Assembly: GCA_029953675.1 (NCBI GenBank) | Contig: JAMWBK010000001.1 | Span: 3,720,001 to 3,784,000 of the forward strand | DNA length: 64,000 bases | Source: Rhodosorus marinus CCMP1338 | Lineage: Eukaryota; Plantae; Rhodophyta | Direction: 5' to 3' | Part shown: piece by piece, positions 1 to 64,000 of the stretch | How the letters are laid out: the number at the start of each line of letters is the position of its first letter | Numbering within the stretch: position 1 is the first letter of the stretch | The notes under the pieces: generated by a model | Told to the model about the DNA's origin: nothing | Database searches by the model: none | The model's input: the letters and a program-made list of their open reading frames with translations, nothing else | Translations under genes and position numbers: made by a program

Positions 1-162
1 ACGAGCTTGTTTGCTTGGATGATATCGCAAGAAGGAAACAAGCCAGTGATTGATTCCCCGAGCGCAGAGAGTAAGAGAGACAGCGCTGTGCACTAATCTG
101 CAGCCCAGTTACAAACAACCATGGCCATACGTACATAATACAAACTCCAGATAAGAAAACTA

Positions 163-1797
163 TTAGAATATGCTTTCGGAAAACTTATCCGAGACCGCCC
201 TCGATGGCGCGGTATCTGGCTCTGAAAACTGTTTCCGCGGCACGAGAGGATCCGGTTCCGGTTCTTCCGCGTACATCCTGGACATCAATGCTCTCCCGGA
301 GTTCAAAATCGAAACACATTCAGCGGGCAGCGAAAGACCCGATCGCCTGAGCATGGAAAGCTCGACAAGCGCGTAGGGGTATCTGTGGAAGCAGTTCAAG
401 ACGGCGCAAAAAGTTCTTTCCAACATGGGACGCCCAGACCGCTCCATTTTCCTCAGTACCTTCAGAAAACCGATCATGTTTTCGCTGGACACGAGAGCGC
501 AGAGCAGCGCTTCATAGACGTCATCCGATACCCCAAAACCCGCATCCTCCATTTGTCTGATGTACCTCCACCCTGTACCGATATCCTGGCGTCCCTCAAT
601 GTGCATTAAGATCATCTCAGCCCAAACCCGCTCGTCTTTGATTTTCATTCGATGGAACACGGCGAGAGCAGATCTCCACTCTCGACATGATGAAAACGCG
701 CGGATGGAGGCAGATCCCCCGTACAAGTCATCGTCCTCAACCTGTGCGGCCAACTGCTCTACCAGATCCTTGTGCTTGTCATTGCCGCACGCCGTTATCA
801 CCGCGGCTCGACATTTTCGGTCCAGTGCGACTCCCGCACCATCCAGTTCGGCCTGGAGTCCAACCGCACTTGTAGCACTCGGCTGAGACCGCAATAGAGA
901 CACGATGACCCGATTATCCCCGTCGATCGATCTCCCAGCATTCAGAAACGATCTGAGCTGATGTAAGCCTCTATCGAAATCTTCGTTCAGCACCCGAGCT
1001 TCAATCATCGCTCCTTCCAGCGTCCATTCCAAGTCGCCAAACCTCGACTTTGCCTCCTTGTGAAGATCTTCGGCAACATGGAGCAATCCATCAGCTCCTG
1101 AAACATCATCCAAAAGGCTACCATTAGTCTGGGCGTGCGATGTATTCGGAACGGAGTGCTCAAGCCTTGAAAACTCTTCATATCTTTGAGTCAGCAACGC
1201 ATGTTGTTGAGGTCTCAACACTCAGCCCGTCAACGAGCACGGAGCGTTACCCGAACTTGTGCCAATGTTCCTACCTAGTGAGGCGATGATTTTTGAGTAG
1301 ACTGTCACTGTCATGCTTTCCGGTGAGCTCGTCGAGAGCTCTTTGCAGAGGCTTAATGAGCAAGCAGCAGTTCCCTTGACCTGGGATAGAGACGATATCA
1401 ATTTTGGTACGGACGAGTTGGGCCATGTCCAACCGACTTCTGCCAGCCATTTCAATGCCCTTTCTGGAGCGACACGATCATGTGGCTTCTGGCATAGTCT
1501 GTCGATTGAAGCCAGCAGCCCATCGCCGATGCTTGGCTGTAGAAGAGAATCTTGAACGTCGAACGGAAGGTCCTCCGGAAGGTACTCTGCTGTCAGATCA
1601 AGCAGAGCATCGGAGTCAGATGAATTCTCGATCACACGAGCCACTAACGACCGTAAGCCTTCGGAACCGCCGTCTTCGGCGTGAGAGTGACCGATCGTGG
1701 TGCTCGCCGCCCTTCTGAATGTGCTCCAACCACAAGGCCGCCGTGGCCCTAATCGCGCACGGAGTAAAAGCTTAGCCCGACTCATCCTTGAGTACAT
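163..1797 (-). CDS. Pentatricopeptide-repeat (PPR)-like protein, probably organelle-targeted; two exons
   Basis: ORFs 1222-1797 and 163-1221 are in one frame separated by a single TGA that lies inside a probable short intron (GTAACG donor at 1250, CTGAC branch-like motif, AG near 1176-1184). R/L/S-rich N-terminus; degenerate PPR-like helical repeats (e.g. WRSALAVFHRMK, VYEALLCAL, TFCAVLNCF). Confidence 0.75.
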
Positions 1798-2918
1798 CCC
1801 GAAGCAAGCAAATCTAGCTCAGAGAGCTCCCTATGCCATCGGCTCCAGCATCAGGGCGATTGGTGCGAAGCGATCAAACCTCGGCGGCCCTAGCAAGTCG
1901 TCCACAACGGCATTTTCATGGAAAAGTCCACTCCTTACAACTGGTCGCAAATTTTATGCCTCGTTAGACATCGTCAGGCTTTGTCGTATGATGTCTCGTA
2001 CTCGCAACAACCCACCTCAACCATCTCTGTGCCTCCCTAGCGCCCTCTCCAAACCCAAGAAAGCTCTGTGGGTGTGGTCTGGAACGACGACCCAGTAGTG
2101 CCAGTCGCATTGGACGGGATTCCGCTCGGCATCCAGTTGTAGTCGAGCGCAGCCGCAGTGGTGTACAGGAGGCTACTTGAGAGTCTTCATTACTGTATAA
2201 TATGCATGTCAGCTTATCGCCTGTCTAGTGGTTATTGGACTACGGAACAATCCGAGAATCTGACGTTTGCCGGAGGCTCGTCTTGCTGGCATTCGAACGA
2301 GGGAAGATGAACTTGCTCGATCTGGTTGCACTTCAACGCGTCCTAGCCTCGCCTATTCAGATCGGGCTTGGACTGCCTTTGGCATGACAGTGTTCAAGAT
2401 CGCTGTATAAGAGGATGCATCGATAAGGAACTTTTTTTTTTGTTTAGCATCCGACCGCGGTTGGTCCAGTACCAGGAGCCAGTTTTCTTGCGGGCGACGA
2501 TGGTAGTGTGTAGGAACATGCCAGCTCCACCCACCTCGAGGAAACGTGTTCTCAACCTCTATCTACGGATGGAGCTGTCCAGAAACACTTCTTCGAACTC
2601 CTCGGGCATCTACTTGTGACGTCGGTGAGCCGCAGATTTTCTTGGGGGAACTGGCACAGCCCGTGTTCTCAGGTGCTGCGATGGAATTTTGGTGAAAGTG
2701 GGCCTTGCCAGCGCCGGACAAACACCCTTTGAACACTTCGAGCCGAATTTGAACAACCGTTTCCCCCGCTAGCGATCGAGTTTTGCACCGAACAGCCCTG
2801 GTTCCTCAAACCTGCTGGTCCGAGATCTTTTTTGGAACTATTTCTTTTTCCCTCGCACCGTTCGCGCTTTTCCCACTAAAGCTTTTTCTGTCTATTTATG
2901 TCCACACGTAGTTCATTC

Positions 2919-4795
2919 TCACGGGGTTCCATCCTTCTGTTCTAGGCTTCTCATATCATAGTTTAGGAGCGTGAAGTCGCCGTGCTGTTTGGTTACCAGC
3001 TTCTGTACAGTCCCCTCACTAAAAAGCGTTGAAACGAGATCCTCTTCATGTGAGCCTTCAATGCCTAGTTCCCCCTTTGTCAGAAATCTCTCACTTGCGT
3101 GGTTTGTAGCTCGCAGGAGCAGAGAAGCATCAGCTTCCAAGTCCTCAAACCTTCCCACAAAATCGTATGGGAAGCTCCCAAGTCCGCACAGCGAAGCCTG
3201 TGACGACCAGTTTTCATACTGAATATCTTCGTTTTGCGCAATGAAGAACAAGAAATTGACATGGTTGTGAGTGTTCTTGATACGGAATTGCAAAGCCTGC
3301 GCACCCTCTACTTCCGGAGAAGGCTTCCTCGGCTGAAGCATGGGCAATCGTCGAGGACTGCCAGACGAACCCAGCTTGGTCGTTTTTCTGAATTGCAACC
3401 TACTTTCATCAGTCATGGCGAGGCGGACAATGAACTCGTCAAAGCTTGGGCGTCGTGCCTTGGTCACGTCGTTCTTGTCAACGTAGTCCCGCCCGTATAA
3501 CTGCCCCATGTAGATCTTATATTCCTCGGATTCCTTCGGTTCCTTCGTGAGTTTGTTAATGTACGTTGCTAACATTCTGTGCACGGGATGTCGAACGAAG
3601 GTGAACGTCACAAACGATCCGTCGGCTAGGATCTCATCAACCTCTTGCGCGGAAAACTCGCTCAGATACCTAGGAGGGGAGGGGGAGAAGATAGGATTTC
3701 AGATCATGAGCGGTTTACTAGAGTCCACCGTAATGGAGCCCGTGACGAGAAAATAAGGAGCATTCATTTGAGGCTCTCTTTTTCCAGTCCGTTAAAACGT
3801 ACCTCAGACCTGAGGCGGTTCTACTACGCGCTTTTTGGATGTCAAGGTAGTCAGGGAATCCCTCGAGCTTTCTCATGAGGACCTTCCAGTTGGTGCTTGC
3901 TGTGGAGGGTATTGGACAAAATATTAGCTTCGACTTCATTGACACAATAAGTCTCCTCGCATAGCTACTCCCTAAGACATCTTTGGCGGTTACGTCGGAG
4001 GCCGGGTAGAGGGTTCGACCTCTAAAAAGGGACCTGCTAATATCCGTCTTCAAGTTCGTACGAAGAAGGAGAAGTCGTTATGAAGCAAGTAAGCAGCTGG
4101 GTAGATGTTCTCAAGCATGAGCAAGAGCAAATCTCGGAAGACCGGAAAACGAACTCAAAACTCACCCCGTCTTGGAATGCTGCTTCAAGGGAAACCTGTT
4201 CTAGCGGGTTCTCCTCTTGCTCAGTTTTCTCTGGTGGCTCGCGTTCCATGGTCTCCATCCCGGCCTTCGCAGTTTCAGACCTGAAACTTTCGCCAGGACG
4301 TTTACTGCTCTCTTTGCCTGGGATCCCATGAGTATCAGTACCGAGCTCAGGTCCCCGAATAGCTCCCGGAGAACCTCCCTCACGCGCTTGGATGTGTTCG
4401 GAGTAAATACTAGTTTGCGGGTCGCGCAAATAAGGGGATCTTTTGGCGGCAGGTGGCTCTTCAATCGCGCACCCGCATCTTAAGTACATATACAATGCCA
4501 TTGCAACAGACAGAACAGCCGCAACGGGCAGAAGCTTCTCGGTGTTGATCTTTCTCCTAAACGATCTCTTCCTCGAATATCCTTCAGGAAGAGAGCCGTT
4601 GCCTCCCGGTGATTTCTTGGCCAACCCAGGGTATGAATATACCCTTGGACTGTTTGCTACCGGGGGGCTCTCGCCTAGGGCCATTGGCGAAGTCGGGCTT
4701 GAGCCGGGTTGCCGACGTCCCCCGTTTCCACCAACTGACGGGTTCTCCGAAGGTTCCCTGAATCTCACAGACGGCTCTCTACGTCCTCCAGACAT
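2919..4795 (-). CDS. Golgi-type carbohydrate sulfotransferase (Sulfotransfer_2/CHST-like), multi-exon
   Basis: N-terminal TM segment LLPVAAVLSVAMALYMYL; 5'-PSB-like FCPIPSTASTNWK (3718-4053 frame); 3'-PB-like FTFVRHPVHRMLATY and YDFVGRFEDL (2919-3611). GTGAGT donor near 4165. Exon boundaries not fully resolved. Confidence 0.8.
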
Positions 4796-4968
4796 TTTGT
4801 CTTAGATTGGGACGACCGTGTTCAAAGGCGCTCTTTCAGCTACTCGGAGACCGACCGAAAACAGGCAACCAAAAGCCTTAATCAGGCCGCATCCAAAGGC
4901 GGGAGTCAACTCAAACCCAAGGACTTCATTGCGATTTCGTGATCAGCTGCTCATACTTTCTTATACTT

Positions 4969-6110
4969 CTACTCCTCCAGGTTGCCCACGCTAGTCACAA
5001 CACTCTTGTCTCCAGGTCCCAAGCTTCTCACCTGTGCACCTATTCCGCGCTGGGTATTTGACTTGCGGTGTCCCATCCTCGTGAAGGATGAAAAAACGTC
5101 TGCCTTTGCACAAACACATCTGTCCCATTTCTTTTTGTCCCACAGCAGTGTTGGAGTGTCAAAATTGTTGAATTCGATTAAATAGCCGCCAAAAACCCCA
5201 CCTAGGCTTGTTGTTAATCTAGAACACAGAGCTAAATTTATATCCTCTACGGACACAATATTCTCCTTTTCAATGAAAATCGTTTCCGTATTTCCCAAAA
5301 AAGGTTCCGAGGTCCAATATTTGTCCTCTCGACCCCACCCCTTGCCAGGTATCTCCACAAATTCATAGAAGCTTTTTTGTTTTAAAGGGTTGACAAGAAG
5401 TGGTCTCGCGTTCCGATCTGGAGTGGCGGGATTCCATGAGGCAGAGCAGGTCAATATTATTGCATGTAGCGGTAGCTTTTCAAGTAGATCTTGCGTCCTG
5501 GATGATGTCAACATCCGAGCCAAGTCTAACGCAACGAAGCGAACACAAGGCAGCCATTTAGCGTTCGCCAAAAGCGTAAGCATTGGGTTAGTAAAAGCAT
5601 GAAGCGGGGTTCCCGGAGTTGGTGCCCCAGGACAGTTCGTTGCTCTGGTCGACAATTGCGTCGCTAGTCTTGGAGTCATGCACCAACCGGCTACCCGTCA
5701 GGTTTGCACTCTCCTCACTGTATTTTGGCTATGCCACAGTGATCCACTCAGGGGAGCCGTCAAGACGGCAGTACCGCTCAGCAGGGTAATACAGAGCTGA
5801 GCAGAATCGTGAACCAAAGTCCAGACTACCGGCCTCCGTTTTGACTTTCTTAAACCATCCATCAAGATCGTAATGCTCCAATGCGGAGAAGACTTTTTAT
5901 GGCAAACTGAGAACGTCGTCAAGACGTTCTCGCTCCGATAGGCGCTTGAATTGCCCCCGAGAACATGCCGAACTGGTGAGAGTCCCAAAAAACGGATGGC
6001 ACCAAGACCTCCACACAAGAACCAAGCCAAAACAGGGCTGTCAATCTCCCCCCCTTCCCCCTTACCCCAAAAAGGCTCGCAAACGACAACCCCATCTATA
6101 TAGTCATACT
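4969..6110 (-). CDS. Probable host gene, possibly an O-fucosyltransferase-like glycosyltransferase
   Basis: 236-aa and 110-aa same-strand ORFs; C-terminal DRCVCAKADVF loosely resembles O-FucT C-termini. The product assignment is weak inference. Confidence 0.35.
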
Positions 6111-8794
6111 ATGCATGGGATCTTCCAAATCAGCCAATCGCTGCTGCTCGCAGAACAAGCCTCTCATGAAAGCTGAAAGCAGAGCTTATTGTTTTTTGCG
6201 AAATACGTAAAAGCAGAGATAGAAATTTCAAGGTAGCAAATTACGCCGCCATCCCCCCTGGTGAAAATCAACTTTCTCATCTGGGTAAGGACGCGTGGAA
6301 ATAAATAATTGGAAGATAAATTGATCGGAACACATTGTGTATCTCTATTTGTAAACGAAGATTACATACGAATGATGATTGGTGCTTTATTAACTGACCA
6401 TATGCACGCGTTAGGCAAATTCTCGAAACCTTTATTGGCTAAAAAAAAGCGTAATACAGGGATGAAACTCCTCGTATAGAAATAGGGGGGGGTAATGAAG
6501 CTACCGCATCAATTTTTTTTAGTACTATGAAAACGGTACAGTATTTGAGTGTTTCACGTGTTTTCCTCATCCACGCTTCTGACTACTTGTGAAGGAGGGT
6601 TTTGGACGGGCGGGTTTGAGAGCTTGTGGGTGATCGTGAGCGGGAGGTGTCCTGCAGAGTGGAGAGGGAAGAAGATTCAGCTCATGGATGTGTTTTGAAA
6701 AGTAGACAAAGTGAAAAAGAATGAACGCTTTGAGTTGTAGTCGAGTTCGTAGACGAGCGGCGTTGGCAGCCGTCCTTCCCTCGCCAAGTGATCAGCATTT
6801 TATGCGGGAGCGATTGTCGAGCTTGGCAGGTTTGCCCTCGACAAGGTTGATGAGCTTTGTGGTGATGCCCCTCGTGCTGGGAGCTATGATGCTGTTGAAT
6901 GGGTTTCAGGAGTATCGGAGGGTAAACGGCCGCGGGAGAAGAATGGTAAATTCGGCTTAGCGAGCGAGTCTTCTGATCAATGCGTTGGTCTGCTCCATCA
7001 CGGGGCAGAGCCTTTGTGACTCGGATTTTTTTTTGTCGTGGTTGCGCTGTGCTGTAGTTTTTAGTCGTTTTGTAGACAATCGCGTTTTGTTTCCGTTGCT
7101 TTATGAGCTACGTCAAGCATTTTGCGTGGACTAGCCTGCCCAAATAGTTTGTCCCCATACCCGATCACCTGATCAATCAGTTAAATGGATGGTGTTTACT
7201 TTTTGAATTGCGTTTGTCTCTCCTGCAGAAATCACCAGTCGATTTTCTTTTTGCCAGAGCACAGCAAGCTCTTCCACAACATGCTACTCGCAAACTGGCT
7301 GGAGCTGGCACGATACCCAACTTGGGCGATGCACCGGGACTGGACCCATTCCAACCTTCATCTAGATCAACGTGATGAGCGGATGAGCACGTCTGCAAGT
7401 TTTGCGAGAAGCAGTGCTCTCCGGTGCGCCTAGTCAGTCGAATCTGAGATATTCTCAGAGGGAATAATTCCGGTCCGCTTGTGACCATTTATTTGAACGC
7501 TGCGCCCATTGGAAGCTCACATGACCAGATCGCCTTCAAGACAGGCTAGTCGCCATTTCTGCAATAGAGCACCAACACTTGCTTCCAGTTGAAATGCCTG
7601 TTGGAGTGGACAAAGCATTTGCTCACAGGCCAGGCGCGCGCCTGGTAACCCCAAAGCGATGATTTGCTCAAGGAAGCGGGGCCTCACCTAAAAGCTCCAA
7701 CGCTATGCTCACGGAGCTATCGTTACGAATGGGCTCGTCTGGTTTTTGAGATCACCAAGGAGCTAAGACCCTTCCCTTTAAAGCGGTTCCGCAATCGCAA
7801 TCACAATCGTGAACGGTTGAAGAGCACATGAACCACTTGATACATGTCCTCGATTTTTGGAATGACTAGGGATTCGCGAAGAGCCACTGCTCTGACCTGG
7901 CTTTATGAAATTCGGCTCAAGAGCCGTGCGACAGAGAACGATCATGTAATGAACCTCCCACTCTACGGGAGCACATAGTGCCAATTTCCGCTGGACGAGA
8001 CTCATCTCTGTGAGTGCGTCACTGGATCGTCGAAGAGGTCTGTCACCGTTTTTCAGAGCAAGCCCAATGAGGTTTCTCCCTCTTATCGCTTGTTATCGTG
8101 TAGAATATCAATCCTTATTCATCATCTATACCAAATTCTGTTCAACCTCCCTATCAGGAGGAAGGACTCAGGGCGGCTCCCTGCTGGATTTGCTGGTTCA
8201 CATCTAGAATGTATGGGACATGTTGATCATCTGGGGTACCGTCGATAATAACCTACCACCAGAACATAATTAGACCCTCGAAAGCACCCCATGAACCCAG
8301 GCCTAGGGGTTGGCAGCGAGCACGTCAGTCCCACAGTTTCTGCATCGAACAATAGCGGAACGCCCGTTCTTTCCAAGTCTGTTCGAAACGGACGATATTC
8401 TCCTATGCAGATTCGGGCAAGGTGAATTGAAAAGGATAGTTCGCCGTGTGACTTGAGTTTGGGATATGTTTATGTTGTTCCTGAACATCAAAAAGCTTTC
8501 AAATGAAAACTCTTAAACTTGACTATCCCCATGAACGTGAAGAGAGGATATCCACGTTTTCTAAGCTGTTGTTTTAGAACGGGCAACTTGTTCATTAGTT
8601 TTCCCCCTTTTTTCTTCTTCGCGCTGCTTCAGCTGCTGAGGGGACGTTTTGTGAGAATGGGCAAAATGGATGAATTGAACTTGTCGGGGAAGGAGTCGTT
8701 GTTGAGGAACAGGGAGGATTCGGGAAAGAATGTGCTGCATGAAAAGGTAGACAGTTGAAAGCAACAAGCTTGCCGGTGTTCAACCGCTGGCAGT

Positions 8795-9904
8795 TTGCCA
8801 GTTCTCTTTTTGTGGGAGTTAAGAAGTATGGAGTCGAACGCTTTTTCGTTTGGGGCGATGACAATGGAGGAGCCGGAACCAATTTCATTTGGGACGTTTC
8901 GCCAGAAATATTATGCGCTTGAAAAAGAATTGGAAGCAGATCAAGGTGACCTAGATAAGGTGACGGAGGCACAGAAGAGGTGTATGGACGCAGAGAGGCA
9001 AGTCAATCGAGTGGAGAAGGAGCGAAGTCAGGCGGAGGCAGCTTTGGGTTTTATCGAGAGACAGTGTTTGGAAGCGAGAAAGGGAGGGTTGAGGAAGTTT
9101 CTTAAGGGCGGCAGTGATGTGGATTTGGATATGTTGGAGATAAAAAAGTTGAAATACCAGAAGCGACTGAACGAGCTTCACAAGGAAGTTAGAAAAATGC
9201 AGGACAAGAAACTGAGGACTGAGAGCAACCTTGCGCAGGCGCGAGAAGAGTTTCTACGGAAAGTCTACTACGGCAAGAGGCAGCGAGTAGCGCTTGAACA
9301 GGCGTTTCGAGGAGAAGACGTTAGTACGGACGCTCGGAGACTGCAGCAGAGGCGTGACGTAGCAAGGAAAGATTACAGAAAATCCCTTGAGAAACTTGAG
9401 GACCACAAGGCAGCACTTGCACACCTGGAGAACAGCCGATCAAATCTACTGATGATCCACAACCTTCTACGGACTCTGTCTTCCAACCACTCCGTTGCAC
9501 AGTTTATAGTTGGAGACAGTGGTCGCACCAATAATGCAATGCAGCAAGCGCAGGTGTTGTCAAACAAAGCCTTGAACGAACTCAGCCAGGCCAACAGCGC
9601 AAATTTTGAGCTAGCGAGGCGGTCACAACTCGAAGATCTTCTGGGGGAATTCAAGAGCTTGTCCAGCATCGTGAGCGATGGTTATATAGTTGACGCGAGC
9701 ATAAGGAGGAAGTTGGGAAAGCTTCAGCAGACCGCAGAGCAAGGACTTGCCTTGCTGACCAAAATGCTTGACCTGCAGCGGAATGCTATTTCAGATGCGG
9801 AGAAGAAATGCGACAGCCGTAAAGGCGGCCTCGAATCTGTTCAGCAGAGCTTGGAGAAGGAGCGGCTGCGTCTAGTACACACTCCGTATACCGCTATGGA
9901 TTAG
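8795..9904 (+). CDS. Coiled-coil protein of unknown function (paralog of 20464-21861)
   Basis: 369-aa ORF, likely starting at MESNAF. Aligns by eye with the 20464 ORF (GLRKFLK/GLRKVFR, EQAFRG/EQAFQG, LEKERLRL/LESERVRL). Confidence 0.8.
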   Translation: MPVLFLWELRSMESNAFSFGAMTMEEPEPISFGTFRQKYYALEKELEADQGDLDKVTEAQKRCMDAERQVNRVEKERSQAEAALGFIERQCLEARKGGLRKFLKGGSDVDLDMLEIKKLKYQKRLNELHKEVRKMQDKKLRTESNLAQAREEFLRKVYYGKRQRVALEQAFRGEDVSTDARRLQQRRDVARKDYRKSLEKLEDHKAALAHLENSRSNLLMIHNLLRTLSSNHSVAQFIVGDSGRTNNAMQQAQVLSNKALNELSQANSANFELARRSQLEDLLGEFKSLSSIVSDGYIVDASIRRKLGKLQQTAEQGLALLTKMLDLQRNAISDAEKKCDSRKGGLESVQQSLEKERLRLVHTPYTAMD

Positions 9905-10729
9905 CATCCATGTGTTTTTGTTTTGTCTGAGTTGTCGCCTATTGGGCACCGATTGAGGACCGTGAATACACGGCCCGGGGTTTGATCAGCATTTTATTTA
10001 TGTCATCTTTAAAACCAGCCTTCAATTTTTCGATGCAGACTACCGCTTCGGTCTCCGGTATCCGGACAGCCTCGCGGTATCTTCATTGCTCGCTATCCCT
10101 CCTAGGCTGCCGGCTAAACGAGGTACAATGTTTCTACCTTGTCCACTCCCGCTTACAATCGTTTCGGTTTATTGCGGCGAGGGGTGCTCAGCACACAAGG
10201 CTGAATACCACAGTGCTTTCCGAGCTTGCCATTACCTCTGGAAATTGACCCCCTTCCCCCGTCCTTACTTCAAACTCCCCAAGCAGCCCAACCTCCTAGC
10301 GATAGTCTACCGACCACGGTTGTGATGGCTGTTCACTACTAAATATTGCAACATTCTCATGAGGCACACAGCGGGGAATGCGACTGGGAGCACTAGCTTG
10401 GCTCGTTTTCGACTTGGTCAGCCCATTCACAGCTCCTTGTGCTACCTTAAAGACCGGAAACGACTTGTTTTTGTTCCCCCACCGGAATTTGTGCTACCTT
10501 TTTTGTCGCAGGGGCTCCCCTGCTGCGCCCGGGTTTCTTCACTTTGCGATCCATACCGGTCAAGCTGCGCAAGGGTGTCAGCAAAAGGGTTGAGGCCGGG
10601 ACAGTGGGCCGGTCTTCCGCCCAATCCTACTGTCATGGGAGAGGCCGCGATCGCGAATTCACGATATGTTTCCAGAAGTCTTTGACCAAGGAGCGGTATC
10701 ACAACTGAAGTAGCTCCCCGTGCTCGAGA

Positions 10730-11860
10730 TCACTCAAGGCCCGGTTGGAATTGGAACTGCGTTATGAGAGGGTAGTGATCAGAACCACCTGCTTCCACAA
10801 CCTCTGCACCCACACATGTTAGTAACGCAGGATTGTAAAACACGTGGTCGTAAACGGCGCGAAGCTTTAGTCCGAGGAACTTTCCATGCCAGGTATGCGT
10901 CCTGGAGCTGCTACAATGCTGAGAAAGTGCGTTCACGAGCCCCATTTCCTGCTCCAAGAACCTTGTGCACAGGGCGTTGGATGTATTGAGATCCCCAAGA
11001 ACGATCGTTGGAATTTTGCCTTGGTCCTGACCATTGGAAAAGCGTAGCTCCTCGGGTGAATGGAGAAACTTCCGTGTTGCGTAGTACATGCACTCACCTC
11101 TAATAGACACTCACAGTGAGTTTGAACTTCCTGCAATCTTTGCTTTTCCACCTTCCAAGGAAGACTGGGAAACGCGGCTCTGAGGTGAAGGTTGACAATC
11201 TCCAGTTCTGAGATCCGTTCATCAACGATCACGGATGTTTTCCATGCAGGGTACCAGCCAAAGAAGATCTCCTTCGACACAAGATCTGAGGCCCCGAGCG
11301 GAAGTTTCGAGAGAATTGCAACACCGCCATGACGCCAGCGATGGTGCAGGAACCGTATATGCTGGTAAGCTTCAGTAACGCTCTGTTGCTCCAGTAGAAA
11401 CTTTTCCCAGCATCTGTTTGTCTCTTGGAGGCACACAATATCTGCGCCGCTCTGGGCTATGACATGCGCCGTCTTAAGATTACCAGGAAAAGCCAAGTGA
11501 CCGTCCTACTCCAAAAAAAGCAAAACTGATGAGCAACAGGTCGAACCGAACGACCTAGCCGTGGATTTCAGAAGAACATACCATGTACACGTTGTATGTC
11601 GCCACGGAAATATGTTGCCGAAGCTCATGGTTTTCATCGGGCCTGATCCGTTCATCTTGCCGCATTGGCTGAAGATGGACGCAGGTCACTGCCCGCGCTA
11701 AGTAGTTCCTCGCCCGGAGCCACTGACCCTGCGAGGAGGAAAGCGACCTCAGCGGTGGCTTCTTTGTTATCCTACCGTTCGACGCGCCAACAAAGCAAGT
11801 CATGGACACCATACAGCAGTGTGCAGGGTTCTCCCAAATGGTTCTCCGATGACGAGTCAT
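10730..11860 (-). CDS. Endonuclease/exonuclease/phosphatase (EEP) family protein, at least 3 exons
   Basis: Ordered EEP motifs VATYNV, IVCLQE, GVAILSK, VNLHL, VLGDLN, YDHVF, GSDHYP across ORFs 11555-11860, 10933-11496 and 10730-11110; GTATGT donor near 11581. Confidence 0.85.
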
Positions 11861-12731
11861 GGATGCACGTTCCGATGATCTAGCACGTCCTGATCAGCCT
11901 CTCAACAACAATGGCGAAGAACGCAAGCAATCAGATCGAGACGAGTTGCGGCAATTGGGGGGAAGCTATCCGGGATGCCCAGTGGCTAATCATACAGGCT
12001 TTAGGTATTATGCGGATACCAATGCTGTTGACTAGCGAACTTTTTCGCCGTGGAGCGCGAGCTCCGGCCAAAGCGAGTTTCCTTTTGTTTACGTGACCAA
12101 CGGAGTTTTGTTGGTTTCTGCCAACAGTCTTAAAGGTCTGCTGCCGTACCAGTTCGCTGAGCAGAGGCCCCTTGCAAAGCGGCGAAATTCGCAAACTGAC
12201 TCTTCCCCGTCGCTGTTGGGACTTGATCTCCCTTACCCTCAACGCGGGTTGATTACCTGCGGGCACGCAGCAGCTCAATTGAGATAGTCTTGTATCATTG
12301 ATGGAGGCTAGATTGTTATAAGTCTGCTGACGTGCTCCCATGGAAGGCATCCCAAGGCCACTTTTTATGAGAGCGCGGCACCGAGCTTTTTTTCGGCCAC
12401 TCTCAAACACTCTCCGGGTGGGTTGGTTCTGTGGTCTGAGGAATGCAAGCCAGCCACTCCATGAGCCCATAGCAGACAGCCACTAGAAACCTAGGAGAGC
12501 AATCGCATCATTCAAGGACCTGCCCGCCGCCATATCTGACGCAATTTCAGACTGCAAATGATTCCAAAAATTAGGTTTATATTAGGTGAATGAGCAAACA
12601 AGCCAAACGAACTAGCGAGTCCTTTCAAAAACAAATCACGCGGAAACAAGCCGCGACTGTGCAAAGCCGCTAGCCACGATCGTAGGTACTGAGATATCTG
12701 CGCTCATGGTGCAGCAGTGTATTCGCCTTTC

Positions 12732-13334
12732 TCAGATCGTCTCGGCGATGACGGAGATAGCCAGCTCTCTCGCAATCCTTCCGCTCGAGCCCATGACCTT
12801 GCGACCTCCACTCTTGTTGTTCGCGCTCTTCTGTGGTTTAGCCCTGTCCTTCTGAGTCAAAGTGTGCATCTTTACGAGCAAGTCTTCAATGTCCTTGTAC
12901 CCCTTTTTCGTCGCGATCATCAGAGGCGTCTGTTTTTTGGCGTTCCTGATATTGAATTTCGCCTTGTTCCTGAGGAGAAGCTTAACAACTTCAATGTGAT
13001 TGTTCTCAACAGCATTGAAAATCGGAGTGGACCCCTTTTGGCTCTGATCCGGCTGGTCAATCACTGCACCGTGTTCAATGAGCAGCTCGGCAACCTTAAG
13101 GTGTCCTCCCTCGCATGCAAGGTGCAATGACGTGGTTCCCTTTTGCTCGAACTCTGCGTTGTGATTCAAGAGGAGCGAAACAACTTCCAGCTGATCCGCC
13201 TTGGAAGCCTCCTGCAGAGGCGTCAATCCTTTGCTTCCCTTCCAGTTGATATTGCCACCACTGTCAAGAAGTTTGATAACATCCTCGAGGCTACCGTCCC
13301 TCGCGGCAGTGCACAGCTTCTCCCTCGGCCTCAT
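12732..13334 (-). CDS. Short ankyrin-repeat protein
   Basis: About four ankyrin repeats: GLTPLQEAS, GTTSLHLAC, GSTPIFNAV, KQTPLMIAT. Confidence 0.9.
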   Translation of the reverse strand: MRPREKLCTAARDGSLEDVIKLLDSGGNINWKGSKGLTPLQEASKADQLEVVSLLLNHNAEFEQKGTTSLHLACEGGHLKVAELLIEHGAVIDQPDQSQKGSTPIFNAVENNHIEVVKLLLRNKAKFNIRNAKKQTPLMIATKKGYKDIEDLLVKMHTLTQKDRAKPQKSANNKSGGRKVMGSSGRIARELAISVIAETI

Positions 13335-14429
13335 AGTTCAATTCCTCTCGAAAAATACTATGGCTTCCTCCAACGACAAAATGGCAACACTCTCCTGCTC
13401 CTACTCCCCTCGGATCACTTGCTCTCCAACTGGCCCAACCCTTCCCAAGCTGTTCTATCCAAACATCGACTCCGTTATAAATACTCCTTCCCGACCTCTC
13501 CCCCATTGCCCAAGTGATTCACAAAAATATCAGGATCCATCGTGGCGTTCCCTAATCCAAAAAAATAAAAATAAATAGTTGATCGGTACTGCAACTCCTG
13601 CCTCACCCCTCTCCTCCCTCCCCAAGCCAAAGCCATATCTCTCTCTCTGCACAACAAAACAATCATCTAGTTGCCATCGACCTTAGACTCCACCCCAAAT
13701 GGGCAAACAGCTGCTGCCCAACCAAAGCTGACTTTCTCTTCACCATCTACAAAATTATTTCATATTTCTGAGAAATCATTAATATATTTGATAATTATTT
13801 AATTCATTTTAAATGAAACGGGTTCTTCAGGAAACGAGTCGTCAATCAATTGATGATTCTTGACGAGATCCTGGAATTCTCATCTGGGGCATTTTTCGCT
13901 TTTTTGGGATGGGAAAAAGGGGGGGGGGGGAACCTACGTCAGGTGAGCTCCAGAAATTTGAACGACTAAAACAAAACTTGCCATTTTTATAGCTTCTGGT
14001 GACTTGGTACCCAGACCTGGTTAACTACTCTAGAAAGTCTCTCCCTCACCACGAGCAAAACTAGGGATATGGCATTTTAGTAGAACAATTCAATGGGCAA
14101 GCCATCTAAACACATATTGTCGGGGGAGCGGGGGGGGGGGTGTCACTCACTGACTACTCGCTTTTTCGCAGTTTGCGGGACATCAATTTTTTTTTTCTCG
14201 TTTTGAAGTTATGTCAATCTGGATTTTGGCGCTTCTATGTGTTCATTGGCTAGATTCATGAACCGAGTGGAGTCTTACACAGATACTTTCTAAATCAAAT
14301 AGGATTCGCAACCACTTCAGTCAAAGCAGCACAATGCGTTTACTTTCAACCCCTGTGGGAACTCACTCCCCTCGCTGTGCTCTCCCCACAGCTGTGAATA
14401 TGAGCGACCATCAGACCTCGTATGCTACC

Positions 14430-16740
14430 GTAGGTGGGGCCGGGCCGTTTCGTTGTTACCACGGAGGGTTAGCTTGACTCCTGCACGCTTGTTCGCAATC
14501 AGCCCTGCCCATGATCCCAGCCGTTTCTCATTGTTTGCGGAATGCCCAGCGAGAGAACCCATCAATGACTCTAACGTAATCGCCGGTGGGAAACAGCGAA
14601 TTCTAGTTACAGGCTGAAGAGAGAATGCTTCAAATGTGCCGGATAAGTAGTCGGAAGTCCATCGACTCGTTGTCACGCATGGTCACAATTGACAATGATC
14701 CATTACTGAAAGAATTTGCTACGAGAGACCTGCTCCGGCAATCGGTCGGCCAATTAACCTCCACCCTGGACTGGACAGTCAATAGCTCTGCATGCAGAGT
14801 TGCAAGAGCAATAGCGTGTAAATACTGATCAATTTTTGCTGTGGACGGTGAGGGAAAATTTAAGAAAGATATCCAAAACAATCGAGGGCAACAGCAACGA
14901 TTTATTCGGAGCCTATCTATCTACCCCGAGGCGCGGAACGGGAGACGCTGAAGACTCGCGTTCAACAACAAAGGTGAGGAGGGGTACCCGGTGAGGAGGC
15001 TGTCAAGGCGGCCGGGGGAATATCCCAAAAATACACTGTTTACTGGCTTCATTAGCTGGCTTTATTAGCTGGCTTTATTGGCTTTATTAGCATAGCCTAC
15101 AGCGCTACGGCTTTATTAGCTGGACTTTACTAGCTAGCCTAAAGCGCTACGCAAACCGTGAAAAGGAACTAAGAGCTAGGTAGGGAAGCGTGCAAACCCA
15201 GGCGCATTTGGCCTCGGCAAGCATGCTGCTCGAATATCGCCACAGAGAGGCCACAAATGTTCCAAGTATTCGACAGGATGCTCAGTGAAACATTTCCGCA
15301 ACCACTCCAAACCCGCCTTCTCCACGTGACCAAAGCTTTCCACAGAGAAAGGCTGGAACCGGTGGGAGCGACCCTCAGCGCGAGGCAGATTGGCCGTACT
15401 CTCAGCATACCGTCGTTCCTTCACGCGGCGAAGGGCCGAAGCAGCTGCTCCCCGGCGGCGGGCGGCAGCCGTGAGATGGGCGCTTGCCACAGGGCATGTA
15501 ATCAGGAGGTCAACATATGCTGAGCGTCTGGCGGCAGCATCGGAGACGAGGAGATCTGCGATACAGCGGGGCGGTGCCCTATCCGAGACCGATCTGGGTA
15601 GTTCCGATTCTACCTCAACTTTATGCCCTACCCGAGTCAAACATTCGCTGAGAATGTACTTGAAGCGAGTGTGAAAGCCGTTTACTTGCGCTTTCCCACG
15701 AGCTCTTCAAACGACCTAACTGAAGCGGTTCTCTGCTTGGTAACAGTTCCCCACGAACTCACCACCACTCTGGTCCACGTCAAGATAGATCGAAAGTTGT
15801 GCGTGACCTTACAGAGACCAATACAGAGGCTAAAAAAGAAAAAATGGCTTGTCACAACCCCGAGCATCGAGCTGCGAAAAGAACTGTCTCCAACGGACCT
15901 CTTGCGTCAGAAAAGTAGGACAATTCACGAAAGCACTCCTGGTCAATCAAACGCATCCAGTCAATCATTATCATGATCTGTGCGATCGGGAGCTGGCAGG
16001 GAAGACAATTTCGTTCCGTTTTAGGATGATTCGGTTGAAGAGGCAAGCTATCAGACAAGGTCCTACGATAGGTGACTGAACTGTTTGAATCTGGACTAAC
16101 CTAAATCATTGACACTCTGGGAGCGCTTACATGTGCGCTCTGGAACGGGAACGGCCTTCTCGCGTTCGCGATTGGGGTTCCGAGTAGTCTGGGGCCCACT
16201 CGCCAGTTTGTGCCGCGTGGTCACGAGCGTGCTTGAAGGCGACTTTCAGGCGATCTGGAAAGCTCTTGAAACAAAAGCCTCTGGTGAGATAGGCATCACC
16301 AAATGGACCCGAATCGAACAAGAAACAGTAGCGATGGCATCTCAGCCGCGTTTCACGCGCTTCCCGCCGACTTCAGGCCACCAGAACTGGCACTGCGCAC
16401 AAGGGCCACCTGGTGAAGATTCGCAGGGCTGTTCGCAATGACGCGTTTGAGGAGTCCCCCTTCCAGTATGTTATCGAGGCAGCCCTACAGGCTCCCCTCT
16501 CCCAGGACAACGACCCCTCAGGCGAGGTGGAAGGCCAGCCAAGGTGCAGATGCAGGCGTACTGGCGATCGCCCATCTTCCCAAAGGCACTGCTCCGGCCC
16601 TAGCGGACTCCGAGCAGAACACCTCCAGGGTGCCAATCAGGACGTCCAGATGGCTATGATTCGCGTCCTCCAGCAACTAGCTACCAAGCCAGAGAAGTTT
16701 GGCCCCTTATCGCAACCATGAACGCTTTACAACAGAACTC
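14430..16740 (+). mobile_element. Degraded CRE-like non-LTR element (family C-like), interrupted by a family-A insertion
   Basis: 16413-16721 (SGPSGLRAEHLQGANQDVQMAMIRVLQQLATKPE) closely matches 58517 (SPGPSAMRAEHLQGANQQTQVALIRVLRQLATAPE). Assignment of 14430-16100 to the same element is tentative. Confidence 0.5.
15045..15674 (-). mobile_element. Family A CRE-like element, 5'-truncated (endonuclease + reiterated 3' tail)
   Basis: IADLLVSD..AYVDLLIT..KERRY..FQPFSVESFG; flanked by GTTTACT at 15038-15044 and 15680-15686 (AGTAAAC TSD on the element strand). Confidence 0.9.
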
Positions 16741-16759
16741 ACTAGTGGAGCCCGTCAAG

Positions 16760-17470
16760 ACTGAACAAGGAATCTAGCTATGCGTCAAAATACCCCTAAT
16801 GGGTTGTGTGGCTACGTTCTACTAGAGGGGCGATCTCATAGTTCCCTCCCAGGCGCGCCGTCAACTCGGCCTCCTGGAAGGCAAGTAGTGCATTCCCTTT
16901 CCACAAGGACCGGTGAGCGTCGCGCGTGCTCCGCTGACTTGTGATGATGGGTGCTGCAGGTGCAGTGTGACAAATTTCAAATACTGATCGGCTTGCTTCC
17001 CCATCCTCCCGATCGTTTCCTGGCAGAAGGGCACGAAGATGTCGTCATTATGTGCCCTGATCGCATCCCAGTATTTTGCTCTTTGAACACGTCTCTGCCA
17101 TGTGTGCAACGTACCCGGTCTGAGAGGACGGTTTATCTGGGCTTATCTAGGTAGGTCTTTTGTAGCGGTGCTGTCACCTTCACGTCGATCACGTACAGCT
17201 TCCCGGTCCGAGGGTGGAGAGCTAGAATGTCTGGGCGAAGGTGGCTGCCTGGCTAGTGTCCGGTCGGTTCAAGTGTCACCTCCAGCTCAGACAATGTAGA
17301 CTCGGAGGGAAAGTGCGGATTCTCGTTTTTGTTATTGGGTGCAAAGCTATTTCTAGTCCGTGTGAGGAGGATTGGTGCTGGTGTGTCCCTCTTGCAAGGC
17401 TGCGTTTTCGATGCAGTCTTGCTTCAAGGAGCTGTTCTCGTAGTTGTTGAGTCGAATAACCCCACACTAA
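16760..17470 (-). mobile_element. 3' fragment of a family C-like CRE element (RLE domain), decayed
   Basis: Frameshifted HLRPDILALHPRTGKLYVIDVKVTAPLQ and RAKY..FVPFCQETIGRMG, similar to LRPDTVARHPRTKQRYALDVTVV..FIPIAIETFGRTG at 61.5-61.7 kb. Confidence 0.75.
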
Positions 17471-17879
17471 CGGTGTACCGGCTTGGTTACTGAAACGACA
17501 GCACGAAACGCCTTACGCTTTTTGGATGGCGTTCTACTCGCGGACAGGACCAAATCGATAAACTTGACAGACGTTGCAGGCAACAACTGGATTGCTGTAG
17601 GGCAATCCACTTGGAGCGGTCTACCATGCTCCCTCCCCGGAGTTGTGACCCCCTTTCTGGAAGCATTACACAATAAAGTCCCCCGACCTAACTATAGTTG
17701 CCACCCACTTAGAAATCACCGTTGTGGGCCCGCTCCAGCCGCTGAAGCATATACACCGATTGGGTCAGACTATGCTCCGTGCCCGCGGAGCCCGACTGCA
17801 ACTGACCAAAAATGCCCTCAATGCGGCAGAAGCCTGACTACTTCTCGACTGCTCAGGCGAGGCATTCCTGGAGTGACCG

Positions 17880-18250
17880 CCACACGAGCAGGAGTCACGA
17901 TACATTCGATCCCGCTAGGGTCACCCGCTCCTACATCCAAAGTGGGCGCCACATAATGCAGAACCAACACGAAGGGCTCTTTAAGCAAATCACACAATTT
18001 ACCACAACAGGAACTGATAGCTGAATAAACTGATGATCATCATCAACTCACCACACAGGTCGCCCTGTTTATGTACTGTGCAGAAACCCGCTTAGGGTAT
18101 ATCATCGACGCTGCCTGGCAAAGGCGGAAAGCCCTTTGGACGAAAACTGGGCTCGCGAACCGGATGCAATGACGAGACAACACCTGGAAAGCGTTAGTCC
18201 ATCGTCAAAGCGTTCAGGGATACTTGACCTGTCGGGGCTCTGAATAAACG
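17880..18250 (+). mobile_element. Decayed CRE-like RT C-terminal remnant
   Basis: IPLGSP and QVALFMYCAETRLGY match QIALFRFCAETRLDY of the 60453 ORF. Confidence 0.65.
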
Positions 18251-18414
18251 GATAGTAACCCACAGTCCGTGTTCTGAACCACTACGCTGATGTCAACTTG
18301 TTTTCTTCCCTCTCAAAAACTATGCCAATTCGAGTTCTGTTGCTCCGGCATACCTTGCCGGAGAAGCTCGTGGTTTGGAGAGCATTAATATTATCAAATA
18401 CACTTAACAATAGA

Positions 18415-18735
18415 ACTAAATCTAAACAGGTAGAGGGCATTGGGAAGAAGTATAGCAGTATTTCATTTCGCATAGCAAGCAACACACCAGCAAGCAGTAT
18501 TTCACTTCGCTCTGTGAGGAACTGCGGAAAGCCCTATCGGATGCTGAAATTAAGGACATGGAAGCTAAAACACCGGTGCAGTTGAAGGCTCACAAGATCG
18601 GGGAGCTCGATTCCATGAAAATGGTCACAGGAGCAAGTAGGAAGAGAAGGGTGAAAAATTAGGTTTCCCACTAGCAGCAAGGTGCATTGTCATGTCGTAG
18701 TTGTCAAGAGAATGAACTGGAAGAAGTGACCAAAG
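18415..18735 (+). pseudogene. Decayed partial duplicate of the 5' part of gene 20464-21861
   Basis: tctaaacaggta..ggaaagccct..gatgctgaaattaagg..cagttgaaggctc.caagatcggg.agctcgattcc matches about 20514-20690, with indels. Confidence 0.8.
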
Positions 18736-18755
18736 TCTTAATCGTAGTGGCGAGC

Positions 18756-18844
18756 GGGTCGGGTTTTTCGCTGTTTACTCGACTAAACCACGCTGTTTTC
18801 GCGGATTCAACCACTTCTGGGTCGTAACTGCGAAAAACCGACCC
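18756..18844. repeat. About 90-bp element with about 21-bp imperfect terminal inverted repeats
   Basis: GGGTCGGGTTTTTCGCTGTTTAC ... GTAACTGCGAAAAACCGACCC. Confidence 0.6.
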
Positions 18845-19072
18845 ACTTGGCATAAGCCTAATAATAGAGTACGGCTAAAAATCAGGATGTCCGCGCTCAC
18901 CGATTAAATGAAAACAATTCATTGTATTTGTCCATAGCGTTCCGCGTTCCGCAGGGGTTAAACAAAATTAATCTTAGCAACAGAACTCGAATTGGCTTAA
19001 TTTTTGAGCAGCCCAGGAAAACAAAAAGACATGAGGGTGGCCACCGCCAAGAACGGACCGCAGACATTGGAA

Positions 19073-19254
19073 TGGGCTTTACTGGGCTTTACTACATAGA
19101 CACTGGAATAGCATCTCTGCCTAGGTGGATCCGGGAGACCAGCCGCTGACTCCGTATTTCTCGTAGCTCGAGGCCCCGGGGTGCGCGGGGTTAAGCGTGA
19201 TCGCTTCCCTAGATAGTGATCGAACTAGTCTTGCGCTGCATTAGGCAGCCGCCC
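19073..19254. mobile_element. Two back-to-back retrotransposon 3' tails (minus-strand tail ending in (AGTAAAGCCC)2; plus-strand family C tail)
   Basis: ccctagatag..ttgcgctgca.taggcagc.gcccagtaaa matches about 61959-62011. The minus-strand piece resembles A-type tails. Confidence 0.65.
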
Positions 19255-19714
19255 AGTAAAAAACGTTCATGGGTTGCTTAACCCACAGTCTCAGCAGCAC
19301 GCTGATAGCTTTTTATTTTCTTTCGGCCTGCTCAAAAATTATACCAGATCGAGTTCTGTTGATCCCAGCTCACATGCTCGGTGTTTACTTCCAGGTTTGT
19401 TACTTGGTAATTGGTACTACCTAATGTTGTTCCACCCGTTGGAGCAAACGTGATCAAATGTTCAGGGATGAGCGAGGATATCGCTGCTTTGTTGCTGTGG
19501 ATGCGCGTCATCAGCGTTTTGCTTCTTGCTTCTCAAGGTAGTCAGGCCCTAACGATGCATAAACGCATCAAATCCGTTTGATCTGATATTCTGATTCCGC
19601 GTACCATATTAAATGCATGCGAGGTCCCAAACTTGAAACATTACTTCCCTCTGCAATGAGCGGGTATCCGAGTGTTCGGAGACAAGAAAAAAGAACACAG
19701 AGCGGAAGAACAGA

Positions 19715-19790
19715 ACCCACCCCGACGGCTATAAGATTATGCGCCTCCATCATCAAAGCAGCGTTCACAGGCCGGAATACGATTCCGTAA
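19715..19790 (-). mobile_element. Short decayed family B-like 3' remnant
   Basis: gcgcctccatcatcaaagcagcgttca matches the family B ORF2 end. Confidence 0.5.
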
Positions 19791-20463
19791 CTTCGACTAT
19801 ATTATTATTAAATAAATTAATACAATTTGATGAAAGATGGAAACTAAATCGAAACATCTTCCTAGAAACGCTAGATCGATTTTCTAGCTACGGAAATAGG
19901 AAATATAAGATATGCGTTTGCGGGACGGAAATCAAGAAATCTAATTCTAGGCTCGGGTGTAGGCTGACAGTTCCGGCCGACAAAAAACAACAACAATTGA
20001 TTGACTGTTACGGTTTGATTGAATATTTCACTTGGTTTTAGAAAAAACTGGCTTTTTTTTAATCTGACTGAACTTATCCAATGTCGACGTTCGAGCGGAT
20101 CGGATCAGCGGAGGCGACACTCCGGGGCTAGGAAAGTGTCGGCAGGGCTTCGAAACTGTCAATAATTCGAAGGCGCTGCCCGCGGGTGTCTGCAAAGAGC
20201 TCCGGTCTGCAAATTTAATCACTATTCCAGTAGATTCTTGTGACAATGACATTTCTAAAGGATGTTGCGGCGATGTGATCATGTTTTTCAGGCCTTATCG
20301 TCCCCATTCATGGACTCGAGGCAGGTGCAGCCAGCTTGACCACAGCTGGCAGGGCGTTTCCTCTTTATCTGCAGTACATGTCAGTATCAGCAGACAAGGT
20401 TTCCGTGAAAGTAGGTCATTGCTTCCCCAAGGTATAAAACAACATACCTTGGCAGTGTAGCTC

Positions 20464-21861
20464 TTGGGCTTTAGGTTTGGAAAGCATCAACTACAATCAA
20501 CAGCAGATCGAAGTCTAAACAGGTACAGAACACTGGGAAGAAGCATGGAAAGCACTTTTGAACACATGAGCAGCAGTTTTTTTGCTCTGGAGGAGCGGCG
20601 GAAAGCCCTCTCAGATGCTGAAATTAAGGCCATAGAAGCTGAAAGACTGGTCCAGTTGAAGGCTCGCAAGATCGGGGAGCTCGATTCCAAGAAACTACAA
20701 GCCGCCCATGGACTTGAGGTCGCGGGTAAGCACCTCAATAGGGCGAAGCGCAAGGGCCTGAGGAAAGTTTTCCGTAGGAGCAAGTATGAAGAGAAGGTTG
20801 AGAAGTGGACGTCCAACTGCACCAAGGAAGAGAGTGAACTGGAAAAATTGACTGTGCAAATTGCTGCAGAGAAGGAGGACCAAGCTAAGGCGCTGCAACG
20901 GCTTAGCCTGGCCAAGCAAACTCTGGCAGAGAAGAACTCAATCGACGAGCAAATCAAGAGCATACTTGAGCAAGCATTCCAAGGTTTCTCAGGCGACATG
21001 ACCGAGAACCAATGCGAGAACCGTCGCAACCTCTTGCGGGATCAATACGAGAGAAGCCTCTCCATGGCCAATGACCCAAGAAGGGCCCTTGAGCACCTCA
21101 CAAATGCCTTCGAAATCATGCAGGAGGCCCATGGGAAGCTCAAAACTGCCCTTAAGATGAACACCTACGACCTCCTATCATCCAATAGAGAGCGAGAGAT
21201 GTACGGACCACCCGGCCAGCCACTAGCGCCACAACCCATGGGGCAGGCGTTTATGGGACAGCCCTGCAATGCTGGAGCACAGGGGATGAACTTTGGAGCG
21301 CAAGGAATGGACTTTGGAGGACAGGGAATGAACTTCGGTACGCCTGGGTATTCTGGATATGGTGGATACGGAGTGCCTAGGCCCCGTGGTGGTATGTTCG
21401 ATGACACAAACATGATTTCAGCGTACACCAGCTTGCAGACAAACGAGAATATGAAGGCCGCGCGGTCACTACTGGAGCAAGCTAATGAGGAGTTCACGCG
21501 CGCACTGGAGTTCAACCCGAATCTTCCTGAAGCGCGTGCGGTCACCGTCGGCCTATCAGATCTCCTCTCCTTCGCGAACGTCCTGTATGACAACATGCTG
21601 ACCGATTTTATGGTCCGCAGCAAGGTCAAGGAAGCACTGAGAGCAGCTGACGACGCCTTGAGAAGGTGTGAGGCGGCTTACCGATTCCAAATGTCCTGCT
21701 GTGAAAGGGCGGACGAGGAGATAAATCAGAAGAAGCTGGCTCTTGAACAAGCCGAGAAGGAGCTGGAGTCCGAGCGCGTGCGTCTTATGCACCAGTGGCA
21801 GTTCAAGAACCAGACAAGTGGGGCACCGCCATCCGTACCTCCATCTGTGGTTGCCTGCTAA
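20464..21861 (+). CDS. Coiled-coil protein of unknown function with a G/F/M/Q-rich low-complexity insert
   Basis: 465-aa open ORF, likely starting at MESTF; paralog of 8795; three 21-nt repeats encoding QGM(N/D)FG. Confidence 0.8.
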   Translation: MGFRFGKHQLQSTADRSLNRYRTLGRSMESTFEHMSSSFFALEERRKALSDAEIKAIEAERLVQLKARKIGELDSKKLQAAHGLEVAGKHLNRAKRKGLRKVFRRSKYEEKVEKWTSNCTKEESELEKLTVQIAAEKEDQAKALQRLSLAKQTLAEKNSIDEQIKSILEQAFQGFSGDMTENQCENRRNLLRDQYERSLSMANDPRRALEHLTNAFEIMQEAHGKLKTALKMNTYDLLSSNREREMYGPPGQPLAPQPMGQAFMGQPCNAGAQGMNFGAQGMDFGGQGMNFGTPGYSGYGGYGVPRPRGGMFDDTNMISAYTSLQTNENMKAARSLLEQANEEFTRALEFNPNLPEARAVTVGLSDLLSFANVLYDNMLTDFMVRSKVKEALRAADDALRRCEAAYRFQMSCCERADEEINQKKLALEQAEKELESERVRLMHQWQFKNQTSGAPPSVPPSVVAC

Positions 21862-21989
21862 TCAACTAGAAAACTTACACTAACACGCAACTTATGGAAG
21901 CACTTTTTATTGTTTTTCGACAAGCACTTCTTTTTTTATAAAAACAGTCTCAATTTTTTTTCTGAAACCCCTCCAGAAAAGCGTTTGTA

Positions 21990-22795
21990 GCGAATGAAAT
22001 TATTTAATCGGAGACGGAAAGAGAAAAGCCCGAGGGGAAAAACAAGACTAAGCGTGGCGAATATTCGCGCGCCTCCAACATCAAAGCAGCGTTCATAACC
22101 GACAGCAATAAACTTAAACATGTAAACTACGAGGACAGACGGTCAGGGCGTTCGCGGAACACTTCCCGAAGCTGACGAGAGCCAACGGAATCCAGAAACC
22201 CAAAGCAGCGCAATGACTAGAGGTACCAGGAGATGATCTAGAGCCAAAGCACGAATGCATGCGGGAGATAAAACCCCCGCATATTTCAACTCTTTGCGAC
22301 GTCTCATACTGGCAGCGGCAAATTCACGGGGCCTCCCACAGCCGGCAAGTAAGGGCTAACCTGGGACTAGGAACAGCAAGATCACCGTACGTCGTGACGG
22401 CGGCTATCGTCACAGTGACCCACGAGGTCCAGCCACGCGGAGTTCATCATTCTGGTACGTGTGCCACAGGCAGGGGCTTCTCACGTTCAATTTCAAGACC
22501 GGCTTGCCGCACGATAGGTCAAAGTTCGCGGTATAACGGGTTCAAGATCCGAGCATGTCGTCGGGTTCGGGCGCCTTTCAGAGCGAGGCAGCTGGGGAGC
22601 AGGTGGGCGCCAAAATCCGCGGTAGCTTCGTTTTGAGAGCAAAGTGGGCACGGCGAACCCAGCTCGGAAGGCCAGGGCGGCTCATGCAAACCGAGGTATA
22701 AACGTAGAGAAGTGCGCACTTCGAAATCTGTCAGTGTGAGTGGCGGAAAAGCGGGGACGCTCATGAGCCACTGTGAGCTGATACACCCTGCCATT
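21990..22795 (-). mobile_element. Older family B subfamily, 5'-truncated (CCHC + RLE + tail)
   Basis: ISSQWLMSVPAFPPLTLTDFEVRTSLRLYLGL..CPLC..H..C..RRH; tail with cccgagggg flanked by A runs on the plus strand. Confidence 0.85.
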
Positions 22796-22933
22796 TGTTG
22801 CATTTGATAGAACCGATACTACCCTTGATCTTAGCCAAAAGGCCGAGAAGATAGTCCTTCCACTATGATCCATGCAGCAGCCGGGGTACAACAGCCCCAT
22901 GGACTCGTCACCTCCATCTTAACCCTCTTTACT

Positions 22934-25120
22934 GGACTTTACTAGCATAGCCTGAAGCGCTACGCAAGGCGTGAAGATGAACTAATAACTAGGGAGGGAA
23001 GCATGCAACCCCAGGCGCCGATGGCGCGCCTCGGAAAGCATGTCGCTGGAATATCGCCAAAGGGAGACACTTAAACGCCTCAAGAGCGCCAAATATTCAG
23101 TAGGATGCTCAGCAAAACATTTCCGCAACCACTCTAAACCCGACTTATCCACGTGACCAAAGCTTTCCACAATGAATGGCTGGAACCGGTGAGAGCGACC
23201 CTCAGCGCAAGGCAGACTGGCCATGCTCTCAGCATACCGTCGTTCCTTAACTCTTCGAAGGGCTGAAGCCGCGGCCCCCCGGCGGCGGGCGGCTGCGGTG
23301 AGGTGGGCGCTGGCCACGGGGCAGGTAATCGCAAGGTCCACATATGTTGAGCGTCTGGCAGCAGCGTCGGAGACGAGGAGATCGGCTATACAACGGGGCG
23401 GTGCAGAGTCCGAGATGGATCTGGGCAGTTCCGACTCAACCTCAACCGTATGCCCTATCCGAGTCAAAAATTCGCTGAGGATGTACTTGAGGCGAGTGTG
23501 ACGCCTCGTACGGAGACCTCGCAACAGTCCGCAGGAACCCAGGAAGTGGTAGCCACAAGCGTCAATCCGGCTCTCACATCCCTGACAGAAAGACGGCCGA
23601 TTAGAGTGCCACGGAGCCTGTGGCAAACCGAGATAGATCCGTGCGGCAGAACGGAACTGGAAAGCATCGAGACGATGACTCAATGACGACGGTAGAGTGG
23701 TTAACCACAAGTGCGAGAGGTGGCCTCCCATGCCGCGGAGACGAGCGGCAGTGGTAGGCGGCGTGAGAGGAGAATTGAGCATGACTGTGTGAGCGGCACT
23801 GTGTTGGCCCCAGGTGAGGCTATGTTGAATTACATCAGCGCGGGAGCTCCACAATCGGCTCAAACCCGGGTAGTCTGCAACAGGGGACCCGGGGCTAGCC
23901 TCTCCGTCATCGGCAAGAACTCGGTCGAGGGGACAATCCTCAATCGCTTCAGCTCGTCCCCATATCAGCTCCCTCCAGGAATGAAAGCGGGACCGATTTG
24001 CGTCCGGCACGGCGTTGCACCTCCTGAACGCGTGTTGAAGACCATCATAAATTGTCAAAAGCGGGGGCGGCAGGGTCACTGGATCCTCGTTGGTCAAAGC
24101 TCGAGCCAAGAGGCAGGCACTTCGCATCTGGAAGGTCACCAACGTTCGCAGCGCGGTAGCCCAGGAGGCAACCGCCGCTGGCGAGCATACCAGCCCACGG
24201 TCTGCGACGCCGAATCCCCCTAATCGCAACGGTAGAGCGATCTGTGCCCGAATTAAGTCCCTGTCGGGAGCAGCTTCAAGATCGAGGGGCTCATCCAAGA
24301 GCGTTCCCCAGTGTTGCAGGGTCATTTCGTCGGCTTTAGCCGCGATCCACGAGCCCCAAGCTGGAGGCAGGCTGCGCAACCAGTAGTTGAGTCTGGGACC
24401 GGCACAAAAGCGGGAAAGCAAGCAGGCCGATTGCAGCATGCTGTCGGGTAGGTGCTCAATGGCGTCGGTGAGTTGCTTGTGCCGTGCCAAAACTCGCTCG
24501 CAGGATGCTTGGACAAAGTTGTCAGTCCCCAATCCGACGCCGTGGTGTTCGAACCCTTCACGTTCACTGATTAGTCGCAGCGTGGGTGGCAGAGAGTTCA
24601 GCGACACGTCCCTCGCGGGGAGAAAGCGACATTTTTCTGTTTCCACAGTCAAACCGACGCGACGTGCAATCGCTTCGATCGCGGTCAGTCCCCTAGCCAG
24701 GGTGTCAGGGGTGCCCAGCAATGTTACGTCATCGTGGTACGCGCAGATTCGAAGATCCGAGACCTCAGTCGAAAGACGTAAAAGTACGAGCTGTAGGGCA
24801 CAGGCATGAAGAAGAGGTCCGCAAGGGTCGCCTTGTTGGACGCCAGTATGTGCTTGAAAAACAGTGCCCTCCGTTGTCAAGTAGGGGAGGCTCTCCCCTC
24901 CGTAAATACCCGATAGAAACGGCCACGCCTCCGGAAACACACGTCGGAGCACCTCTAGCGCATGCGTCCGCGACACGCTGTTGAATGCGTTCCGGAAATC
25001 AACCACCAAGACTCCCCACTCCGGCCTACTGGCGCGTTCTAGCTCGATCCCATGGGTGATCAGTTCGCAACCCCCAGAAAATCCCACCCCTACTTGCAAG
25101 GGCGCCATAAAAGCTAAGGA
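22934..25120 (-). mobile_element. Family A CRE-like element, 3' part (RT core, CCHC, RLE, tail)
   Basis: Open 708-aa ORF 22982-25108: VDFRNAFN, GVQQGDP, AYHDD, CQGC..H..C, RH, IADLLVSD..YVDL..KERRY; tail ends AGTAAAGTCC|AGTAAAG. Confidence 0.95.
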
Positions 25121-25372
25121 AAAACAGTTTTTGGTTTCGTGAGGGTGTATGGTGCTGGCTTTTGGTGGTTTTGAGTCGCAATTGTGTTCTTCGGTGGGAG
25201 GCGCTTCTTTCTGCAGCCTTTCCCCCGCATCTTCTAGTGGTGTGGTGCGTGCTGGGGGTTGCTAGCGCCCCTTGGAGGTCATGGTGGTTTTTCTTTGGTT
25301 GCAAACGTTGGGAACAAGTTCTCTTTTTGGGGGTTTCGTGGAGGAATCGGTTTTTCACACCTTCCAATCGTT

Positions 25373-26670
25373 ATGGTTGGGGTTTCCCCACCCATTCCGG
25401 CGGACGGAGCCGTTCTCTCAGCGCGCGTGGAGCTCTGCGTGGGCGGGTTTAGTACCGCGGCCACCCTCACGGACTGCGCTGACGAGTTAGCCCATGGGAT
25501 CTGCTCGAAACTGACGAGTCTTCTTGTGACTGCTTCCCAGGAACACCGCCTGCCCCTGCTGATCGCCTATTTGGAGCGCTTCTCCGCCTCCGCGCCTGCC
25601 CCATACCCCCGGTGCCCGTCCCCGCGGATCCGCACGGTACAGCGGGGCCTGCCTCCACCCGACCCGAGCGCTCCGCTCCGGTCATTCCTGATTCCGACTG
25701 GCCTACCCCTATTCAAGGACAGACGCCTCCTGGGCCCGCGTCGGGCCCGAATCCTGCTCCCTCCAGTGCCCCACGTGCGACCTATTCGCAGGTCCTACGC
25801 AGGGGCTCTTCTGAACAACGCACGACGGCAATGGTGCGTATGATGCCACAACACATCCCTATTGACTCTTCTCGCCAACTATCTCCGTTCCACTTTGTTT
25901 GGATGACGAACGTGCGTCCCCAGACCCCCTCTCGTGGTCGGGGCCGCGCGCCCGTCCACTACCGCGATTTTCGCGACACCATGGCTTCCTCCCTTGGGGT
26001 CGCCCCGTGTGAATTCCTATATGTGGACTTCACGGGCCCTCATGCCTGTTTTCTTGTTACTGACTCGGCTTACCAGTTCCTTCAATCGCTTGTAACCACC
26101 CCCGCGCCCCAGCGCTCTGCTCTGGCCAACATGATACTGACTCGTCCTCATGTCTCTTTGCTTGTTGAGTTCGATCGTTTTGACGCCGGCTGGGTTCCTC
26201 CGTCGGCCTTGCAAAACCTGGATGCCTCGCAGGCTTCGGTTGTCGCGCTACACACTCATGCGGCGCGGCTCTCGCGCATACAGGCGAGCCTCTTCGCGCG
26301 TTTTCCTCCTCGCGGGGTCCTCCGCACCACGCTAGAGGCCTTCCTCTCCACTGAGGCCACCCTGCTGGAAGCTCACCCTGCGTTTGACCTTCTGCCGCCG
26401 ACTCTTGAGCACCCTTCCTCCCCTCGCCTTGTCTCCGAGGCTCGTGACACCGACATGGCAGAAGCACCATCGGCCTCTCCGAATCCGCTGGCTCTGGACA
26501 CCCTCAGTCAAGACTCCGCTGCTGAAAACCCTGTGTCTACTTTCTTCAGGTCTTTTAGTTCCTTCGTGCGCCCTCCACGTAAGCGTCGTGCGGCTCCTGA
26601 GCCTCCCTCCGAGGCACCTCCTCCGGATATTCGATCTGCCTTCCCGACTGAGGGGAGGCCCGATGTCTGA
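25373..26670 (+). CDS. Family B ORF1 (one frameshift in a C-run near 25606-25610)
   Basis: Pieces 25259-25843 and 25612-26670 join into the open ORF seen at 41884-43296. The likely start MVGVSPP matches subfamily B' MAGVSPP. Confidence 0.8.
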
Positions 26671-26716
26671 GTCTTCCTCCTCCGCGTGCGTGTCGTCCCG
26701 GTTACCCCTGTTTACC

Positions 26717-26839
26717 GAACGAACGAATGGTTTAATCGGAGGCTGAAAAAAAAAACCCCGAGGGGAAAAAAAGACTAAGCGCGGCGAAGTACTCGCGCCT
26801 CCAACATCAAAGCGGCATTCATGCGCCACAGCAGGAAAC
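26717..26839 (-). repeat. Inverted copy of the element's own 3' terminal about 123 nt
   Basis: Reverse complement of 29869-29992 with one mismatch seen; the same insert is at 41715-41838. Confidence 0.95.
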
Positions 26840-29800
26840 ACCCCAGTGACCGCTCAGCCTGGCATGAGCGTGTTCTCTCGTGGTTTTCGCACCTTGTCGC
26901 CTCCTACCCGGACGGTTCCCTTCCCCTTTGTCGTCAGAGCACGGCCGTACGGCTCCCTCGTCGACTTCATAAGCCCCTAGGATTGGTGTTGGATTTTCTC
27001 TGGCAGCAGGTCGCCGCGAACCCTCACTGCTCTCTTCGCTGGGAACTCTTGTTCTTTTTTCCCCGCCTCGTGCTCACCTCCTCTACCGTCCCCCTCAACC
27101 CACATCCTCGCCGGGTCCACCCTCGCCGAAAACTGCAAATGTTCCTCTCCGGCGACTTTGAGGACCTCGAACGTCTTTATTTCGCTTCTCTCTCTTCCTT
27201 TTCTCCTAGTGATCCCTCAGCTTTTAGGTCTTCTCGACAGAATCGGGCGCGTCACGCGGTGGCAGGCGGTGATCTGCGGCGGGCAGCCGGGATCCTCCAG
27301 CAGCGGCAACCTGTGGTTCCATACTCCGATGATCTTTCTTCACCGCTCCGTTTGCTCTTTCCCTCGGAAGGCTTCCCTTGGGACTCCTCGTTTGAATCAG
27401 TGTTGGAAGAGTACCGCGCCGCGCCACATCCCAGTGCGCGGTTAGTGGTCAATCTGGAGGCGGTGCGTGAGTTGGTTCATGATGCTCCGAAGGGCCGTTC
27501 CCCAGGGCCCTCGGGGCTGCGGGTGGAATATCTCCGTTTCTTAAGTGATGAAGGTTTGAAGGCGTTGGCGTGGGTGGTCGAAGCGCTTGTGAATGGTGAT
27601 CCCCTGTGTGAGTGTGCGTGGTTCTTGGTCGGGCGTTCTCAGTTGTGTCTGCTTTCGAAGCCCGGCCACACGGCCTCGAGCCCTGCTATTCGCCCTATTG
27701 GCCTGGTTGAGGTGGTCCGCAAATTGGCGGCGCGATGGTTAGTGAAAATCCTGGTTCCCGAATCCCGTCGTTTCTTTGGGCACGTGCAGTTAGGCGTGGG
27801 CTATCGTGGTGGCTGTGAGTTGTTGTCTGTTTTACTCCGTTCGGAAATGGCGTACTCCCCAGATTCTGGGCTCCTCTCTGTAGATTTTACCAATGCGTTC
27901 AACCGCGTCTATAGTCCGGCTCTCATGCACGTGGTGCGCGAAGTCTTCCCTGTAGGCTTTCCCTTTGTTAGTAGACTTTATTCTCCGCTTGGTCGTGGGG
28001 CTACCTATGACACCCTTGGCGCTTCCTCTCACACGTTTGCGGCGCGCACAGGGGTACAACAGGGTGATCCCTTGTCCCCTTTCCTACATGCCTGTGGACT
28101 ACAACTCGTCTTGCTTTGTCTTCGCTCCGAATTCCCGCAGGTTCGTACGGTTGCATACCACGACGACGTGTGCCTCCTGGGGCCCCCTGATACTCTAGCA
28201 CTCGCTTATGATCGTCTCCGCTCCTTGGCTTCGCGGGTTGACCTGGAGGTTAATCATCACAAATCGTTCTACTGGGGAGGTGTAGCTGCACAAGAGCAGC
28301 AGGTACCTGCGTCGTTCCAGGATATTTGGAGACCGGATGGTTTTGTCCACTTAGGCATCCCCTACGGGTCGCCGTCCTTCGTTGAAGGCGAGTTGCTGCA
28401 GCTCCTCGGTAAGCACAGACAGCTGGTTGCAGAGCTTCGACGGCTACCTCCGGGCTTTCTCCAGTGCTCGTTGTTGCTGTTTCGGTATTGTTGCAGTCAG
28501 CGGTTAACCTATTGGCTTCGCTCACTTCCAACTCATTGGGGCCGGTGGTTGGCCACTCGTGCGGATGCTGAAAGTTTCCGTGACCTGGGGTATTTTCTCG
28601 ATGAAGAGCTGAGCGCTCTGCCGCGACCCACCTGTGATGTTGTGCGCGCCCAGGTAGGCCTCCCATTGCGATTGGGGGACTGGGCCTCTGCAATCGTGTT
28701 GTGGTCCAACCTGCAGCCGCAGTAGGGGCCTGGGGAACCGCACTTCCCACTTTGAGCAGCTTGGGTATCTCGAAGTTCCGCAATTTGATGGCGAGCCTCT
28801 CGCGGGGTGTCTTGCTTCCCAGCGTACCGGAAAGCGCCCAAGACTTGTTTCTGGAGCTCCAAACCGCCCTGAATTCCTGTACTAGTCTCCCCGAAACCGT
28901 TCAACCCCGTCTTCCTGACTGGCGAGCTGTATTTGACCGCTCTCGAGGCTCCGCCCCGGGGATTCGTCCTGCGCCTGAACCTGTTCTAGGGGAGATTGAC
29001 CCAGTGGTTGCCGCAGAAGAAGAAGTTCCAGTTGATCCTCCTGATGATTCCCAGCGCGCTGGGAGCCGAGCTCAAGCACGCACGGATGCGCTGCAAAATA
29101 TCCTTTCTTGGGACTTGCACCGTGCTGCATATGGCCGACTCCTCGCGCAGATGGTCTCATCTTCTCGCGCTCGCGCCCGCCTACGTAGTCTTGGAGGGGT
29201 TATTAGCTCTCAGTGGCTCATGACCGTACCAGCCTTTCCGCCACTCACACTGTCGGATTTCGAAGTGCGTACTTCACTGCGCTTATACCTCGGCTTACAT
29301 CAGCCCCCTTGGCCGTACGAGATGGGTTCGTCGTGCCCTCTCTGCTCTCAGACTGAAGACAACGCAGATTTTGGCGCCCACCTGCTCGCTAGTTGCCCGG
29401 CGGTGAAAGGTGCTCGAACCCGCCGCCACACACGGATCTTGAACCTGTTATACCGGGAACTTCGGCCTATAGTCCGGCAAGCCGGTCTGGAAATCGAACG
29501 TGAGAAACCTTTACCCGTCGCGGACTTTCAAAATGATGAACGCCGTGTAGCCGACCTGGTGATCACCTGTGACGACAGCCGCCGTACCACATACGTTGAT
29601 CTTGCTGTTCCTAACCCTCAAGCTAGTCGTTATCTCCCGGCTGCGGGGGAGCGCCGTGGATCTGCCGCCGCCAGCATGAGACGCCGCAAAGAGATCAAAT
29701 ACGCGGGGGCTTTGTCTTCCCCTGGTGTTCGTGCTTCGGCACTAGCACATCGCTTGGTACCCCTGATCATTGAGTGCTTTGGGTTCATGGACTCTGTTGG

Positions 29801-29933
29801 TTCTCGCTGGCTTCGGGAGTTGTTCCGCGAACGCCCTGACCGTCTTCAATCGTTGTTTACCCGTTTAAGTTTCCTGCTGTGGCGCATGAATGCCGCTTTG
29901 ATGTTGGAGGCGCGAGTACTTCGCCGCGCTTAG
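26821..29933 (+). CDS. Family B ORF2: RT-CCHC-RLE (one frameshift in a G-run near 28674-28678)
   Basis: SPGPSG, IRPIGL, VDFTNAFN, GVQQGDP, AYHDD, CPLC..H..C, VADLVIT..YVDL..KEIKY. Native ATG at 26665 overlaps the ORF1 end (gATGtcTGA). Confidence 0.9.
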
Positions 29934-29992
29934 TCTTTTGTTCCCCTCGGGGTTTTTTTTTTCAGCCTCCGATTAAACCATTCGTTCGTTCG

Positions 29993-30490
29993 GTGAAGGC
30001 GCTGGCATAGCCACCTCCCGGCTAACTTCCGTAGGCTCTCCACCATCTCGATCGGCCGGAGACGCGGGTGGGCCGGCTGGTGGTCAGGTTTCGTGAGCAA
30101 GCAAAGCTGTGCCTGCCGGAGATGTTCCCATGGCGCAGACGCACCCGATACGCCCTGGAACAACTTGTTAAGGATCCTCAGAAGCGCGCTCTGGCCAGGC
30201 TGGCTCAGGGCCTGCAATAGCTCTGTTCTTAGTCCGGAGGGTCCGGGACAGCGTCCCCGACGCGAGGTACGAAGCAAATCCTCCAGGTCAGACTCACTGA
30301 GCGTCAGATCGATGCGAAACCTGGCCAACTCCGGACGGTCCAAGAATACCTCGAATTCAGGGGACAAATCCACGTCGGACTCAGGGAACAAAGACGACAC
30401 CGTCTGGGCGAGACTATCATCGTAGGGGAGGACTGGCGCCTGGCCCTCCAAAACCCGCGCCGCTCGACTTAAATCGCCCACTGCTACCAA
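29993..30490 (-). mobile_element. Family A CRE-like element, 5' part of RT (continues at 25120)
   Basis: VAVGDLSRAARVL..CPGPSGLRTE..LRPIEMVESLRKLAGRWL, collinear with family B ORF2. Confidence 0.9.
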
Positions 30491-30556
30491 TGGACGTGTC
30501 GAAGAAAACCCTTCCAGGCTCTTCGACTCTTTTTGTGAATGATCCTTCCGCAGGTT
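30491..30556 (-). rRNA. Fragment: 18S rRNA 3' terminus (30538-30556) plus candidate ITS1 start; not a functional rRNA gene
   Basis: Minus strand AACCTGCGGAAGGATCATT is the conserved eukaryotic SSU rRNA 3' end. It is followed by CACAAAAAGA and a GTCGAAGA..TCTTCGAC hairpin. Confidence 0.7.
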
Positions 30557-31356
30557 AGCGGCTATACTAACATATCCTGATGCGCTACAAAAGATGTAAA
30601 GGGAAACTAGGGACTAGGCAGAAGAGCATGCAAGGGCAGGCGGCGGTGGCGCGCCTCGGCGAGCATGTTGCTAGAATACCGCAGAGGGCGACACCAAAAC
30701 GGCGGAGGAGCACCAGATGTTCTTCTGGATGTTCGGTGAAGTATTTGCGCAGCCACTCCAAGCTTAACTTTTTCAGATGCCCAAAGCTTTCCACCATGAA
30801 AGGTTGGAACCTGTGAGACCGGTCCTCTTCCACGGGAATACTGGCCATGCTCTCAGCGTACCCTCGTTCCTTCACCCGGCGAAGTCCGCTGCGTCCGATA
30901 CCAGGAAATCTGCTTTCCAAGGGGGAGGAGTGGTTGCGGAGGGTATTCGAGGCAGTGCCGATTCCACCTCGACCGTGTAGCCAAATCTTGTCAAGTGCCC
31001 GCTCACGATGTATTGCAGACGCGTGTATCTCTTCGTGCGATGACCTAACAGCAGTCCACACGAGCCCAGGAAGTGGTACCCACATCCATCTATGCGGGTC
31101 GCAAAACCTTGGCAGAAGCAAAGGCGGTGGGAATGCCAAGGGGCCTGTGGCAAACGGAGGTAGATGAGTGCCGCGGTCCGGAACTGGAAGGCGTTCGATC
31201 GTTGGCCCTGTGATGAGAGCAAAGTGGTAAGTACTACTTCGATCTCGCTTCGTGCTCGTGTCCTGGTTCCCCGGGACAGCCTCGCATGGACCCGGGTCTT
31301 GAGTTCCCGGGCGCTGAGAGGCTCCGCGTACGGCCTGCACGCCTCCGTCAATACCG
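30557..31356 (-). mobile_element. Diverged family A' 3' fragment, frameshifted, with tail
   Basis: AFQFRTAALIYL.LPQAPWHS, KADFLVSD, RRVKERGY, FQPFMVESFG; tail gtagcgcatcaggatatgttagtatagcc. Confidence 0.85.
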
Positions 31357-31432
31357 TTAACCCCTTTATATCCAATTTGTAATTCTACTCCGAAATTCCA
31401 CCCCTTGACTACCGCAACCGTAACCTTTTACT

Positions 31433-31590
31433 GGGTAGCTGCCTTATGCTGCGCACACTAATTCGAGTACTATCTAGGGTGAGACGGGCCTAACCCCACA
31501 CGCTGGGTGCTCTAGCTACGATAAAAAGAAAAATAAGGAATCACTGGTTGGTCCGACTGATTCACACGAAGAGCTGCTAACGCAAACTTT
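31433..31590 (-). mobile_element. Family C' 3' tail fragment
   Basis: Encodes ALAALRVNQSDQPVIPYFSF, similar to ALGALRVDQLENPLVPVFSF; ends gcagctaccc|AGTAAAAGG. Confidence 0.75.
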
Positions 31591-31634
31591 TTAAACCCGG
31601 ACTAACGTAACCGTGACAACTTCACTAAACCACT

Positions 31635-34600
31635 CCCTAGCAATCGTGGCCACTCCTGCATTCTCTCGCCAGCGCTCTCCGTTTCATCTCGTCTGGATGA
31701 CGAACGTGCGCCCCCAGACCCCTTCTCGTGGTCGGGGTCGCGAGCCCGTTCACTACCGTGATTTCCGCGATACGATGGCCTCGTCACTTGGAGTCGCTCC
31801 ATCTGAGTTCATCTATATGGATTTCAATGGACCTCATGCCTGTTTCCTCGTCACAGAGTTTGCTTATGAATGCCTTACCTCGCTTGTCGCCATCCCTGAG
31901 CCCCAGCGCTCTGCCTTGCAAACACGACACTGACTCGTGCCCACGTCTAATTGTTTGTTGAGTTTGACCGCTTCGACGCAGGATGGGTTCCCACGTCGGC
32001 GCTGTAGAGCCACCCTTCCACGCAAGCTCCTGTTATCGCACTGGAAACTCATGGTGCGCGACTTTTACGCATCCAGTCGAGCCTCCTTGAACGCTTCCTG
32101 CCCCCCGTGGAGTCCTCCGCTCGGCGTTAAGAGGACTTCCTCGCCGCTGAGGCCGCTCTGATGGAAGCTCATCCGGCCTTTTACCTCTACCGAGCGACTC
32201 CTGCCCGCCCTCCTCCCCTCGACATGTGGGCGGCCCCATCGTGCTCCTCGAATCCGCTGGCTTTGGACACCCTCAGCGAAGACTCCGTTCCTGACAATCC
32301 TGCATCTGCCTTCTTTAGGTCTTCTAGTTCCTTCGCCCGTACACCACGTAAGCCCCGTGCCGCCCTGAGTCACCCTCAGAGGGCCCCCCACCGGATACCC
32401 GCAACGCCTCCGCCGCTGAGAGGACGCCTGATGTCTGGGTCCTCTTACCCCGCCCGGGTGTCACCCGTGTCCGTCCTGTTCGCCGATGCCCCCTCCACCT
32501 GGCGCGAGCGCGTTTTCTCGTGGTTCTCTGACCTTATCGCCTCATTACCGGGTGGTGCCATTCCCTTGTGCCGTCAGAGCCCAACTGTACGGCTCCCTCG
32601 TTGTCTGTACTAACCTTTTGCGTTGATCTTGGACCTCTTATGGCAGGAAGTTTCCGATCACCCTCAATGCTCTCTTCGCTGGGATCTCCTTTCCTTTTTC
32701 CTCGCCTCGTGCTCACTTCCTCTACTGTCTCGAGCACTTCGTCTTCCCGCCGTATCCACCCTCAGCGCAAGATGCATTTGTTCCTATCCGGTGACTTTGA
32801 AGAGCTCGAGCGCCTCTACTATGTTTTCCTCTCTTCCATCTCTACCTGTCCCCTGTCAGACCTCAAGTCTAGCCAACAACGGGCACGTCACGCTGGGCAG
32901 GCGGTGATCTCTTGAGGGCTGGGAGTATCCTCCAGCAACGGCAACCTGTGGTCGAGTATTCAGACGATCTTGCTTCTTCGCTACACTCGCTTTTTCCCGC
33001 AGCAGGCTCTGGGTGGGACCCGTCTTCTGACGCGGAGGTGGAAGCGGTCCAAGTAGCGTCCAATGAAGGCGAGCGGCTGGTGGTCACCTCTGAGGCTGTG
33101 CGTGGGCTGATCCAGCCTGCTCAAAGGGTCGTTCTCCTGGGCCCTCGGGTTCGCGGGTGGAATACCTCCGTTTTTTGGGTGATGAGGGTATGAAAGCGTG
33201 CGCGTCCATGTTGAAGGGAGTCGTCAATGGCGATCCTTTTTGTGATCGTGCATGGTTTTTACTGGACGCAGCTATCTTTGCTCTCCAAGTCGGGTCGCAC
33301 TACTTCGACTCCAGCCCTTCGCCCTATTTTCATGGCGGAAGCGGTCCGTAAACTGGCAGCTCCTTGTTAGGTCCAGATTTTGGTCCCCGAATCCCTTTGC
33401 TTTTTTGGGCACGCGCAGTTGGGCGTGGGCTATCGCGGCGGCTGTGAATTGCTATCAGCACTCCTTCGCTCGGATCTGGCCTACTCACCGGACTACGGGT
33501 TATTATCTGTAGACTTTAGCAATGCTTTTAATCGTGTCTCTCGATCAGCCATTATGCATGTGGCGTGCCAGGTCTTCCCGGTAGCTCTTCCCTTAGCTAG
33601 TACTCTTCACCCTTTGACGGGCCAAGGGCCAACTTATGAAACCCTCGGCCATTCCTCATACTCCTTTGAGGCGCGGACCGGGTTCAACAGGGTGACCCGT
33701 TGGCGCCGTTTTTGCACGCCCGTGGGCTTCAGGTCTTTCTGCTTAGCCTGCGTTCAGAGTTCCCGGAGGTCCGCACAGTGGGTTAAAAGGATGATTTCTG
33801 AATCATTGGGCCTCCAGATACCGTCGCGGCGGCGTACGATCGTGTCCGTACACTGGCATCCCTCGTCGATCTCGAAGTCATCATGCGAAGTCGTTCTACT
33901 GGGGAGGAGCGGATATTCAAGAGCAGCAGGCCCCCGCGCGTTTCCGAGATAGTTGGCGTCGGGCAGGGTTTGTCCACCTAGGCATCCCCCATGGGTCCGC
34001 GTCGTTCGTGGAGGGTAAGTTGTCGCAGATTCTGAGCAAGTACCTGTAGCTGGCCTCGGAGCCCAGTCTGCTGCCTCGCGGATTCTTGCAATGCTCGTTG
34101 TTGCTTTATCGATATTGTTGCAGTCAGCGGCTCACCTATTGGTTCCGCTCGCCCCCGAATCGCTGGGGCCGGTGGCTGGCAAGCCGTGCGGACGACGGGA
34201 GCTTTGACTAGCTGGGATATTTCTTAGATGTCGAGTTGGGCATCTTCCGCGCCCCAACCGTTATATCGTTGGCGCCGAAGGGGGCCTACCCGTACGCCTG
34301 GGCGGTCTAGGCCTTTGTAACCGAGCACATCGCTTGGTACCCCTGATCATTGAGTGCTTTGGGTTCATGGACTCTGTTGGTTCTCGCTGGCTTCGGGAGT
34401 TGTTCCGCGAACGCCCTGACCGTCTTCAATCGTTGTTTACCCGCTTAAGTTTCCTGCTGTGGCGCATGAATGCCGCTTTGATGTTGGAGGCGCGAGTTCT
34501 TCGCCGCACTTAGTCTTCTTTTCCCCTCGGGGTTTTTTTTTTTCAGCCTCCGATTAAACCATTCGTTTCGTGTAACCGAGCTAGGCCTCTGTAACCGAGC

Positions 34601-35385
34601 TGTTATCCAACCAGCGGCCGTGGTTGGGTCTTGGGACACCGCCCTCCCGACGTTGAGCGCGTTGGGTGTGTCTAGTTTCCGAAATTTGGAGTTCAGTCTT
34701 TCCAGTGATGATAGAATCTAGTGTCCCTGAAAGTGCCCGTGGTTTGTTTCTCGAGCTCCAATCGGCGATGTACCAGACTCCCTGCCGGCCTGCACCCACG
34801 TCTGACTGGCTGGCGAGCCGTTTTTCACGGGCTCGCGGCCCCGCGGCCCGACCAGCTGCCGGTGATGATCCGTTTATTCAGAGGCTAACTACCCTGAGAA
34901 GCGAGAGACAAGACGCTGATTACGCGCGTCCACAAACAAAGCAGAATTGGAGTGCCACAGGGTCAAAGAAAGCTCCGTGAGCAGACTATCTAAACGCCCT
35001 AGGTCGTTGACTGGGGTTGTACCTCCCGCAAAAAATCCTCTGGTTGCTGAGGAAACAGAGGTCCCTCGTGATCCTCTTGATGATGGAACGGGCTCTGGGA
35101 GTCTCGTCTTCGCGCGTACCGATCAGATGCAAAACACCCTTTCTTCGGACTTGCACCGTGCTCCCTCGGCAGACTTCTCGCGCAGATGGTCTCGTCTTCC
35201 CGAGACCGCGCCCGCCTGCGTAGTCTTGGAGGGTGTATCAGCTCGCAGTGGCTCATGAGCGTCCACGCTTTTCCGGCACTCACACTCACGGATTTCGAAG
35301 TGCACACTTCTCTACGTTTATACCTCGGCTTGCATCAGCCGCCCTGGCCTTCCGAGAATAGTGACGATATTGAACGGTAGGTATA
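31635..35385 (+). mobile_element. Subfamily B' element, decayed, truncated at both ends
   Basis: Frameshifted homologs of B ORF1 (WMTNVRPQTPSRGRG) and ORF2 (LGVGYRGG, VDFSNAFN, ISSQWLM). Confidence 0.9.
34327..34571 (+). mobile_element. Young family B 3' fragment inserted into B'
   Basis: Near-identical to about 29746-29990; TSD GTAACCGAGC at 34317-34326 and 34572-34581, with a third copy at 34591-34600. Confidence 0.9.
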
Positions 35386-35406
35386 TCTATCTCAGTAATG
35401 CCCATC

Positions 35407-36414
35407 TCAGTAAGGAATCACAGCGAGCATTCCCTGATATTGACCAGGAGCTTGTATGTTCAGCACCGGGCATCCGTTCTGCCCTCCGCTATTCTTGATT
35501 TTGAACTGACTGATTCCAAATCCGCTCGCGTACAATCGATTATTCCAATAAACAATGTTGCTAGCCCCAGCTTGTTCCGACTGGCACAGGGGTTCCAGCT
35601 TCTCCTCTGTGATGGCGAAGGCGAATATTGCGTTACACGCTACATAACAAATATCTTGATCTTCGGATAACAGTAGAATATTCAGACCTTCAGCACAAGC
35701 AGCAGTGGTTTGGGCTTTCCATTCCAGAGTGTTAATATCCAACCGGTATAAGCTATTCCCAGGCCAACCCAGTGCGTAGATGTCGGCATTCGTCGCGGTT
35801 GCTAAGCTGGTGACTTCAAAGTCTAGTAGTTTCTCATAAAACTTATCGTAGTTCTTTGTTGGGTCATACTCAATCATGACTGACCTCCCTTCACCAATCC
35901 AATAGGCGACATACAAATAATTGCTGGTCAGGACAGCGGCCGCGGGCGTCAACTCAAAGGGATACTCTGTGGGACCTTGAATCTGAGCAATGATATCAAA
36001 GTTCTCATGATCGAGGACCTGGACGAATTTTCCGAAACCATCGATCACAATAATTCGGTCGGTGACAAGGGTGTCACTCGGAGCTTGCACATGGATCGGC
36101 CCTGATGACGTAGAGCGCTCGACGTCAGTCTCTTTCAGTTTTCCTTCCGAGTTTATATTCCATCGACGAAGAGTCCCCCCAGAATTGGCCTTTTTTTCCC
36201 AGGTGTATGCGTATGAGCCAAACCGAAATATGGTTTGGTATGTGTCCCCTTGTTCTCCAGGCCTCAATGTCTGCATTGTCCTGGCATCGTCTCTTAATCG
36301 ACTTGCAGCGTACGCTTCAATAGTCCCCCCAATCTCAACAGCAAAGACGTTTTGCTTGCAATAAACCAAAGATCCCATCAAACTCATAAGCACGAAAGCG
36401 AACACGACTTTCAT
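35407..36414 (-). CDS. Secreted protein, probably beta-propeller-like
   Basis: Open 335-aa ORF; signal peptide MKVVFAFVLMSLMGSLVYC; repeated beta-strand-like segments (YLYVAYW, IYALGW, LYASGF). The fold is inferred. Confidence 0.75.
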   Translation of the reverse strand: MKVVFAFVLMSLMGSLVYCKQNVFAVEIGGTIEAYAASRLRDDARTMQTLRPGEQGDTYQTIFRFGSYAYTWEKKANSGGTLRRWNINSEGKLKETDVERSTSSGPIHVQAPSDTLVTDRIIVIDGFGKFVQVLDHENFDIIAQIQGPTEYPFELTPAAAVLTSNYLYVAYWIGEGRSVMIEYDPTKNYDKFYEKLLDFEVTSLATATNADIYALGWPGNSLYRLDINTLEWKAQTTAACAEGLNILLLSEDQDICYVACNAIFAFAITEEKLEPLCQSEQAGASNIVYWNNRLYASGFGISQFKIKNSGGQNGCPVLNIQAPGQYQGMLAVIPY

Positions 36415-36648
36415 CTTTCAAAAGCTTCCCTGGATTTTCTGGAACGATGGTTAACTCCTCCTTTTCGGTGTCTCCCGTGCAATCCTCTTCACCAACCTCG
36501 ATAGTACAGTTCCCAACGACTAGCAAATGAGCATTTTGGGCTATATCGTAAAGAAGTGCGCCGCCGTCCAGGTCTGCAAAACTTCTTCCGTCCTCAACTA
36601 CAAGATATCTCGCGCGCATGACCTGAGAGACTGTAATATATATATATA

Positions 36649-37032
36649 GTATATGCATATAGATATTATATATATTACATAGATACATACTCACAACCGT
36701 CCATATGTGTTGTTTGTTTCCCCAAAAGTAGCTTAAGGCCGCACTTAGAGCGGCCTCTTTGCTTTCCAGTCATCTGTGCTCCGGACGCTCGCTCTGTCCT
36801 TTTCTGTCCCTGCACGTCACTTGCTGTATAAAGTACCTGTGTGTATATGCATATAGATATTATATATATTACATAGATACATACTCACAACCGTCCATAT
36901 GTGTTGTTTGTTTCCCCAAAAGTAGCTTAAGGCCGCACTTAGAGCGGCCTCTTTGCTTTCCAGTCATCTGTGCTCCGGACGCTCGCTCTGTCCTTTTCTG
37001 TCCCTGCACGTCACTTGCTGTATAAAGTACCT
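36649..37032. repeat. Tandem direct duplication, 194-bp period
   Basis: The unit starting gtatatgcatatagat occurs at 36649 and 36843; each holds the hairpin AGGCCGC-ACTTAGA-GCGGCCT. Confidence 0.95.
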
Positions 37033-37400
37033 ATCTCCCCTCTGCCGCTCTCCGCCGGGACACAGCAGCGTCTGTACGTCGCCGACTAAAGGAACGGCGG
37101 TATACGGCGAGCATGGCCAGTCTCCCCTGGGCGGAGGGCCGCTCTCACAGGTTCCAGCCTTTCGTTGTGGAAAGCCCTGGGAATCTGGGCAAGTCAAGCT
37201 TGGAGTGGCCGCGGAAATCTTCTAATGACCATCCTGCTGAAAATCTGATACTCCTACGCCGTTTAAGTGTCGCTCTCTGGCAGTGTTCATATTCGAACAG
37301 CATGCTCGCGGAGGCGCACCACCGCAGTCTGGGCATGTAGTTTTTTTCCTAGTTCCTAGTTCATTTTTTACGACCTGCGTGGCGCTAGGCTACTAAAACC
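37033..37400 (+). mobile_element. Decayed family A-like RLE/3' fragment
   Basis: MASLPWAEGRSHRFQPFVVES..LLRRLSVALW. A further short piece lies at about 37690-37770 and a decayed B tail on the minus strand at about 37860-37990. Confidence 0.8.
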
Positions 37401-38145
37401 ACCACCGCCAAAGATACACACGTCCAGATATCCGGAACACGTTCAATGAAAAGATGAACTCTCACTATCAAAACGTCCGCCGTCCTCTTGGGATAACTAC
37501 GTCCCTCGGGTGGGTGTTCCTCTTGCTTACTGGAAAGCGATCAACCCACACCCCGCCGAGCGGGTTTCCTACAAGAGGGGGAAAGTGTGCGACTAGCAAC
37601 TCATCAATAAACTAGAGTAGTTCTCTAACGAACTCATTCAACTACGAAATGAGTTTGATTAATCGAACTACTAATACTACGTATAAATGAACGAAGGTAT
37701 GCTGAGGGCATGGCCAGTCTTCCCCGGGAAGAGGACCGGTCTCGCAGGTTCCAGCCTTTCATTGTGGAGAAAACTTTTTTTTTGTGGGGGGGCAAGAGGA
37801 AAAGTCAAGCTTGGAGTGACTGAGTGCTTTTTTTAATGGAAAACTGAATGAAAAAATGTCGAGTGGAAAAAAAGACTACGCACGGCGAAGATCGTGCGCC
37901 TACAACATTAAAGGATCGTTCAGACGCTACGGCAGGAAAGCAAGCTGGTAAACGACGAGAGACGGTCAGGGCGTTCGCGGAACAGCGTATGAGAAGGGTT
38001 GTGGATGAAAAAAAAAATATCAACTGCATCTGGGCTCCCCCTAACAATATCCCTCCGCGCATCATACCACAAGACTGGACCCATCAAAGAGAATCCACCC
38101 GGGATACCAACTCCCAGCCAATCACCTCAGTAGGCCACCACTACT

Positions 38146-38167
38146 GGACTTTACTAGTAGCTAACCG
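38146..38167 (-). mobile_element. 22-nt family A tail-only insertion
   Basis: ggactttactagtagctaaccg flanked by ccactact (38138-38145) and cctctact (38168-38175). Confidence 0.65.
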
Positions 38168-38488
38168 CCTCTACTGACACCATCTTTAATGGAACTGGAA
38201 GTTCTTACAGAGCTATAGAGACCCGCGAAGGTTCATACTGTTAAAAAGCCCAGGTGTATGAGTGTTGTTCATCCACTTCCTTCTCTTTTTATTAAGAACC
38301 CAAACGTACTTGATGGTTTCTAGGATCGATATTATATACAGTTCTAGCTCTGAGATGCTTGGACTTTTGGAACACGTTCATGCAGATGCAAGTGTGCAAA
38401 AACCCTAATCCTACCCTGGCTTGATCCTAAACACTCAGGTAGCTGACCAACCACGAATCACTACTGGCGACTACAATCGCTTTGCGTT

Positions 38489-38641
38489 AGTAACCCCCTG
38501 TGGCGCATGAATGCCGCTTTGATGTTGGAGGCGCGAGTACTTCGCCGCGCTTAGTCTTTTTTTCCCCTCGGGGTTTTTTTTTCAGCCTCCGATTAAACCA
38601 TTCATTCAGTAACCCTGTGCTAATAAAGCCAGTAACCCTGT
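38489..38641 (+). mobile_element. B tail plus 12-nt A-type tail at one site, with a triplicated target
   Basis: AGTAACCC(CC)TGT at 38489; B tail; AGTAACCCTGT at 38608; GCTAATAAAGCC; AGTAACCCTGT at 38631. Confidence 0.8.
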
Positions 38642-38804
38642 TCGTCACCAGAACCAGCTCTCACAGAACAGGTTCAGTCAATATAAGGGTCCTGATTGGT
38701 TACCAGTCTTTTCGATTGACCTATGGTAAGGTGGCAATAGGGCCGGCTCTATCTGCCCTATCATATTACGATACTAATTTCAACGGTTTGGCCTTAAAAA
38801 AAAC

Positions 38805-39232
38805 GTGATCACCGGTGACGACAGCCGCCGTACCACATACGTTGATCTTGCTGTTCCTAACCCTCAAGCTAGTCGTTATCTCCCGGCTGCGGGGGAGCGC
38901 CGTGGATCAGCCGCCGCCAGCATGAGACGCCGCAAAGAGATTAAATACGCGGGGGCTTTGTCTTCCCCTGGTGTTCGTGCTTCGGCACTAGCACATCGCT
39001 TGGTACCCCTGATCATTGAGTGCTTTGGGTTCATGGACTCTGTTGTTCTCGCTGGCTTCGGGAGTTGTTCCGCGAACGCCCTGACCGTCTTCAATCGTTG
39101 TTTACCCGCTTAAGTTTCCTGCTGTGGCGCATGAATGCCGCTTTGATGTTGGAGGCGCGAGTACTTCGCCGCGCTTAGTCTTTTTTTCCCCTCGGGGTTT
39201 TTTTTTTCAGCCTCCGATTAAACCATTCGTTC
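38805..39232 (+). mobile_element. Young family B 3' fragment (RLE C-terminus + tail)
   Basis: Near-identical to about 29559-29990; imperfect TSD TAAAAAA(AAC)GTG. Confidence 0.9.
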
Positions 39233-39234
39233 GT

Positions 39235-40680
39235 AAAAAAGTGTGCCTGTGAAGAGTTCTTGACAACACAGCAGAGGAACGCTGTGTTCTCAAGAAGTCT
39301 TCCGGCGGTTTGTGATGGGTTACGGAGTTGGGTTGGGTGAATTTTTGGTTATCATATTCTTTGCTCGTGGGAGGCGCTGCCTTCCGTCGTCTTTGCCCAG
39401 GGTTGTTTGGGTGTGTGGCTTGTCGGCGGACTTTCTCTCCTTCTCTTGGGTTGTGGTGGAGGTTTCGGGGTGCTTTGTATTGGGTATTAGCCAGTCTTTG
39501 TGGGGCTTTTGTCGTGAAACTTCTCCTCGCCACACTCTTTTGTGATGGCTGGGGTCTCCCCACCTCTTCCGGTGGCCGGCGCTGCCGTCTCTCCGCCCGT
39601 GGAGCTGCAAGTGGGCGCATTCAGCACCCAGGCCACTCTCAGCAACTCCCAATTCTGCTGTACCCCTCCAAATCTCCGGCCAAAACACCCCCCTGAACTT
39701 TCCCTGAGGCCGAATCCTGCCCCTGCAAGTGTCTCTCAGCCCTCCTATTCCCAAGTCCTTCGTCGGGGCTCCTCTGAAGAACCCACGACGGCCATGGTGC
39801 GTATGATGCCTTCCCCCGTGGCCACGCCTGCATTCTCTCGCCAGCTCTCTCCGTTTCATCTCGTCTGGATGACGAACGTGCGCCCCCAAACCCCTTCTCG
39901 TTGTCGGGGTCGCACGCTCGTTCACTACCGTGATTTCCGCGATACGATGGCCTCCTCACTTGGAGTCGATCCATCTGAGTTCATCTATATGGATTTCAAT
40001 GGAACTCATGCCTGTTTCCTCGTCACAGAGTTTGCTTATCAATGCCTTACCTCGCTTGTCGCCATTCCTGAGCCCCAACGGTCTGCCCTTTCAAACACGA
40101 CACTGACTCGTGCCCACGTCTCATTGTTTGTTGAGTTTGACCGCTTCGACGCAGGATGGGTTCCCGCGTCGGCGCTGCAGAGCCACCCTACCACGCAAGC
40201 TCCTGTTATCGCACTGGAAACTCATGGTGCGCGACTATCACGCATCCAGTCGAGCCTCTTTGCCCGTTTCCCTCCCCCGTGGAGTCCTCCGCTCGGCGTT
40301 AGAGGACTTCCTCGCCGCTGAGGCCGCTCTGATGGAAGCTCATCCGGCCTTTTACCTCTACCGAGCGACTCCTGCCCGCCCTCCTCCCCTTGACATGTGG
40401 GCGGCCCCATCGTGCTCCCCGAATCCGCTGGCTTTGGACCACCTCAGCGAAGACTCCGTTCCTGACAATCCTGCATCTGCCTTCTTTAGGTCTTTTAGTT
40501 CCTTCGCTCGTACGCCACGTAAGCGACGTGCCGCCCTGAGTCACCCTCAGAGGGCCCCCCACCGGATACCCGCAACGCCTCCGCCGCTGAGAGGACGCCT
40601 GATGTCTGGGTCCTCTTACCCCGCCCGGGTGTCACCCGTGTCCGTCCTGTTCTCCGATGCCCCCTCCACCTGGCGCGAGG
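39235..40680 (+). mobile_element. Subfamily B' 5' part (5'UTR, ORF1, start of ORF2)
   Basis: ORF 39542-40321 is homologous to B ORF1; the stretch is very similar to 31635-32510. Confidence 0.9.
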
Positions 40681-41030
40681 CGCAGGTTGGCTTTTGATAG
40701 CGTTGTTGATCGTGTTGCCGTTGTGCGAAGACGGTTGCAGCTTCCGGTAGGGTCGTCATAGTTCGAGTTTCGTCCGGTGTAATAAGGTCGGCTGGCAGGG
40801 GTGGATTCTTTCCGTATACTAGCTCGAATGGAGAAATTCGGTTGCTCCTGAGATTTGGCGATTCCACGTAAGTCCTGCCATCGGTAGAAAATCTGCCCAG
40901 TTCGACGTTGTTGCATTATATCGTAGGTACGTCTCCAAAATTTGATTTATCCGCTCCGTTTGTCCATCCGTCGGCGGATGATACGCGGTATAACTTTTCT
41001 GCTTCACCTTCAAAGAACAGAGATATTCCA
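40681..41030 (-). mobile_element. Displaced integrase-core fragment of gypsy element 1
   Basis: SYTAYHPPTDGQTERINQILETYLR and SPFELVYG. Confidence 0.85.
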
Positions 41031-43430
41031 CCCGCAGCCCCGAGGGCCCTGGGGAACGGCCCTTCGGAGCATCATGAACCAACTCACGCACCGCCTCCAG
41101 ATTGACCACTAACCGCGCACTGGGATGTGGCGCGGCGCGGTACTCTTCCAACACTGATTCAAACGAGGAGTCCCAAGGGAAGCCTTCCGAGGGAAAGAGC
41201 AAACGGAGCGGTGAAGAAAGATCATCGGAGTATGGAACCACAGGTTGCCGCTGCTGGAGGATCCCGGCTGCCCGCCGCAGATCACCGCCTGCCACCGCGT
41301 GACGCGCCCGATTCTGTCGAGAAGACCTAAAAGCTGAGGGATCACTAGGAGAAAAGGAAGAGAGAGAAGCGAAATAAAGACGTTCGAGGTCCTCAAAGTC
41401 GCCGGAGAGGAACATTTGCAGTTTTCGGCGAGGGTGGACCCGGCGAGGATGTGGGTTGAGGGGGACGGTAGAGGAGGTGAGCACGAGGCGGGGAAAAAAG
41501 AACAAGAGTTCCCAGCGAAGAGAGCAGTGAGGGTTCGCGGCGACCTGCTGCCAGAGAAAATCCAACACCAATCCTAGGGGCTTATGAAGTCGACGAGGGA
41601 GCCGTACGGCCGTGCTCTGACGACAAAGGGGAAGGGAACCGTCCGGGTAGGAGGCGACAAGGTGCGAAAACCACGAGAGAACACGCTCATGCCAGGCTGA
41701 GCGGTCACTGGGGTGTTTCCTGCTGTGGCGCATGAATGCCGCTTTGATGTTGGAGGCGCGAGTACTTCGCCGCGCTTAGTCTTTTTTTCCCCTCGGGGTT
41801 TTTTTTTTCAGCCTCCGATTAAACCATTCGTTCGTTCGGTAAACAGGGGTAACCGGGACGACACGCACGCGGAGGAGGAAGACTCAGACATCGGGCCTCC
41901 CCTCAGTCGGGAAGGCAGATCGAATATCCGGAGGAGGTGCCTCGGAGGGAGGCTCAGGAGCCGCACGACGCTTACGTGGAGGGCGCACGAAGGAACTAAA
42001 AGACCTGAAGAAAGTAGACACAGGGTTTTCAGCAGCGGAGTCTTGACTGAGGGTGTCCAGAGCCAGCGGATTCGGAGAGGCCGATGGTGCTTCTGCCATG
42101 TCGGTGTCACGAGCCTCGGAGACAGGGCGAGGGGAGGAAGGGTGCTCAAGAGTCGGCGGCAGAAGGTCAAACGCAGGGTGAGCTTCCAGCAGGGTGGCCT
42201 CAGTGGAGAGGAAGGCCTCTAGCGCGGTGCGGAGGACCCCGCGAGGAGGAAAACGCGCGAAGAGGCTCGCCTGTATGCGCGAGAGCCGCGCCGCATGAGT
42301 GTGTAGCGCGACAACCGAAGCCTGCGAGGCATCCAGGTTTTGCAAGGCCGACGGAGGAACCCAGCCGGCGTCAAAACGATCGAACTCGACAAACAAAGAG
42401 ACATGAGGACGAGTCAGTATCATGTTGGCCAGAGCAGAGCGCTGGGGCGCGGGGGTGGTTACAAGCGATTGAAGGAACTGGTAAGCCGAGTCAGTAACAA
42501 GAAAACAGGCATGAGGGCCCGTGAAGTCCACATATAGGAATTCAAACGGGGCGACCCCAAGGGAGGAAGCCATGGTGTCGCGAAAATCGCGGTAGTGGAC
42601 GGGCGCGCGGCCCCGACCACGAGAGGGGGTCTGGGGACGCACGTTCGTCATCCAAACAAAGTGGAACGGAGATAGTTGGCGAGAAGAGTCAATAGGGATG
42701 TGTTGTGGCATCATACGCACCATTGCCGTCGTGCGTTGTTCAGAAGAGCCCCTGCGTAGGACCTGCGAATAGGTCGCACGTGGGGCACTGGAGGGAGCAG
42801 GATTCGGGCCCGACGCGGGCCCAGGAGGCGTCTGTCCTTGAATAGGGGTAGGCCAGTCGGAATCAGGAATGACCGGAGCGGAGCGCTCGGGTCGGGTGGA
42901 GGCAGGCCCCGCTGTACCGTGCGGATCCGCGGGGACGGGCACCGGGGGGTATGGGGCAGGCGCGGAGGCGGAGAAGCGCTCCAAATAGGCGATCAGCAGG
43001 GGCAGGCGGTGTTCCTGGGAAGCAGTCACAAGAAGACTCGTCAGTTTCGAGCAGATCCCATGGGCTAACTCGTCAGCGCAGTCCGTGAGGGTGGCCGCGG
43101 TACTAAACCCGCCCACGCAGAGCTCCACGCGCGCTGAGAGAACGGCTCCGTCCGCCGGAATGGGTGGGGAAACCCCAACCATAACGATTGGAAGGTGTGA
43201 AAAACCGATTCCTCCACGAAACCCCCAAAAAGAGAACTTGTTCCCAACGTTTGCAACCAAAGAAAAACCACCACGACCCCCAAGGGGCGCTAGCAACCCC
43301 CAGCACGCACCACACCACTAGAAGATGCGGGGGAAAGGCTGCAGAAAGAAGCGCCTCCCACCGAAGAACACAATTGCGACTCAAAACCACCAAAAGCCAG
43401 CACCATACACCCTCACGAAACCAAAAACTG
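41031..43430 (-). mobile_element. Second family B copy, 5' half only, including the inverted self-tail
   Basis: Near-identical inverted match to 25125 to about 27535; ends at PSGLRVEYL; 5' flank AGTAAAACGAAT. Confidence 0.95.
41884..43296 (-). CDS. Family B ORF1, uninterrupted
   Basis: Open 470-aa ORF (likely about 430 aa from MVGVSPP). Confidence 0.85.
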   Translation of the reverse strand: MLAPLGGRGGFSLVANVGNKFSFWGFRGGIGFSHLPIVMVGVSPPIPADGAVLSARVELCVGGFSTAATLTDCADELAHGICSKLTSLLVTASQEHRLPLLIAYLERFSASAPAPYPPVPVPADPHGTAGPASTRPERSAPVIPDSDWPTPIQGQTPPGPASGPNPAPSSAPRATYSQVLRRGSSEQRTTAMVRMMPQHIPIDSSRQLSPFHFVWMTNVRPQTPSRGRGRAPVHYRDFRDTMASSLGVAPFEFLYVDFTGPHACFLVTDSAYQFLQSLVTTPAPQRSALANMILTRPHVSLFVEFDRFDAGWVPPSALQNLDASQASVVALHTHAARLSRIQASLFARFPPRGVLRTALEAFLSTEATLLEAHPAFDLLPPTLEHPSSPRPVSEARDTDMAEAPSASPNPLALDTLSQDSAAENPVSTFFRSFSSFVRPPRKRRAAPEPPSEAPPPDIRSAFPTEGRPDV

Positions 43431-43439
43431 ATTCGTTTT

Positions 43440-43680
43440 ACTGAGTATCCTGTTATTATCAACGCAAAATCTCCAACTCCCGGATTCAAAAGTTTTTCCG
43501 CCCAGATATGTTGGGCCTTTCAAAATTCCACGCAAAGTTGGCGAAGTTGCGTATCAACTGGAGCTCGGAGGGAATCATCAAATCCATGACGTTTTTCACG
43601 TATCGCTTCTACGTAAGTTTAACGGAGCCGAACCAGAAATGACCGAAGTGACAAGGGCACTCTTACCAGACACCCAACAA
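43440..43680 (+). mobile_element. Inverted integrase C-terminal (GPY/F) fragment of gypsy element 1
   Basis: Plus strand encodes LLSTQNL..PRYVGPFKIPRKVGEVAYQLELG..IHDVFHVSLLRKF. Confidence 0.85.
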
Positions 43681-46070
43681 CGCGAAGTGTAGTCAGTATC
43701 TCGGTCGGAAACAATTTCTCTGGGTAACCCCGCAAACCTAACCCAATGGCGTAGGAATAGCTCTGCAACCTTCTGCGCAGAAACGTCAGTGGTTGTCAGA
43801 ATAAAACGAGAATACTTGGTGAAGCGATCCACGATGACAAAGATGGAGTCGAACCCTTCCGCAGTCATAGGTAGGCGAATGATAAAGTCCATAGAAATTG
43901 ACTGGAACTTCCCATCTGGAATGGGTAGAGGTTGGAGTGTGCCCGCTGTCGATCGTAGAGGTTTTTGTCGTTGACAGACATCACAGTGTCTTAGCATTTG
44001 TTGGATGTCGTGTTTCATCGTTGACCAAAAATACTTCCTCTTAATCAGGTTCCGGGTTTTCGTTACCCCAAAGTGTCCTCCGGTTGGCTCTTCGTGATAG
44101 GTTCTGAGCAATCTATCGACCATTGATTCAGGTACACAAATACGATGATGTCGATAGAGGACGTTATTCCTCTTGAGAAAACCCTGCTCCGCATATTCTG
44201 CAGGTCGCTGATAGATCGCCGCAAACTCTGGATCGCGTAGGTACGTCTGCGGCCAATCCACATCGGTCGTAATCGACGATACAGCCAGTTGCTGGATGGC
44301 ATGTCTGCTTAGCGCATCCGCAATGTTGTCACTGCCTTTTCTGTATTCGATCGAAAACTGGAAGGGCATCAGTCTATTGATATATCGTGCCTGCCTCTTC
44401 GTGAGCTCCTTCTGCGAGTGTAAGAATCTCAACGGGTTGTGATCGGTTCTCACTAAAAATCGGTTTCCCTCCAAGTAAGTTCGCCAGTGTAAGATCGCGG
44501 TTGTCAATGCGAAAAGCTCCTGCTCATACGTTGAGTATCTGGCTTCCGCATTCGTAAATTTTTTTGAGTAATAGGCTACAGGATGTTCGCCTGTGTCGAA
44601 TGTTTGTAACAGCACACCGCCCACTCCGATGTTGCTGGCGTCGGTGTGGACAATGAACTCCCGGGTAAAGTCAGGGCTACGCAGCACTGGGTGTTGAGTG
44701 ATTCGCGTTCGTAAATTGTTAAACGCTGCCGCTTCTCTGGTTCCCCAATTAAAACTCGACCCTTTCTTCGTTAATGCGGTTAACGGGGCCGCAAGTGGGC
44801 TGAACTCTGAAATGTAGCTCCGTAAATAATTAGCAAAACCCAAGAAGGATCTTACATCCGTAACATTGGAAGGTGTCCGCCAATTCCGGATCGCCGTAAT
44901 TTTGGTAGGATCTGGCTTCCTGGTTCCACTGCCAACGAGATGCCCGAGATATTGGGTCTCAGGTACCCCGAACGTACATTTCCCCTTTTTCGCGTATAAT
45001 TTGTGTTCGTGGAGTTTCGCGAACACGATATCCAAATGCTTCCGATGTGCATCCAGGTCCGAAGAGTAAACGATGATATCGTCAAAAAAAATCTTGACGA
45101 AATGACCTAACTCTTTGAAGAATATGTGTGTCAGAAGTCGAGTAAACACGGCCGGTGCGTTCGTCAAACCAAAAGGCATGACTAGCCATTCATACAACCC
45201 AAACGGCGTTGTGAATGCTGTCTTAGGGATGTCTTCTTCTCGCACCCGTAACTGCCAGTAGCCACTGCGCAGATCGATGACGCTTAAGTATGTGGCGGAG
45301 TCTAGGGCATCGAGGCAGTCGTCAATGCGCGGCGGGCTCGTCCGGTTTGGTATTGTAGATTGGTTGAGCTTTCGATAGTCAATGCACAAACGCTTTCCTC
45401 CATCTTTCTTGTCTACAAACAGACATGGCGACGCGAATGGGGAGGAACTCGGTCGAATCAGCTTCCTCTGTAACAAGTTCTGTAGCTGCTTCTTTAGTTC
45501 GTGTTGGTCTGGGAGACTCATGCGGTATGGTCGTTGGGCCTTTGGTTCTGCTCCCGGTCGTAGCTCGATATCAAAGTTAACTTTGCGCCATGGAGGTAGC
45601 TCAGGAACATCGTCGGGAAAAACTCCGTCATATTTTGCGGTTATCCGGGTCTCGAACTCTTTCGCCTCTTTCTGGCGTCTGGATCTTTCAGGGTCTTCAG
45701 GTTCTTCAGGTTCTTCAGGTTTTTCAGGTTTTTCAGGTTCTTCAGGGTCTTTAGGTTTTAGTGTCAGGGTCTGGTTTTGTAGATTCAGCTGCGCGTTGTA
45801 TTTTTGCAGGAAATCTCTTCCTAAGTACCCCGGGCTAGTGGCTTCTTCCACAATATAGGGTTGCCAGTTGAAGTTGTGATCACCTAGCTGTAAGATTACG
45901 TTCTCTTCCCCCAGAATCTCTATTGATGCGCCTGGGGAAGCGGTGTCCAAACTCCCGTGTTGAGTTGGGATTATTGGAGTGGCGTCTGGTATGCCTCGCA
46001 GAACGGAATGGCTACTTCCGGTATCGATCAGGAGGGCTTGCTTCTTCCCATTCAAGAATCCCGTAACCAT
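43680..46070 (-). CDS. Ty3/gypsy pol (PR-RT-RNase H-IN), gypsy element 1
   Basis: LIDTGS, LCIDYRKLN, MPFGL, FFDD, TDAS..DH..DALSR, H..H..C..C, SMDF, IVSDRD; open until the break near 43680. Confidence 0.95.
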
Positions 46071-46126
46071 AAGGTTTCCACTGAAGGGAATCCGAACGCC
46101 TTTATCAGCAACAGTGTTGGCGTCTC

Positions 46127-46903
46127 CTACTGCTGCTCCTCTTTTAACTCCTGTAGCTTCGGGGGTGCGGACTTGGACACTGTCGGGTCCCTATCAGGGT
46201 TGTTCCAGCAGATCCTTTGTATATGCCCCTTTTTTCCGCAGTAGTTGCAAACAATGTTGGTGTAGTTACGCTTCTGCAGCGCTTGCGTTCCGGGTTGGTA
46301 AATGCGTCCAGACCTGGTTCCCCTGCTTACAGTGGTCTGGGGCGTTGCCATTTTTTGGGGAAATTTCTCTTCCCATCTGGAAGGTTGGCTGGCTGCCTCA
46401 GCTCCCTCAATTTTTAGGGCAAGTGCCTGTGCCGCCTCAAAATCCTGCACGTCCTGTATGTAGATGTATTTCTTGACCTCGGGTTTAAGGCCTTCGACGA
46501 AGCGGTCGAATTTCTCTGAATCCGAAATCTCTCCCACCTGGATCAGGCATGTGTTGAAGTATGCCGTATACGCTGCGACCGTCGTCTTCTGCTGCGCCTT
46601 TGCAAGTTGCTGTTTCGCGCGGATCTTGGCGTCTGCCGGGTAGAACTGGGCTTTGAGCGTACATTCGAAGCCCTCGTAGGTCGTTGGTTTCCGGTCGTCC
46701 GGAATCAGTGACCACCAGTATGAGGCGTCGCCAGTCAAATAACCTTCTGCTAGGGTGATTCGGTATTCGTCGTCGTCGACGGGTAGCCGCGCCAGTTTGA
46801 AGTATGTTCTTAGTTGATTCAAGAACGTACTTATGACTAGGGCGTCACGTCGCCCGTCATAGGCTTTCGGCTGCGGAGCCTGCATCTTGATGAGTGATGC
46901 CAT
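46127..46903 (-). CDS. Ty3/gypsy gag, gypsy element 1
   Basis: YDG.R, LTGDASYWW, FVEGLKPEV, zinc knuckle CNYCGKKGHIQRIC. Confidence 0.9.
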   Translation of the reverse strand: MASLIKMQAPQPKAYDGRRDALVISTFLNQLRTYFKLARLPVDDDEYRITLAEGYLTGDASYWWSLIPDDRKPTTYEGFECTLKAQFYPADAKIRAKQQLAKAQQKTTVAAYTAYFNTCLIQVGEISDSEKFDRFVEGLKPEVKKYIYIQDVQDFEAAQALALKIEGAEAASQPSRWEEKFPQKMATPQTTVSRGTRSGRIYQPGTQALQKRNYTNIVCNYCGKKGHIQRICWNNPDRDPTVSKSAPPKLQELKEEQQ

Positions 46904-47253
46904 CTGCGGGTTGTCAGGTTGTCAGGTTGTCAGGTTTTGGGCTCCCTTCTGCTGCTCCTTGCGATGAGACCAAATTGATACGTTCTTCGTTAGCGCGTGT
47001 CGGTGATCCAAAATACTTTTAAATTCCCTTTTGTTTTTATCTTTTTTCTATCTTGGATACCTCCCTCTACTCTAATCTTAAGGAGGAAGGTCGTAACTTC
47101 CGTATTTATAGCCTTCGGGTTCATGACTTGGGTATGTTAGACTACTATTATTAGCCCTGTCCGTACAATATCTTGCCCACTGGGCGCATCATAGACTTAC
47201 TATATTTTGTACCCATGGTGGTTATTTTTAGCTCACCAATATGTTAGCCAGAT

Positions 47254-47446
47254 GTCATGTCAGGACGTCACAAAAACTGTCTTGCGAGGGACAGACTGTC
47301 TTGACAAGCACAAACTTGTGAGAACCTTCCCTGACAGCTGTGTAATCCGCCTATGTTTTAGTGTTAGGCACCTATTTTAGTGTAAGACATCAATGTTTTA
47401 GTATCCACTGCTTTCTACTTTACTGTCAGGTATGTTTTAGTTTACA
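47254..47446 (-). repeat. Candidate 5' LTR of gypsy element 1
   Basis: TG..CA-bounded segment upstream of gag with four ACTAAAA repeats; no partner LTR is in the window. Confidence 0.35.
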
Positions 47447-48099
47447 GTAACCGAGACTATATATATATATGTAGGGCCTAGCTTTGCTTAGATCTTGAGA
47501 CCTAGAATTGAGTAAAGACAAGCTGGTTCGAAGAGTTCTGACAAAACTGTGTTGACGAGGACGGTGACGAGTGGAAGACGTAGCACCCAACAGAATGCCC
47601 ATCAATCTTCCACTGACATATGAAGTTTCAACAAGTCCAGCGTCCTTCGCTTAAGCCCGTTCGTGAGGCAAACCGACAAGTTCACCGACAAGTTCACCGA
47701 CAAGTTCGCCGACAGATCGAATGTGTTGCATGGTGATGACTTCGGCTTGGACGAGATGGAGGCAGTCTATATACCTCACGTGCATGTGAGGTCCACGCTT
47801 AATGGAGGTTTTTCGCTGGACCCACAACAGAGCTGCTTGATTGGCTACATTCGGTGTGGTAGGTGAAACCCGGGCATATGTGCAGACCGCAGACTATGGT
47901 GCAGAGCCATATGATGTCTCTTAAGGCTTCATGAAGAGCCAGAAACTCAGCCACACGGGTTGAAGTTGCGTTCAGTCTGGCGCTGCATTGCTGGACAGCT
48001 TTGGAGGTCGGTCTGGGAGTGGACGTGCTCGAAGTCGCATACGCAGATGAGGTACTGTACTTGAAAGCATTAAGGGTTGACTACCAATCAACTAGGCTC

Positions 48100-50098
48100 C
48101 AGTTCGAAAAGATGTACTTCTCTGTCAGGTACCGAGCAGGAGCATGTCGCACGTGTCTACGGAGGAGTACATGTGCAGCTTCCGTTAGATTCATCAAAAG
48201 CGGTAACCTAGTCATGGAGTGGAAGGGAAAACACAGCGGGGCGATCGATCATGTCAATAGCAGCTAAGAAGAACAAATGCAGCTGCTCAAAATGGAATTG
48301 GAATATTGAGGAAGTCTTGCGGGCTATGGAAACGCGACAACGTACCAGCATTTGGGCAGGACAAATTGGCCATTCAGATTGGAGGACGCAGATATTGTTC
48401 TCGTCAATGCATTTTTCTTCCTCATCTAGGCAACAAACGCAGACTTCATTATCCGCTGAGGTTCTGGACACGAAGCCAGTCTAGAGGACGGGTTTACGTC
48501 AACCGACAGGTCATAAACCCACCCACCCCAACAGATAAGGTGAAGAAAGTAGAGAAACGCGTGTCAGAGACTTTTTGTCACCTGTAGTGACCAGTTTTCC
48601 ACTCTAGTGCTTACACCGCACGTAGTGTTACGAGGGACGCACTCGAAGCCGCCGGGTGAGTTTCGGCATGTGTCTGGCGCGCACTCCGGCCGACAAATGC
48701 AGTCTCCATTAAACTCTGACCTGAGAGGAATCTGCCATCGAGAATCCGGGAGATAGCAGAGCCACACCGACACATTCAGCTCCTTGGCCGATCACGATCA
48801 TTTTTGGGTCACAGCGTTCGATCAATACTCACCGCCCCGGGATTGCATGCTACCTCGCTCAGAAACAAGCACTCGCCGGTCGCTTCTCTGCTGCACGTAA
48901 GCTCATCGCTACAAGCGCATTTGCAGATTTTGTCTGAATCATCGATATCAGGAACCTGATTTTGGTCGGTCGAATTGGTTAGACGAAAGATGTTAAGAAC
49001 ATGGGGGGGGGGAGGCTCTTCGTAGCTAGATGAAGATGTAGTCAAAGGACTCGATTCTCAAGCACGGGTGGACTAATCCCCAAGGGAACTGACACGAAGG
49101 GAATTGACTGTTGAAAATATCCACTCTACGCTCACCTCGGCACCTTCACATTCAAAAAAGTCTCCGAATTCGAAAGGGGAAATGCACCGATTCCCTTCAA
49201 AAATGCATGTACCCTCGCCCCCACAACAAGAGCAGAAGTTATCTGAAAGTGAGTCGGGATATGCTACCTGTACGAAGTTGTTGGAAAGCAAAATAAGTCA
49301 GCTGATACTCCATGTTCACTGTAGTCATCAATGAACCTTCCGCTGCGAAGAAAGTGCCGTTCGGATCACATCGAGTGCAGGCAGAACCAGGGGAATGAAG
49401 GACAACCAAGCACATGCGATTCATTGCAACTTACTGGGAACCCCGCCATGCATTCAAAAGTATTAGTTGGAATACAAACTCCGCCCAATATGCGGCACTC
49501 GTTCTCTGAGCATTCCGGGCAGGAAATTTCAACGTCACAAGAAGTAGTGTCGTCGCTGTCCCGCGTCGTGCATTTATTGTCATCCTCCTCAGGGCTCAGA
49601 AAGGCTCGAATTATTTTTGCGTCAGGATCGCCTATGGGAGTAACTACTGCGTACGCGACTAACCCGATGGTTTCTCCGCAGCATTCGCTCTCTCCGGTCA
49701 TTTCATCCGGGCATACAAGAAGTCTCGCTACGGTGACTACGTCCGTGATGTTGTTCTTCTCCTTCCACCCATCGATGTTTCTGCGGGAGGTAAATCGAGC
49801 CTGCTCGGTGGGGGGGCTCGTTGAAATGTGCTCCCGCTCTGAGCAGGTTCAACTGGAATCCATCATCAGCCCTGAACTTGGCTCTGATACAGCTCGGATT
49901 AAACCCGGGTTCGTTCCTCGGACTTGTCTTGGTGTCCACGCATAATTCGCCGAATCGGTCCCCGGTGTTGTCTAGCAGAGGCCTACAGAACTCTGAAAAC
50001 TCGAGCGCTCCAGCTTTTGTGTCATCCAAACAAGTCTGAGATTGAGCGAGACCAAGAACCACCACGAACACGAACAGCACGAAGTCGTAGGATCCCAT
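48100..50098 (-). CDS. Secreted cysteine-rich multi-exon protein (3' end uncertain)
   Basis: Signal peptide FVLFVFVVVLGLAQSQ. Removing one C from runs at about 49810 and 49390 joins 49703-50098, 49366-49701 and the next piece. Probable short introns (CTGAC..TACAG, GTGAGC); repeated CxC/CC modules. Confidence 0.7.
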
Positions 50099-50665
50099 TA
50101 CTTCTTTTTACTCTCTAAACGCTCTAGTGACAATGTTTTCCTCATCTCTCTCGTCCAAGCCTGCCTTGCTTGTCTCCCCTACCAACTCGACCTAGAGCTT
50201 TGCCGACAAGTTTTTCTTGTGTGAGATTCTTATGTCCAATCTCTGGTTCAAGGGAGAATCATATATATACCCAAACGCTAGTGTTCACTTTCTTTTACTT
50301 GAGTTGTTTTCTTCCAAATCAATAAGGAGGGCACACCAGAGCGGTGGCCAAGAATGCATCGTTGTGATGTGGGGTAGCCTCCAACACCCGCCACACCCCT
50401 GCACACCCAAAAGGTTCACCCTGACATTTAGCAAACGAGCGTAGATTTCATAGCGATAATGGACAGATTAGCCCAACTGATGATCAAGTTGCGCAACAGT
50501 GCAAAGGCTGGACCCCCCCCACCCTTTTCACGTCCTCAATCTGGACGGGTTGCCACACCGTGGACAGTTGAAGTTTGATGTGGAAATTCTTCCCTAACGA
50601 AGATAAACAGTGCGATGGCTAGGCTCGTAGGATATTGAATCAGTTGGTTGCAAACCATCTCTACT

Positions 50666-50687
50666 GGACTTTGCTAGCCTGAAGCGC
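50666..50687 (-). mobile_element. 22-nt family A tail-only insertion
   Basis: ggactttgctagcctgaagcgc flanked by CTCTACT at 50659-50665 and 50688-50694. Confidence 0.7.
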
Positions 50688-51140
50688 CTCTACTAGCCTG
50701 TATTTTTTGTTGATAGCATATGACAGCCTGTCACCCGGTTCTTTCCCCCCCCAAAAAGCTTGAGGATAGACTATTAAAAACATTAAAAGCCATTACTTAT
50801 TATTATTTCAGTTCGATTGAGAGAATCATATACTCCATTAAATAAACGAATTCATAATATTTTATATTAATTACCGAAATAATGACCCGTATAGTTTAAA
50901 TATTTATTTTAGACAGTTTTCTGTTGTTATGAATTGTAATAGATTAGTCGATTTCTGCGAGAAGATTTTTTTTCTCGAACCGCTGGAGTTCGCCAAATCT
51001 CCGGTGCTTTTGTTCTCCCCAGAGTGGAAGAACAGGGGAGGGTTTAAGATCATTACGTTATTCCCATATTGAATGAATTTCTAGTGGTTTCTGGTTCTCC
51101 CCTCAGCGGAATTTGTTGTTAGGACCCAAGTTGCTATAAA

Positions 51141-51379
51141 GACCTCCCCTGTGGCGAGCCAATCAAAGGTGAATAAGGAATCTGTCGACGCGTTAGGGAA
51201 CTCTCCCAGGGGGTTTGGTAGTTCCGTTCTACCCTTGGCACTATCGTGATTGCACTAATTCCTAACGAACTCCCTAGTGGCGAGCCAATCAAAGGTGAAT
51301 GAGAATCTATCGATGCGTTTTGGAACCCTCCCAGGGAGTTAGTTTGGTGGTTTCGTTCTACCCTTGGTACTATCGTGAA
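51141..51379. repeat. Two tandem units with about 127-bp period
   Basis: gtggcgagccaatcaaaggtgaat at 51151 and 51278; cgttctacccttgg.actatcgtga occurs twice. Confidence 0.85.
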
Positions 51380-51498
51380 GTTGAAGCAGAAGCAGGCATT
51401 GTCTATGCCGGTATTGTCAATGCAGTGGAAGGAGTTGTCCAAAAACCCCTCGGGTTTTTGGACTCCCACAGGGAGGCGTACCCCATAGAAATACGAGT

Positions 51499-51570
51499 GC
51501 CAAAAAGTGTCAAAAAGTGTAAAAGGTGCAAAAAGTGTAGAAAGTGTAAAAAAGTGTAAAAGGTGCAAAC
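51499..51570. repeat. A-rich 9-10-mer array (AAAAAGTGT-like)
   Basis: About seven units; a similar array (AAAAAGYGAT) lies at about 56476-56560. Confidence 0.8.
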
Positions 51571-51780
51571 ATTATAAACTGAGCAAAATGCTTTAAGAAA
51601 AGCTCAGAAACCACTCGTCTGTAGCAGGTTCAGCGCGAGAGTCTGAGGACAATGACCTACACGAACTACATGAGGTCTCGCGCTCTTGGGAACCCCTGAA
51701 TATCTTATCTATTCTGAACAGGGTTTTGGAGTGTTTTTGGGATAATGTCTGTACATAAATGGATGATTCTAGGGTCAGTC

Positions 51781-54700
51781 TGAAGGAACCAAGTGACAGC
51801 CTGTCTCCAAATGAAGAACCTTAACTGATTAGATTTAGGAAACGTTTTGGCATTTGCTCAGCCGATGAAAAGGGTAGAAAAATACCGTAGATACGACTTC
51901 TATATTGGTTTAGAGGGAGAGCTGAAGGACACAACACGGTTCAATGGGGAATAGATTTAACGCTTGTAGTCTAGAGCTAGACTAATTAATGGAACGAGCT
52001 TTATTCCTTTGAGAAAAGAAAGTGTGGTGGTATTTGGACCTAGGGTCCAATAGTTTGGTCTCATAGCGAGTGTAGCGATTGCTGAGTGCCCTGTTTGGAA
52101 AAGAGCAATGGAGCAGAACCCCGCGCTCACTCAGGTTCTTCTGGCGATTGGACGAGTCCTAGACAGGTAAGAACAGGCGGCGACGAATGACCCGGGCCTT
52201 TCTATCACGACAAGACCGGTCGAGACCCTTGCTGAAACTTTACCCTGAGTTCACTGGTGAAGGGACAGGGAACGTTGAGGACTACATTGCTGAATTCAAC
52301 CATGTCATCAAAGCCTACAAAGTTCCCGAGGCAAGGGAGCTTCAAGAGTCCACCCGTGGGCTGACAAGGTGAGCAGCTGCTTGGTTCTCTCGTCTGGAAG
52401 ACGATAGGAAGAACGACTGGCATACCCTGCAAATCGCATTCAGGGAAAAGTATGCCGCCCAAACCGTACGTGAGCGTTAGCAAATAGGATAACTAGTATG
52501 GAGTCTCGCGAGGGGCGAACGATCCGCGAATATGTAAATACGTTTGAACGAACCCTCGATGAACTTCTTAAGTATGTTCTGGATTGCATTAAAATCTGAC
52601 ATGCAATCCCAGATGTTATGATAGTGGCGATCTTCTTGAAAGGGCTGACACCACCCGCCCAAGTCTACGTAGCGTCGACTAGACCTGCTACTATCGAAGA
52701 CACAATATACGCGGCCCTGACAATTCCTGACGAAAAATTCCTAGGAAAATTCCAGGAAAGTTGGAGGACCAAGCCACGAAGCTCGAAGCACCGTTCAGCA
52801 ACAACCAGATTCACCGAGATTCCCGCATCTGGTGATACAGAACGGTGAGGAGCCAGACCAGAATGAGGTTCCCGAAATCAAACAGTAGTAAGAGATCGAC
52901 CGTGGCAACAGTGCGGGCCAGCTCTTCCGAACATGTGGAAGACGCCGCCATTGCACAAGTGATTTCGGAGTACGAGACGTACTCGCAAGGCCTTCAAGAC
53001 AGTGCAATCCGACAGCTTCGACTACATGCACGAATAGCAGGACAACAGGTGGAAGCCCTGGTCGACGCAGGAGCAATGGTCAATCTCCTCGACCCCACTG
53101 TACAGCAAGAAGCGGGGTTGAACGAGGAAACCAAGCGGAAGAGATTATCGTCCGTATTCGGGGACGACCGCGAAGTTTCCGTGGTAAACGCTGTGAAGAT
53201 CGAATGCCACCCGAAGTGGGCGAGCACGACGTGTTTCCACATTACGCCACTGGGTGGGGCGAGGGCGATCTTGGGATTGCCGTGGCTAACAGCGAACCAG
53301 GCGGTGGTACATGCAGCACCACGAATGGAAAGCGTCTACACCCCGGACGTAGGTGATCTAGTCCTACGCTGCAACAACGGGGTGAAAAACGTGGAGGACT
53401 ACGCACAAGTCGCACTAGTTGGGCGAAAATAGCTCACGAAGAAGACGACTCCCTGGCATTCTTCAGGTACGAAACTGGATCAGGAAATGCGTGAAGCGTA
53501 TCCAGATGTCATCCAAAAAATTGGTGGGGTTGCCACCGCGAAGGGAGGTAGAAGCCGAGCTAGGCACGGGAGATGCTGAGCCAGTGTTTCGGAGTCCATA
53601 TAGACTCTCTGGCTCGAGAGGAAAGAACTATCAAGCCAGCTGGATGAGCTACTTCGGCTTGGTTTCATCCAACCATTGGAGAGCTCGGTGGCGCACCTGT
53701 TTTCTTCGTGAAGAAGAAAACCGGGGAACTCCGGCTGTGCGTGGACTGCCGAGGACTGAACCGGGTTACCAAGCGATTAAGCTATCCGTTACCGAGAATT
53801 GACGACCTAGTCGACCAATTAGGAGAGGGCGGAGTCTTCTCCAAGCTCAACCTACGAAGTGGCTACCACCAGCTGAGTATATCGGAAAAGGAATGTGCCG
53901 AAGACGGCTTTCGTCTCGGAGTTCGGACACTTTGAGTGCAGGGTGGCACCATTTGGACTGACATCTCTACCCGCTTACTTCAGTAAGCTGCTGACAGAGA
54001 TACTCCGGAAGTGGATGGGAAAGTATGTCGTAGTCTATTTAGATGACATACTGATAAATTCGCCAGATGAAGAAAGTCGTCGACATGACGTTCGTAACGT
54101 GATGAGCGGACTACAGAGGGCAATGCTCATTGTGCACCCAGAGAAATCGTCTTTTGGGATGACGGAGGTGGAATATCTAGGCTTCAAGATCTCAGAAGGC
54201 ACCATCTGCATCGACAACGCCAAGGTAGCTGCCGTGAGGAAACTCAAACTTCCGAGTACGATAAAAGGGGTAAGGTCCATTATGGGGTTGATCGCTTACT
54301 TTCGTCGCTTTATCCGCGATTTCTCAAGTATAGCAGCACCGTTAACGGACCTCCTGAAACAAGGACGCCCCTTCTTGATGACGCCGACGCCGTATCAGCC
54401 TTCCAGAACCTGAGGATGCTAGTGACGTCGGGACCGGTGCTAGCCTACCGCACCTAGACGGTCAAAACTATGAAGTGACTACGGACGCGTCAGGCATAGG
54501 CATTGGCTGTATGCTAACCCAACCAGGCGATAGTGTTCGAATCGAGCAAACTCACTGGAGCAGAGCGGAGATACAGTACCCACGAACGAGAAATGTTTGC
54601 GGTGGTATGCCGTGTTGAAAGGTGGCGACACTACGTCGGGGGGACTAAATTCGCCACCTTCGTAGACAACAGCGTTCTCACCTATCTCCAGACGATGTGC

Positions 54701-56464
54701 AACCCGTGGAGGAGGATGACGCGGTACTTCGAGAAAACAGCCAAGTTTGACTATGAAATCAAACACTTACCCGGCCGAATGAACTTCGTAGCAGATGCCC
54801 TATCGAGACAAGATATGGGAGAAGATCTCGAGGTGGGCAGTAGTCACGACGGAGTGTTGGTTGAAGGATTATGCTAGCCAAAGACAAGAATTCAACAAGT
54901 TGCCTGAGGCAGAGAATAGATTGGTCCAAGAGGAAATGGAAGGAGTCGTCCCGGACGAAGCAACCGGAATCCTGTATTGGGAAGCTGAGGGAATACGTAC
55001 CCACTGGCTAGCGCCGGAGGATCACAACGATCTACTGGCGGACGCCCATAAAGCACTAGGACATCGGTCCGCCCGCGCGCTATACGAACAGCTGAGGTCC
55101 CGATGTTACTGGAGAACCTTGAGGAAAGAGGCGGGAAGCAGTCCGAAAGTGTGCGGGTGATCAACTGCACCAGATACCGGCTCCCCAAAGGAGGTTGGCG
55201 CCAAAACACCCACTGCCGACGGAGGCCTTGTTTTTTAGGTGGCATATCGACTTCATATGGCGATTGCCGACGACGCCACGAGGGAACAGATGGATTCCCA
55301 TAGCTGTGGAAAGCCTCAGTCGCTGGAGCCTAGTGAGGGTATTGTCTGAGGCAACCAAAGAGAACGTCGCGAAGTTCATTTATGAGGAAATAGTCTCAAC
55401 GTATGGAGCCCCGGTCCAGATAATGTCAGATCGTGGAGCTCAGTTCCGATCGGCGGTACTGGCGGAATACCTGAAGTTGTTGCCAACCAAGCAAGTATTC
55501 ACGTCCGCCTATCACCCACGGACTAACGCGACAGCCGAACGCTGGAATCGTACTTTCCAGGAAATCCTGGCGCAGTACACAGGAGGCATGGTTCGTAGGT
55601 GGGACCAGTTCGTTCCCCAAGCGAATGCTGCTATGCGTCTGACAGTCAATCGTAGCACAGCAAAGACCCCTTTCGAACTACTCTACGGAATTCCTGCGCG
55701 GATACCGGGTATAGATCACGCACCTCTTCTGTTCGATGCGAGCGAAGAGAATACGGCGGTTCGAGCTCGAGTTGAGGAGTTAACGGGCCCAGGGCGTATA
55801 CGCGAGGCGGAAAACCTCAGCGTAGAGGATGCGAAGACACAAAACGCCAGTACTATAATGCGCTGGTTACCCTGACCCGTTAGTAGTTGGTACCTGGGTG
55901 CTGGTGAGAACGAAACGAAAACGATGGGTCAGTCCCGATTTTTCGGACCCTTTAAGGTGACCGAGGTGATGATCTTCGACACTTACAGACTGGAACATCC
56001 AAAAGGCAAGCGAGAGCCTACCCTTGTTCACCGAGACCGACTACGCCGAGAACTACGGAGGGCGATGTTGCGAAGTGGTGGACCCCGCCTGCACGCCGAG
56101 AGTTAGCAGAATTAGTGGGCGATGAACTCAAGGATTCACCGACTACACAGGGCCAGTAAGTGGGAGAACAGGGGGGTATGAAAGAACCAAGTGACAGCCT
56201 GTATCTAAATGAAGAACTTTCTAGAAGCTAAACTGATTAGATTTAGCATTTGCTGGGCCGGAGAAACTGGTCGATAAATACCGTAGATACGACTTATTTA
56301 TTGGTTAGAGAAAGAGAAGAGAGGACACAACAAGGTTAAATGGGGAATAGATTTAACAAGTGTCGTCTAGAGCTAGACTAATTAAAGGAAGGAAGTTCAT
56401 TCCTTTGAGAAAAGAAAGTGTTGTGATATTGGGCATGGGGCCAAATAAGTCGACCTTAGATGCA
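51781..56464 (+). mobile_element. Ty3/gypsy element 2, decayed, with both LTRs
   Basis: Diverged LTRs start TGAA(G/A)GAACCAAGTGACAGCCTGT at 51781 and 56179; PPT gggagaacagggggg. Frameshifted gag, PR (LVDAGA), RT (APFGL, YLDD), RNase H (TDAS, DALSR), IN (WHIDF, SDRG, SAYHP, GPF). LTR right ends are approximate. Confidence 0.95.
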
Positions 56465-57189
56465 GTGATAAAAAGCCTAGAAAAAGAGCAAAAGAGTGTT
56501 GCATGTGATAAAAAGTGATAGAAAGCGACAAAAAGCGATAAAAATGGATAAAAATGTAAAATTCTGAATCGGATACAACACAAAATTGGAGTCCCCGCCC
56601 CTTGCAAAAACCTCTATTGATATCTTTCCGAGATCTCCACTCGCTTACTCCCCCCTGAACTACCCCTTTCAGCTCCCGAATTCTCATCAGAATTGTCGAT
56701 CAGTTTTCTACTCATTCGATTCAATCAGGTTTTTTGTTCTTATGGAAACTATTCGGTTCCCTGGTAACACGCGCAACAAGGTAACGAGAAAACATTTGTT
56801 TTTCAATACGAGGAGAACAGGGGAGAATTGAATGTTAGCCAGAATGCGACTGATGTGTACTTATCAAATGCTCACCTGATGCTGCACGTATTTGACCGAC
56901 TTCTCGTACAGAGGGGGGGGGAAGGGTCTTCCCGCGAGCGAGCTCGCTGCTGTGTCTTTGGGGCCGTATTTGCCCTGAGTAGCTTACGACCGTCCCAGGC
57001 TTTCCCCACTCACGCCGACGGATTTTTGAGATATGTACTTGTCTTTGACGCACTTGTACCTGGTGTACAATAGCCGGCTTGCCCTATAGCGCAGGGTTCG
57101 CCATACCTTTTGTGCCAAGCGTAAAAACCTGCTCAGAGTAGAAAAGATATTCAGGGGTTTTCAAAGCGTGGGAACTTCTTGTAGTTGAA

Positions 57190-58290
57190 ATAATTTGTTT
57201 AGTCGGAGACTGAAAGAAACAACCCTGAGGGGAAAACATAGACTATATGCGGCGAAGGTCGCGCGTCTCCGACATCGACGAATGGTTTAATCGGAGGCTG
57301 AAAGAAAAAACCCCGAGGGGAAAAAAAGACTAAGTGCGGCGAAGAACTCGCGCCTCCAACATCAAAGCGGCATTCATGCGCCACAGCAGGAAACTTAAGC
57401 GGGGAAACAACGATTGACGACGGTCAGGGCGTTCGCGGAACAACTCCCGAAGCCAGCGAGAACCAACAGAGTCCATGAACCCAAAGCACTCAATGATCAG
57501 GGGTACCAAGCGATGTGCTAGTGCCGAAGCACGAACACCAGGGGAAGACAAAGCCCCCGCGTATTTGATCTCTTTGCGGCGTCTCATACTGGCGGCGGCA
57601 GATCCACGGCGCACCACCACCACCACCAAAGCATGCGTTTATATGCCACAGCAAGAAACTTAAACGGGGTAAACAACGAGAACAGACGGTCACCGAACAA
57701 TTCCCGAAACCAACGAGAACCAACGGAATCCATAAACCCAAAGCACTCAATTACCAGAGGTCCAGGCGATAAGCTAGAGCCGAAGGACGAATGCATGGCG
57801 AAGAGAAAGCCCCCGCATATCTCAACTCAGAGGGGAAAAAAAGACTAAGAGCGCGAAGATCGCGCCCTTCCAACATCAAAGCATCGTTCATACGCCACAG
57901 CAAGAAACTTAAACGGGTAAACAACGAGGACAGATGGTCAGGGCGTTCGCGGAACAATTCCCGAAGCCAACGAGAACCAACGGAATCCATAAACCCAAAG
58001 CACTCATTGACCAGTGGTACCAGGCGATGAGCTAGAGCCGAAGGACGAATGCATTGGGAAGACAAGGCCCCCGCATACTTCAACTCTTTGCGACGTCTCA
58101 TACTGGCAGCGGCAAATCGACGGCGCTCTTCGCAGCCGGCAAATAACCACTAGCCTGAGGACTAGGAACAGCAAGATCAACGTACGTCCTACGACGGCTA
58201 TCACCACGGGTGACCACGAGGTCAGCCACTCGGCGCTCATCATTTTGGTAGTCTGCGACAGGCCGGGGATGTTTGCGCAGGTCATTGTCC
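57190..58290 (-). mobile_element. Stack of family B 3' ends of different ages
   Basis: Young B fragment about 57283-57612, with a (GGT)5 5' junction, sits inside an older B-type 3' end. The older element also has an internal tandem duplication of the YAGA.SS..SVGSRW segment. Confidence 0.85.
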
Positions 58291-58439
58291 TCACACCCCA
58301 GCTCTCAACCCTCTATAAGCAGTGGTTTCTAAGCTTTTCTTAGAACACTTTGCTGAGTTCATCGAGTTTTACACTTTTTAACACTAATTTACGCATTGTT
58401 GTACACTCGTGTTGTTTTATGTGGTACCTCTCCAAGTGG

Positions 58440-58575
58440 GAATGCCGCCTCCTTGCTTTGTCCACTCAGGATGAAGATACCACTGATTTTTTTTAGGCGC
58501 CCGCCTGCTTGCCGACTTGCCCTGCTGTGAATGTGCTGTGAAAAATGGCGCCCTGACTCGCAGACATACGAGGAT
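58440..58575 (+). mobile_element. Decayed B-type CCHC fragment
   Basis: Resembles CPLCSQ.ED..DF.AHLLA.CPAVKGA.TRRHTRI. Confidence 0.6.
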
Positions 58576-58579
58576 CCCC

Positions 58580-61500
58580 CGATGGGATGCCACAAAAGCC
58601 GCTGATGAGGGTCTCCTGTCGATTTTGGCACGTCTTCCACAGGGCAAGAGCCCAGGACCCAGTGCAATGCGCGCGGAACATCTCCAAGGCGCCAATCAAC
58701 AGACGCAAGTGGCTTTGATCCGCGTACTGCGACAACTAGCGACAGCTCCCGAGGAGTTTCCCCCTCCGCTGGCGCGTTCCCCGCGTAGCAGCAGACTACT
58801 ACCATTCGCGAAGCCACGGAAGGACTCGGCTCCCCAGGAAAACCCAGGCGTTCGGCCCATCGGCGTCCCTGAAGCTCTACGAAAAGTGGCGACTCAATGG
58901 ACCCTTCGCGCGGTGATCGACAGGGTGCCACGCTCCTGGTGCCATTACAACTAGGGATCGGAGTCAGTGGCGGATGCGAACGCTCACGTCACGCGATCCA
59001 GGCCCATCTGTCATGTGAACTAGACGCGGTGGTGCTTAGGCTTGACCTCGAGAATGCATTCAACAGGATTGATCGACGCCTCGCCAAGAAACTCGTGGAC
59101 CACCACTTTCCGGAGCTTGCGGCGGTTTACAGACTTGGGTATGGAAGCGACGCAGTGGACTCGCCGACGCTTTGCGGCTGGCGCTCGGTACCTGGAGAGA
59201 ACCAAACGGAACACTCACGACTGACGCTCCAAGCAGCTACGGGAGTACAACAGGGAGACCCTCTTGGGTAGGTGCTACATGCACTAGCACTCGCACCGTT
59301 CCTAAAAGTTCTACGAACAAATTTCTCCGATCTAACGATTGTCGCTATCCATGACGATATTACGATCGTGGGACCACTGCAGGAACTGAAGCAAGCACTA
59401 GTCTGGAGCCGAACTATGCTCCCCCACAGGGCGACACTCACACGCCGTAAAAGCGCCAAGTACTCAGTAGGATGCTCAGCTAGCTTCTAGTAGAACGAAT
59501 TCAACATAGCCTCACCTGGGGCCAACACAGTGCCGCTCACACAGTCATGCTCAATTCTCCTCTCACGCCGCCTACCACTGCCGCTCGTCTCCGCGGCATG
59601 GGAGGCCACCTCTCGCACTTGTGGTTAACCACTCTACCGTCGTCATTGAGTCATCGTCTCGATGCTTTCCAGTTCCGTTCTGCCGCACGGATCTATCTCG
59701 GTTTGCCACAGGCTCCGTGGCACTCTAATCGGCCGTCTTTCTGTCAGGGATGTGAGAGCCGGATTGACGCTTGTGGCTACCACTTCCTGGGTTCCTGCGG
59801 ACTGTTACGAGGTCTCCGTACGAGGCGTCACACTCGCCTCAAGTACATCCTCAGCGAATTTTTGACTCGGATAGGGCATACGGTTGAGGTTGAGTCGGAA
59901 CTGCCCAGATCAATCTCGGACTCTGCACCGTCCCGTTGTATAGCCGCTCTCCTCGTCTCCGACGCTGCTGCCAGACGCTCAACATATGTGGACCTTGCGA
60001 TTACCTGCCCCGTGGCCAGCGCCCACCTCACCGCAGCCGCCCGCCGCCGGGGGGCCGCGGCTTCAGCCCTTCAAAGAGTTAAGGAACGACGGTATGCTGA
60101 GAGCATGGCCAGTCTGCCTTGCGCTGAGGGTCGCTCTCACCGGTTCCAGCCATTCATTGTGGAAAGCTTTGGTCACGTGGATAAGTCGGGTTTAGAGTGG
60201 TTGCGGAAATGTTTTGCTGAGCATCCTACTGAATATTTGGCGCTCTTGAGGCGTTTAAGTGTCTCCCTTTGGCGATATTCCAGCCACATGCTTTCCGAGG
60301 CGCGCCATCGGCGCCTGGGGTTGCATGCTTCCCTCCCTAGTTATTAGTTCATCTTCACGCCTTGCGTAGCGCTTCAGGCTATGCTAGTAAAGTCCAGTAG
60401 AACGAGATCCCTGGACAGGGGGTTTGGAGTAAGTAGATGACGCTGCGAATGTTTGTGTAGCGTTGCGGTAGCTAGCTGCCGAATAAAGGCTATGGAAATT
60501 GCCAAGCTCCCACAACCGGAGCTTACGACGCAAATTGCCCTCTTCAGGTTCTGTGCAGAAACGCGACTAGACTATGTGCTACGATGCCACGCATACGAGT
60601 TTGGAAGAAATCTGGCACGCGAGGCCGACGTGATGACCAGATATCACCTGGAAATTCTATTCGGAGGCCTCGCTACGACAGCTGTAGAGGACGATGAGTA
60701 CGCAGAGCTGATCTCGGACCAAATCGCTCTGCCCTGCCGCTGGGGAGGTTTGGGTTTCGCTACTCGAAAGCGCGTCCAACCCATCGCGTTTTACTCGTCA
60801 TGGAGAAACACCTTCCGGAACAATGAAGATGAATGGCCATACCTGACTGAACTAGAGCGGGAGGTTACGGCAGAACGCTCACCAGACACATACGAGCCGA
60901 TGGATCAACGATGGTCGACTGCACAGCTGGCGGACCAGATCTGTGCGTCGTCGCGAGCAATACAACGGAGGCTCGGACCAGAAACCCCGCCGCGGATCTT
61001 GGCACTGACTACCCTGCAACAACCGCGAGAAACATCTCTTCGAAGCGCCCCGGGCGAGACTGCAGCTTGGAATAATGGTTCAATACAACAAACCCTCTCT
61101 CGAGAGGCACACCATTGCGCATTCCAAAAGCTGGTCACCAACCCACGAATCTCCCCTGAAAACCGAGCTCGAATACGGTCTGCCGCGGGATCCGGGTCGG
61201 GAGTCTGGCTACGTGAAATACCAACGCTGACAGCGAAAAAATTGAGTGCGGTTGAGATGCAGGTAAACGTTCGACAACTGCTGGGTCTGCCAATTCCGGG
61301 ATTGCGGACCACCGAGAAGTGCACTAGTTGCCGGAGTAAACACGGAAGGACTGGGGTACAACGGTTTCATCACTGCCCAACATCAACTGGACTGTGGCAA
61401 CGTAGGCATGACGAAATCTGCAGAGAGCTGGCACGGTGGCTAAGGCGATGGAACTTCATGGACGTAGAGCAAGAACCTGAGGGGTACTTTGAGAACTACG

Positions 61501-62006
61501 GACTGCGACCTGATACCGTTGCTAGGCATCCGAGGACCAAACAAAGGTATGCGCTGGATGTGACGGTGGTGTCACCATTACAGGGAAAATATTTGCGGCG
61601 GAGCCAAGATGATAGCGGATACGCGGCGAGAGCTGCGGAGAAGTGGAAAATCGCTCACTACAAAGAAGCGATGGTGATCGAGAAAGCGGATGATAAGTTC
61701 ATCCCGATAGCAATAGAGACGTTTGGGCGTACGGGGCAAATGGCACAGGAGTTCCTCCGGGACAGCTGCAAGCACTTACTGCACAGGAGTGAGGAGCTGA
61801 GAGACGTGAGATCCCAGATAAACCGGCAACTATGGCGAGGTAACGCAGAGATAGCATTAGGCGCTTTGCGCGTGGACCAGCTGGAGAATCCGCTGGTACC
61901 TGTTTTTTCTTTTGAACGTAGCATGAGACCCCGCTCAGCGGGGTTCCAGTAAGTTTCTCCCTAGATAGGATTAGACGTAGTGTTGCGCTGCAGTAGGCAG
62001 CTGCCC
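58580..62006 (+). mobile_element. Family C CRE-like element, 5'-truncated, interrupted by family A
   Basis: SPGPSA, VRPIGV, LDLENAFN, GVQQGDP, AIHDD; then ORF 60453-61952 with CTSC..H..C, RRHDE, LRPD..LDVTV..KIAHY, IETFG; tail ends GCCC|AGTAAAG. Confidence 0.92.
59499..60395 (+). mobile_element. Young family A 3' fragment inserted into family C RT
   Basis: Near-identical to 22934-23830; TSD AGTAGAACGA at 59489-59498 and 60396-60405. Confidence 0.95.
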
Positions 62007-62745
62007 AGTAAAGCTTACGGTTACGTAAGTCTCGGGTACCTTGTTCTGGGGTAAAAGTTGGAAGTTCGGAAGCCAGAAAAATATAATAGTGCGGGAGGTG
62101 CGTGGGCCGTACCCAGAGCCCATTCTTATCCCCGGTTCACCGGCACCGGGTGCCATGGAAGTGTTACACGCTCTCCAGCACCAGGCTGTAGGAGCAGATC
62201 AGGATCCAAGGACAACGACACCAGCTGCAGACGTTACGCAGCCGGGGAACAGGAATGAGACTGATGCCACTAATGACGCAGCTGCCTCTTTCCTGCAACA
62301 GTTGCGCACCTGTGACCAGTTTTGTCACGGTGTGGGCATTGGGAAAGAAACAGTCGAGGAGGTCTACAAGGCGATTTTTAAGTTGTACTCCCGTATTGGG
62401 AGCACCAGCGACCGTGCACTATGGCGTGGTACAGCCCGCTTAGCGATCCATGCCCTGCGCAAAGCTAATCATGTTCGGACAATGTTCCCTGTTCAATGTA
62501 GTCTTCTATCCCGCTCTGGGATCTCCTTAGCCTAGCCCATCCTGCTTTCGTACCGTATTCTCTAGGTCTACATTGGGTAGTTGGAATGAACGGTACAAGT
62601 TGGAAAAAGAGGAGCAACCTTCCGAGTTCCTTTTTAATCATCACAGGGAAAATATATCAAACGCTTTCTACACCCGGCCACTTTATATTTTCAAGTTTTG
62701 GGCTCCAGGTTACCATCCTGATCTCGGACGACTTCCGCGAATCAG

Positions 62746-63873
62746 CTAGTTCCACTCGACGTTGACAGGGCATCCCTGAAATGGTATCCCGTTCAGGTAC
62801 GGGCAATCGCTTTCTGAGGGGTTAAAGAACCATCCACCGTCCTTGTTCGACACCTCAATGGTGCCGAGGTACAACATGTCATTGATAGAAATGCAATTCG
62901 GCATATAAATCAACATCGACGGGCAGATATCCCATTCCAACGGGCTGTCAGGGTCTGCATCTGCGATCTGGAACTCTTCGTTGTTACCCCAGATCTCTCC
63001 CAGATCCTGGTTCGCTCCCCAGAGACCCAAGTACATGGCCGTAACGGTGTACTCTTGTCCGGCGGAGTTGAGACTCATGACGAGATGGAAGCAGCGCTCG
63101 CCATTTACGGATGAAGTGCTGTACGTCAGGGTTCCGACGTCGGTGGACGTACCCCTAACCACCAAGTCGACGGTAGTGCTGCAGTTGGACTCGCCTTCGC
63201 AAGTGAAAGTCGGCTCCAGGCCGGCCGCTTCGATGTCTTTTTCACAAACTTGGAAGGGAGTAGGACTCGGTGACGGTGTCGGGGAGGCCTTGCTCCAGTC
63301 GAGACTGATCGGACACTGGGTAACTCCGTTCGGACCTTTTGGGGTCGAGCTCGGACATTGACTACCGTCTGTCATCTGCATGGAAATCCTAAGGGGCGTC
63401 TGGGTGTCTCCGACGAATCCCTTGAAAGCCGCTACCATGCAGATGGAGTCTTGGGAGAGGCAGTTGGGAATCGGCATTTCCGTTACAGGAATCTGAAAGA
63501 CGAGGTTGTCCTGGTCGATGTCCGCCTCGCTCAAATTAACCTGAAACTTTGCTGCACCATTAGGAACGCTTCCCTCATTGCAACTGGGCCAGACTCCAAT
63601 TCTCACGCTCGTCAAATTCGTAAGCGACACAACCATGCCCTCCTTTTTTACCTCCAGCTGGAAGCTAGCCGACCCATCTTCGTTCTCAACCGACTGGGTA
63701 TAAAACTTTCCTACAAGCTCCAGCCCGTAAATGTCATCATTATAGGTCAACCAGTTAATTCGCCTTTGAAAGTAGGGATATTCACCCTCTGGGTCACAAG
63801 TATCGCTCCCTGCTGCGGTTGCAGCCCAAAAACCAATTGCTATAAATACTGCTGCTCCGCAGAAGCTCTTCAT
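62746..63873 (-). CDS. Secreted two-domain protein with a PTPSPSPTP linker
   Basis: Open 375-aa ORF; signal peptide MKSFCGAAVFIAIGFWAATAAG; two Cys-containing beta-rich halves. Confidence 0.8.
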   Translation of the reverse strand: MKSFCGAAVFIAIGFWAATAAGSDTCDPEGEYPYFQRRINWLTYNDDIYGLELVGKFYTQSVENEDGSASFQLEVKKEGMVVSLTNLTSVRIGVWPSCNEGSVPNGAAKFQVNLSEADIDQDNLVFQIPVTEMPIPNCLSQDSICMVAAFKGFVGDTQTPLRISMQMTDGSQCPSSTPKGPNGVTQCPISLDWSKASPTPSPSPTPFQVCEKDIEAAGLEPTFTCEGESNCSTTVDLVVRGTSTDVGTLTYSTSSVNGERCFHLVMSLNSAGQEYTVTAMYLGLWGANQDLGEIWGNNEEFQIADADPDSPLEWDICPSMLIYMPNCISINDMLYLGTIEVSNKDGGWFFNPSESDCPYLNGIPFQGCPVNVEWN

Positions 63874-64000
63874 CGTTGCAAGAGATGTTACACTTCACGT
63901 TCTTAACGTTTTTCCTCGTCTACTTGTACATGCTCCACAAGTCCCCCTACACGGACGTAGGCTTTGCGCGCACATTTTTTATACCTGTTCGAACCGGCGT

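Follow-up and report, generated by a model that had tools for sequence, protein, structure and literature searches.

LINEs bearing a restriction-like endonuclease (RLE) are mostly known as strictly site-specific elements (R2, CRE, NeSL/Utopia and, in repeats, R4). Additional DNA-binding domains are regarded as the source of their targeting; the known exception, HERO, is mostly non-specific. A locus of the red alga Rhodosorus marinus raises the question of whether divergent families of such elements can share one short target word and whether this word belongs to the target DNA or to the elements. The window analysed comprises 64,000 nucleotides of contig JAMWBK010000001.1 (positions 3,720,001–3,784,000), and a further 9.9 kb past its right end was included; coordinates below are those of the window. 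The region from 15 to 62 kb is made up of nested non-LTR retrotransposons, in all of which the order is reverse transcriptase (RT), CCHC knuckle, RLE. It is probably a subterminal nest formed by three related lineages (A, B and C) of RLE-type (R2-like) non-LTR retrotransposons, of which A and B use target-primed reverse transcription (TPRT) at a short asymmetric motif. Divergent families with one 4–5 bp nick word, regenerated in duplications, offer a simple case for locating cleavage specificity in the RLE.

Protein Architecture and Classification

Pfam RVT_1 was recognised in copies A1 (E = 5e-13) and B1 (E = 1.4e-10). R2 proteins are the best PDB matches (E = 3.5e-11); the RT is matched by 9nl3, 9dou and 9nl2, and 9nl3 also aligns over CCHC/RLE, weakly (9.9 bits), to the R2 segment CRHC...RHN...PDL...VDV. 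The sequence-only reading of this DNA had distinguished three divergent RLE families, and this division was borne out: A, B and C show 26–43% amino-acid identity between them, with CxxC..H..C, RRH, (P/A)D, D and K..Y invariant in all. The elements have no LTRs; their copies range in length from 12 bp to 4.9 kb and have common 3′ ends and 7–11 bp duplications. No APE endonuclease (Exo_endo_phos) or other extra domain was found with Pfam in ORF1 or ORF2 of B1. The RT, the CCHC knuckle with a PD-(D/E)xK endonuclease, the truncation pattern and the lack of APE are those of RLE-type (early-branching, R2-like) non-LTR retrotransposons. Pfam gave no zinc finger in the N-terminal 290 aa of B1 ORF2 (which contain two Cys) or in ORF1, and no Myb domain in B; the N-termini of A and C lie outside the window. 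Penelope-like and DIRS readings, prompted by an inverted 129-bp repeat in B1, were rejected: this repeat arises from a B fragment nested in antisense orientation, and the C-terminal domain is neither GIY-YIG nor a tyrosine recombinase but an RLE.

The closest database proteins are at most 34% identical. A protein search with the A1 ORF returned no Rhodosorus relatives and a best match of 34% identity, and the B1 RLE ORF returned no matches; the contig of the best relative, P0001, contained no usable junction. An exact scan of a metagenome collection gave no matches with the B tail and six chance matches with the A tail plus GTA, none resembling the elements. No paper describing retrotransposons of Rhodosorus was found, and neither ribozymes nor tRNAs were found in the window.

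Copies of Family A

Copy A1 lies on the minus strand and is split by B1. Its 3′ part (22933..25121) encodes the C-terminal half of the RT and the CCHC/RLE in a 708-aa ORF, with a tail ending ...GCTAGTAAAGTCCA and the 3′ flank GTAAAGAGGG; its 5′ part (29993..30537) encodes the N-terminal RT region, and the reading frame resumes across the B1 insertion. Joined to the A1 5′ end are 19 nt (30538..30556, minus strand) identical to the known 3′ terminus of 18S rRNA; Rfam gave no report of this fragment, which is too short. Copy A2 (59489..60405, plus strand), 897 bp long (59499–60395) and 99.3% identical to A1, is nested in C1 between two copies of AGTAGAACGA (59489–98 and 60396–405). Copy A3 (15038..15686, minus strand) is 5′-truncated (15045–15679), has a chained tail of 9–30 nt A-tail fragments and is bracketed by AGTAAAC (15038–15044 and 15680–15686).

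Two further minus-strand copies consist of tail sequence: A4 (38139..38175) is a 23-bp fragment (38146–38168) between AGTAGAG (38169–75) and AGTAGTG (38139–45), and A5 (50659..50694) is a 22-bp fragment (50666–50687) with AGTAGAG on both sides. These lengths of only 22–23 bp had been overlooked before. Longer readings, of A4 as a 313-bp copy via CCAGTAGTG at 38467 and of A5 as a 3.3-kb copy via GTAGAGATG at 53970, probably reflect chance, and both copies are better explained by 22–23 bp of tail next to a 7-bp duplication. Divergent A6 (30562..31399, minus strand; 69–82% amino-acid identity to A1) ends in ...GTTAGTATAGCC, followed directly by the chimeric A1 5′ end. An old A-like fragment, A7 (36942..37403, plus strand; 55% amino-acid identity), has the tail CTAAAACCA and a flank that is not GTA. 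A tiny A-type tail insertion (19062..19109, minus strand) comprises 24 bp at 19074–19097 in the C2 fragment, with a 12-bp duplication, ATTCCA(A/G)TGTCT, on both sides. This non-GTA junction and those of A6, A7 and the B-type copy B6 had likewise been overlooked.

Copies of Family B

Full-length B1 (25122..29992, plus strand) is nested in A1. It contains ORF1 (25612–26670), RT (26821–28725) and RLE (28701–29933), the tail (TTCG)3 and the 3′ flank GTGAAGGCGC. The only break in ORF2 is a frameshift in a G5 run (28674–28678), so that this nearly intact 4.9-kb copy would permit direct biochemical tests. A 124-bp B 3′-end fragment, Bfrag (26716..26839, minus strand; 3′ flank GTAAACAGGG), lies antisense in the ORF1–ORF2 spacer of B1. 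The same insertion is present (41715–41838) in a 3′-truncated twin of the B1 5′ half (41016..43442, minus strand), which is 99.6% identical and whose 5′ flank ends in AGTAAAACGAAT (43431–43442), directly upstream of the element. No clean target duplication was found for A1, B1 or Bfrag.

Copy Bx (21992..22804, minus strand) is 5′-truncated and belongs to an older B subfamily; it shows 80% identity to B1 and has the 3′ flank (GC)TACAAACGC. Its 5′ side adjoins about 50 nt of the 5′ portion of a U2 snRNA gene (22805..22854, minus strand). The divergent copy B′ (31645..35357, plus strand), with about 70% nucleotide identity to B1, is the host of B2 (34307..34599, plus strand), a 246-bp B 3′ fragment (34326–34571) between copies of GTAACCGAG (34317–25 and 34572–80). 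A third GTAACCGAG at 34591–99 derives from a 19-bp tandem duplication, which also explains the upstream similarity better than a reading of AGGCCTCT (34583–34590) as an 8-bp insertion. At 38489..38641 (plus strand), the order is AGTAACCC, the 111-bp B3 (38497–38607), AGTAACCCTGT, a 12-bp A tail (38619–38630) and AGTAACCCTGT again. Copy B4 (38806..39233, plus strand), a 428-bp B 3′ fragment, has an ambiguous junction, TTC↓GTAAAAAAG or TTCG↓TAAAAAAG (↓, junction or nick), and a possible duplication, TAAAAAA (38795–38801 and 39234–39240). It is followed by B″ (39296..40679, plus strand), the 5′ UTR and ORF1 of a B′-subfamily copy. A head-to-tail chain (57191..58277, minus strand) is made up of four 3′ fragments of B type (B7, B8, B5 and B6), and in it the B5 tail adjoins the B6 5′ end; the B6 flank is TACAAGAAG.

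Target Motif

The sequence-only reading had claimed a common (A)GTA(A/G) target for all three families. Its 13 junction strings were all found in place, as were the exceptions that it had named at about 21990 (Bx) and 57283 (the B5/B6 boundary). The sequences of A1 and A2, and those of B1, B4 and Bfrag (98–100% identical), part exactly before GTA or GTG. The 3′ flanks are GTAAAC, GTAAAG, GTAGTG, GTAGAG, GTAGAA and GTAACC in family A and GTAAAC, GTAACC (twice), GTGAAG and the ambiguous G↓TAAAAA in family B. Altogether, GTA(A/G) follows 9–10 of about 19 recognisable A/B-type 3′ junctions, old degenerate copies and exceptions included, and GTG follows one more. Against the window background of GTA(A/G) (0.53% of positions), the binomial P is 3e-16 to 2e-18, for a sample from 64 kb plus 9.9 kb in which several junctions stem from reuse of one site and so are not independent.

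Duplications of 7–11 bp that open with (A)GTA(A/G) lie exactly at homology-defined boundaries in seven insertions: A3, A2, A4, A5 and the 12-bp A tail in family A, and B2 and B3 in family B. The 5′ duplication copy has A before GTA in all five A-family cases; with CC(A) as the end of the A tail, nicking before A and nicking before G would fit equally. With the B2 insert removed, B′ reads ...TGTAACCGAGCT..., and the homologous place in B1 (28689–28698), TGCAATCGTG, is uninterrupted, representing a paralogous empty site. As the motif is inside the target-site duplications, it is target-derived in A and B, and a common short (A)GTA(A/G) insertion motif in the target DNA is supported for both families.

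The alternative that GTA is element-encoded, as the last bases of the element or as flank transduced in the transcript, is extremely unlikely as a general explanation. The A tail itself does contain AGTAAAG and resembles a captured junction; however, the motif is present in the upstream duplication copy at the seven A/B insertions, each copy continues differently after GTA, and the uninterrupted B′ reading frame has a single GTAACCGAG. The duplicated targets thus refute element-encoded GTA in A and B. For family C, element encoding is true. The C1 copy (58637..62045, plus strand; RT 58637–59403, RLE ORF 60453–61952) is interrupted by A2. A copy in the 9.9 kb past the window end, C4, is 95% identical to C1 through window position 62037, i.e., 30 bp beyond CCCA↓GTAAAG, which shows that AGTAAA is element-encoded in this family; the real 3′ end of C1 lies past 62037, not at 62007. 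The 3′ fragment C3 (31400..31644, minus strand) has the same continuation of about 25 bp past CCCA↓GTAAA, so that C1, C4 and C3 are alike for 25–30 bp beyond this point; the junction previously placed at 31432 lies within C3, whose tail continues GGTTACGGTTGCGGTAGTCAAGGGG. In C4, the continuation is tandemly repeated and tail-like. The junction placed at 19255 (CCCA↓GTAAAAAACG) in another 3′ fragment, C2 (19060..19290, plus strand), is probably internal as well. True family C 3′ ends are at least 30 bp downstream of the AGTAAA(A/G) previously quoted, with no clear GTA there. Family C is in the same group as A and B, but in it AGTAAA belongs to the element tail, and the claim of a common target stands for A and B only.

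The preference of A and B is not absolute. B1 has GTG without a visible duplication, B4 possibly TAAAAAA, and the tiny A-type insertion is at ATTCC; in older B subfamilies, Bx and B6 have a TACAA flank. A B-like copy outside the window has an ACCC flank. Short-motif specificity, as proposed earlier, holds for the two families as a preference.

Nesting and Site Reuse

Many events are beside or inside other RLE elements, and sites were reused, e.g., 38489–38641, the A6/A1 boundary and the B5/B6 boundary. This leaves some room for a preference for existing junctions, nicks or local DNA structure, with the motif inflated by site reuse and by insertion into related elements. Such an explanation is nevertheless quite improbable: the motif is present in at least eight distinct contexts (15038, 22932, 26715, 34317, 38139, 38489, 50659 and 59489), the flanks are unrelated after GTA(A/G), and some sites are outside any element tail.

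With a motif residing in the target, A and B copy the target word to both sides of each insertion and therefore pile up on one another. A single AGTAACCC site (38489–38641) received independent insertions of families A and B, and same-orientation chains are formed by C3-A6-A1-Bx, by B7-B8-B5-B6 and by B3 with the 12-bp A tail. The earlier proposal that AGTAAAG of the A tail supplies new targets, and so explains the nesting, was not upheld: no insertion was found inside that AGTAAAG, and the nests are in coding regions or at reused duplicated targets. Reuse of the duplicated target is the better explanation, and the A/B case bears on how RLE elements build head-to-tail arrays.

Proposed Mechanism

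The A and B tail sequences and their variability, the copies of 12–23 bp and the bracketing duplications of 7–11 bp are seen directly. From the junctions, the element protein would nick the bottom strand opposite 5′-(A)↓GTA(A/G)-3′. Reverse transcription would then start on the RNA tail, which is not poly(A) but ...AAAG(T)CC(A) for A and (UUCG)n for B. The top strand is cut 7–11 nt downstream, which leaves each insertion bracketed by the motif-first duplication. Reverse transcription often aborts, as the shortest copies show, and the 18S rRNA 3′-end fragment on A1 suggests that, at the 5′ end, the enzyme sometimes switches to a different RNA. Since the motif is duplicated in the same orientation, later A or B insertions at the same place would give same-strand head-to-tail chains and nests.

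Instead of protein specificity, the motif could also reflect microhomology-guided priming, in which the nicked target DNA end pairs with the element RNA at its 3′ tail. The A tails are composed of units G(CTA)(A/G)TAAAG(Y)CCA, found chained at 15045–15133 and 19074–19097; in the RNA, these units contain GUAAA, to which a target end ...TTTAC-3′ could pair. GUA is absent from the B tail, which consists of (UUCG)n after CCGAUUAAACCA, although family B uses the same motif and even an identical site; moreover, in A copies ...AGTAAAGTCCA is complete ahead of the target GTA, whereas pairing at the internal AGUAAAG would remove TCCA. Pairing is thus an unlikely basis of the motif. With no GUA near the B RNA 3′ end and the internal AGUAAAG unused for priming in A, the motif is most likely read by protein, i.e., by the RLE or an adjacent DNA-binding surface. 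It may even be, though we put this forward tentatively and as less probable than not, that the RLE module itself is a sequence-reading nickase for the 4–5 bp word (A)GTA(A/G), kept across families only 35–43% identical and targeting without an N-terminal DNA-binding domain.

Comparison with Known RLE Elements

To our knowledge, R2, which is specific for 28S rDNA, is the only RLE LINE with solved structures. It recognises a long unique 28S site via N-terminal zinc-finger and Myb domains, and R2Bm makes a small deletion at the target. R2 shares with A and B the two-nick TPRT logic and frequent 5′ truncation; in contrast, the targets here are diverse non-rDNA sequences, B has no Myb or zinc-finger domain, and 7–11 bp duplications are formed instead of a small deletion. 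The RT of R2 is able to jump between templates (PMC8594491).

L1-type APE LINEs (TT↓AAAA preference) resemble A and B in their degenerate 4–6 bp nick motif, variable-length duplications and 5′-truncated copies, but have an APE fold instead of PD-(D/E)xK, and their poly(A) tail pairs with the T-rich nick, whereas B has no such pairing. HERO elements are RLE-bearing LINEs that are mostly not site-specific (PMC4640811); they are like A and B in dispersed insertion, a likeness of behaviour only, and no (A)GTA(A/G) motif was found published for HERO. In the RLE elements R4/Dong and Togen, both the tails and the targets are short repeats (PMC4640811); these targets are tandem repeats, e.g., (TAA)n or (TG)n, unlike the single 4–5 bp word in unique or coding sequence found here.

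The Utopia/NeSL elements (PMC4640811) are like A and B in the RT followed by a CCHC knuckle and PD-(D/E)xK endonuclease, in precise 3′ and variable 5′ junctions and in copies adjoining other copies. Utopia has one to three N-terminal zinc fingers, and none is present in the B ORF2 N-terminus or ORF1. Its 3′ flank starts at U2 nucleotide 39 (GTAGTA↓TCTGTTC), a register that differs from ↓GTA(A/G). No U2 sequence was found at 3′ flanks in the window; the sole U2 fragment, reaching about nucleotide 50, is on the 5′ side of Bx. In crocodilian Utopia, specificity is weakened to short U2-like words, e.g., TGTAGTATCTG (Kojima and Jurka 2015, PMC4640811). As the word occurs within GUAGUA of U2 and one B-type copy has a U2 fragment beside it, the A/B lineage could be a relaxed descendant of an ancestor targeting snRNA or rRNA genes, and A and B bear on how strict site-specificity relaxes or arises.

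Elements and Locus

Self-comparison of the window and a tblastn map grouped the retrotransposon copies into families A, B and C, whose 3′ ends carry the tail words AAAG[TC]CC (A), CCGATTAAACCATTC (B) and GGCAGCYGCCCAGTAAA plus GGTTACGTTAGTC units (C). Pfam RVT_1 was found in copies A1 (22982–25108, minus strand) and B1 (26821–28725). The solved R2 retrotransposon proteins 9nl3, 9dou and 9nl2 match the A1 protein over the reverse transcriptase (RT), and 9nl3 shows a weak second stretch (9.9 bits) over the CCHC/restriction-like endonuclease (RLE) segment CRHC...RHN...PDL...VDV. The C..C..H..C, RRH, (P/A)D, D and K..Y motifs are invariant in the C-terminal domain alignment of A, B and C, and the Pfam domain search detected no APE, RNase H, GIY-YIG or recombinase domains in the elements. 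Amino-acid identity is 35–43% between A and B and 26–27% between either of them and C. The R2 matches, the shared RT/CCHC/RLE motifs and these low identities (26–43% overall) show that the sequence-only reading labelled them correctly as three divergent RLE families; their architecture places A, B and C among the RLE-type non-LTR retrotransposons. In a 5.8-billion-cluster database even the closest proteins, all unnamed, reach no more than 34% identity, and a literature search found no paper on Rhodosorus retrotransposons.

B1 (25122–29992) spans 4.9 kb and is almost intact: a single frameshift in a G5 run (28674–28678), possibly an error of the long-read assembly, is all that interrupts its ORF2. 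An inverted twin (41016–43433) is 99.6% identical. Both carry a 124-bp antisense B fragment (Bfrag) in the ORF1–ORF2 spacer, so a master copy with a nested insertion stayed mobile; the first ATG of B1 ORF2 (26821) lies inside this fragment.

The locus is nuclear DNA of the red alga Rhodosorus marinus CCMP1338 (GCA_029953675.1; PMC10250338), and the window spans positions 3,720,001–3,784,000 of contig JAMWBK010000001.1, about 22.6 kb from its end. Bases 1–15 kb have a genic look, with PPR-like, sulfotransferase and ankyrin ORFs, bases 15–62 kb form a retroelement nest, and a 375-aa ORF at 62746–63873 is an annotated gene of the assembly. The same nest holds a Ty3/Gypsy-type LTR retrotransposon pol (protease, RT, RNase H, integrase; 43596–46903, minus strand) and a separate integrase fragment at 55195–55875. 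A perfect 190-bp tandem duplication (36649–37032, spacing 194 bp, 100% identity) adjoins the old A-like fragment A7. The N-terminal part (20486–20694) of a 465-aa coiled-coil-like ORF (20464–21861) also occurs about 2 kb upstream at 18393–18620 (76% identity), between C-like fragments.

3′ Junctions of Families A and B

All junction strings quoted for the proposed (A)GTA(A/G) target were found in place, and element ends were re-derived as the point where near-identical copies stop matching. A1 and A2 (99.3% identical) share the end ...GCTAGTAAAGTCCA, followed by GTAAAGAGGG in A1 and GTAGAACGAG in A2. B1, B4 and the nested Bfrag (98–100% identical) all finish with (TTCG)n; the bases that come next are GTGAAGG, GTAAAAAAG and GTAAACAGG, respectively. 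When every recognisable A- or B-type 3′ end in the window is counted, old copies and exceptions included, GTA(A/G) follows 9 or 10 of about 19 ends and GTG follows one more. Against a background of 0.53% of window positions, this gives a binomial P of 3 × 10⁻¹⁶ to 2 × 10⁻¹⁸ for a small sample (~19 junctions) that is partly non-independent. Metagenome-collection tail scans and protein searches with the A1 and B1 ORFs retrieved no copies outside the sampled sequence.

The exceptions include B1, with its GTG flank and no visible duplication, and B4, with a possible TTCG^TAAAAAAG junction (^, junction) and a TAAAAAA duplication. A 24-bp A-type tail insertion within C2 has the 12-bp duplication ATTCCA(A/G)TGTCT on both sides. 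TACAA follows both Bx and B6, which are older B subfamily copies, ACCC follows a B-like copy outside the window, and still other flanks are seen at the old copies A6 and A7. Young A and B copies show a strong, though not absolute, GTA(A/G) preference.

Target-Site Duplications

An element-encoded AGTA would be missing from the 5′ copies of the duplications. Inside the window, seven A and B insertions have a motif-initial direct repeat exactly at the homology-defined 5′ boundary. For family A, these are AGTAAAC at A3 (15038–44/15680–86), AGTAGAACGA at A2 (59489–98/60396–405), AGTAACCCTGT at a 12-bp A tail (38608–18/38631–41), AGTAGAG at the 22-bp A5 (50659–65/50688–94) and, with one mismatch, AGTAGAG/AGTAGTG at the 23-bp A4 (38169–75/38139–45). 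For family B, they are GTAACCGAG at B2 (34317–25/34572–80) and AGTAACCC at B3 (38489–96/38608–15). An A precedes GTA in the upstream duplicate of all five A-family cases, so the word is AGTA(A/G), with the nick before A or before G.

One original site holds both B3 and the 12-bp A tail and now has three copies of AGTAACCC; the same nucleotides were therefore picked independently by two families. Removal of B2 and its duplicates from B′, the divergent B copy hosting it, restores an open reading frame (...GLGLCNRAVIQPAAVV...) with a single GTAACCGAG. The homologous place in the paralogous B1 reads TGCAATCGTG with no insertion and is the closest counterpart of an empty site here, standing in for a true empty allele. 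In the full-length B1 twin, AGTAAAACGAAT lies directly upstream of the 5′ end. Taken together, the duplications, the twice-used site, the B′/B1 comparison and the twin's 5′ flank establish that the motif at A and B junctions is target DNA.

A 19-bp tandem duplication, CTAGGCCT(T/C)TGTAACCGAG, at 34307–34325 and 34581–34599 has the same end base as the duplicated target of B2. An attempted insertion that left no element sequence behind may have produced it as a target-site duplication.

Family C

The 9.9 kb past the window's right edge (L002) contain a fourth C copy, C4, which is 95% identical to C1. Their identity continues through window position 62037, 30 bp beyond CCCA^GTAAAG; the more diverged C3 shares the continuation GGTTACGGTTGCGGTAGTC, which is repeated three times in C4 in a tail-like manner. 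The AGTAAA of family C is consequently element-encoded and fails as a target junction. The true C junctions lie 30–70 bp beyond it and lack a clear GTA. The common (A)GTA(A/G) target proposed for three families hence holds for A and B, on the duplications and P values and with exceptions, but not for C.

Beyond this continuation, the 5′ part of an A-like element follows C1 (at 62040–62745), C3 (at 30562–31399) and C4 (at L002 5544–6474, minus strand of the locus), each time on the same strand. These parts share only about 40% protein identity with one another, and the adjacency suggests either that A-type elements preferentially insert directly behind C tails or that C elements insert directly ahead of A-type 5′ ends.

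Insertion Mechanism and Nesting

The A and B junction pattern fits two-nick target-primed reverse transcription. The first nick would fall on the bottom strand opposite (A)^GTA(A/G), priming would occur on a non-poly(A) tail, and the second nick would fall on the top strand 7–11 nt downstream. Abortive copies of 12–24 bp and chained tail fragments at 15045–15133 are signs that reverse transcription often stops early and then re-initiates or jumps template. In three very short A-type copies (38146–38168, 50666–50687 and 15090–15119) the element starts at the same position, just after the internal GTA in ...GCGTA^GCGCTTCAGG..., a recurrent truncation point. A head-to-tail run of four B-type 3′ fragments occupies 57191–58277 (minus strand). 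Two of the four have no tail and pass straight into the next one, and the arrangement resembles the product of successive template switches or of recurrent insertion at a single site.

Since the duplication copies an asymmetric word, a re-insertion at either duplicate retains the orientation, which accounts for the chains C3-A6-A1-(U2)-Bx, B7-B8-B5-B6 and B3-Atiny. The AGTAAAG within the A tail, earlier held to create the targets behind the nesting, is not supported in this role, as no insertion sits there.

Pairing between element RNA and target is an unlikely source of specificity, because the B tail has no GUA, though B has A's motif and one same site, and because TCCA is retained after the internal AGTAAAG in A copies. 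No zinc-finger or Myb motifs were found in B ORF1 or the ORF2 N-terminus, which would agree with recognition of a short word by the endonuclease region.

5′ Chimeras and Comparison with Known Systems

Just after the A6 tail, A1 carries the 19-nt AACCTGCGGAAGGATCATT (30538–30556, minus strand) fused to its 5′ end. All 19 nt match the universal 3′ end of 18S rRNA, finishing at the mature terminus. The junction looks like an end-to-end jump from the element's RNA to mature 18S rRNA, an ability already known for R2-type RTs (PMC8594491).

The first ~50 nt of a U2 snRNA gene (22805–22854, minus strand; Rfam RF00004, 46.3 bits) lie directly 5′ of the 5′-truncated Bx, and the remainder of U2 is not at the Bx 3′ side. 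This piece could stem from an element insertion in a U2 gene and later rearrangement, or from template switching by the RT to U2 RNA. The U2 5′ fragment recalls Utopia, but the Utopia 3′ flank starts at U2 nucleotide 39 (PMC4640811), whereas the Bx 3′ flank is not U2, so Utopia membership is not supported here.

Four of the RLE clades insert mostly at specific sites, and HERO mostly does not (PMC4640811). In its behaviour, a shared 4–5 bp word with word-initial duplications comes closest to the short nick motifs of APE-type LINEs.

Follow-up and report, generated by a model that had tools for sequence, protein, structure and literature searches.

A LINE of the red alga Rhodosorus marinus carries, at the junction of its two reading frames, a 128-nt block derived from the 3' end of its own family in antisense orientation. 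We interpret this block as a nested, 5'-truncated insertion by which a member of its LINE family entered, through target-primed reverse transcription (TPRT), an element that was later copied together with the block, and we put the probability of this reading at roughly 85%. We favor it because an empty-site paralogue exists, because the exact 3' terminus is included in the block and because many similar truncated fragments occur. A true 3' terminus, here with a variable (ATTC/GTTC)n tail, combined with an arbitrary internal cut-off is the signature of 5'-truncated TPRT products. The sequence analyzed was a stretch of 64,000 nt (the window), which contains two insert-bearing copies of the element, family B, on opposite strands.

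The insert occupies positions 26716 to 26843 on the minus strand of the window. The original prediction, that about 123 nt of antisense 3' end lie at 26717-26839, held with a minimal correction: the final 124 nt of the element (29869-29992) recur in reverse complement at 26716-26839, with 123 of 124 positions matching. The insert thus reads as the reverse complement of ...GTTTCCTGCTG...CCATTCGTTCGTTCG, and its antisense content consists of the last 21 ORF2 codons plus the stop, the ~59-nt 3' UTR and the (TTCG)n tail. The remaining 4 nt (ACCC, 26840-26843) are filler or belong to an ambiguous duplication of 3 bp. Its partner is the sense 3' arm at 29869-29992 (plus strand), which comprises the last part of ORF2 together with the 3' UTR and tail. 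A repeat search returned slightly longer arms (26711-26839 and 29869-29997; 129 nt, 98% complementary), the outer 5 nt of which are native or flank sequence that matches by chance. The insert is 100% identical to the family 3' ends at 39114-39234 and L001:12738-12857, and the single mismatch between the arms sits in the 3' arm of the insert-bearing element itself.

The bounds of the insert follow from a third copy, L001:8114-12857 (R. marinus GCA_029953675.1), whose identity over the full element is 97.5-98.3% and from which precisely positions 26716-26843 are missing. Because the empty site in L001:9630-9765 reads CTGTTTAC directly joined to CAGTGACC, with ORF2 in frame from its native ATG, the insert measures exactly 128 nt. 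The filled junctions read CTGTTTAC followed by CGAACGAACGAATGG and CAGCAGGAAACACCC followed by CAGTGACC; the corresponding empty junction is CCCCTGTTTAC followed by CAGTGACCGC. In all, three copies with an ORF1-ORF2 junction were examined, two filled and one empty, and the empty one also differs by a deletion of 22 nt and an insertion of 28 nt and contains stops. At 32330-32600 and 40500-40700, more distant copies belonging to family C are likewise without the insert; the inverted repeat is missing from families A and C as well as from the L001 copy.

The full-length insert-bearing element, copy 1, extends from 25125 to 29990 on the plus strand (3' end uncertain by ~3 nt). It begins with CAGTTTTTGG, a 5' terminus common to copy 1, copy 2 and L001:8114, and its tail is ...CCATTCGTTCGTT. 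Joining 25124 to 29991 in silico restored a minus-strand family-A RT reading frame that copy 1 interrupts; since its removal restores the host ORF in frame, copy 1 is a clean unit insertion. ORF1 (25373-26670, plus strand) has no recognizable domain, with no match in Pfam and no relatives in a search of a 5.8-billion-protein database. In copy 1 it is frameshifted at 25605 (C5 versus C6); copy 2 and L001 both have an intact ORF1. ORF2 as now readable (26821-28725, plus strand) has 634 codons including RVT_1 (Pfam, E=1.4e-10) and loses its frame at a G-run at 28673 (G5 versus G6 in a related copy). The C-terminal part of ORF2 (28701-29933, plus strand), in a shifted frame, is consequently out of frame in copy 1 as assembled. 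The R. marinus assembly is Nanopore-based, and RNA-seq has been published for the strain, CCMP1338 (PMC10250338). Both 1-nt frameshifts of copy 1 fall in homopolymers; with six bases in each run, copy 1 would be an intact filled element.

ORF2 was compared with known proteins. The best PDB matches of the RT were L1 ORF2p and R2 proteins (E about 1e-9). Downstream of it, a CCHC/RH motif (C..C..H....C / RRH) gave a single-sequence phmmer match to an R2 protein at E=1.2e-3. A profile built from seven sequences (family B, family A and five metagenomic relatives) matched the R2 proteins 9nl3, 9dou and 8gh6 at E=1e-6 over the CCHC knuckle plus a restriction-like endonuclease (RLE), and the D (ADL / RPDG), D (VDL / WDF) and K..KY columns of the RLE were present in the alignment with R2. 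An N-terminal APE endonuclease was not found, Pfam giving RVT_1 alone in ORF2 and nothing in ORF1. On the strength of RVT_1, the likeness of the RT to L1 ORF2p and R2, and the likeness of the CCHC and RLE region to R2, the element is a bona fide RLE-type LINE with two ORFs, in which the RT is followed by a C-terminal CCHC knuckle and RLE. A search of the 5.8-billion-protein database returned no relatives of the C-terminal domain, an exact-protein look-up of the 634-aa ORF2 returned no record, and a metagenome scan for the family 3' end gave 0 matches. An Rfam search of 24900-30200 at E<=1 returned nothing, that is, no HDV-like ribozyme and no known 3' UTR element, and minimum free energy folding of the 3' end revealed no structure above that of shuffled sequence (z=0.36).

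Insertion of the block exchanged the start codon of ORF2. In the empty copy, the native ATG reads directly into ORF2 (MSESSSSACVSSRLPLFTSDRSAWHE...). This ATG overlaps the ORF1 stop (ATGTCTGA). As predicted, the native frame of copy 1 now stops at 26746 after 27 codons; position 26665, which had been taken for its start, is the last base of the ATG (26663-26665). The resulting stub (26663-26746, plus strand) ends at a TGA inside the insert (26744-26746). Since 128 nt is 2 mod 3, the native ATG is uncoupled from the rest of ORF2. The replacement, ATG CGC CAC AGC AGG AAA at 26821, is indeed in frame with the rest of ORF2 and opens the 634-codon ORF (26821-28725) that holds RVT_1. It is the sole in-frame ATG within the insert; the closest upstream in-frame stop is a TAA at 26776, and the A10-CCCCGAGGGG-A7 tract said to precede the ATG is present at 26747-26773. 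Near its C-terminus, ORF2 has a Met codon within a CATG, and the new ATG is this CATG read in reverse. With the swap, 18 poorly conserved N-terminal residues were lost and 8 new ones gained. An in-frame ATG from the antisense tail is a matter of luck, with a chance of roughly one in three. The claim that the RT stays translatable can be upheld only conditionally: copy 1 is frameshifted by 1 nt before the endonuclease, copy 2 ends at element position 27538, and the new ATG lies in a potential duplex (see below).

Truncated fragments similar to the insert are frequent. The window contains 5'-truncated 3' fragments of the family of 111, 244, 341, 431 and ~790 nt, and one such fragment lies inside the ORF2 of another LINE. 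The 3' junction flank of the insert, GTAAAC, resembles those of other copies (GTGAAG, GTAACC and AGTAACC); over seven 3' junctions we found a tendency towards GT(A/G)A(A/C), yet within different sequences. The target-site duplication at the insert does not exceed 3 bp (GGT, as read on the strand of the insert), with 2-4 untemplated bases, and some other fragments of the family have duplications of about 6-17 bp. The lack of a clear duplication (0-3 bp plus 4 nt of filler) is an observation against a nested insertion.

R2 is the mechanistic model for target-primed reverse transcription of non-LTR retrotransposons (PMC10499050). In the reading favored here, a full-length copy already in the genome would have been nicked where ORF1 meets ORF2, and the nick would have primed reverse transcription of a transcript of the same family. 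The transcript would have entered in antisense orientation, synthesis would have halted after 124 nt (a severe 5' truncation) and the 4 extra bases would have been joined at the junction. This event would have uncoupled the native ORF2 ATG and allowed the ATG of the antisense tail to take over in frame. The modified element, acting alone or served in trans, would then have been mobile enough to be copied at least once, giving the two copies in the window.

Copy 2 (41016-43430, minus strand) bears the insert at 41711-41838 and lies inside a rearranged Ty3/gypsy integrase, 13.5 kb from copy 1 and inverted relative to it. It runs from the 5' end to element position 27538 only. The insert junctions of the two copies are identical. 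Over ~2400 positions the copies differ 8 times (7 substitutions, 1 indel), and 24 sites over 2.3 kb set both of them apart from L001. The two are sister copies from a single insertion event. Their upstream flanks are unrelated, being a family-A RT for copy 1 and a Gypsy integrase fragment for copy 2. Given the 8 differences, the canonical 5' end and the unrelated flanks, the filled element has probably gone through one or more rounds of retrotransposition. The 3' half of copy 2 is missing and its region is scrambled, with integrase junctions at 40680/81, 41015/16, 43433/34 and 43672/73, so that a retrotranspositional origin of this copy is read from its 5' terminus. Gene conversion between copies 1 and 2 may have occurred. 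By hand, we worked through single inversions as the cause of the present context of copy 2 and found none that restores a colinear Gypsy integrase. Neither the window nor L001 contains a second family-A copy spanning the insertion site of copy 1.

Alternatively, the block could have been inserted once in the genome and the second filled copy have arisen at the DNA level, by inverted segmental duplication, replication template switching, gene conversion or an assembly artefact, in which case the filled element would never have retrotransposed. The short distance and inverted arrangement of the copies fit this explanation, as does the extent of copy 2, a 5' piece spanning 25125-27538 of the element and of a kind that TPRT by itself cannot produce. 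Copy 2 also lies amid inverted and displaced Gypsy integrase fragments and a 3'-truncated family-C element, in a region that was clearly either rearranged at the DNA level or misassembled. However, copy 2 begins at the same nucleotide as copy 1 and L001 and has an unrelated flank, and a random breakpoint would rarely fall there. Moreover, 7 substitutions and 1 indel between the copies exclude an artefact of collapsed or duplicated reads. We consider a purely DNA-level origin of copy 2 unlikely. The original prediction had named, as the finding that would speak against it, an insert confined to these two copies and spread by DNA-level duplication or misassembly: in the reachable sequence (window plus L001) no further insert-bearing copy was found, but the two copies do not look like a DNA-level duplicate.

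The block could also have been generated within one retrotransposition event if the RT had jumped from the RNA onto the 5' end of the cDNA it was making and then returned to the RNA. The block is compatible, in its orientation and in reaching the very 3' end, with a copy of the beginning of the first-strand cDNA, and the 4 extra junction bases resemble template-jump additions. This route calls for two precise template switches at one and the same RNA position, however, and the insert matches the tails of other members perfectly yet is mismatched with the 3' end of copy 1 itself. The flank of the insert is like the family's other insertion flanks and points to an endonuclease nick, and short truncated insertions are demonstrably common in the window. 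We regard this route as very improbable. Two further candidates were rejected. Twin priming of the L1 type likewise leaves a LINE insertion with an inverted piece of the same element, but there the piece derives from the element's interior, makes up the 5' portion of a single truncated insertion and borders directly on the target flank. In the present element the inverted segment stems from the extreme 3' end and lies inside a full-length copy, preceded by 1.6 kb of colinear 5' UTR and ORF1 that reach the full-length 5' terminus. Built-in repeats of the DIRS/Ngaro or Penelope type, which go with a tyrosine recombinase or a GIY-YIG nuclease and are shared by all members, do not fit an element whose nuclease is an RLE and whose repeat neither the L001 copy nor families A and C contain.

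A regulatory reading takes the inverted 3' end to be a selected, functional feature of a new sub-lineage, regulating the element through a long-range panhandle of ~124 bp. With 124 nt each and 3 kb between them, both arms belong to the sense strand of a single element and hence to one potential transcript. The two arms are predicted to pair at -259.5 kcal/mol, compared with about -30 kcal/mol for each arm alone. The panhandle of about 120 bp proposed earlier is thus energetically plausible. The filled lineage is the youngest-looking one seen, to judge from the few differences between its copies. Both ORFs of copy 1 are open except for the two homopolymer differences; the empty L001 copy has indels and stops. 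The in-frame ATG is preserved. Against selection, the insert is missing from the 98%-identical copy and from related families, and the only two copies that carry it stem from a single event. The arms show no compensatory change that would speak for pairing, their one mismatch lying in copy 1's own 3' arm, and an in-frame ATG is expected by chance in about 1/3 of cases. Furthermore, ATG 26821 lies within a panhandle arm and would be buried in the duplex if the panhandle formed; a translatable RT and a panhandle are therefore opposed inferences. A functional panhandle strikes us as very improbable, and the same holds for the specific roles that might be given to it: a limiter of copy number through dsRNA or siRNA, a circularizer that would place the 3' UTR beside the ORF2 protein as it is being made, or a control on the translation of ORF2. 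It also holds for the roles suggested at the outset, namely a silencing trigger, a self-regulator or an altered template-recognition structure. Equally improbable is the wider proposal that a red-algal RLE LINE took up its own 3' UTR in antisense and kept retrotransposing as the youngest sub-lineage with a working panhandle. A literature check on RNAi in red algae yielded nothing specific to Rhodosorus. On the nested-insertion reading, the inverted repeat would be a tolerated by-product, not a device.

The block shares with known nested 5'-truncated LINE insertions the exact donor 3' terminus and tail, an arbitrary 5' cut, an empty-site paralogue and sibling fragments nearby. It differs in that the target was a full-length copy of the same family, entered in antisense so that an intra-element inverted repeat arose, in that a replacement start codon was supplied by chance and in its minimal target-site duplication (0-3 bp). 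RLE-type LINEs comprise the R2, R4, NeSL, CRE, HERO and Utopia groups (PMC4640811, PMC5678591). Like them, the element encodes a CCHC knuckle and a PD-(D/E)XK-like endonuclease behind its RT, has no detected APE domain and ends in a short repeat tail instead of poly(A). Unlike them, it has two ORFs, the first without detectable relatives. A sequence-specific target site is typical of many, though not all, RLE clades; the 3' junctions of this family showed a GTRAA-like flank tendency and no strict target site. Identity of the element to R2 is low (profile E=1e-6). These features describe a hitherto undescribed family in R. marinus with two ORFs, an orphan ORF1, a ~59-nt 3' UTR and a (ATTC/GTTC)n tail.

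Mu killer of maize is a rearranged DNA transposon with kilobase-scale arms whose silencing activity was shown genetically (PMC3440606). Both, like hairpin-forming inverted TE duplications in general, are transposon derivatives with an inverted duplicate of part of themselves; the present case is a LINE with arms of 124 nt separated by 3 kb. The element offers a natural example of a LINE that survived a self-inflicted nested insertion and was seemingly copied again: a 128-nt antisense fragment ruined the ORF1/ORF2 start-stop overlap and yet donated a usable predicted start codon. If both arms were transcribed together, the double-stranded RNA could feed small-RNA silencing of the family. Should the panhandle give rise to small RNAs or affect ORF2 translation, the element would be a self-made retrotransposon counterpart of Mu killer.

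The window is transposon-rich nuclear DNA of the red alga Rhodosorus marinus, taken from a 31-Mb assembly (GCA_029953675.1) that was built from Oxford Nanopore reads and contains 15% repeats (PMC10250338). The family-B non-LTR retrotransposon considered here (copy 1, ≈ 25125-29990, plus strand) begins with CAGTTTTTGG. Its ORF1 (25373-26670, plus strand) had no Pfam domain and found no relatives in a protein-database search. ORF2 encodes a reverse transcriptase (RT; Pfam RVT_1) resembling L1 ORF2p and R2 proteins by PDB comparison, and its C-terminal part contains a CCHC knuckle and a restriction-like endonuclease (RLE). As a single-sequence query, this C-terminal part matched R2 at E=1e-3; a seven-sequence profile matched R2 proteins at E=1e-6, spanning both knuckle and nuclease. 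With RT, knuckle and RLE and with no APE domain, the element shows the defining features examined for RLE-type LINEs. The 3' UTR (≈ 59 nt) contains T7-CCCCTCGGGG-T10, and after it comes a short (ATTC/GTTC)n tail, variable in length, instead of poly(A). An Rfam search of the element gave no match, and the 3' end folded alone was no more structured than shuffled sequence.

A repeat search detected two inverted arms in copy 1 (26711-26839 and 29869-29997; 129 nt, 98%). The homologous core comprises 26716-26839 and 29869-29992 with 123 matches in 124 bases, bearing out the original prediction that 26717-26839 is the antisense of the element's last ≈ 123 nt. The native ORF2 ATG (26663-26665) overlaps the ORF1 stop codon (ATGTCTGA) and, as predicted, its frame closes after 27 codons, at TGA 26744-26746. 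The antisense tail does supply a replacement: ATG 26821, in frame with the rest of ORF2, opens an RT ORF (26821-28725) with 97% identity to the R. marinus protein NDN08_000219, whose gene lies on contig JAMWBK010000013.1. This is the sole in-frame ATG within the insert, and an in-frame TAA lies upstream at 26776. It arises from a CATG read in reverse; the same CATG holds the Met codon of ...LLWRMNAAL near the ORF2 C-terminus.

The state before insertion could be read from another R. marinus locus, L001, where a full-length copy without the block (L001:8114-12857) shares 97.5-98.3% identity with copy 1 from end to end. Alignment of the two gave the empty site as ...CCCCTGTTTAC|CAGTGACCGC...; the filled site exceeds it by exactly 128 bases (26716-26843), made up of 124 nt of antisense tail and ACCC. 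In L001 the native ATG leads directly into ORF2 (MSESSSSACVSSRLPLFTSDRSAWHERVLSW...). The block is absent as well from more distant copies of the related family C (32330-32600 and 40500-40700). It starts at the element's true 3' terminus, with tail repeats, and stops at an arbitrary internal point, as would be typical of a 5'-truncated product of target-primed reverse transcription (TPRT). The insert matches two other tails, at 39114-39234 and L001:12738-12857, with 100% identity, and differs from copy 1's own tail by one mismatch. Next to its 3' junction lies GTAAAC, which is similar to several other family-B 3' flanks (GTGAAG, GTAACC, AGTAACC).

We conclude, with a probability of about 0.85, that the insert arose by nested insertion: a family-B transcript went in, antisense and severely 5'-truncated, where ORF1 meets ORF2 in a family-B copy already in place. 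The weakest point of this case is that no clear target-site duplication (≤ 3 bp) surrounds the insert; in its other sequence features the block looks like a nested TPRT product. Twin priming and built-in inverted-repeat elements (DIRS, Ngaro, Penelope) were also considered as sources, and both were rejected on failed tests.

A second filled copy (copy 2, 41016-43430, minus strand) has the same insert junctions. Seven substitutions and one indel separate the two filled copies, and 24 sites set both apart from L001, which makes them sisters rather than an assembly duplicate. All three copies start at the identical 5' nucleotide. The upstream flanks of the filled copies are unrelated: copy 1 adjoins a family-A RT and copy 2 a Gypsy integrase fragment. 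Copy 1 splits a family-A LINE (22003-25124 and 29991-≈ 31400, minus strand), and joining 25124 to 29991 restored the interrupted minus-strand RT frame (RKLAGRWLCQRLHRFSLAFMAPLQVGVGFSGG) with the length of the homologous family-B stretch. Copy 1 therefore went in as a clean unit that essentially neither duplicated nor deleted target sequence. Together, sister status, common 5' start, unrelated flanks and clean insertion argue that at least one round of retrotransposition probably followed acquisition of the insert.

Gene conversion between the filled copies, which lie inverted and 13.5 kb apart, is a possible alternative, and DNA rearrangement or misassembly has clearly affected the copy 2 locus. 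Copy 2 ends at element position 27538 within a scrambled patch that reads, in minus-strand order, Gypsy pol with integrase part 1 (to 43673), the integrase C-terminal part, inverted (43434-43672), copy 2 itself, integrase part 2 (41015-40681) and an antisense, 3'-truncated family-C piece (39710-40680). The Ty3/gypsy gag-pol concerned occupies 40681-43672 and 43673-46921 (minus strand). A single inversion was rejected as the cause, since none restores colinearity; the integrase may have been scrambled by complex rearrangement or by misassembly of the Nanopore reads. The patch also contains a chimeric 304-codon ORF (40819-41733, minus strand) in which 239 N-terminal ORF2 residues, starting at the insert-derived ATG, continue in frame into integrase part 2 (...GLRVEYL|CSLKVKQKSYTAYHPPTDGQTER...).

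At least five further 5'-truncated family-B 3' fragments lie in the window. Those on the plus strand measure 111 nt (38498-38607, 8-bp target duplication), 431 nt (38805-39234) and 244 nt (34324-34567); the last is inserted in sense within a family-C ORF2 with a ≈ 17-bp duplication, CTAGGCCT(T/C)TGTAACCG, and an additional GTAACCGAG beside its tail. On the minus strand are fragments of 341 nt (57278-57618) and, with 80% identity to family B, ≈ 790 nt (22003-22789). Across six 3' junctions (29990, 26716 on the minus strand, 34567, 38607, 39234 and L001:12857), tail length differed and the downstream flank often began GT(A/G)A(A/C), a sequence pattern suggesting that the family-B endonuclease has a loose preference for its target. 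Three family-B-like 3' regions lie head to tail at 57278-58262 (minus strand; period ≈ 514 nt); their inner units are cut within the CCCCTCGGGG hairpin, a pattern that points to tandem duplication rather than separate insertions. Immediately after the empty copy, short 3' pieces of related LINE families follow in head-to-tail order (L001:12854-12957 and 13323-13536), and such stacking is recurrent in this genome. The window also holds a perfect 190-nt direct tandem repeat with 4-nt spacing (36649-36838 and 36843-37032).

The insert's 128 nt (2 mod 3) uncouple the native ORF2 start. Starting at ATG 26821 exchanges 18 N-terminal residues, which show little conservation from family B to family C, for eight (MRHSRKHP). 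The ATG sits 19 nt from the insert's truncation point and had a roughly one-in-three chance of being in frame, so it needs no special explanation by itself. In the assembly, copy 1 is broken by two frameshifts: compared with copy 2 and/or L001, it has C5 for C6 at 25605 in ORF1 and G5 for G6 at 28673 in ORF2, upstream of the endonuclease. It has no other disabling indel besides the insert. Each frameshift comes from a one-base difference in a homopolymer run, and in an assembly made from Nanopore reads both may be sequencing errors; copy 1 might then be whole but for the insert. The ORFs of the empty copy are interrupted, and that copy carries a deletion of 22 nt and an insertion of 28 nt.

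Pairing between the arms was predicted at -259.5 kcal/mol; folded alone, the arms reached about -29 and -35 kcal/mol. A full-length sense transcript could thus form a duplex of ≈ 124 bp around ORF2, and the proposed ≈ 120-bp panhandle is energetically plausible. The accompanying claim that the RT stays translatable held in part: the in-frame ATG opens the RT ORF, but copy 1 is frameshifted before the endonuclease and the ATG lies inside a duplex arm. Translation and panhandle formation would therefore oppose each other unless the duplex melts. Functionally, the nearest comparison, by analogy only, is with Mu killer of maize, in which part of MuDR is duplicated in inverted orientation and the hairpin RNA produced silences the family (PMC3440606). 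Small RNAs have been reported from other mesophilic red algae, not from Rhodosorus (PMC12026948). We consider it very unlikely that the panhandle is under selection as a self-regulating device of an active sub-lineage. The insert is most likely the work of an ordinary mechanism, and the result is neat: the element gained a replacement start codon and an internal inverted repeat, and it probably remained mobile.

Follow-up and report, generated by a model that had tools for sequence, protein, structure and literature searches.

How could the 3′ end of an 18S rRNA come to lie between two pieces of non-LTR retrotransposons? This question is raised by 66 nucleotides of the genome of the red alga Rhodosorus marinus. 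They are located within a stretch of 64,000 nucleotides, called the window hereafter (positions 3,720,001-3,784,000 of contig JAMWBK010000001.1, assembly GCA_029953675.1), to which all coordinates below refer. The central 40 kb of the window are a nest of non-LTR retrotransposon pieces. A Ty3/gypsy-type LTR retrotransposon is also found (43596-46903, minus strand), with gag (capsid, zinc knuckle) and pol (protease, reverse transcriptase, RNase H, integrase), and a perfect 190-bp tandem duplication (36649-37032, plus strand, 100% identity) stands beside an A′-like tail (36942-37392). Host genes occupy the left edge (163-13334), with PPR-like, sulfotransferase and ankyrin-repeat ORFs, the ankyrin-repeat ORF being grouped with R. 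marinus transcripts in a cluster at 90% identity.

The insert and the elements around it

On the minus strand, the order at the locus is ...GTTAGTATAGCC GCT AACCTGCGGAAGGATCATT CACAAAAAGAGTCGAAGAGCCTGGAAGGGTTTTCTTCGACACGTCC ATTGGTAGCAGTGGG... The 66 nt thus stand between an element of type A′ and an element of family A, the latter being itself interrupted by an element of family B:

30560-31245, minus strand: A′-type non-LTR element, 5′-truncated, with the C-terminal endonuclease region, stop codon and 3′ UTR (tblastn/blastn)
30557-30559, minus strand: GCT, part of neither the aligned A′ tail nor 18S (tail alignment)
30538-30556, minus strand: 19 nt of the 18S 3′ end, AACCTGCGGAAGGATCATT (exact unique match)
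30491-30537, minus strand: 47 nt, candidate ITS1 start with an 8+4 bp hairpin, contiguous with the 18S end
29998-30490, minus strand: family A, part 1, 5′-truncated inside the region upstream of the reverse transcriptase (tblastn; equivalent to residues 143-311 of B ORF2)
25125-29997, plus strand: full-length B element, with 5′ UTR, ORF1, and ORF2 with reverse transcriptase and endonuclease (Pfam RVT_1; second copy)
22934-25124, minus strand: family A, part 2, from reverse transcriptase motif 3 to the 3′ end ...GCTAGTAAAGTCC (collinear with B ORF2 from residue 318)
22924-22933, minus strand: AGTAAAGAGG, target-type motif at the A 3′ junction, where target-primed reverse transcription of A would have started

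The reverse transcriptase (RT) domain RVT_1 of Pfam is found in the A ORF (5e-13) and in B ORF2 (1.4e-10), and the nearest solved relatives of this RT are those of R2 and of LINE-1 ORF2p. In the three families, the C-terminal domain has invariant C..C..C, RRH, E.E, D and D columns. The fold modelled for this domain with moderate confidence (pLDDT 68.6) has R2 proteins as all of its top seven PDB matches (E 4.5e-7 to 1.3e-3), the next ones being PD-(D/E)xK nucleases. In the one full-length element, the N-terminal part of B ORF2 gave no match to the endonuclease/exonuclease/phosphatase family of Pfam. Taken together, the RT matches, the conserved columns and the predicted fold show A, A′ and B as non-LTR elements equipped with an RT and an R2-like restriction-type endonuclease. 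At this level of architecture, judged from the RT matches and the C-terminal fold, the R2-superfamily assignment made in a first-pass annotation of the window was sound. Furthermore, the pieces display the hallmarks of target-primed reverse transcription, namely 5′ truncations, a defined and shared 3′ end, and target duplications.

The family A piece that begins at 30490 and the 708-aa ORF at 25108-22982 of the minus strand, which carries RVT_1, are collinear across the B element. They therefore belong to one 2.7-kb, 5′-truncated copy that was split later: B inserted afterwards, antisense, into the RT gene of this copy, and its 5′ end is the same as in a second, 99.6% identical copy. With 99.3% identity to another copy (59499-60395), the A copy is accordingly young, which agrees with the 19 out of 19 match of the 18S piece. 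Three further observations concern these elements. The B element carries a 129-bp inverted B tail (26711-26839, minus strand) between ORF1 and ORF2. The 5′ 2.4 kb of B, including the inverted tail, recur at 41016-43433 (minus strand) with 99.6% identity. Finally, an independent A copy (L001:811-830, SRR32518361) breaks after ...CTATGCCAGCGC, at most one base away from the B interruption (window 29998-30010), and the RT gene of A may hold a hot spot or a preferred site at that break point.

By its letters, the 19-mer AACCTGCGGAAGGATCATT is the conserved 3′-terminal sequence of eukaryotic 18S rRNA. It has a single match in the window with up to three mismatches (chance expectation 0.01), and the string is present in ITS and 18S primers and sequences of 120 papers, which cover animals, fungi and plants. 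The bacterial and plastid 16S end diverges past AACCTGCGG. The first two A's of the 19-mer are presumably the helix-45 adenosines with N6,N6-dimethylation, that is, the AA of GGTGAACC. Thus, the 19-mer lies where the first-pass annotation had placed it (30556-30538, minus strand), and the published 18S and ITS strings agree with its proposed identity as the eukaryotic SSU rRNA 3′ terminus. With Rfam, no rRNA was detected in the whole window at E<=5, nor in the 10 kb beyond it; the 19-mer receives no score because 19 nt are too few.

The 18S part ends with ...GGATCATT, directly followed by the start of the 47 nt (CACAAAAAGAGTCGAAGAGCC.../CACAAAAAGAGTCGAAGAGCCTGG...). Beginning with CACAAAAAG/CACAAAAAGAGTCGAAG, these 47 nt may be the first part of the host ITS1. 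Located at 30537-30491, they have no other copy in the window, and the A at 30491 is common to this stretch and to family A. A search of Rfam with 111 nt around the insert returned no match, hence none for the 47 nt. Exact scans of metagenome contigs with GCGGAAGGATCATTCACAAAAAGAG and GTCGAAGAGCCTGGAAGGGTTTTC gave no match, host rDNA being absent from the collections searched. A protein query built from the 18S end and the 47 nt, translated in all six frames, produced a chance match only (E 1.9), and a string search of papers for the 47-nt/rDNA sequence found nothing. The hairpin with an 8-bp stem that had been noticed in the 47 nt does exist, with a fold of -18 kcal/mol, but its z of -1.2 is not exceptional, and on this ground a functional structure was ruled out.

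It might be argued that the 66 nt are an ordinary coding sequence of family A, or that the 18S match arose by chance, since the stretch is open in the ORF2 frame. This caveat, already present in the first-pass annotation, carries no weight, as none of the three forward frames has a stop within the 66 nt. Moreover, the match would be expected 0.01 times even with three mismatches, and longer copies of family A speak directly against a coding sequence. Such copies (Logan L001 and L002, 78-87% identical) align only from ATTGGTAGC (30490) onward, so that family A homology begins at the 30491/30490 border, as had been proposed when family A was placed after the 47 nt. Upstream of ATTGGTAGC, L001 and L002 share another sequence, which, once translated, shows homology to the part of B that precedes the RT. 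Because the longer copies carry this different, B-homologous sequence, the 66 nt are foreign to family A and are not coding. The check that the first-pass annotation had set for itself, a search for A copies carrying the 66 nt as coding DNA, has thus been run on L001 and L002, which are without them, and ordinary coding DNA is refuted. The probability left to a coding or fortuitous origin is close to nil.

Integration sites and the borders of the insert

The sites used by these elements bear directly on how the insert could have been formed. After all seven of the other A-type tails in the window, AGTA or AGTG-like bases (AGTR) are found, the flanks being AGTAAAGAGG, AGTAGAACGA, AGTAAACAGT, AGTAACCCTG, AGTAGTGGTG, AGTAGAGATG and AGTAAAGCCC. 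In the case of the copy at 59499-60395, AGTAGAACG(A) is present on both sides (59489-59498 and 60396-60405, plus strand), as a duplication of 9-10 bp. Since it also precedes the 5′ end, AGTR is there the duplicated target, and the end of the A RNA deduced from this duplication is ...AAAGTCC. At 38489-38641 (plus strand), two tails, one of B with 110 nt and one of A type with 12 nt, stand between three copies of AGTAACCC(C)(C)TGT, and target copies are thus retained between re-inserted elements (38489/38608/38631). Similarly, a 250-nt B tail is enclosed by copies of GTAACCGAGC (34305-34601, plus strand). These flanking repeats show that the elements insert just 5′ of AGTR/GTAAC and re-use sites, usually with target duplications of 8-11 bp. 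The motif being duplicated as target in the flanks, the nick, at which reverse transcription starts, lies just 5′ of it. The GTRA target claimed earlier is therefore broadly right as a motif, but the target duplications place the nick 5′ of the motif and not inside it. A general enrichment in GTAACC was considered and rejected (28 sites for about 30 expected), so that the motif counts only at junctions. An array running from 15120 to 15040 on the minus strand consists of five tail pieces of 9-29 nt, each ending with AAGCC, followed by the target AGTAAACAGTG. Most plausibly, reverse transcription was aborted several times here and each time resumed at an RNA 3′ end, so that serial jumping by this family is directly visible, in favour of template switching at the insert as well.

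The A′ piece, of about 0.7 kb, matches residues 469-707 of the 708-aa A ORF (tblastn) and is 69-75% identical to A tails (blastn). For its own ORF, the protein database yielded no homologue at E<=0.001. Alignment with four other A-type tails sets the end of its tail at ...ATAGCC (30560), in ...GTTAGTATAGCC. The first-pass annotation had the 18S sequence start exactly at the end of the A′ tail. The A′ tail does precede it, but GCT lies between them. These three bases may have been added without a template, or may open another tail unit, GCTAA; at their position the universal 18S has GTG, if we rely on the ITS1 primer TCCGTAGGTGAACCTGCGG. The boundary is ambiguous by 2 nt, AA being attributable to 18S, to the A′ tail or to untemplated addition, and if AA is 18S, the enzyme read both modified bases before it stopped.

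No AGTR follows the A′ tail. GCT followed by AACC stands there instead, which is neither AGTR nor the GTG plus AACC of 18S. The border between A′ and 18S is therefore not a normal endonuclease junction, and this argues against an insertion of A′ into 18S DNA at GGTG^AACC, which had been offered as one of the explanations of the locus. In such a scheme, A′ would be specific to the 18S 3′ end, and a read-through rDNA transcript would have been copied after one jump from the A RNA. A single jump would then be sufficient, the A′ tail does adjoin the 18S piece, and GTGAACC loosely resembles the GTAACC sites found beside several B tails. However, with a nick 5′ of the motif and the motif kept in the 3′ flank, GTG should have remained where GCT is found, and the aligned A′ tail ends 3 nt before AACC. 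In addition, no 18S sequence occurs upstream of A′, elsewhere in the window or in the 10 kb beyond, and the related tails of the window have, in seven cases out of seven, AGTR flanks that are not rDNA. We know of no non-LTR element at the helix-45 loop site, at the extreme 18S 3′ end. R2 relatives do target rDNA, including 18S in the case of R8 (PMC5035012). If A′ were nevertheless 18S-specific, rDNA units would carry A′, and the window would contain a retro-copy of a Pol I read-through transcript. With neither AGTR after the tail, nor GTG in place of GCT, nor any other 18S sequence, this proposal is disfavoured and we regard it as improbable. Its loose sequence likeness retains one consequence: the coincidence with helix 45 could stem from the resemblance of GTGAACC to the GTAACC-type sites of the family.

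The same borders were considered for an origin at the DNA level, where A′ and A would have inserted independently on either side of an orphan or break-repair rDNA fragment. The setting favours it to some extent, as the dense insertion nest is 22-86 kb from the end of a 3.8-Mb contig and such regions collect fragments. On the other hand, a remnant of exactly 66 nt, with an edge that coincides with the dimethyl-adenosines, would have to result from two insertions, neither edge shows AGTR or a target duplication, and there are no other rDNA remains. The chances of this origin appear slim. An explanation in which A simply inserted later at the target of A′ is likewise disfavoured, because a target copy should then remain between the two elements.

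Where the A′ piece begins on its 5′ side is poorly defined. Upstream of it, the sequence at 31407-31479 (minus strand) shows homology to the 3′ UTR (61959-62031, plus strand) of an element from a fourth family, whose ORF at 60453-61952 likewise has an R2-like endonuclease. In view of this homology, the head-to-tail chain may extend further upstream of A′.

A U2 piece and other composites

Near the other end of the A copy, a second junction with a host RNA was observed:

22807-22854, minus strand: U2 snRNA, nt 1-46 (Rfam RF00004, 46.3 bits, E 4.6e-6, model positions 1-46)
22003-22793, minus strand: B-type 5′-truncated tail following U2 (80% identity to B 29195-29977)

The U2 match is followed by some 15 nt more, up to 22794, and B homology starts from 22793. 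The U2 piece is 7.6 kb from the 18S piece and about 76 nt downstream of the A 3′ end; in the flanks (22794-22929), Rfam finds only chance lncRNA matches for the 76 nt between the A 3′ end and U2. This piece, which runs from about nt 46-62 of U2 to its 5′ end, is a second host-RNA filler, and it ends at a natural RT stop. Among elements of the same superfamily, Utopia is specific to the U2 gene, and U2 sequence from nt 39 follows its 3′ end (PMC4640811). Here, in contrast, U2 comes before a truncated 5′ end, that of the B-type tail. This stretch of nt 1-46 is the sole U2 piece in the window, and none of the tails has U2 after its 3′ end. A Utopia-type insertion into a U2 gene was therefore rejected, both the side and the position being wrong. 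The evidence for a host-RNA filler thus comes from one locus with 18S sequence and this one parallel.

Fillers derived from tRNA were looked for in the window and none was found. At 38642-38803 (plus strand), about 160 nt ending with A8 directly precede a B tail of 431 nt with a truncated 5′ end (38804-39234), and may represent a third filler, from the 3′ end of a polyadenylated RNA. A composite of two families is also seen at 31645-34323 (plus strand), where an ORF1 and an RT about 70% identical to those of B are followed by a B tail with 97.5% identity (34324-34571, plus strand).

Template switching as the probable source of the insert

The insert is in sense, oriented like the elements on both sides, and lies at a 5′-truncation point; longer A copies lack it. 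Since fillers resulting from template switching are expected at 5′-truncation points, its position supports capture. We therefore consider it probable that the 66 nt are a cDNA of host rRNA, acquired by template switching during the integration of family A. The end of the 18S part is also informative, as it coincides with the AA of GGTGAACC, at a distance of 18-19 nt from the 3′ terminus of 18S. To our knowledge, the helix-45 adenosines, which we take to be A1781/A1782 in yeast and A1850/A1851 in human (counted from the 3′ end), are dimethylated in nearly all organisms. From this near-universal conservation, the same dimethylation is assumed by analogy for Rhodosorus. A dimethylated molecule that still bears ITS1 is a normal late 18S precursor (20S in yeast, 21S/18S-E in human). 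As dimethyl-adenosines block reverse transcriptases, a stop of the RT within a base or two of AA would be expected. The position of the m6,2A pair and its blocking effect on reverse transcriptases have been described, and helix-45 dimethylation is made on ITS1-bearing precursors, namely 20S in yeast, and nuclear 21S and its precursors in human (PMC4472018).

Considering these properties, the following course of events may be envisaged. Reverse transcription of the A RNA would start at AGTAAAGAGG (22933) and run over 2.7 kb. At the equivalent of 30490, the RT would leave the A RNA for an 18S precursor, 47 nt downstream of the 18S 3′ end, in the putative ITS1. It would then copy into 18S and halt at the two N6,N6-dimethyl-adenosines of the helix-45 loop (GGUG-AA-CCUG). 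After addition of GCT (or GCTAA), the cDNA would be continued on the 3′ end of the A′ RNA; less likely, it would be joined to an A′ copy already present in the DNA. The full-length B would have inserted into the A copy afterwards. On balance we favour this scenario, in which the RT copying A RNA switches to pre-18S RNA, stops at helix 45 and yields a cDNA joined to A′. A single reverse transcription from A RNA to rRNA to A′ RNA is the simplest reading. A second AGTAAAGAGG upstream, which would make a duplication around the whole chimera, was not found; this result bears on the choice between a single event and two, and not on the RNA origin. For the chain taken together, a degenerate target duplication at 31431 was considered and rejected, its score being within that of shuffled controls. 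The jump of the RT onto pre-rRNA put forward by the first-pass annotation is thus borne out in part: a foreign insert in sense, a 5′ truncation, an end at AA and the U2 parallel all fit it.

The capture could also have involved two RNAs instead of one. The 47 nt would then come from another RNA, from which the RT would have jumped end-to-end onto the 3′ end of mature 18S and run 17-19 nt to the dimethyl-adenosine block, so that both ends of the 19-mer would be natural ones. R2-type enzymes favour acceptor 3′ ends, which is in line with such a jump, and no RNA 3′ end in the cell is more abundant than that of 18S. CATT is followed by C, where many eukaryotes have A or G, and the 47 nt have no rDNA match anywhere searched. 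These empty searches, however, reflect the missing host data and not a real mismatch. Furthermore, one jump more is needed than with a contiguous precursor, and neither Rfam nor the rest of the window contains a match to the 47 nt. On its own, such a run-off on mature 18S seems rather unlikely, and within RNA capture the contiguous ITS1 precursor is judged likelier than mature 18S plus another RNA.

Capture from a contiguous precursor has relatives among known systems. LINE-1 chimeras (U6/L1, U3, U5, 5S, 28S rRNA/L1, tRNA halves) likewise consist of a host non-coding RNA fragment joined, in sense, to a LINE copy truncated at its 5′ end. They are attributed to RNA ligation, or to a switch of template, in the course of target-primed reverse transcription (bioRxiv 10.1101/2025.02.02.635956), and include rRNA fragments with recurrent end points (bioRxiv 10.1101/2025.02.02.635956; PMC6789731). 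LINE-1 is mammalian and has an APE-type endonuclease and a poly(A) tail, whereas the present elements have a restriction-like endonuclease and are found in a red alga; the accessible portion of that report gives no 18S/ITS1 case and no link to modified bases (bioRxiv 10.1101/2025.02.02.635956). In Magnaporthe grisea, the MGL LINE, MINE and WEIRD sequences form bipartite and tripartite chimeric retrogenes, described as head-to-tail RNA fusions formed by two template jumps in one reverse transcription (PMC2104539). There, the LINE is fungal and the partner RNAs are others, and the single event is backed by flanking duplications, which were not found here.

R2 has the same architecture as the elements described here, with an RT, a C-terminal zinc knuckle and a restriction-like endonuclease. 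Bibillo and Eickbush reportedly observed, in 2002 and 2004, end-to-end template jumping by R2 RT. R2-type RT is used as a serial template jumper, leaves a few untemplated bases at jumps, and extra sequence occurs at the 5′ junctions of truncated R2 copies. Yet R2 is strictly 28S-specific and has one ORF, while the present elements possess an ORF1, use short AGTR motifs across the transposon nest as insertion sites and give duplications of 8-11 bp. Retroviruses and LTR retrotransposons provide another likeness, as their plus-strand strong-stop DNA ends at m1A58 of the tRNA primer, after 18 nt. In both situations, a blocking modified base would set the length of the host-RNA copy, here 17-19 nt to m6,2A. 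The strong-stop DNA is nevertheless a built-in replication step, as opposed to a functionless accident here. R2, R8 and R9 are rDNA-specific elements with restriction-like endonucleases (PMC5035012). As at this locus, R2, R8, R9 and Utopia combine membership of the same superfamily with adjoining sequence from a host RNA gene. The split 18S flanks of an R8-like insertion are not seen, the 19 nt of 18S being 3′ of A′ only, with no partner half. Template-switch chimeras are therefore already known, and what is new here is the endonuclease type, the red algal host and an 18S, possibly ITS1, fragment with its end at a modified base.

The 66 nt are without function; they are a molecular fossil of an RNA that adjoined the integration complex, and, for a single functionless locus, the general interest is moderate. 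In transposon annotation, fillers of this type may pass for target sites or rDNA fragments, from which they can be discriminated by AGTR, target duplications and nick position. If the 47 nt are ITS1, the fragment would record that the 3′ end of a late, dimethylated 18S precursor was near the integration machinery. If the proposed capture is true, the point where a captured fragment ends can be determined by a modified base of the rRNA, in the way that m1A58 of the tRNA primer fixes the copy of the retroviral primer-binding site. The locus would then be an in vivo trace of serial template jumping by an R2-like RT in red algae, where such elements are hardly described.
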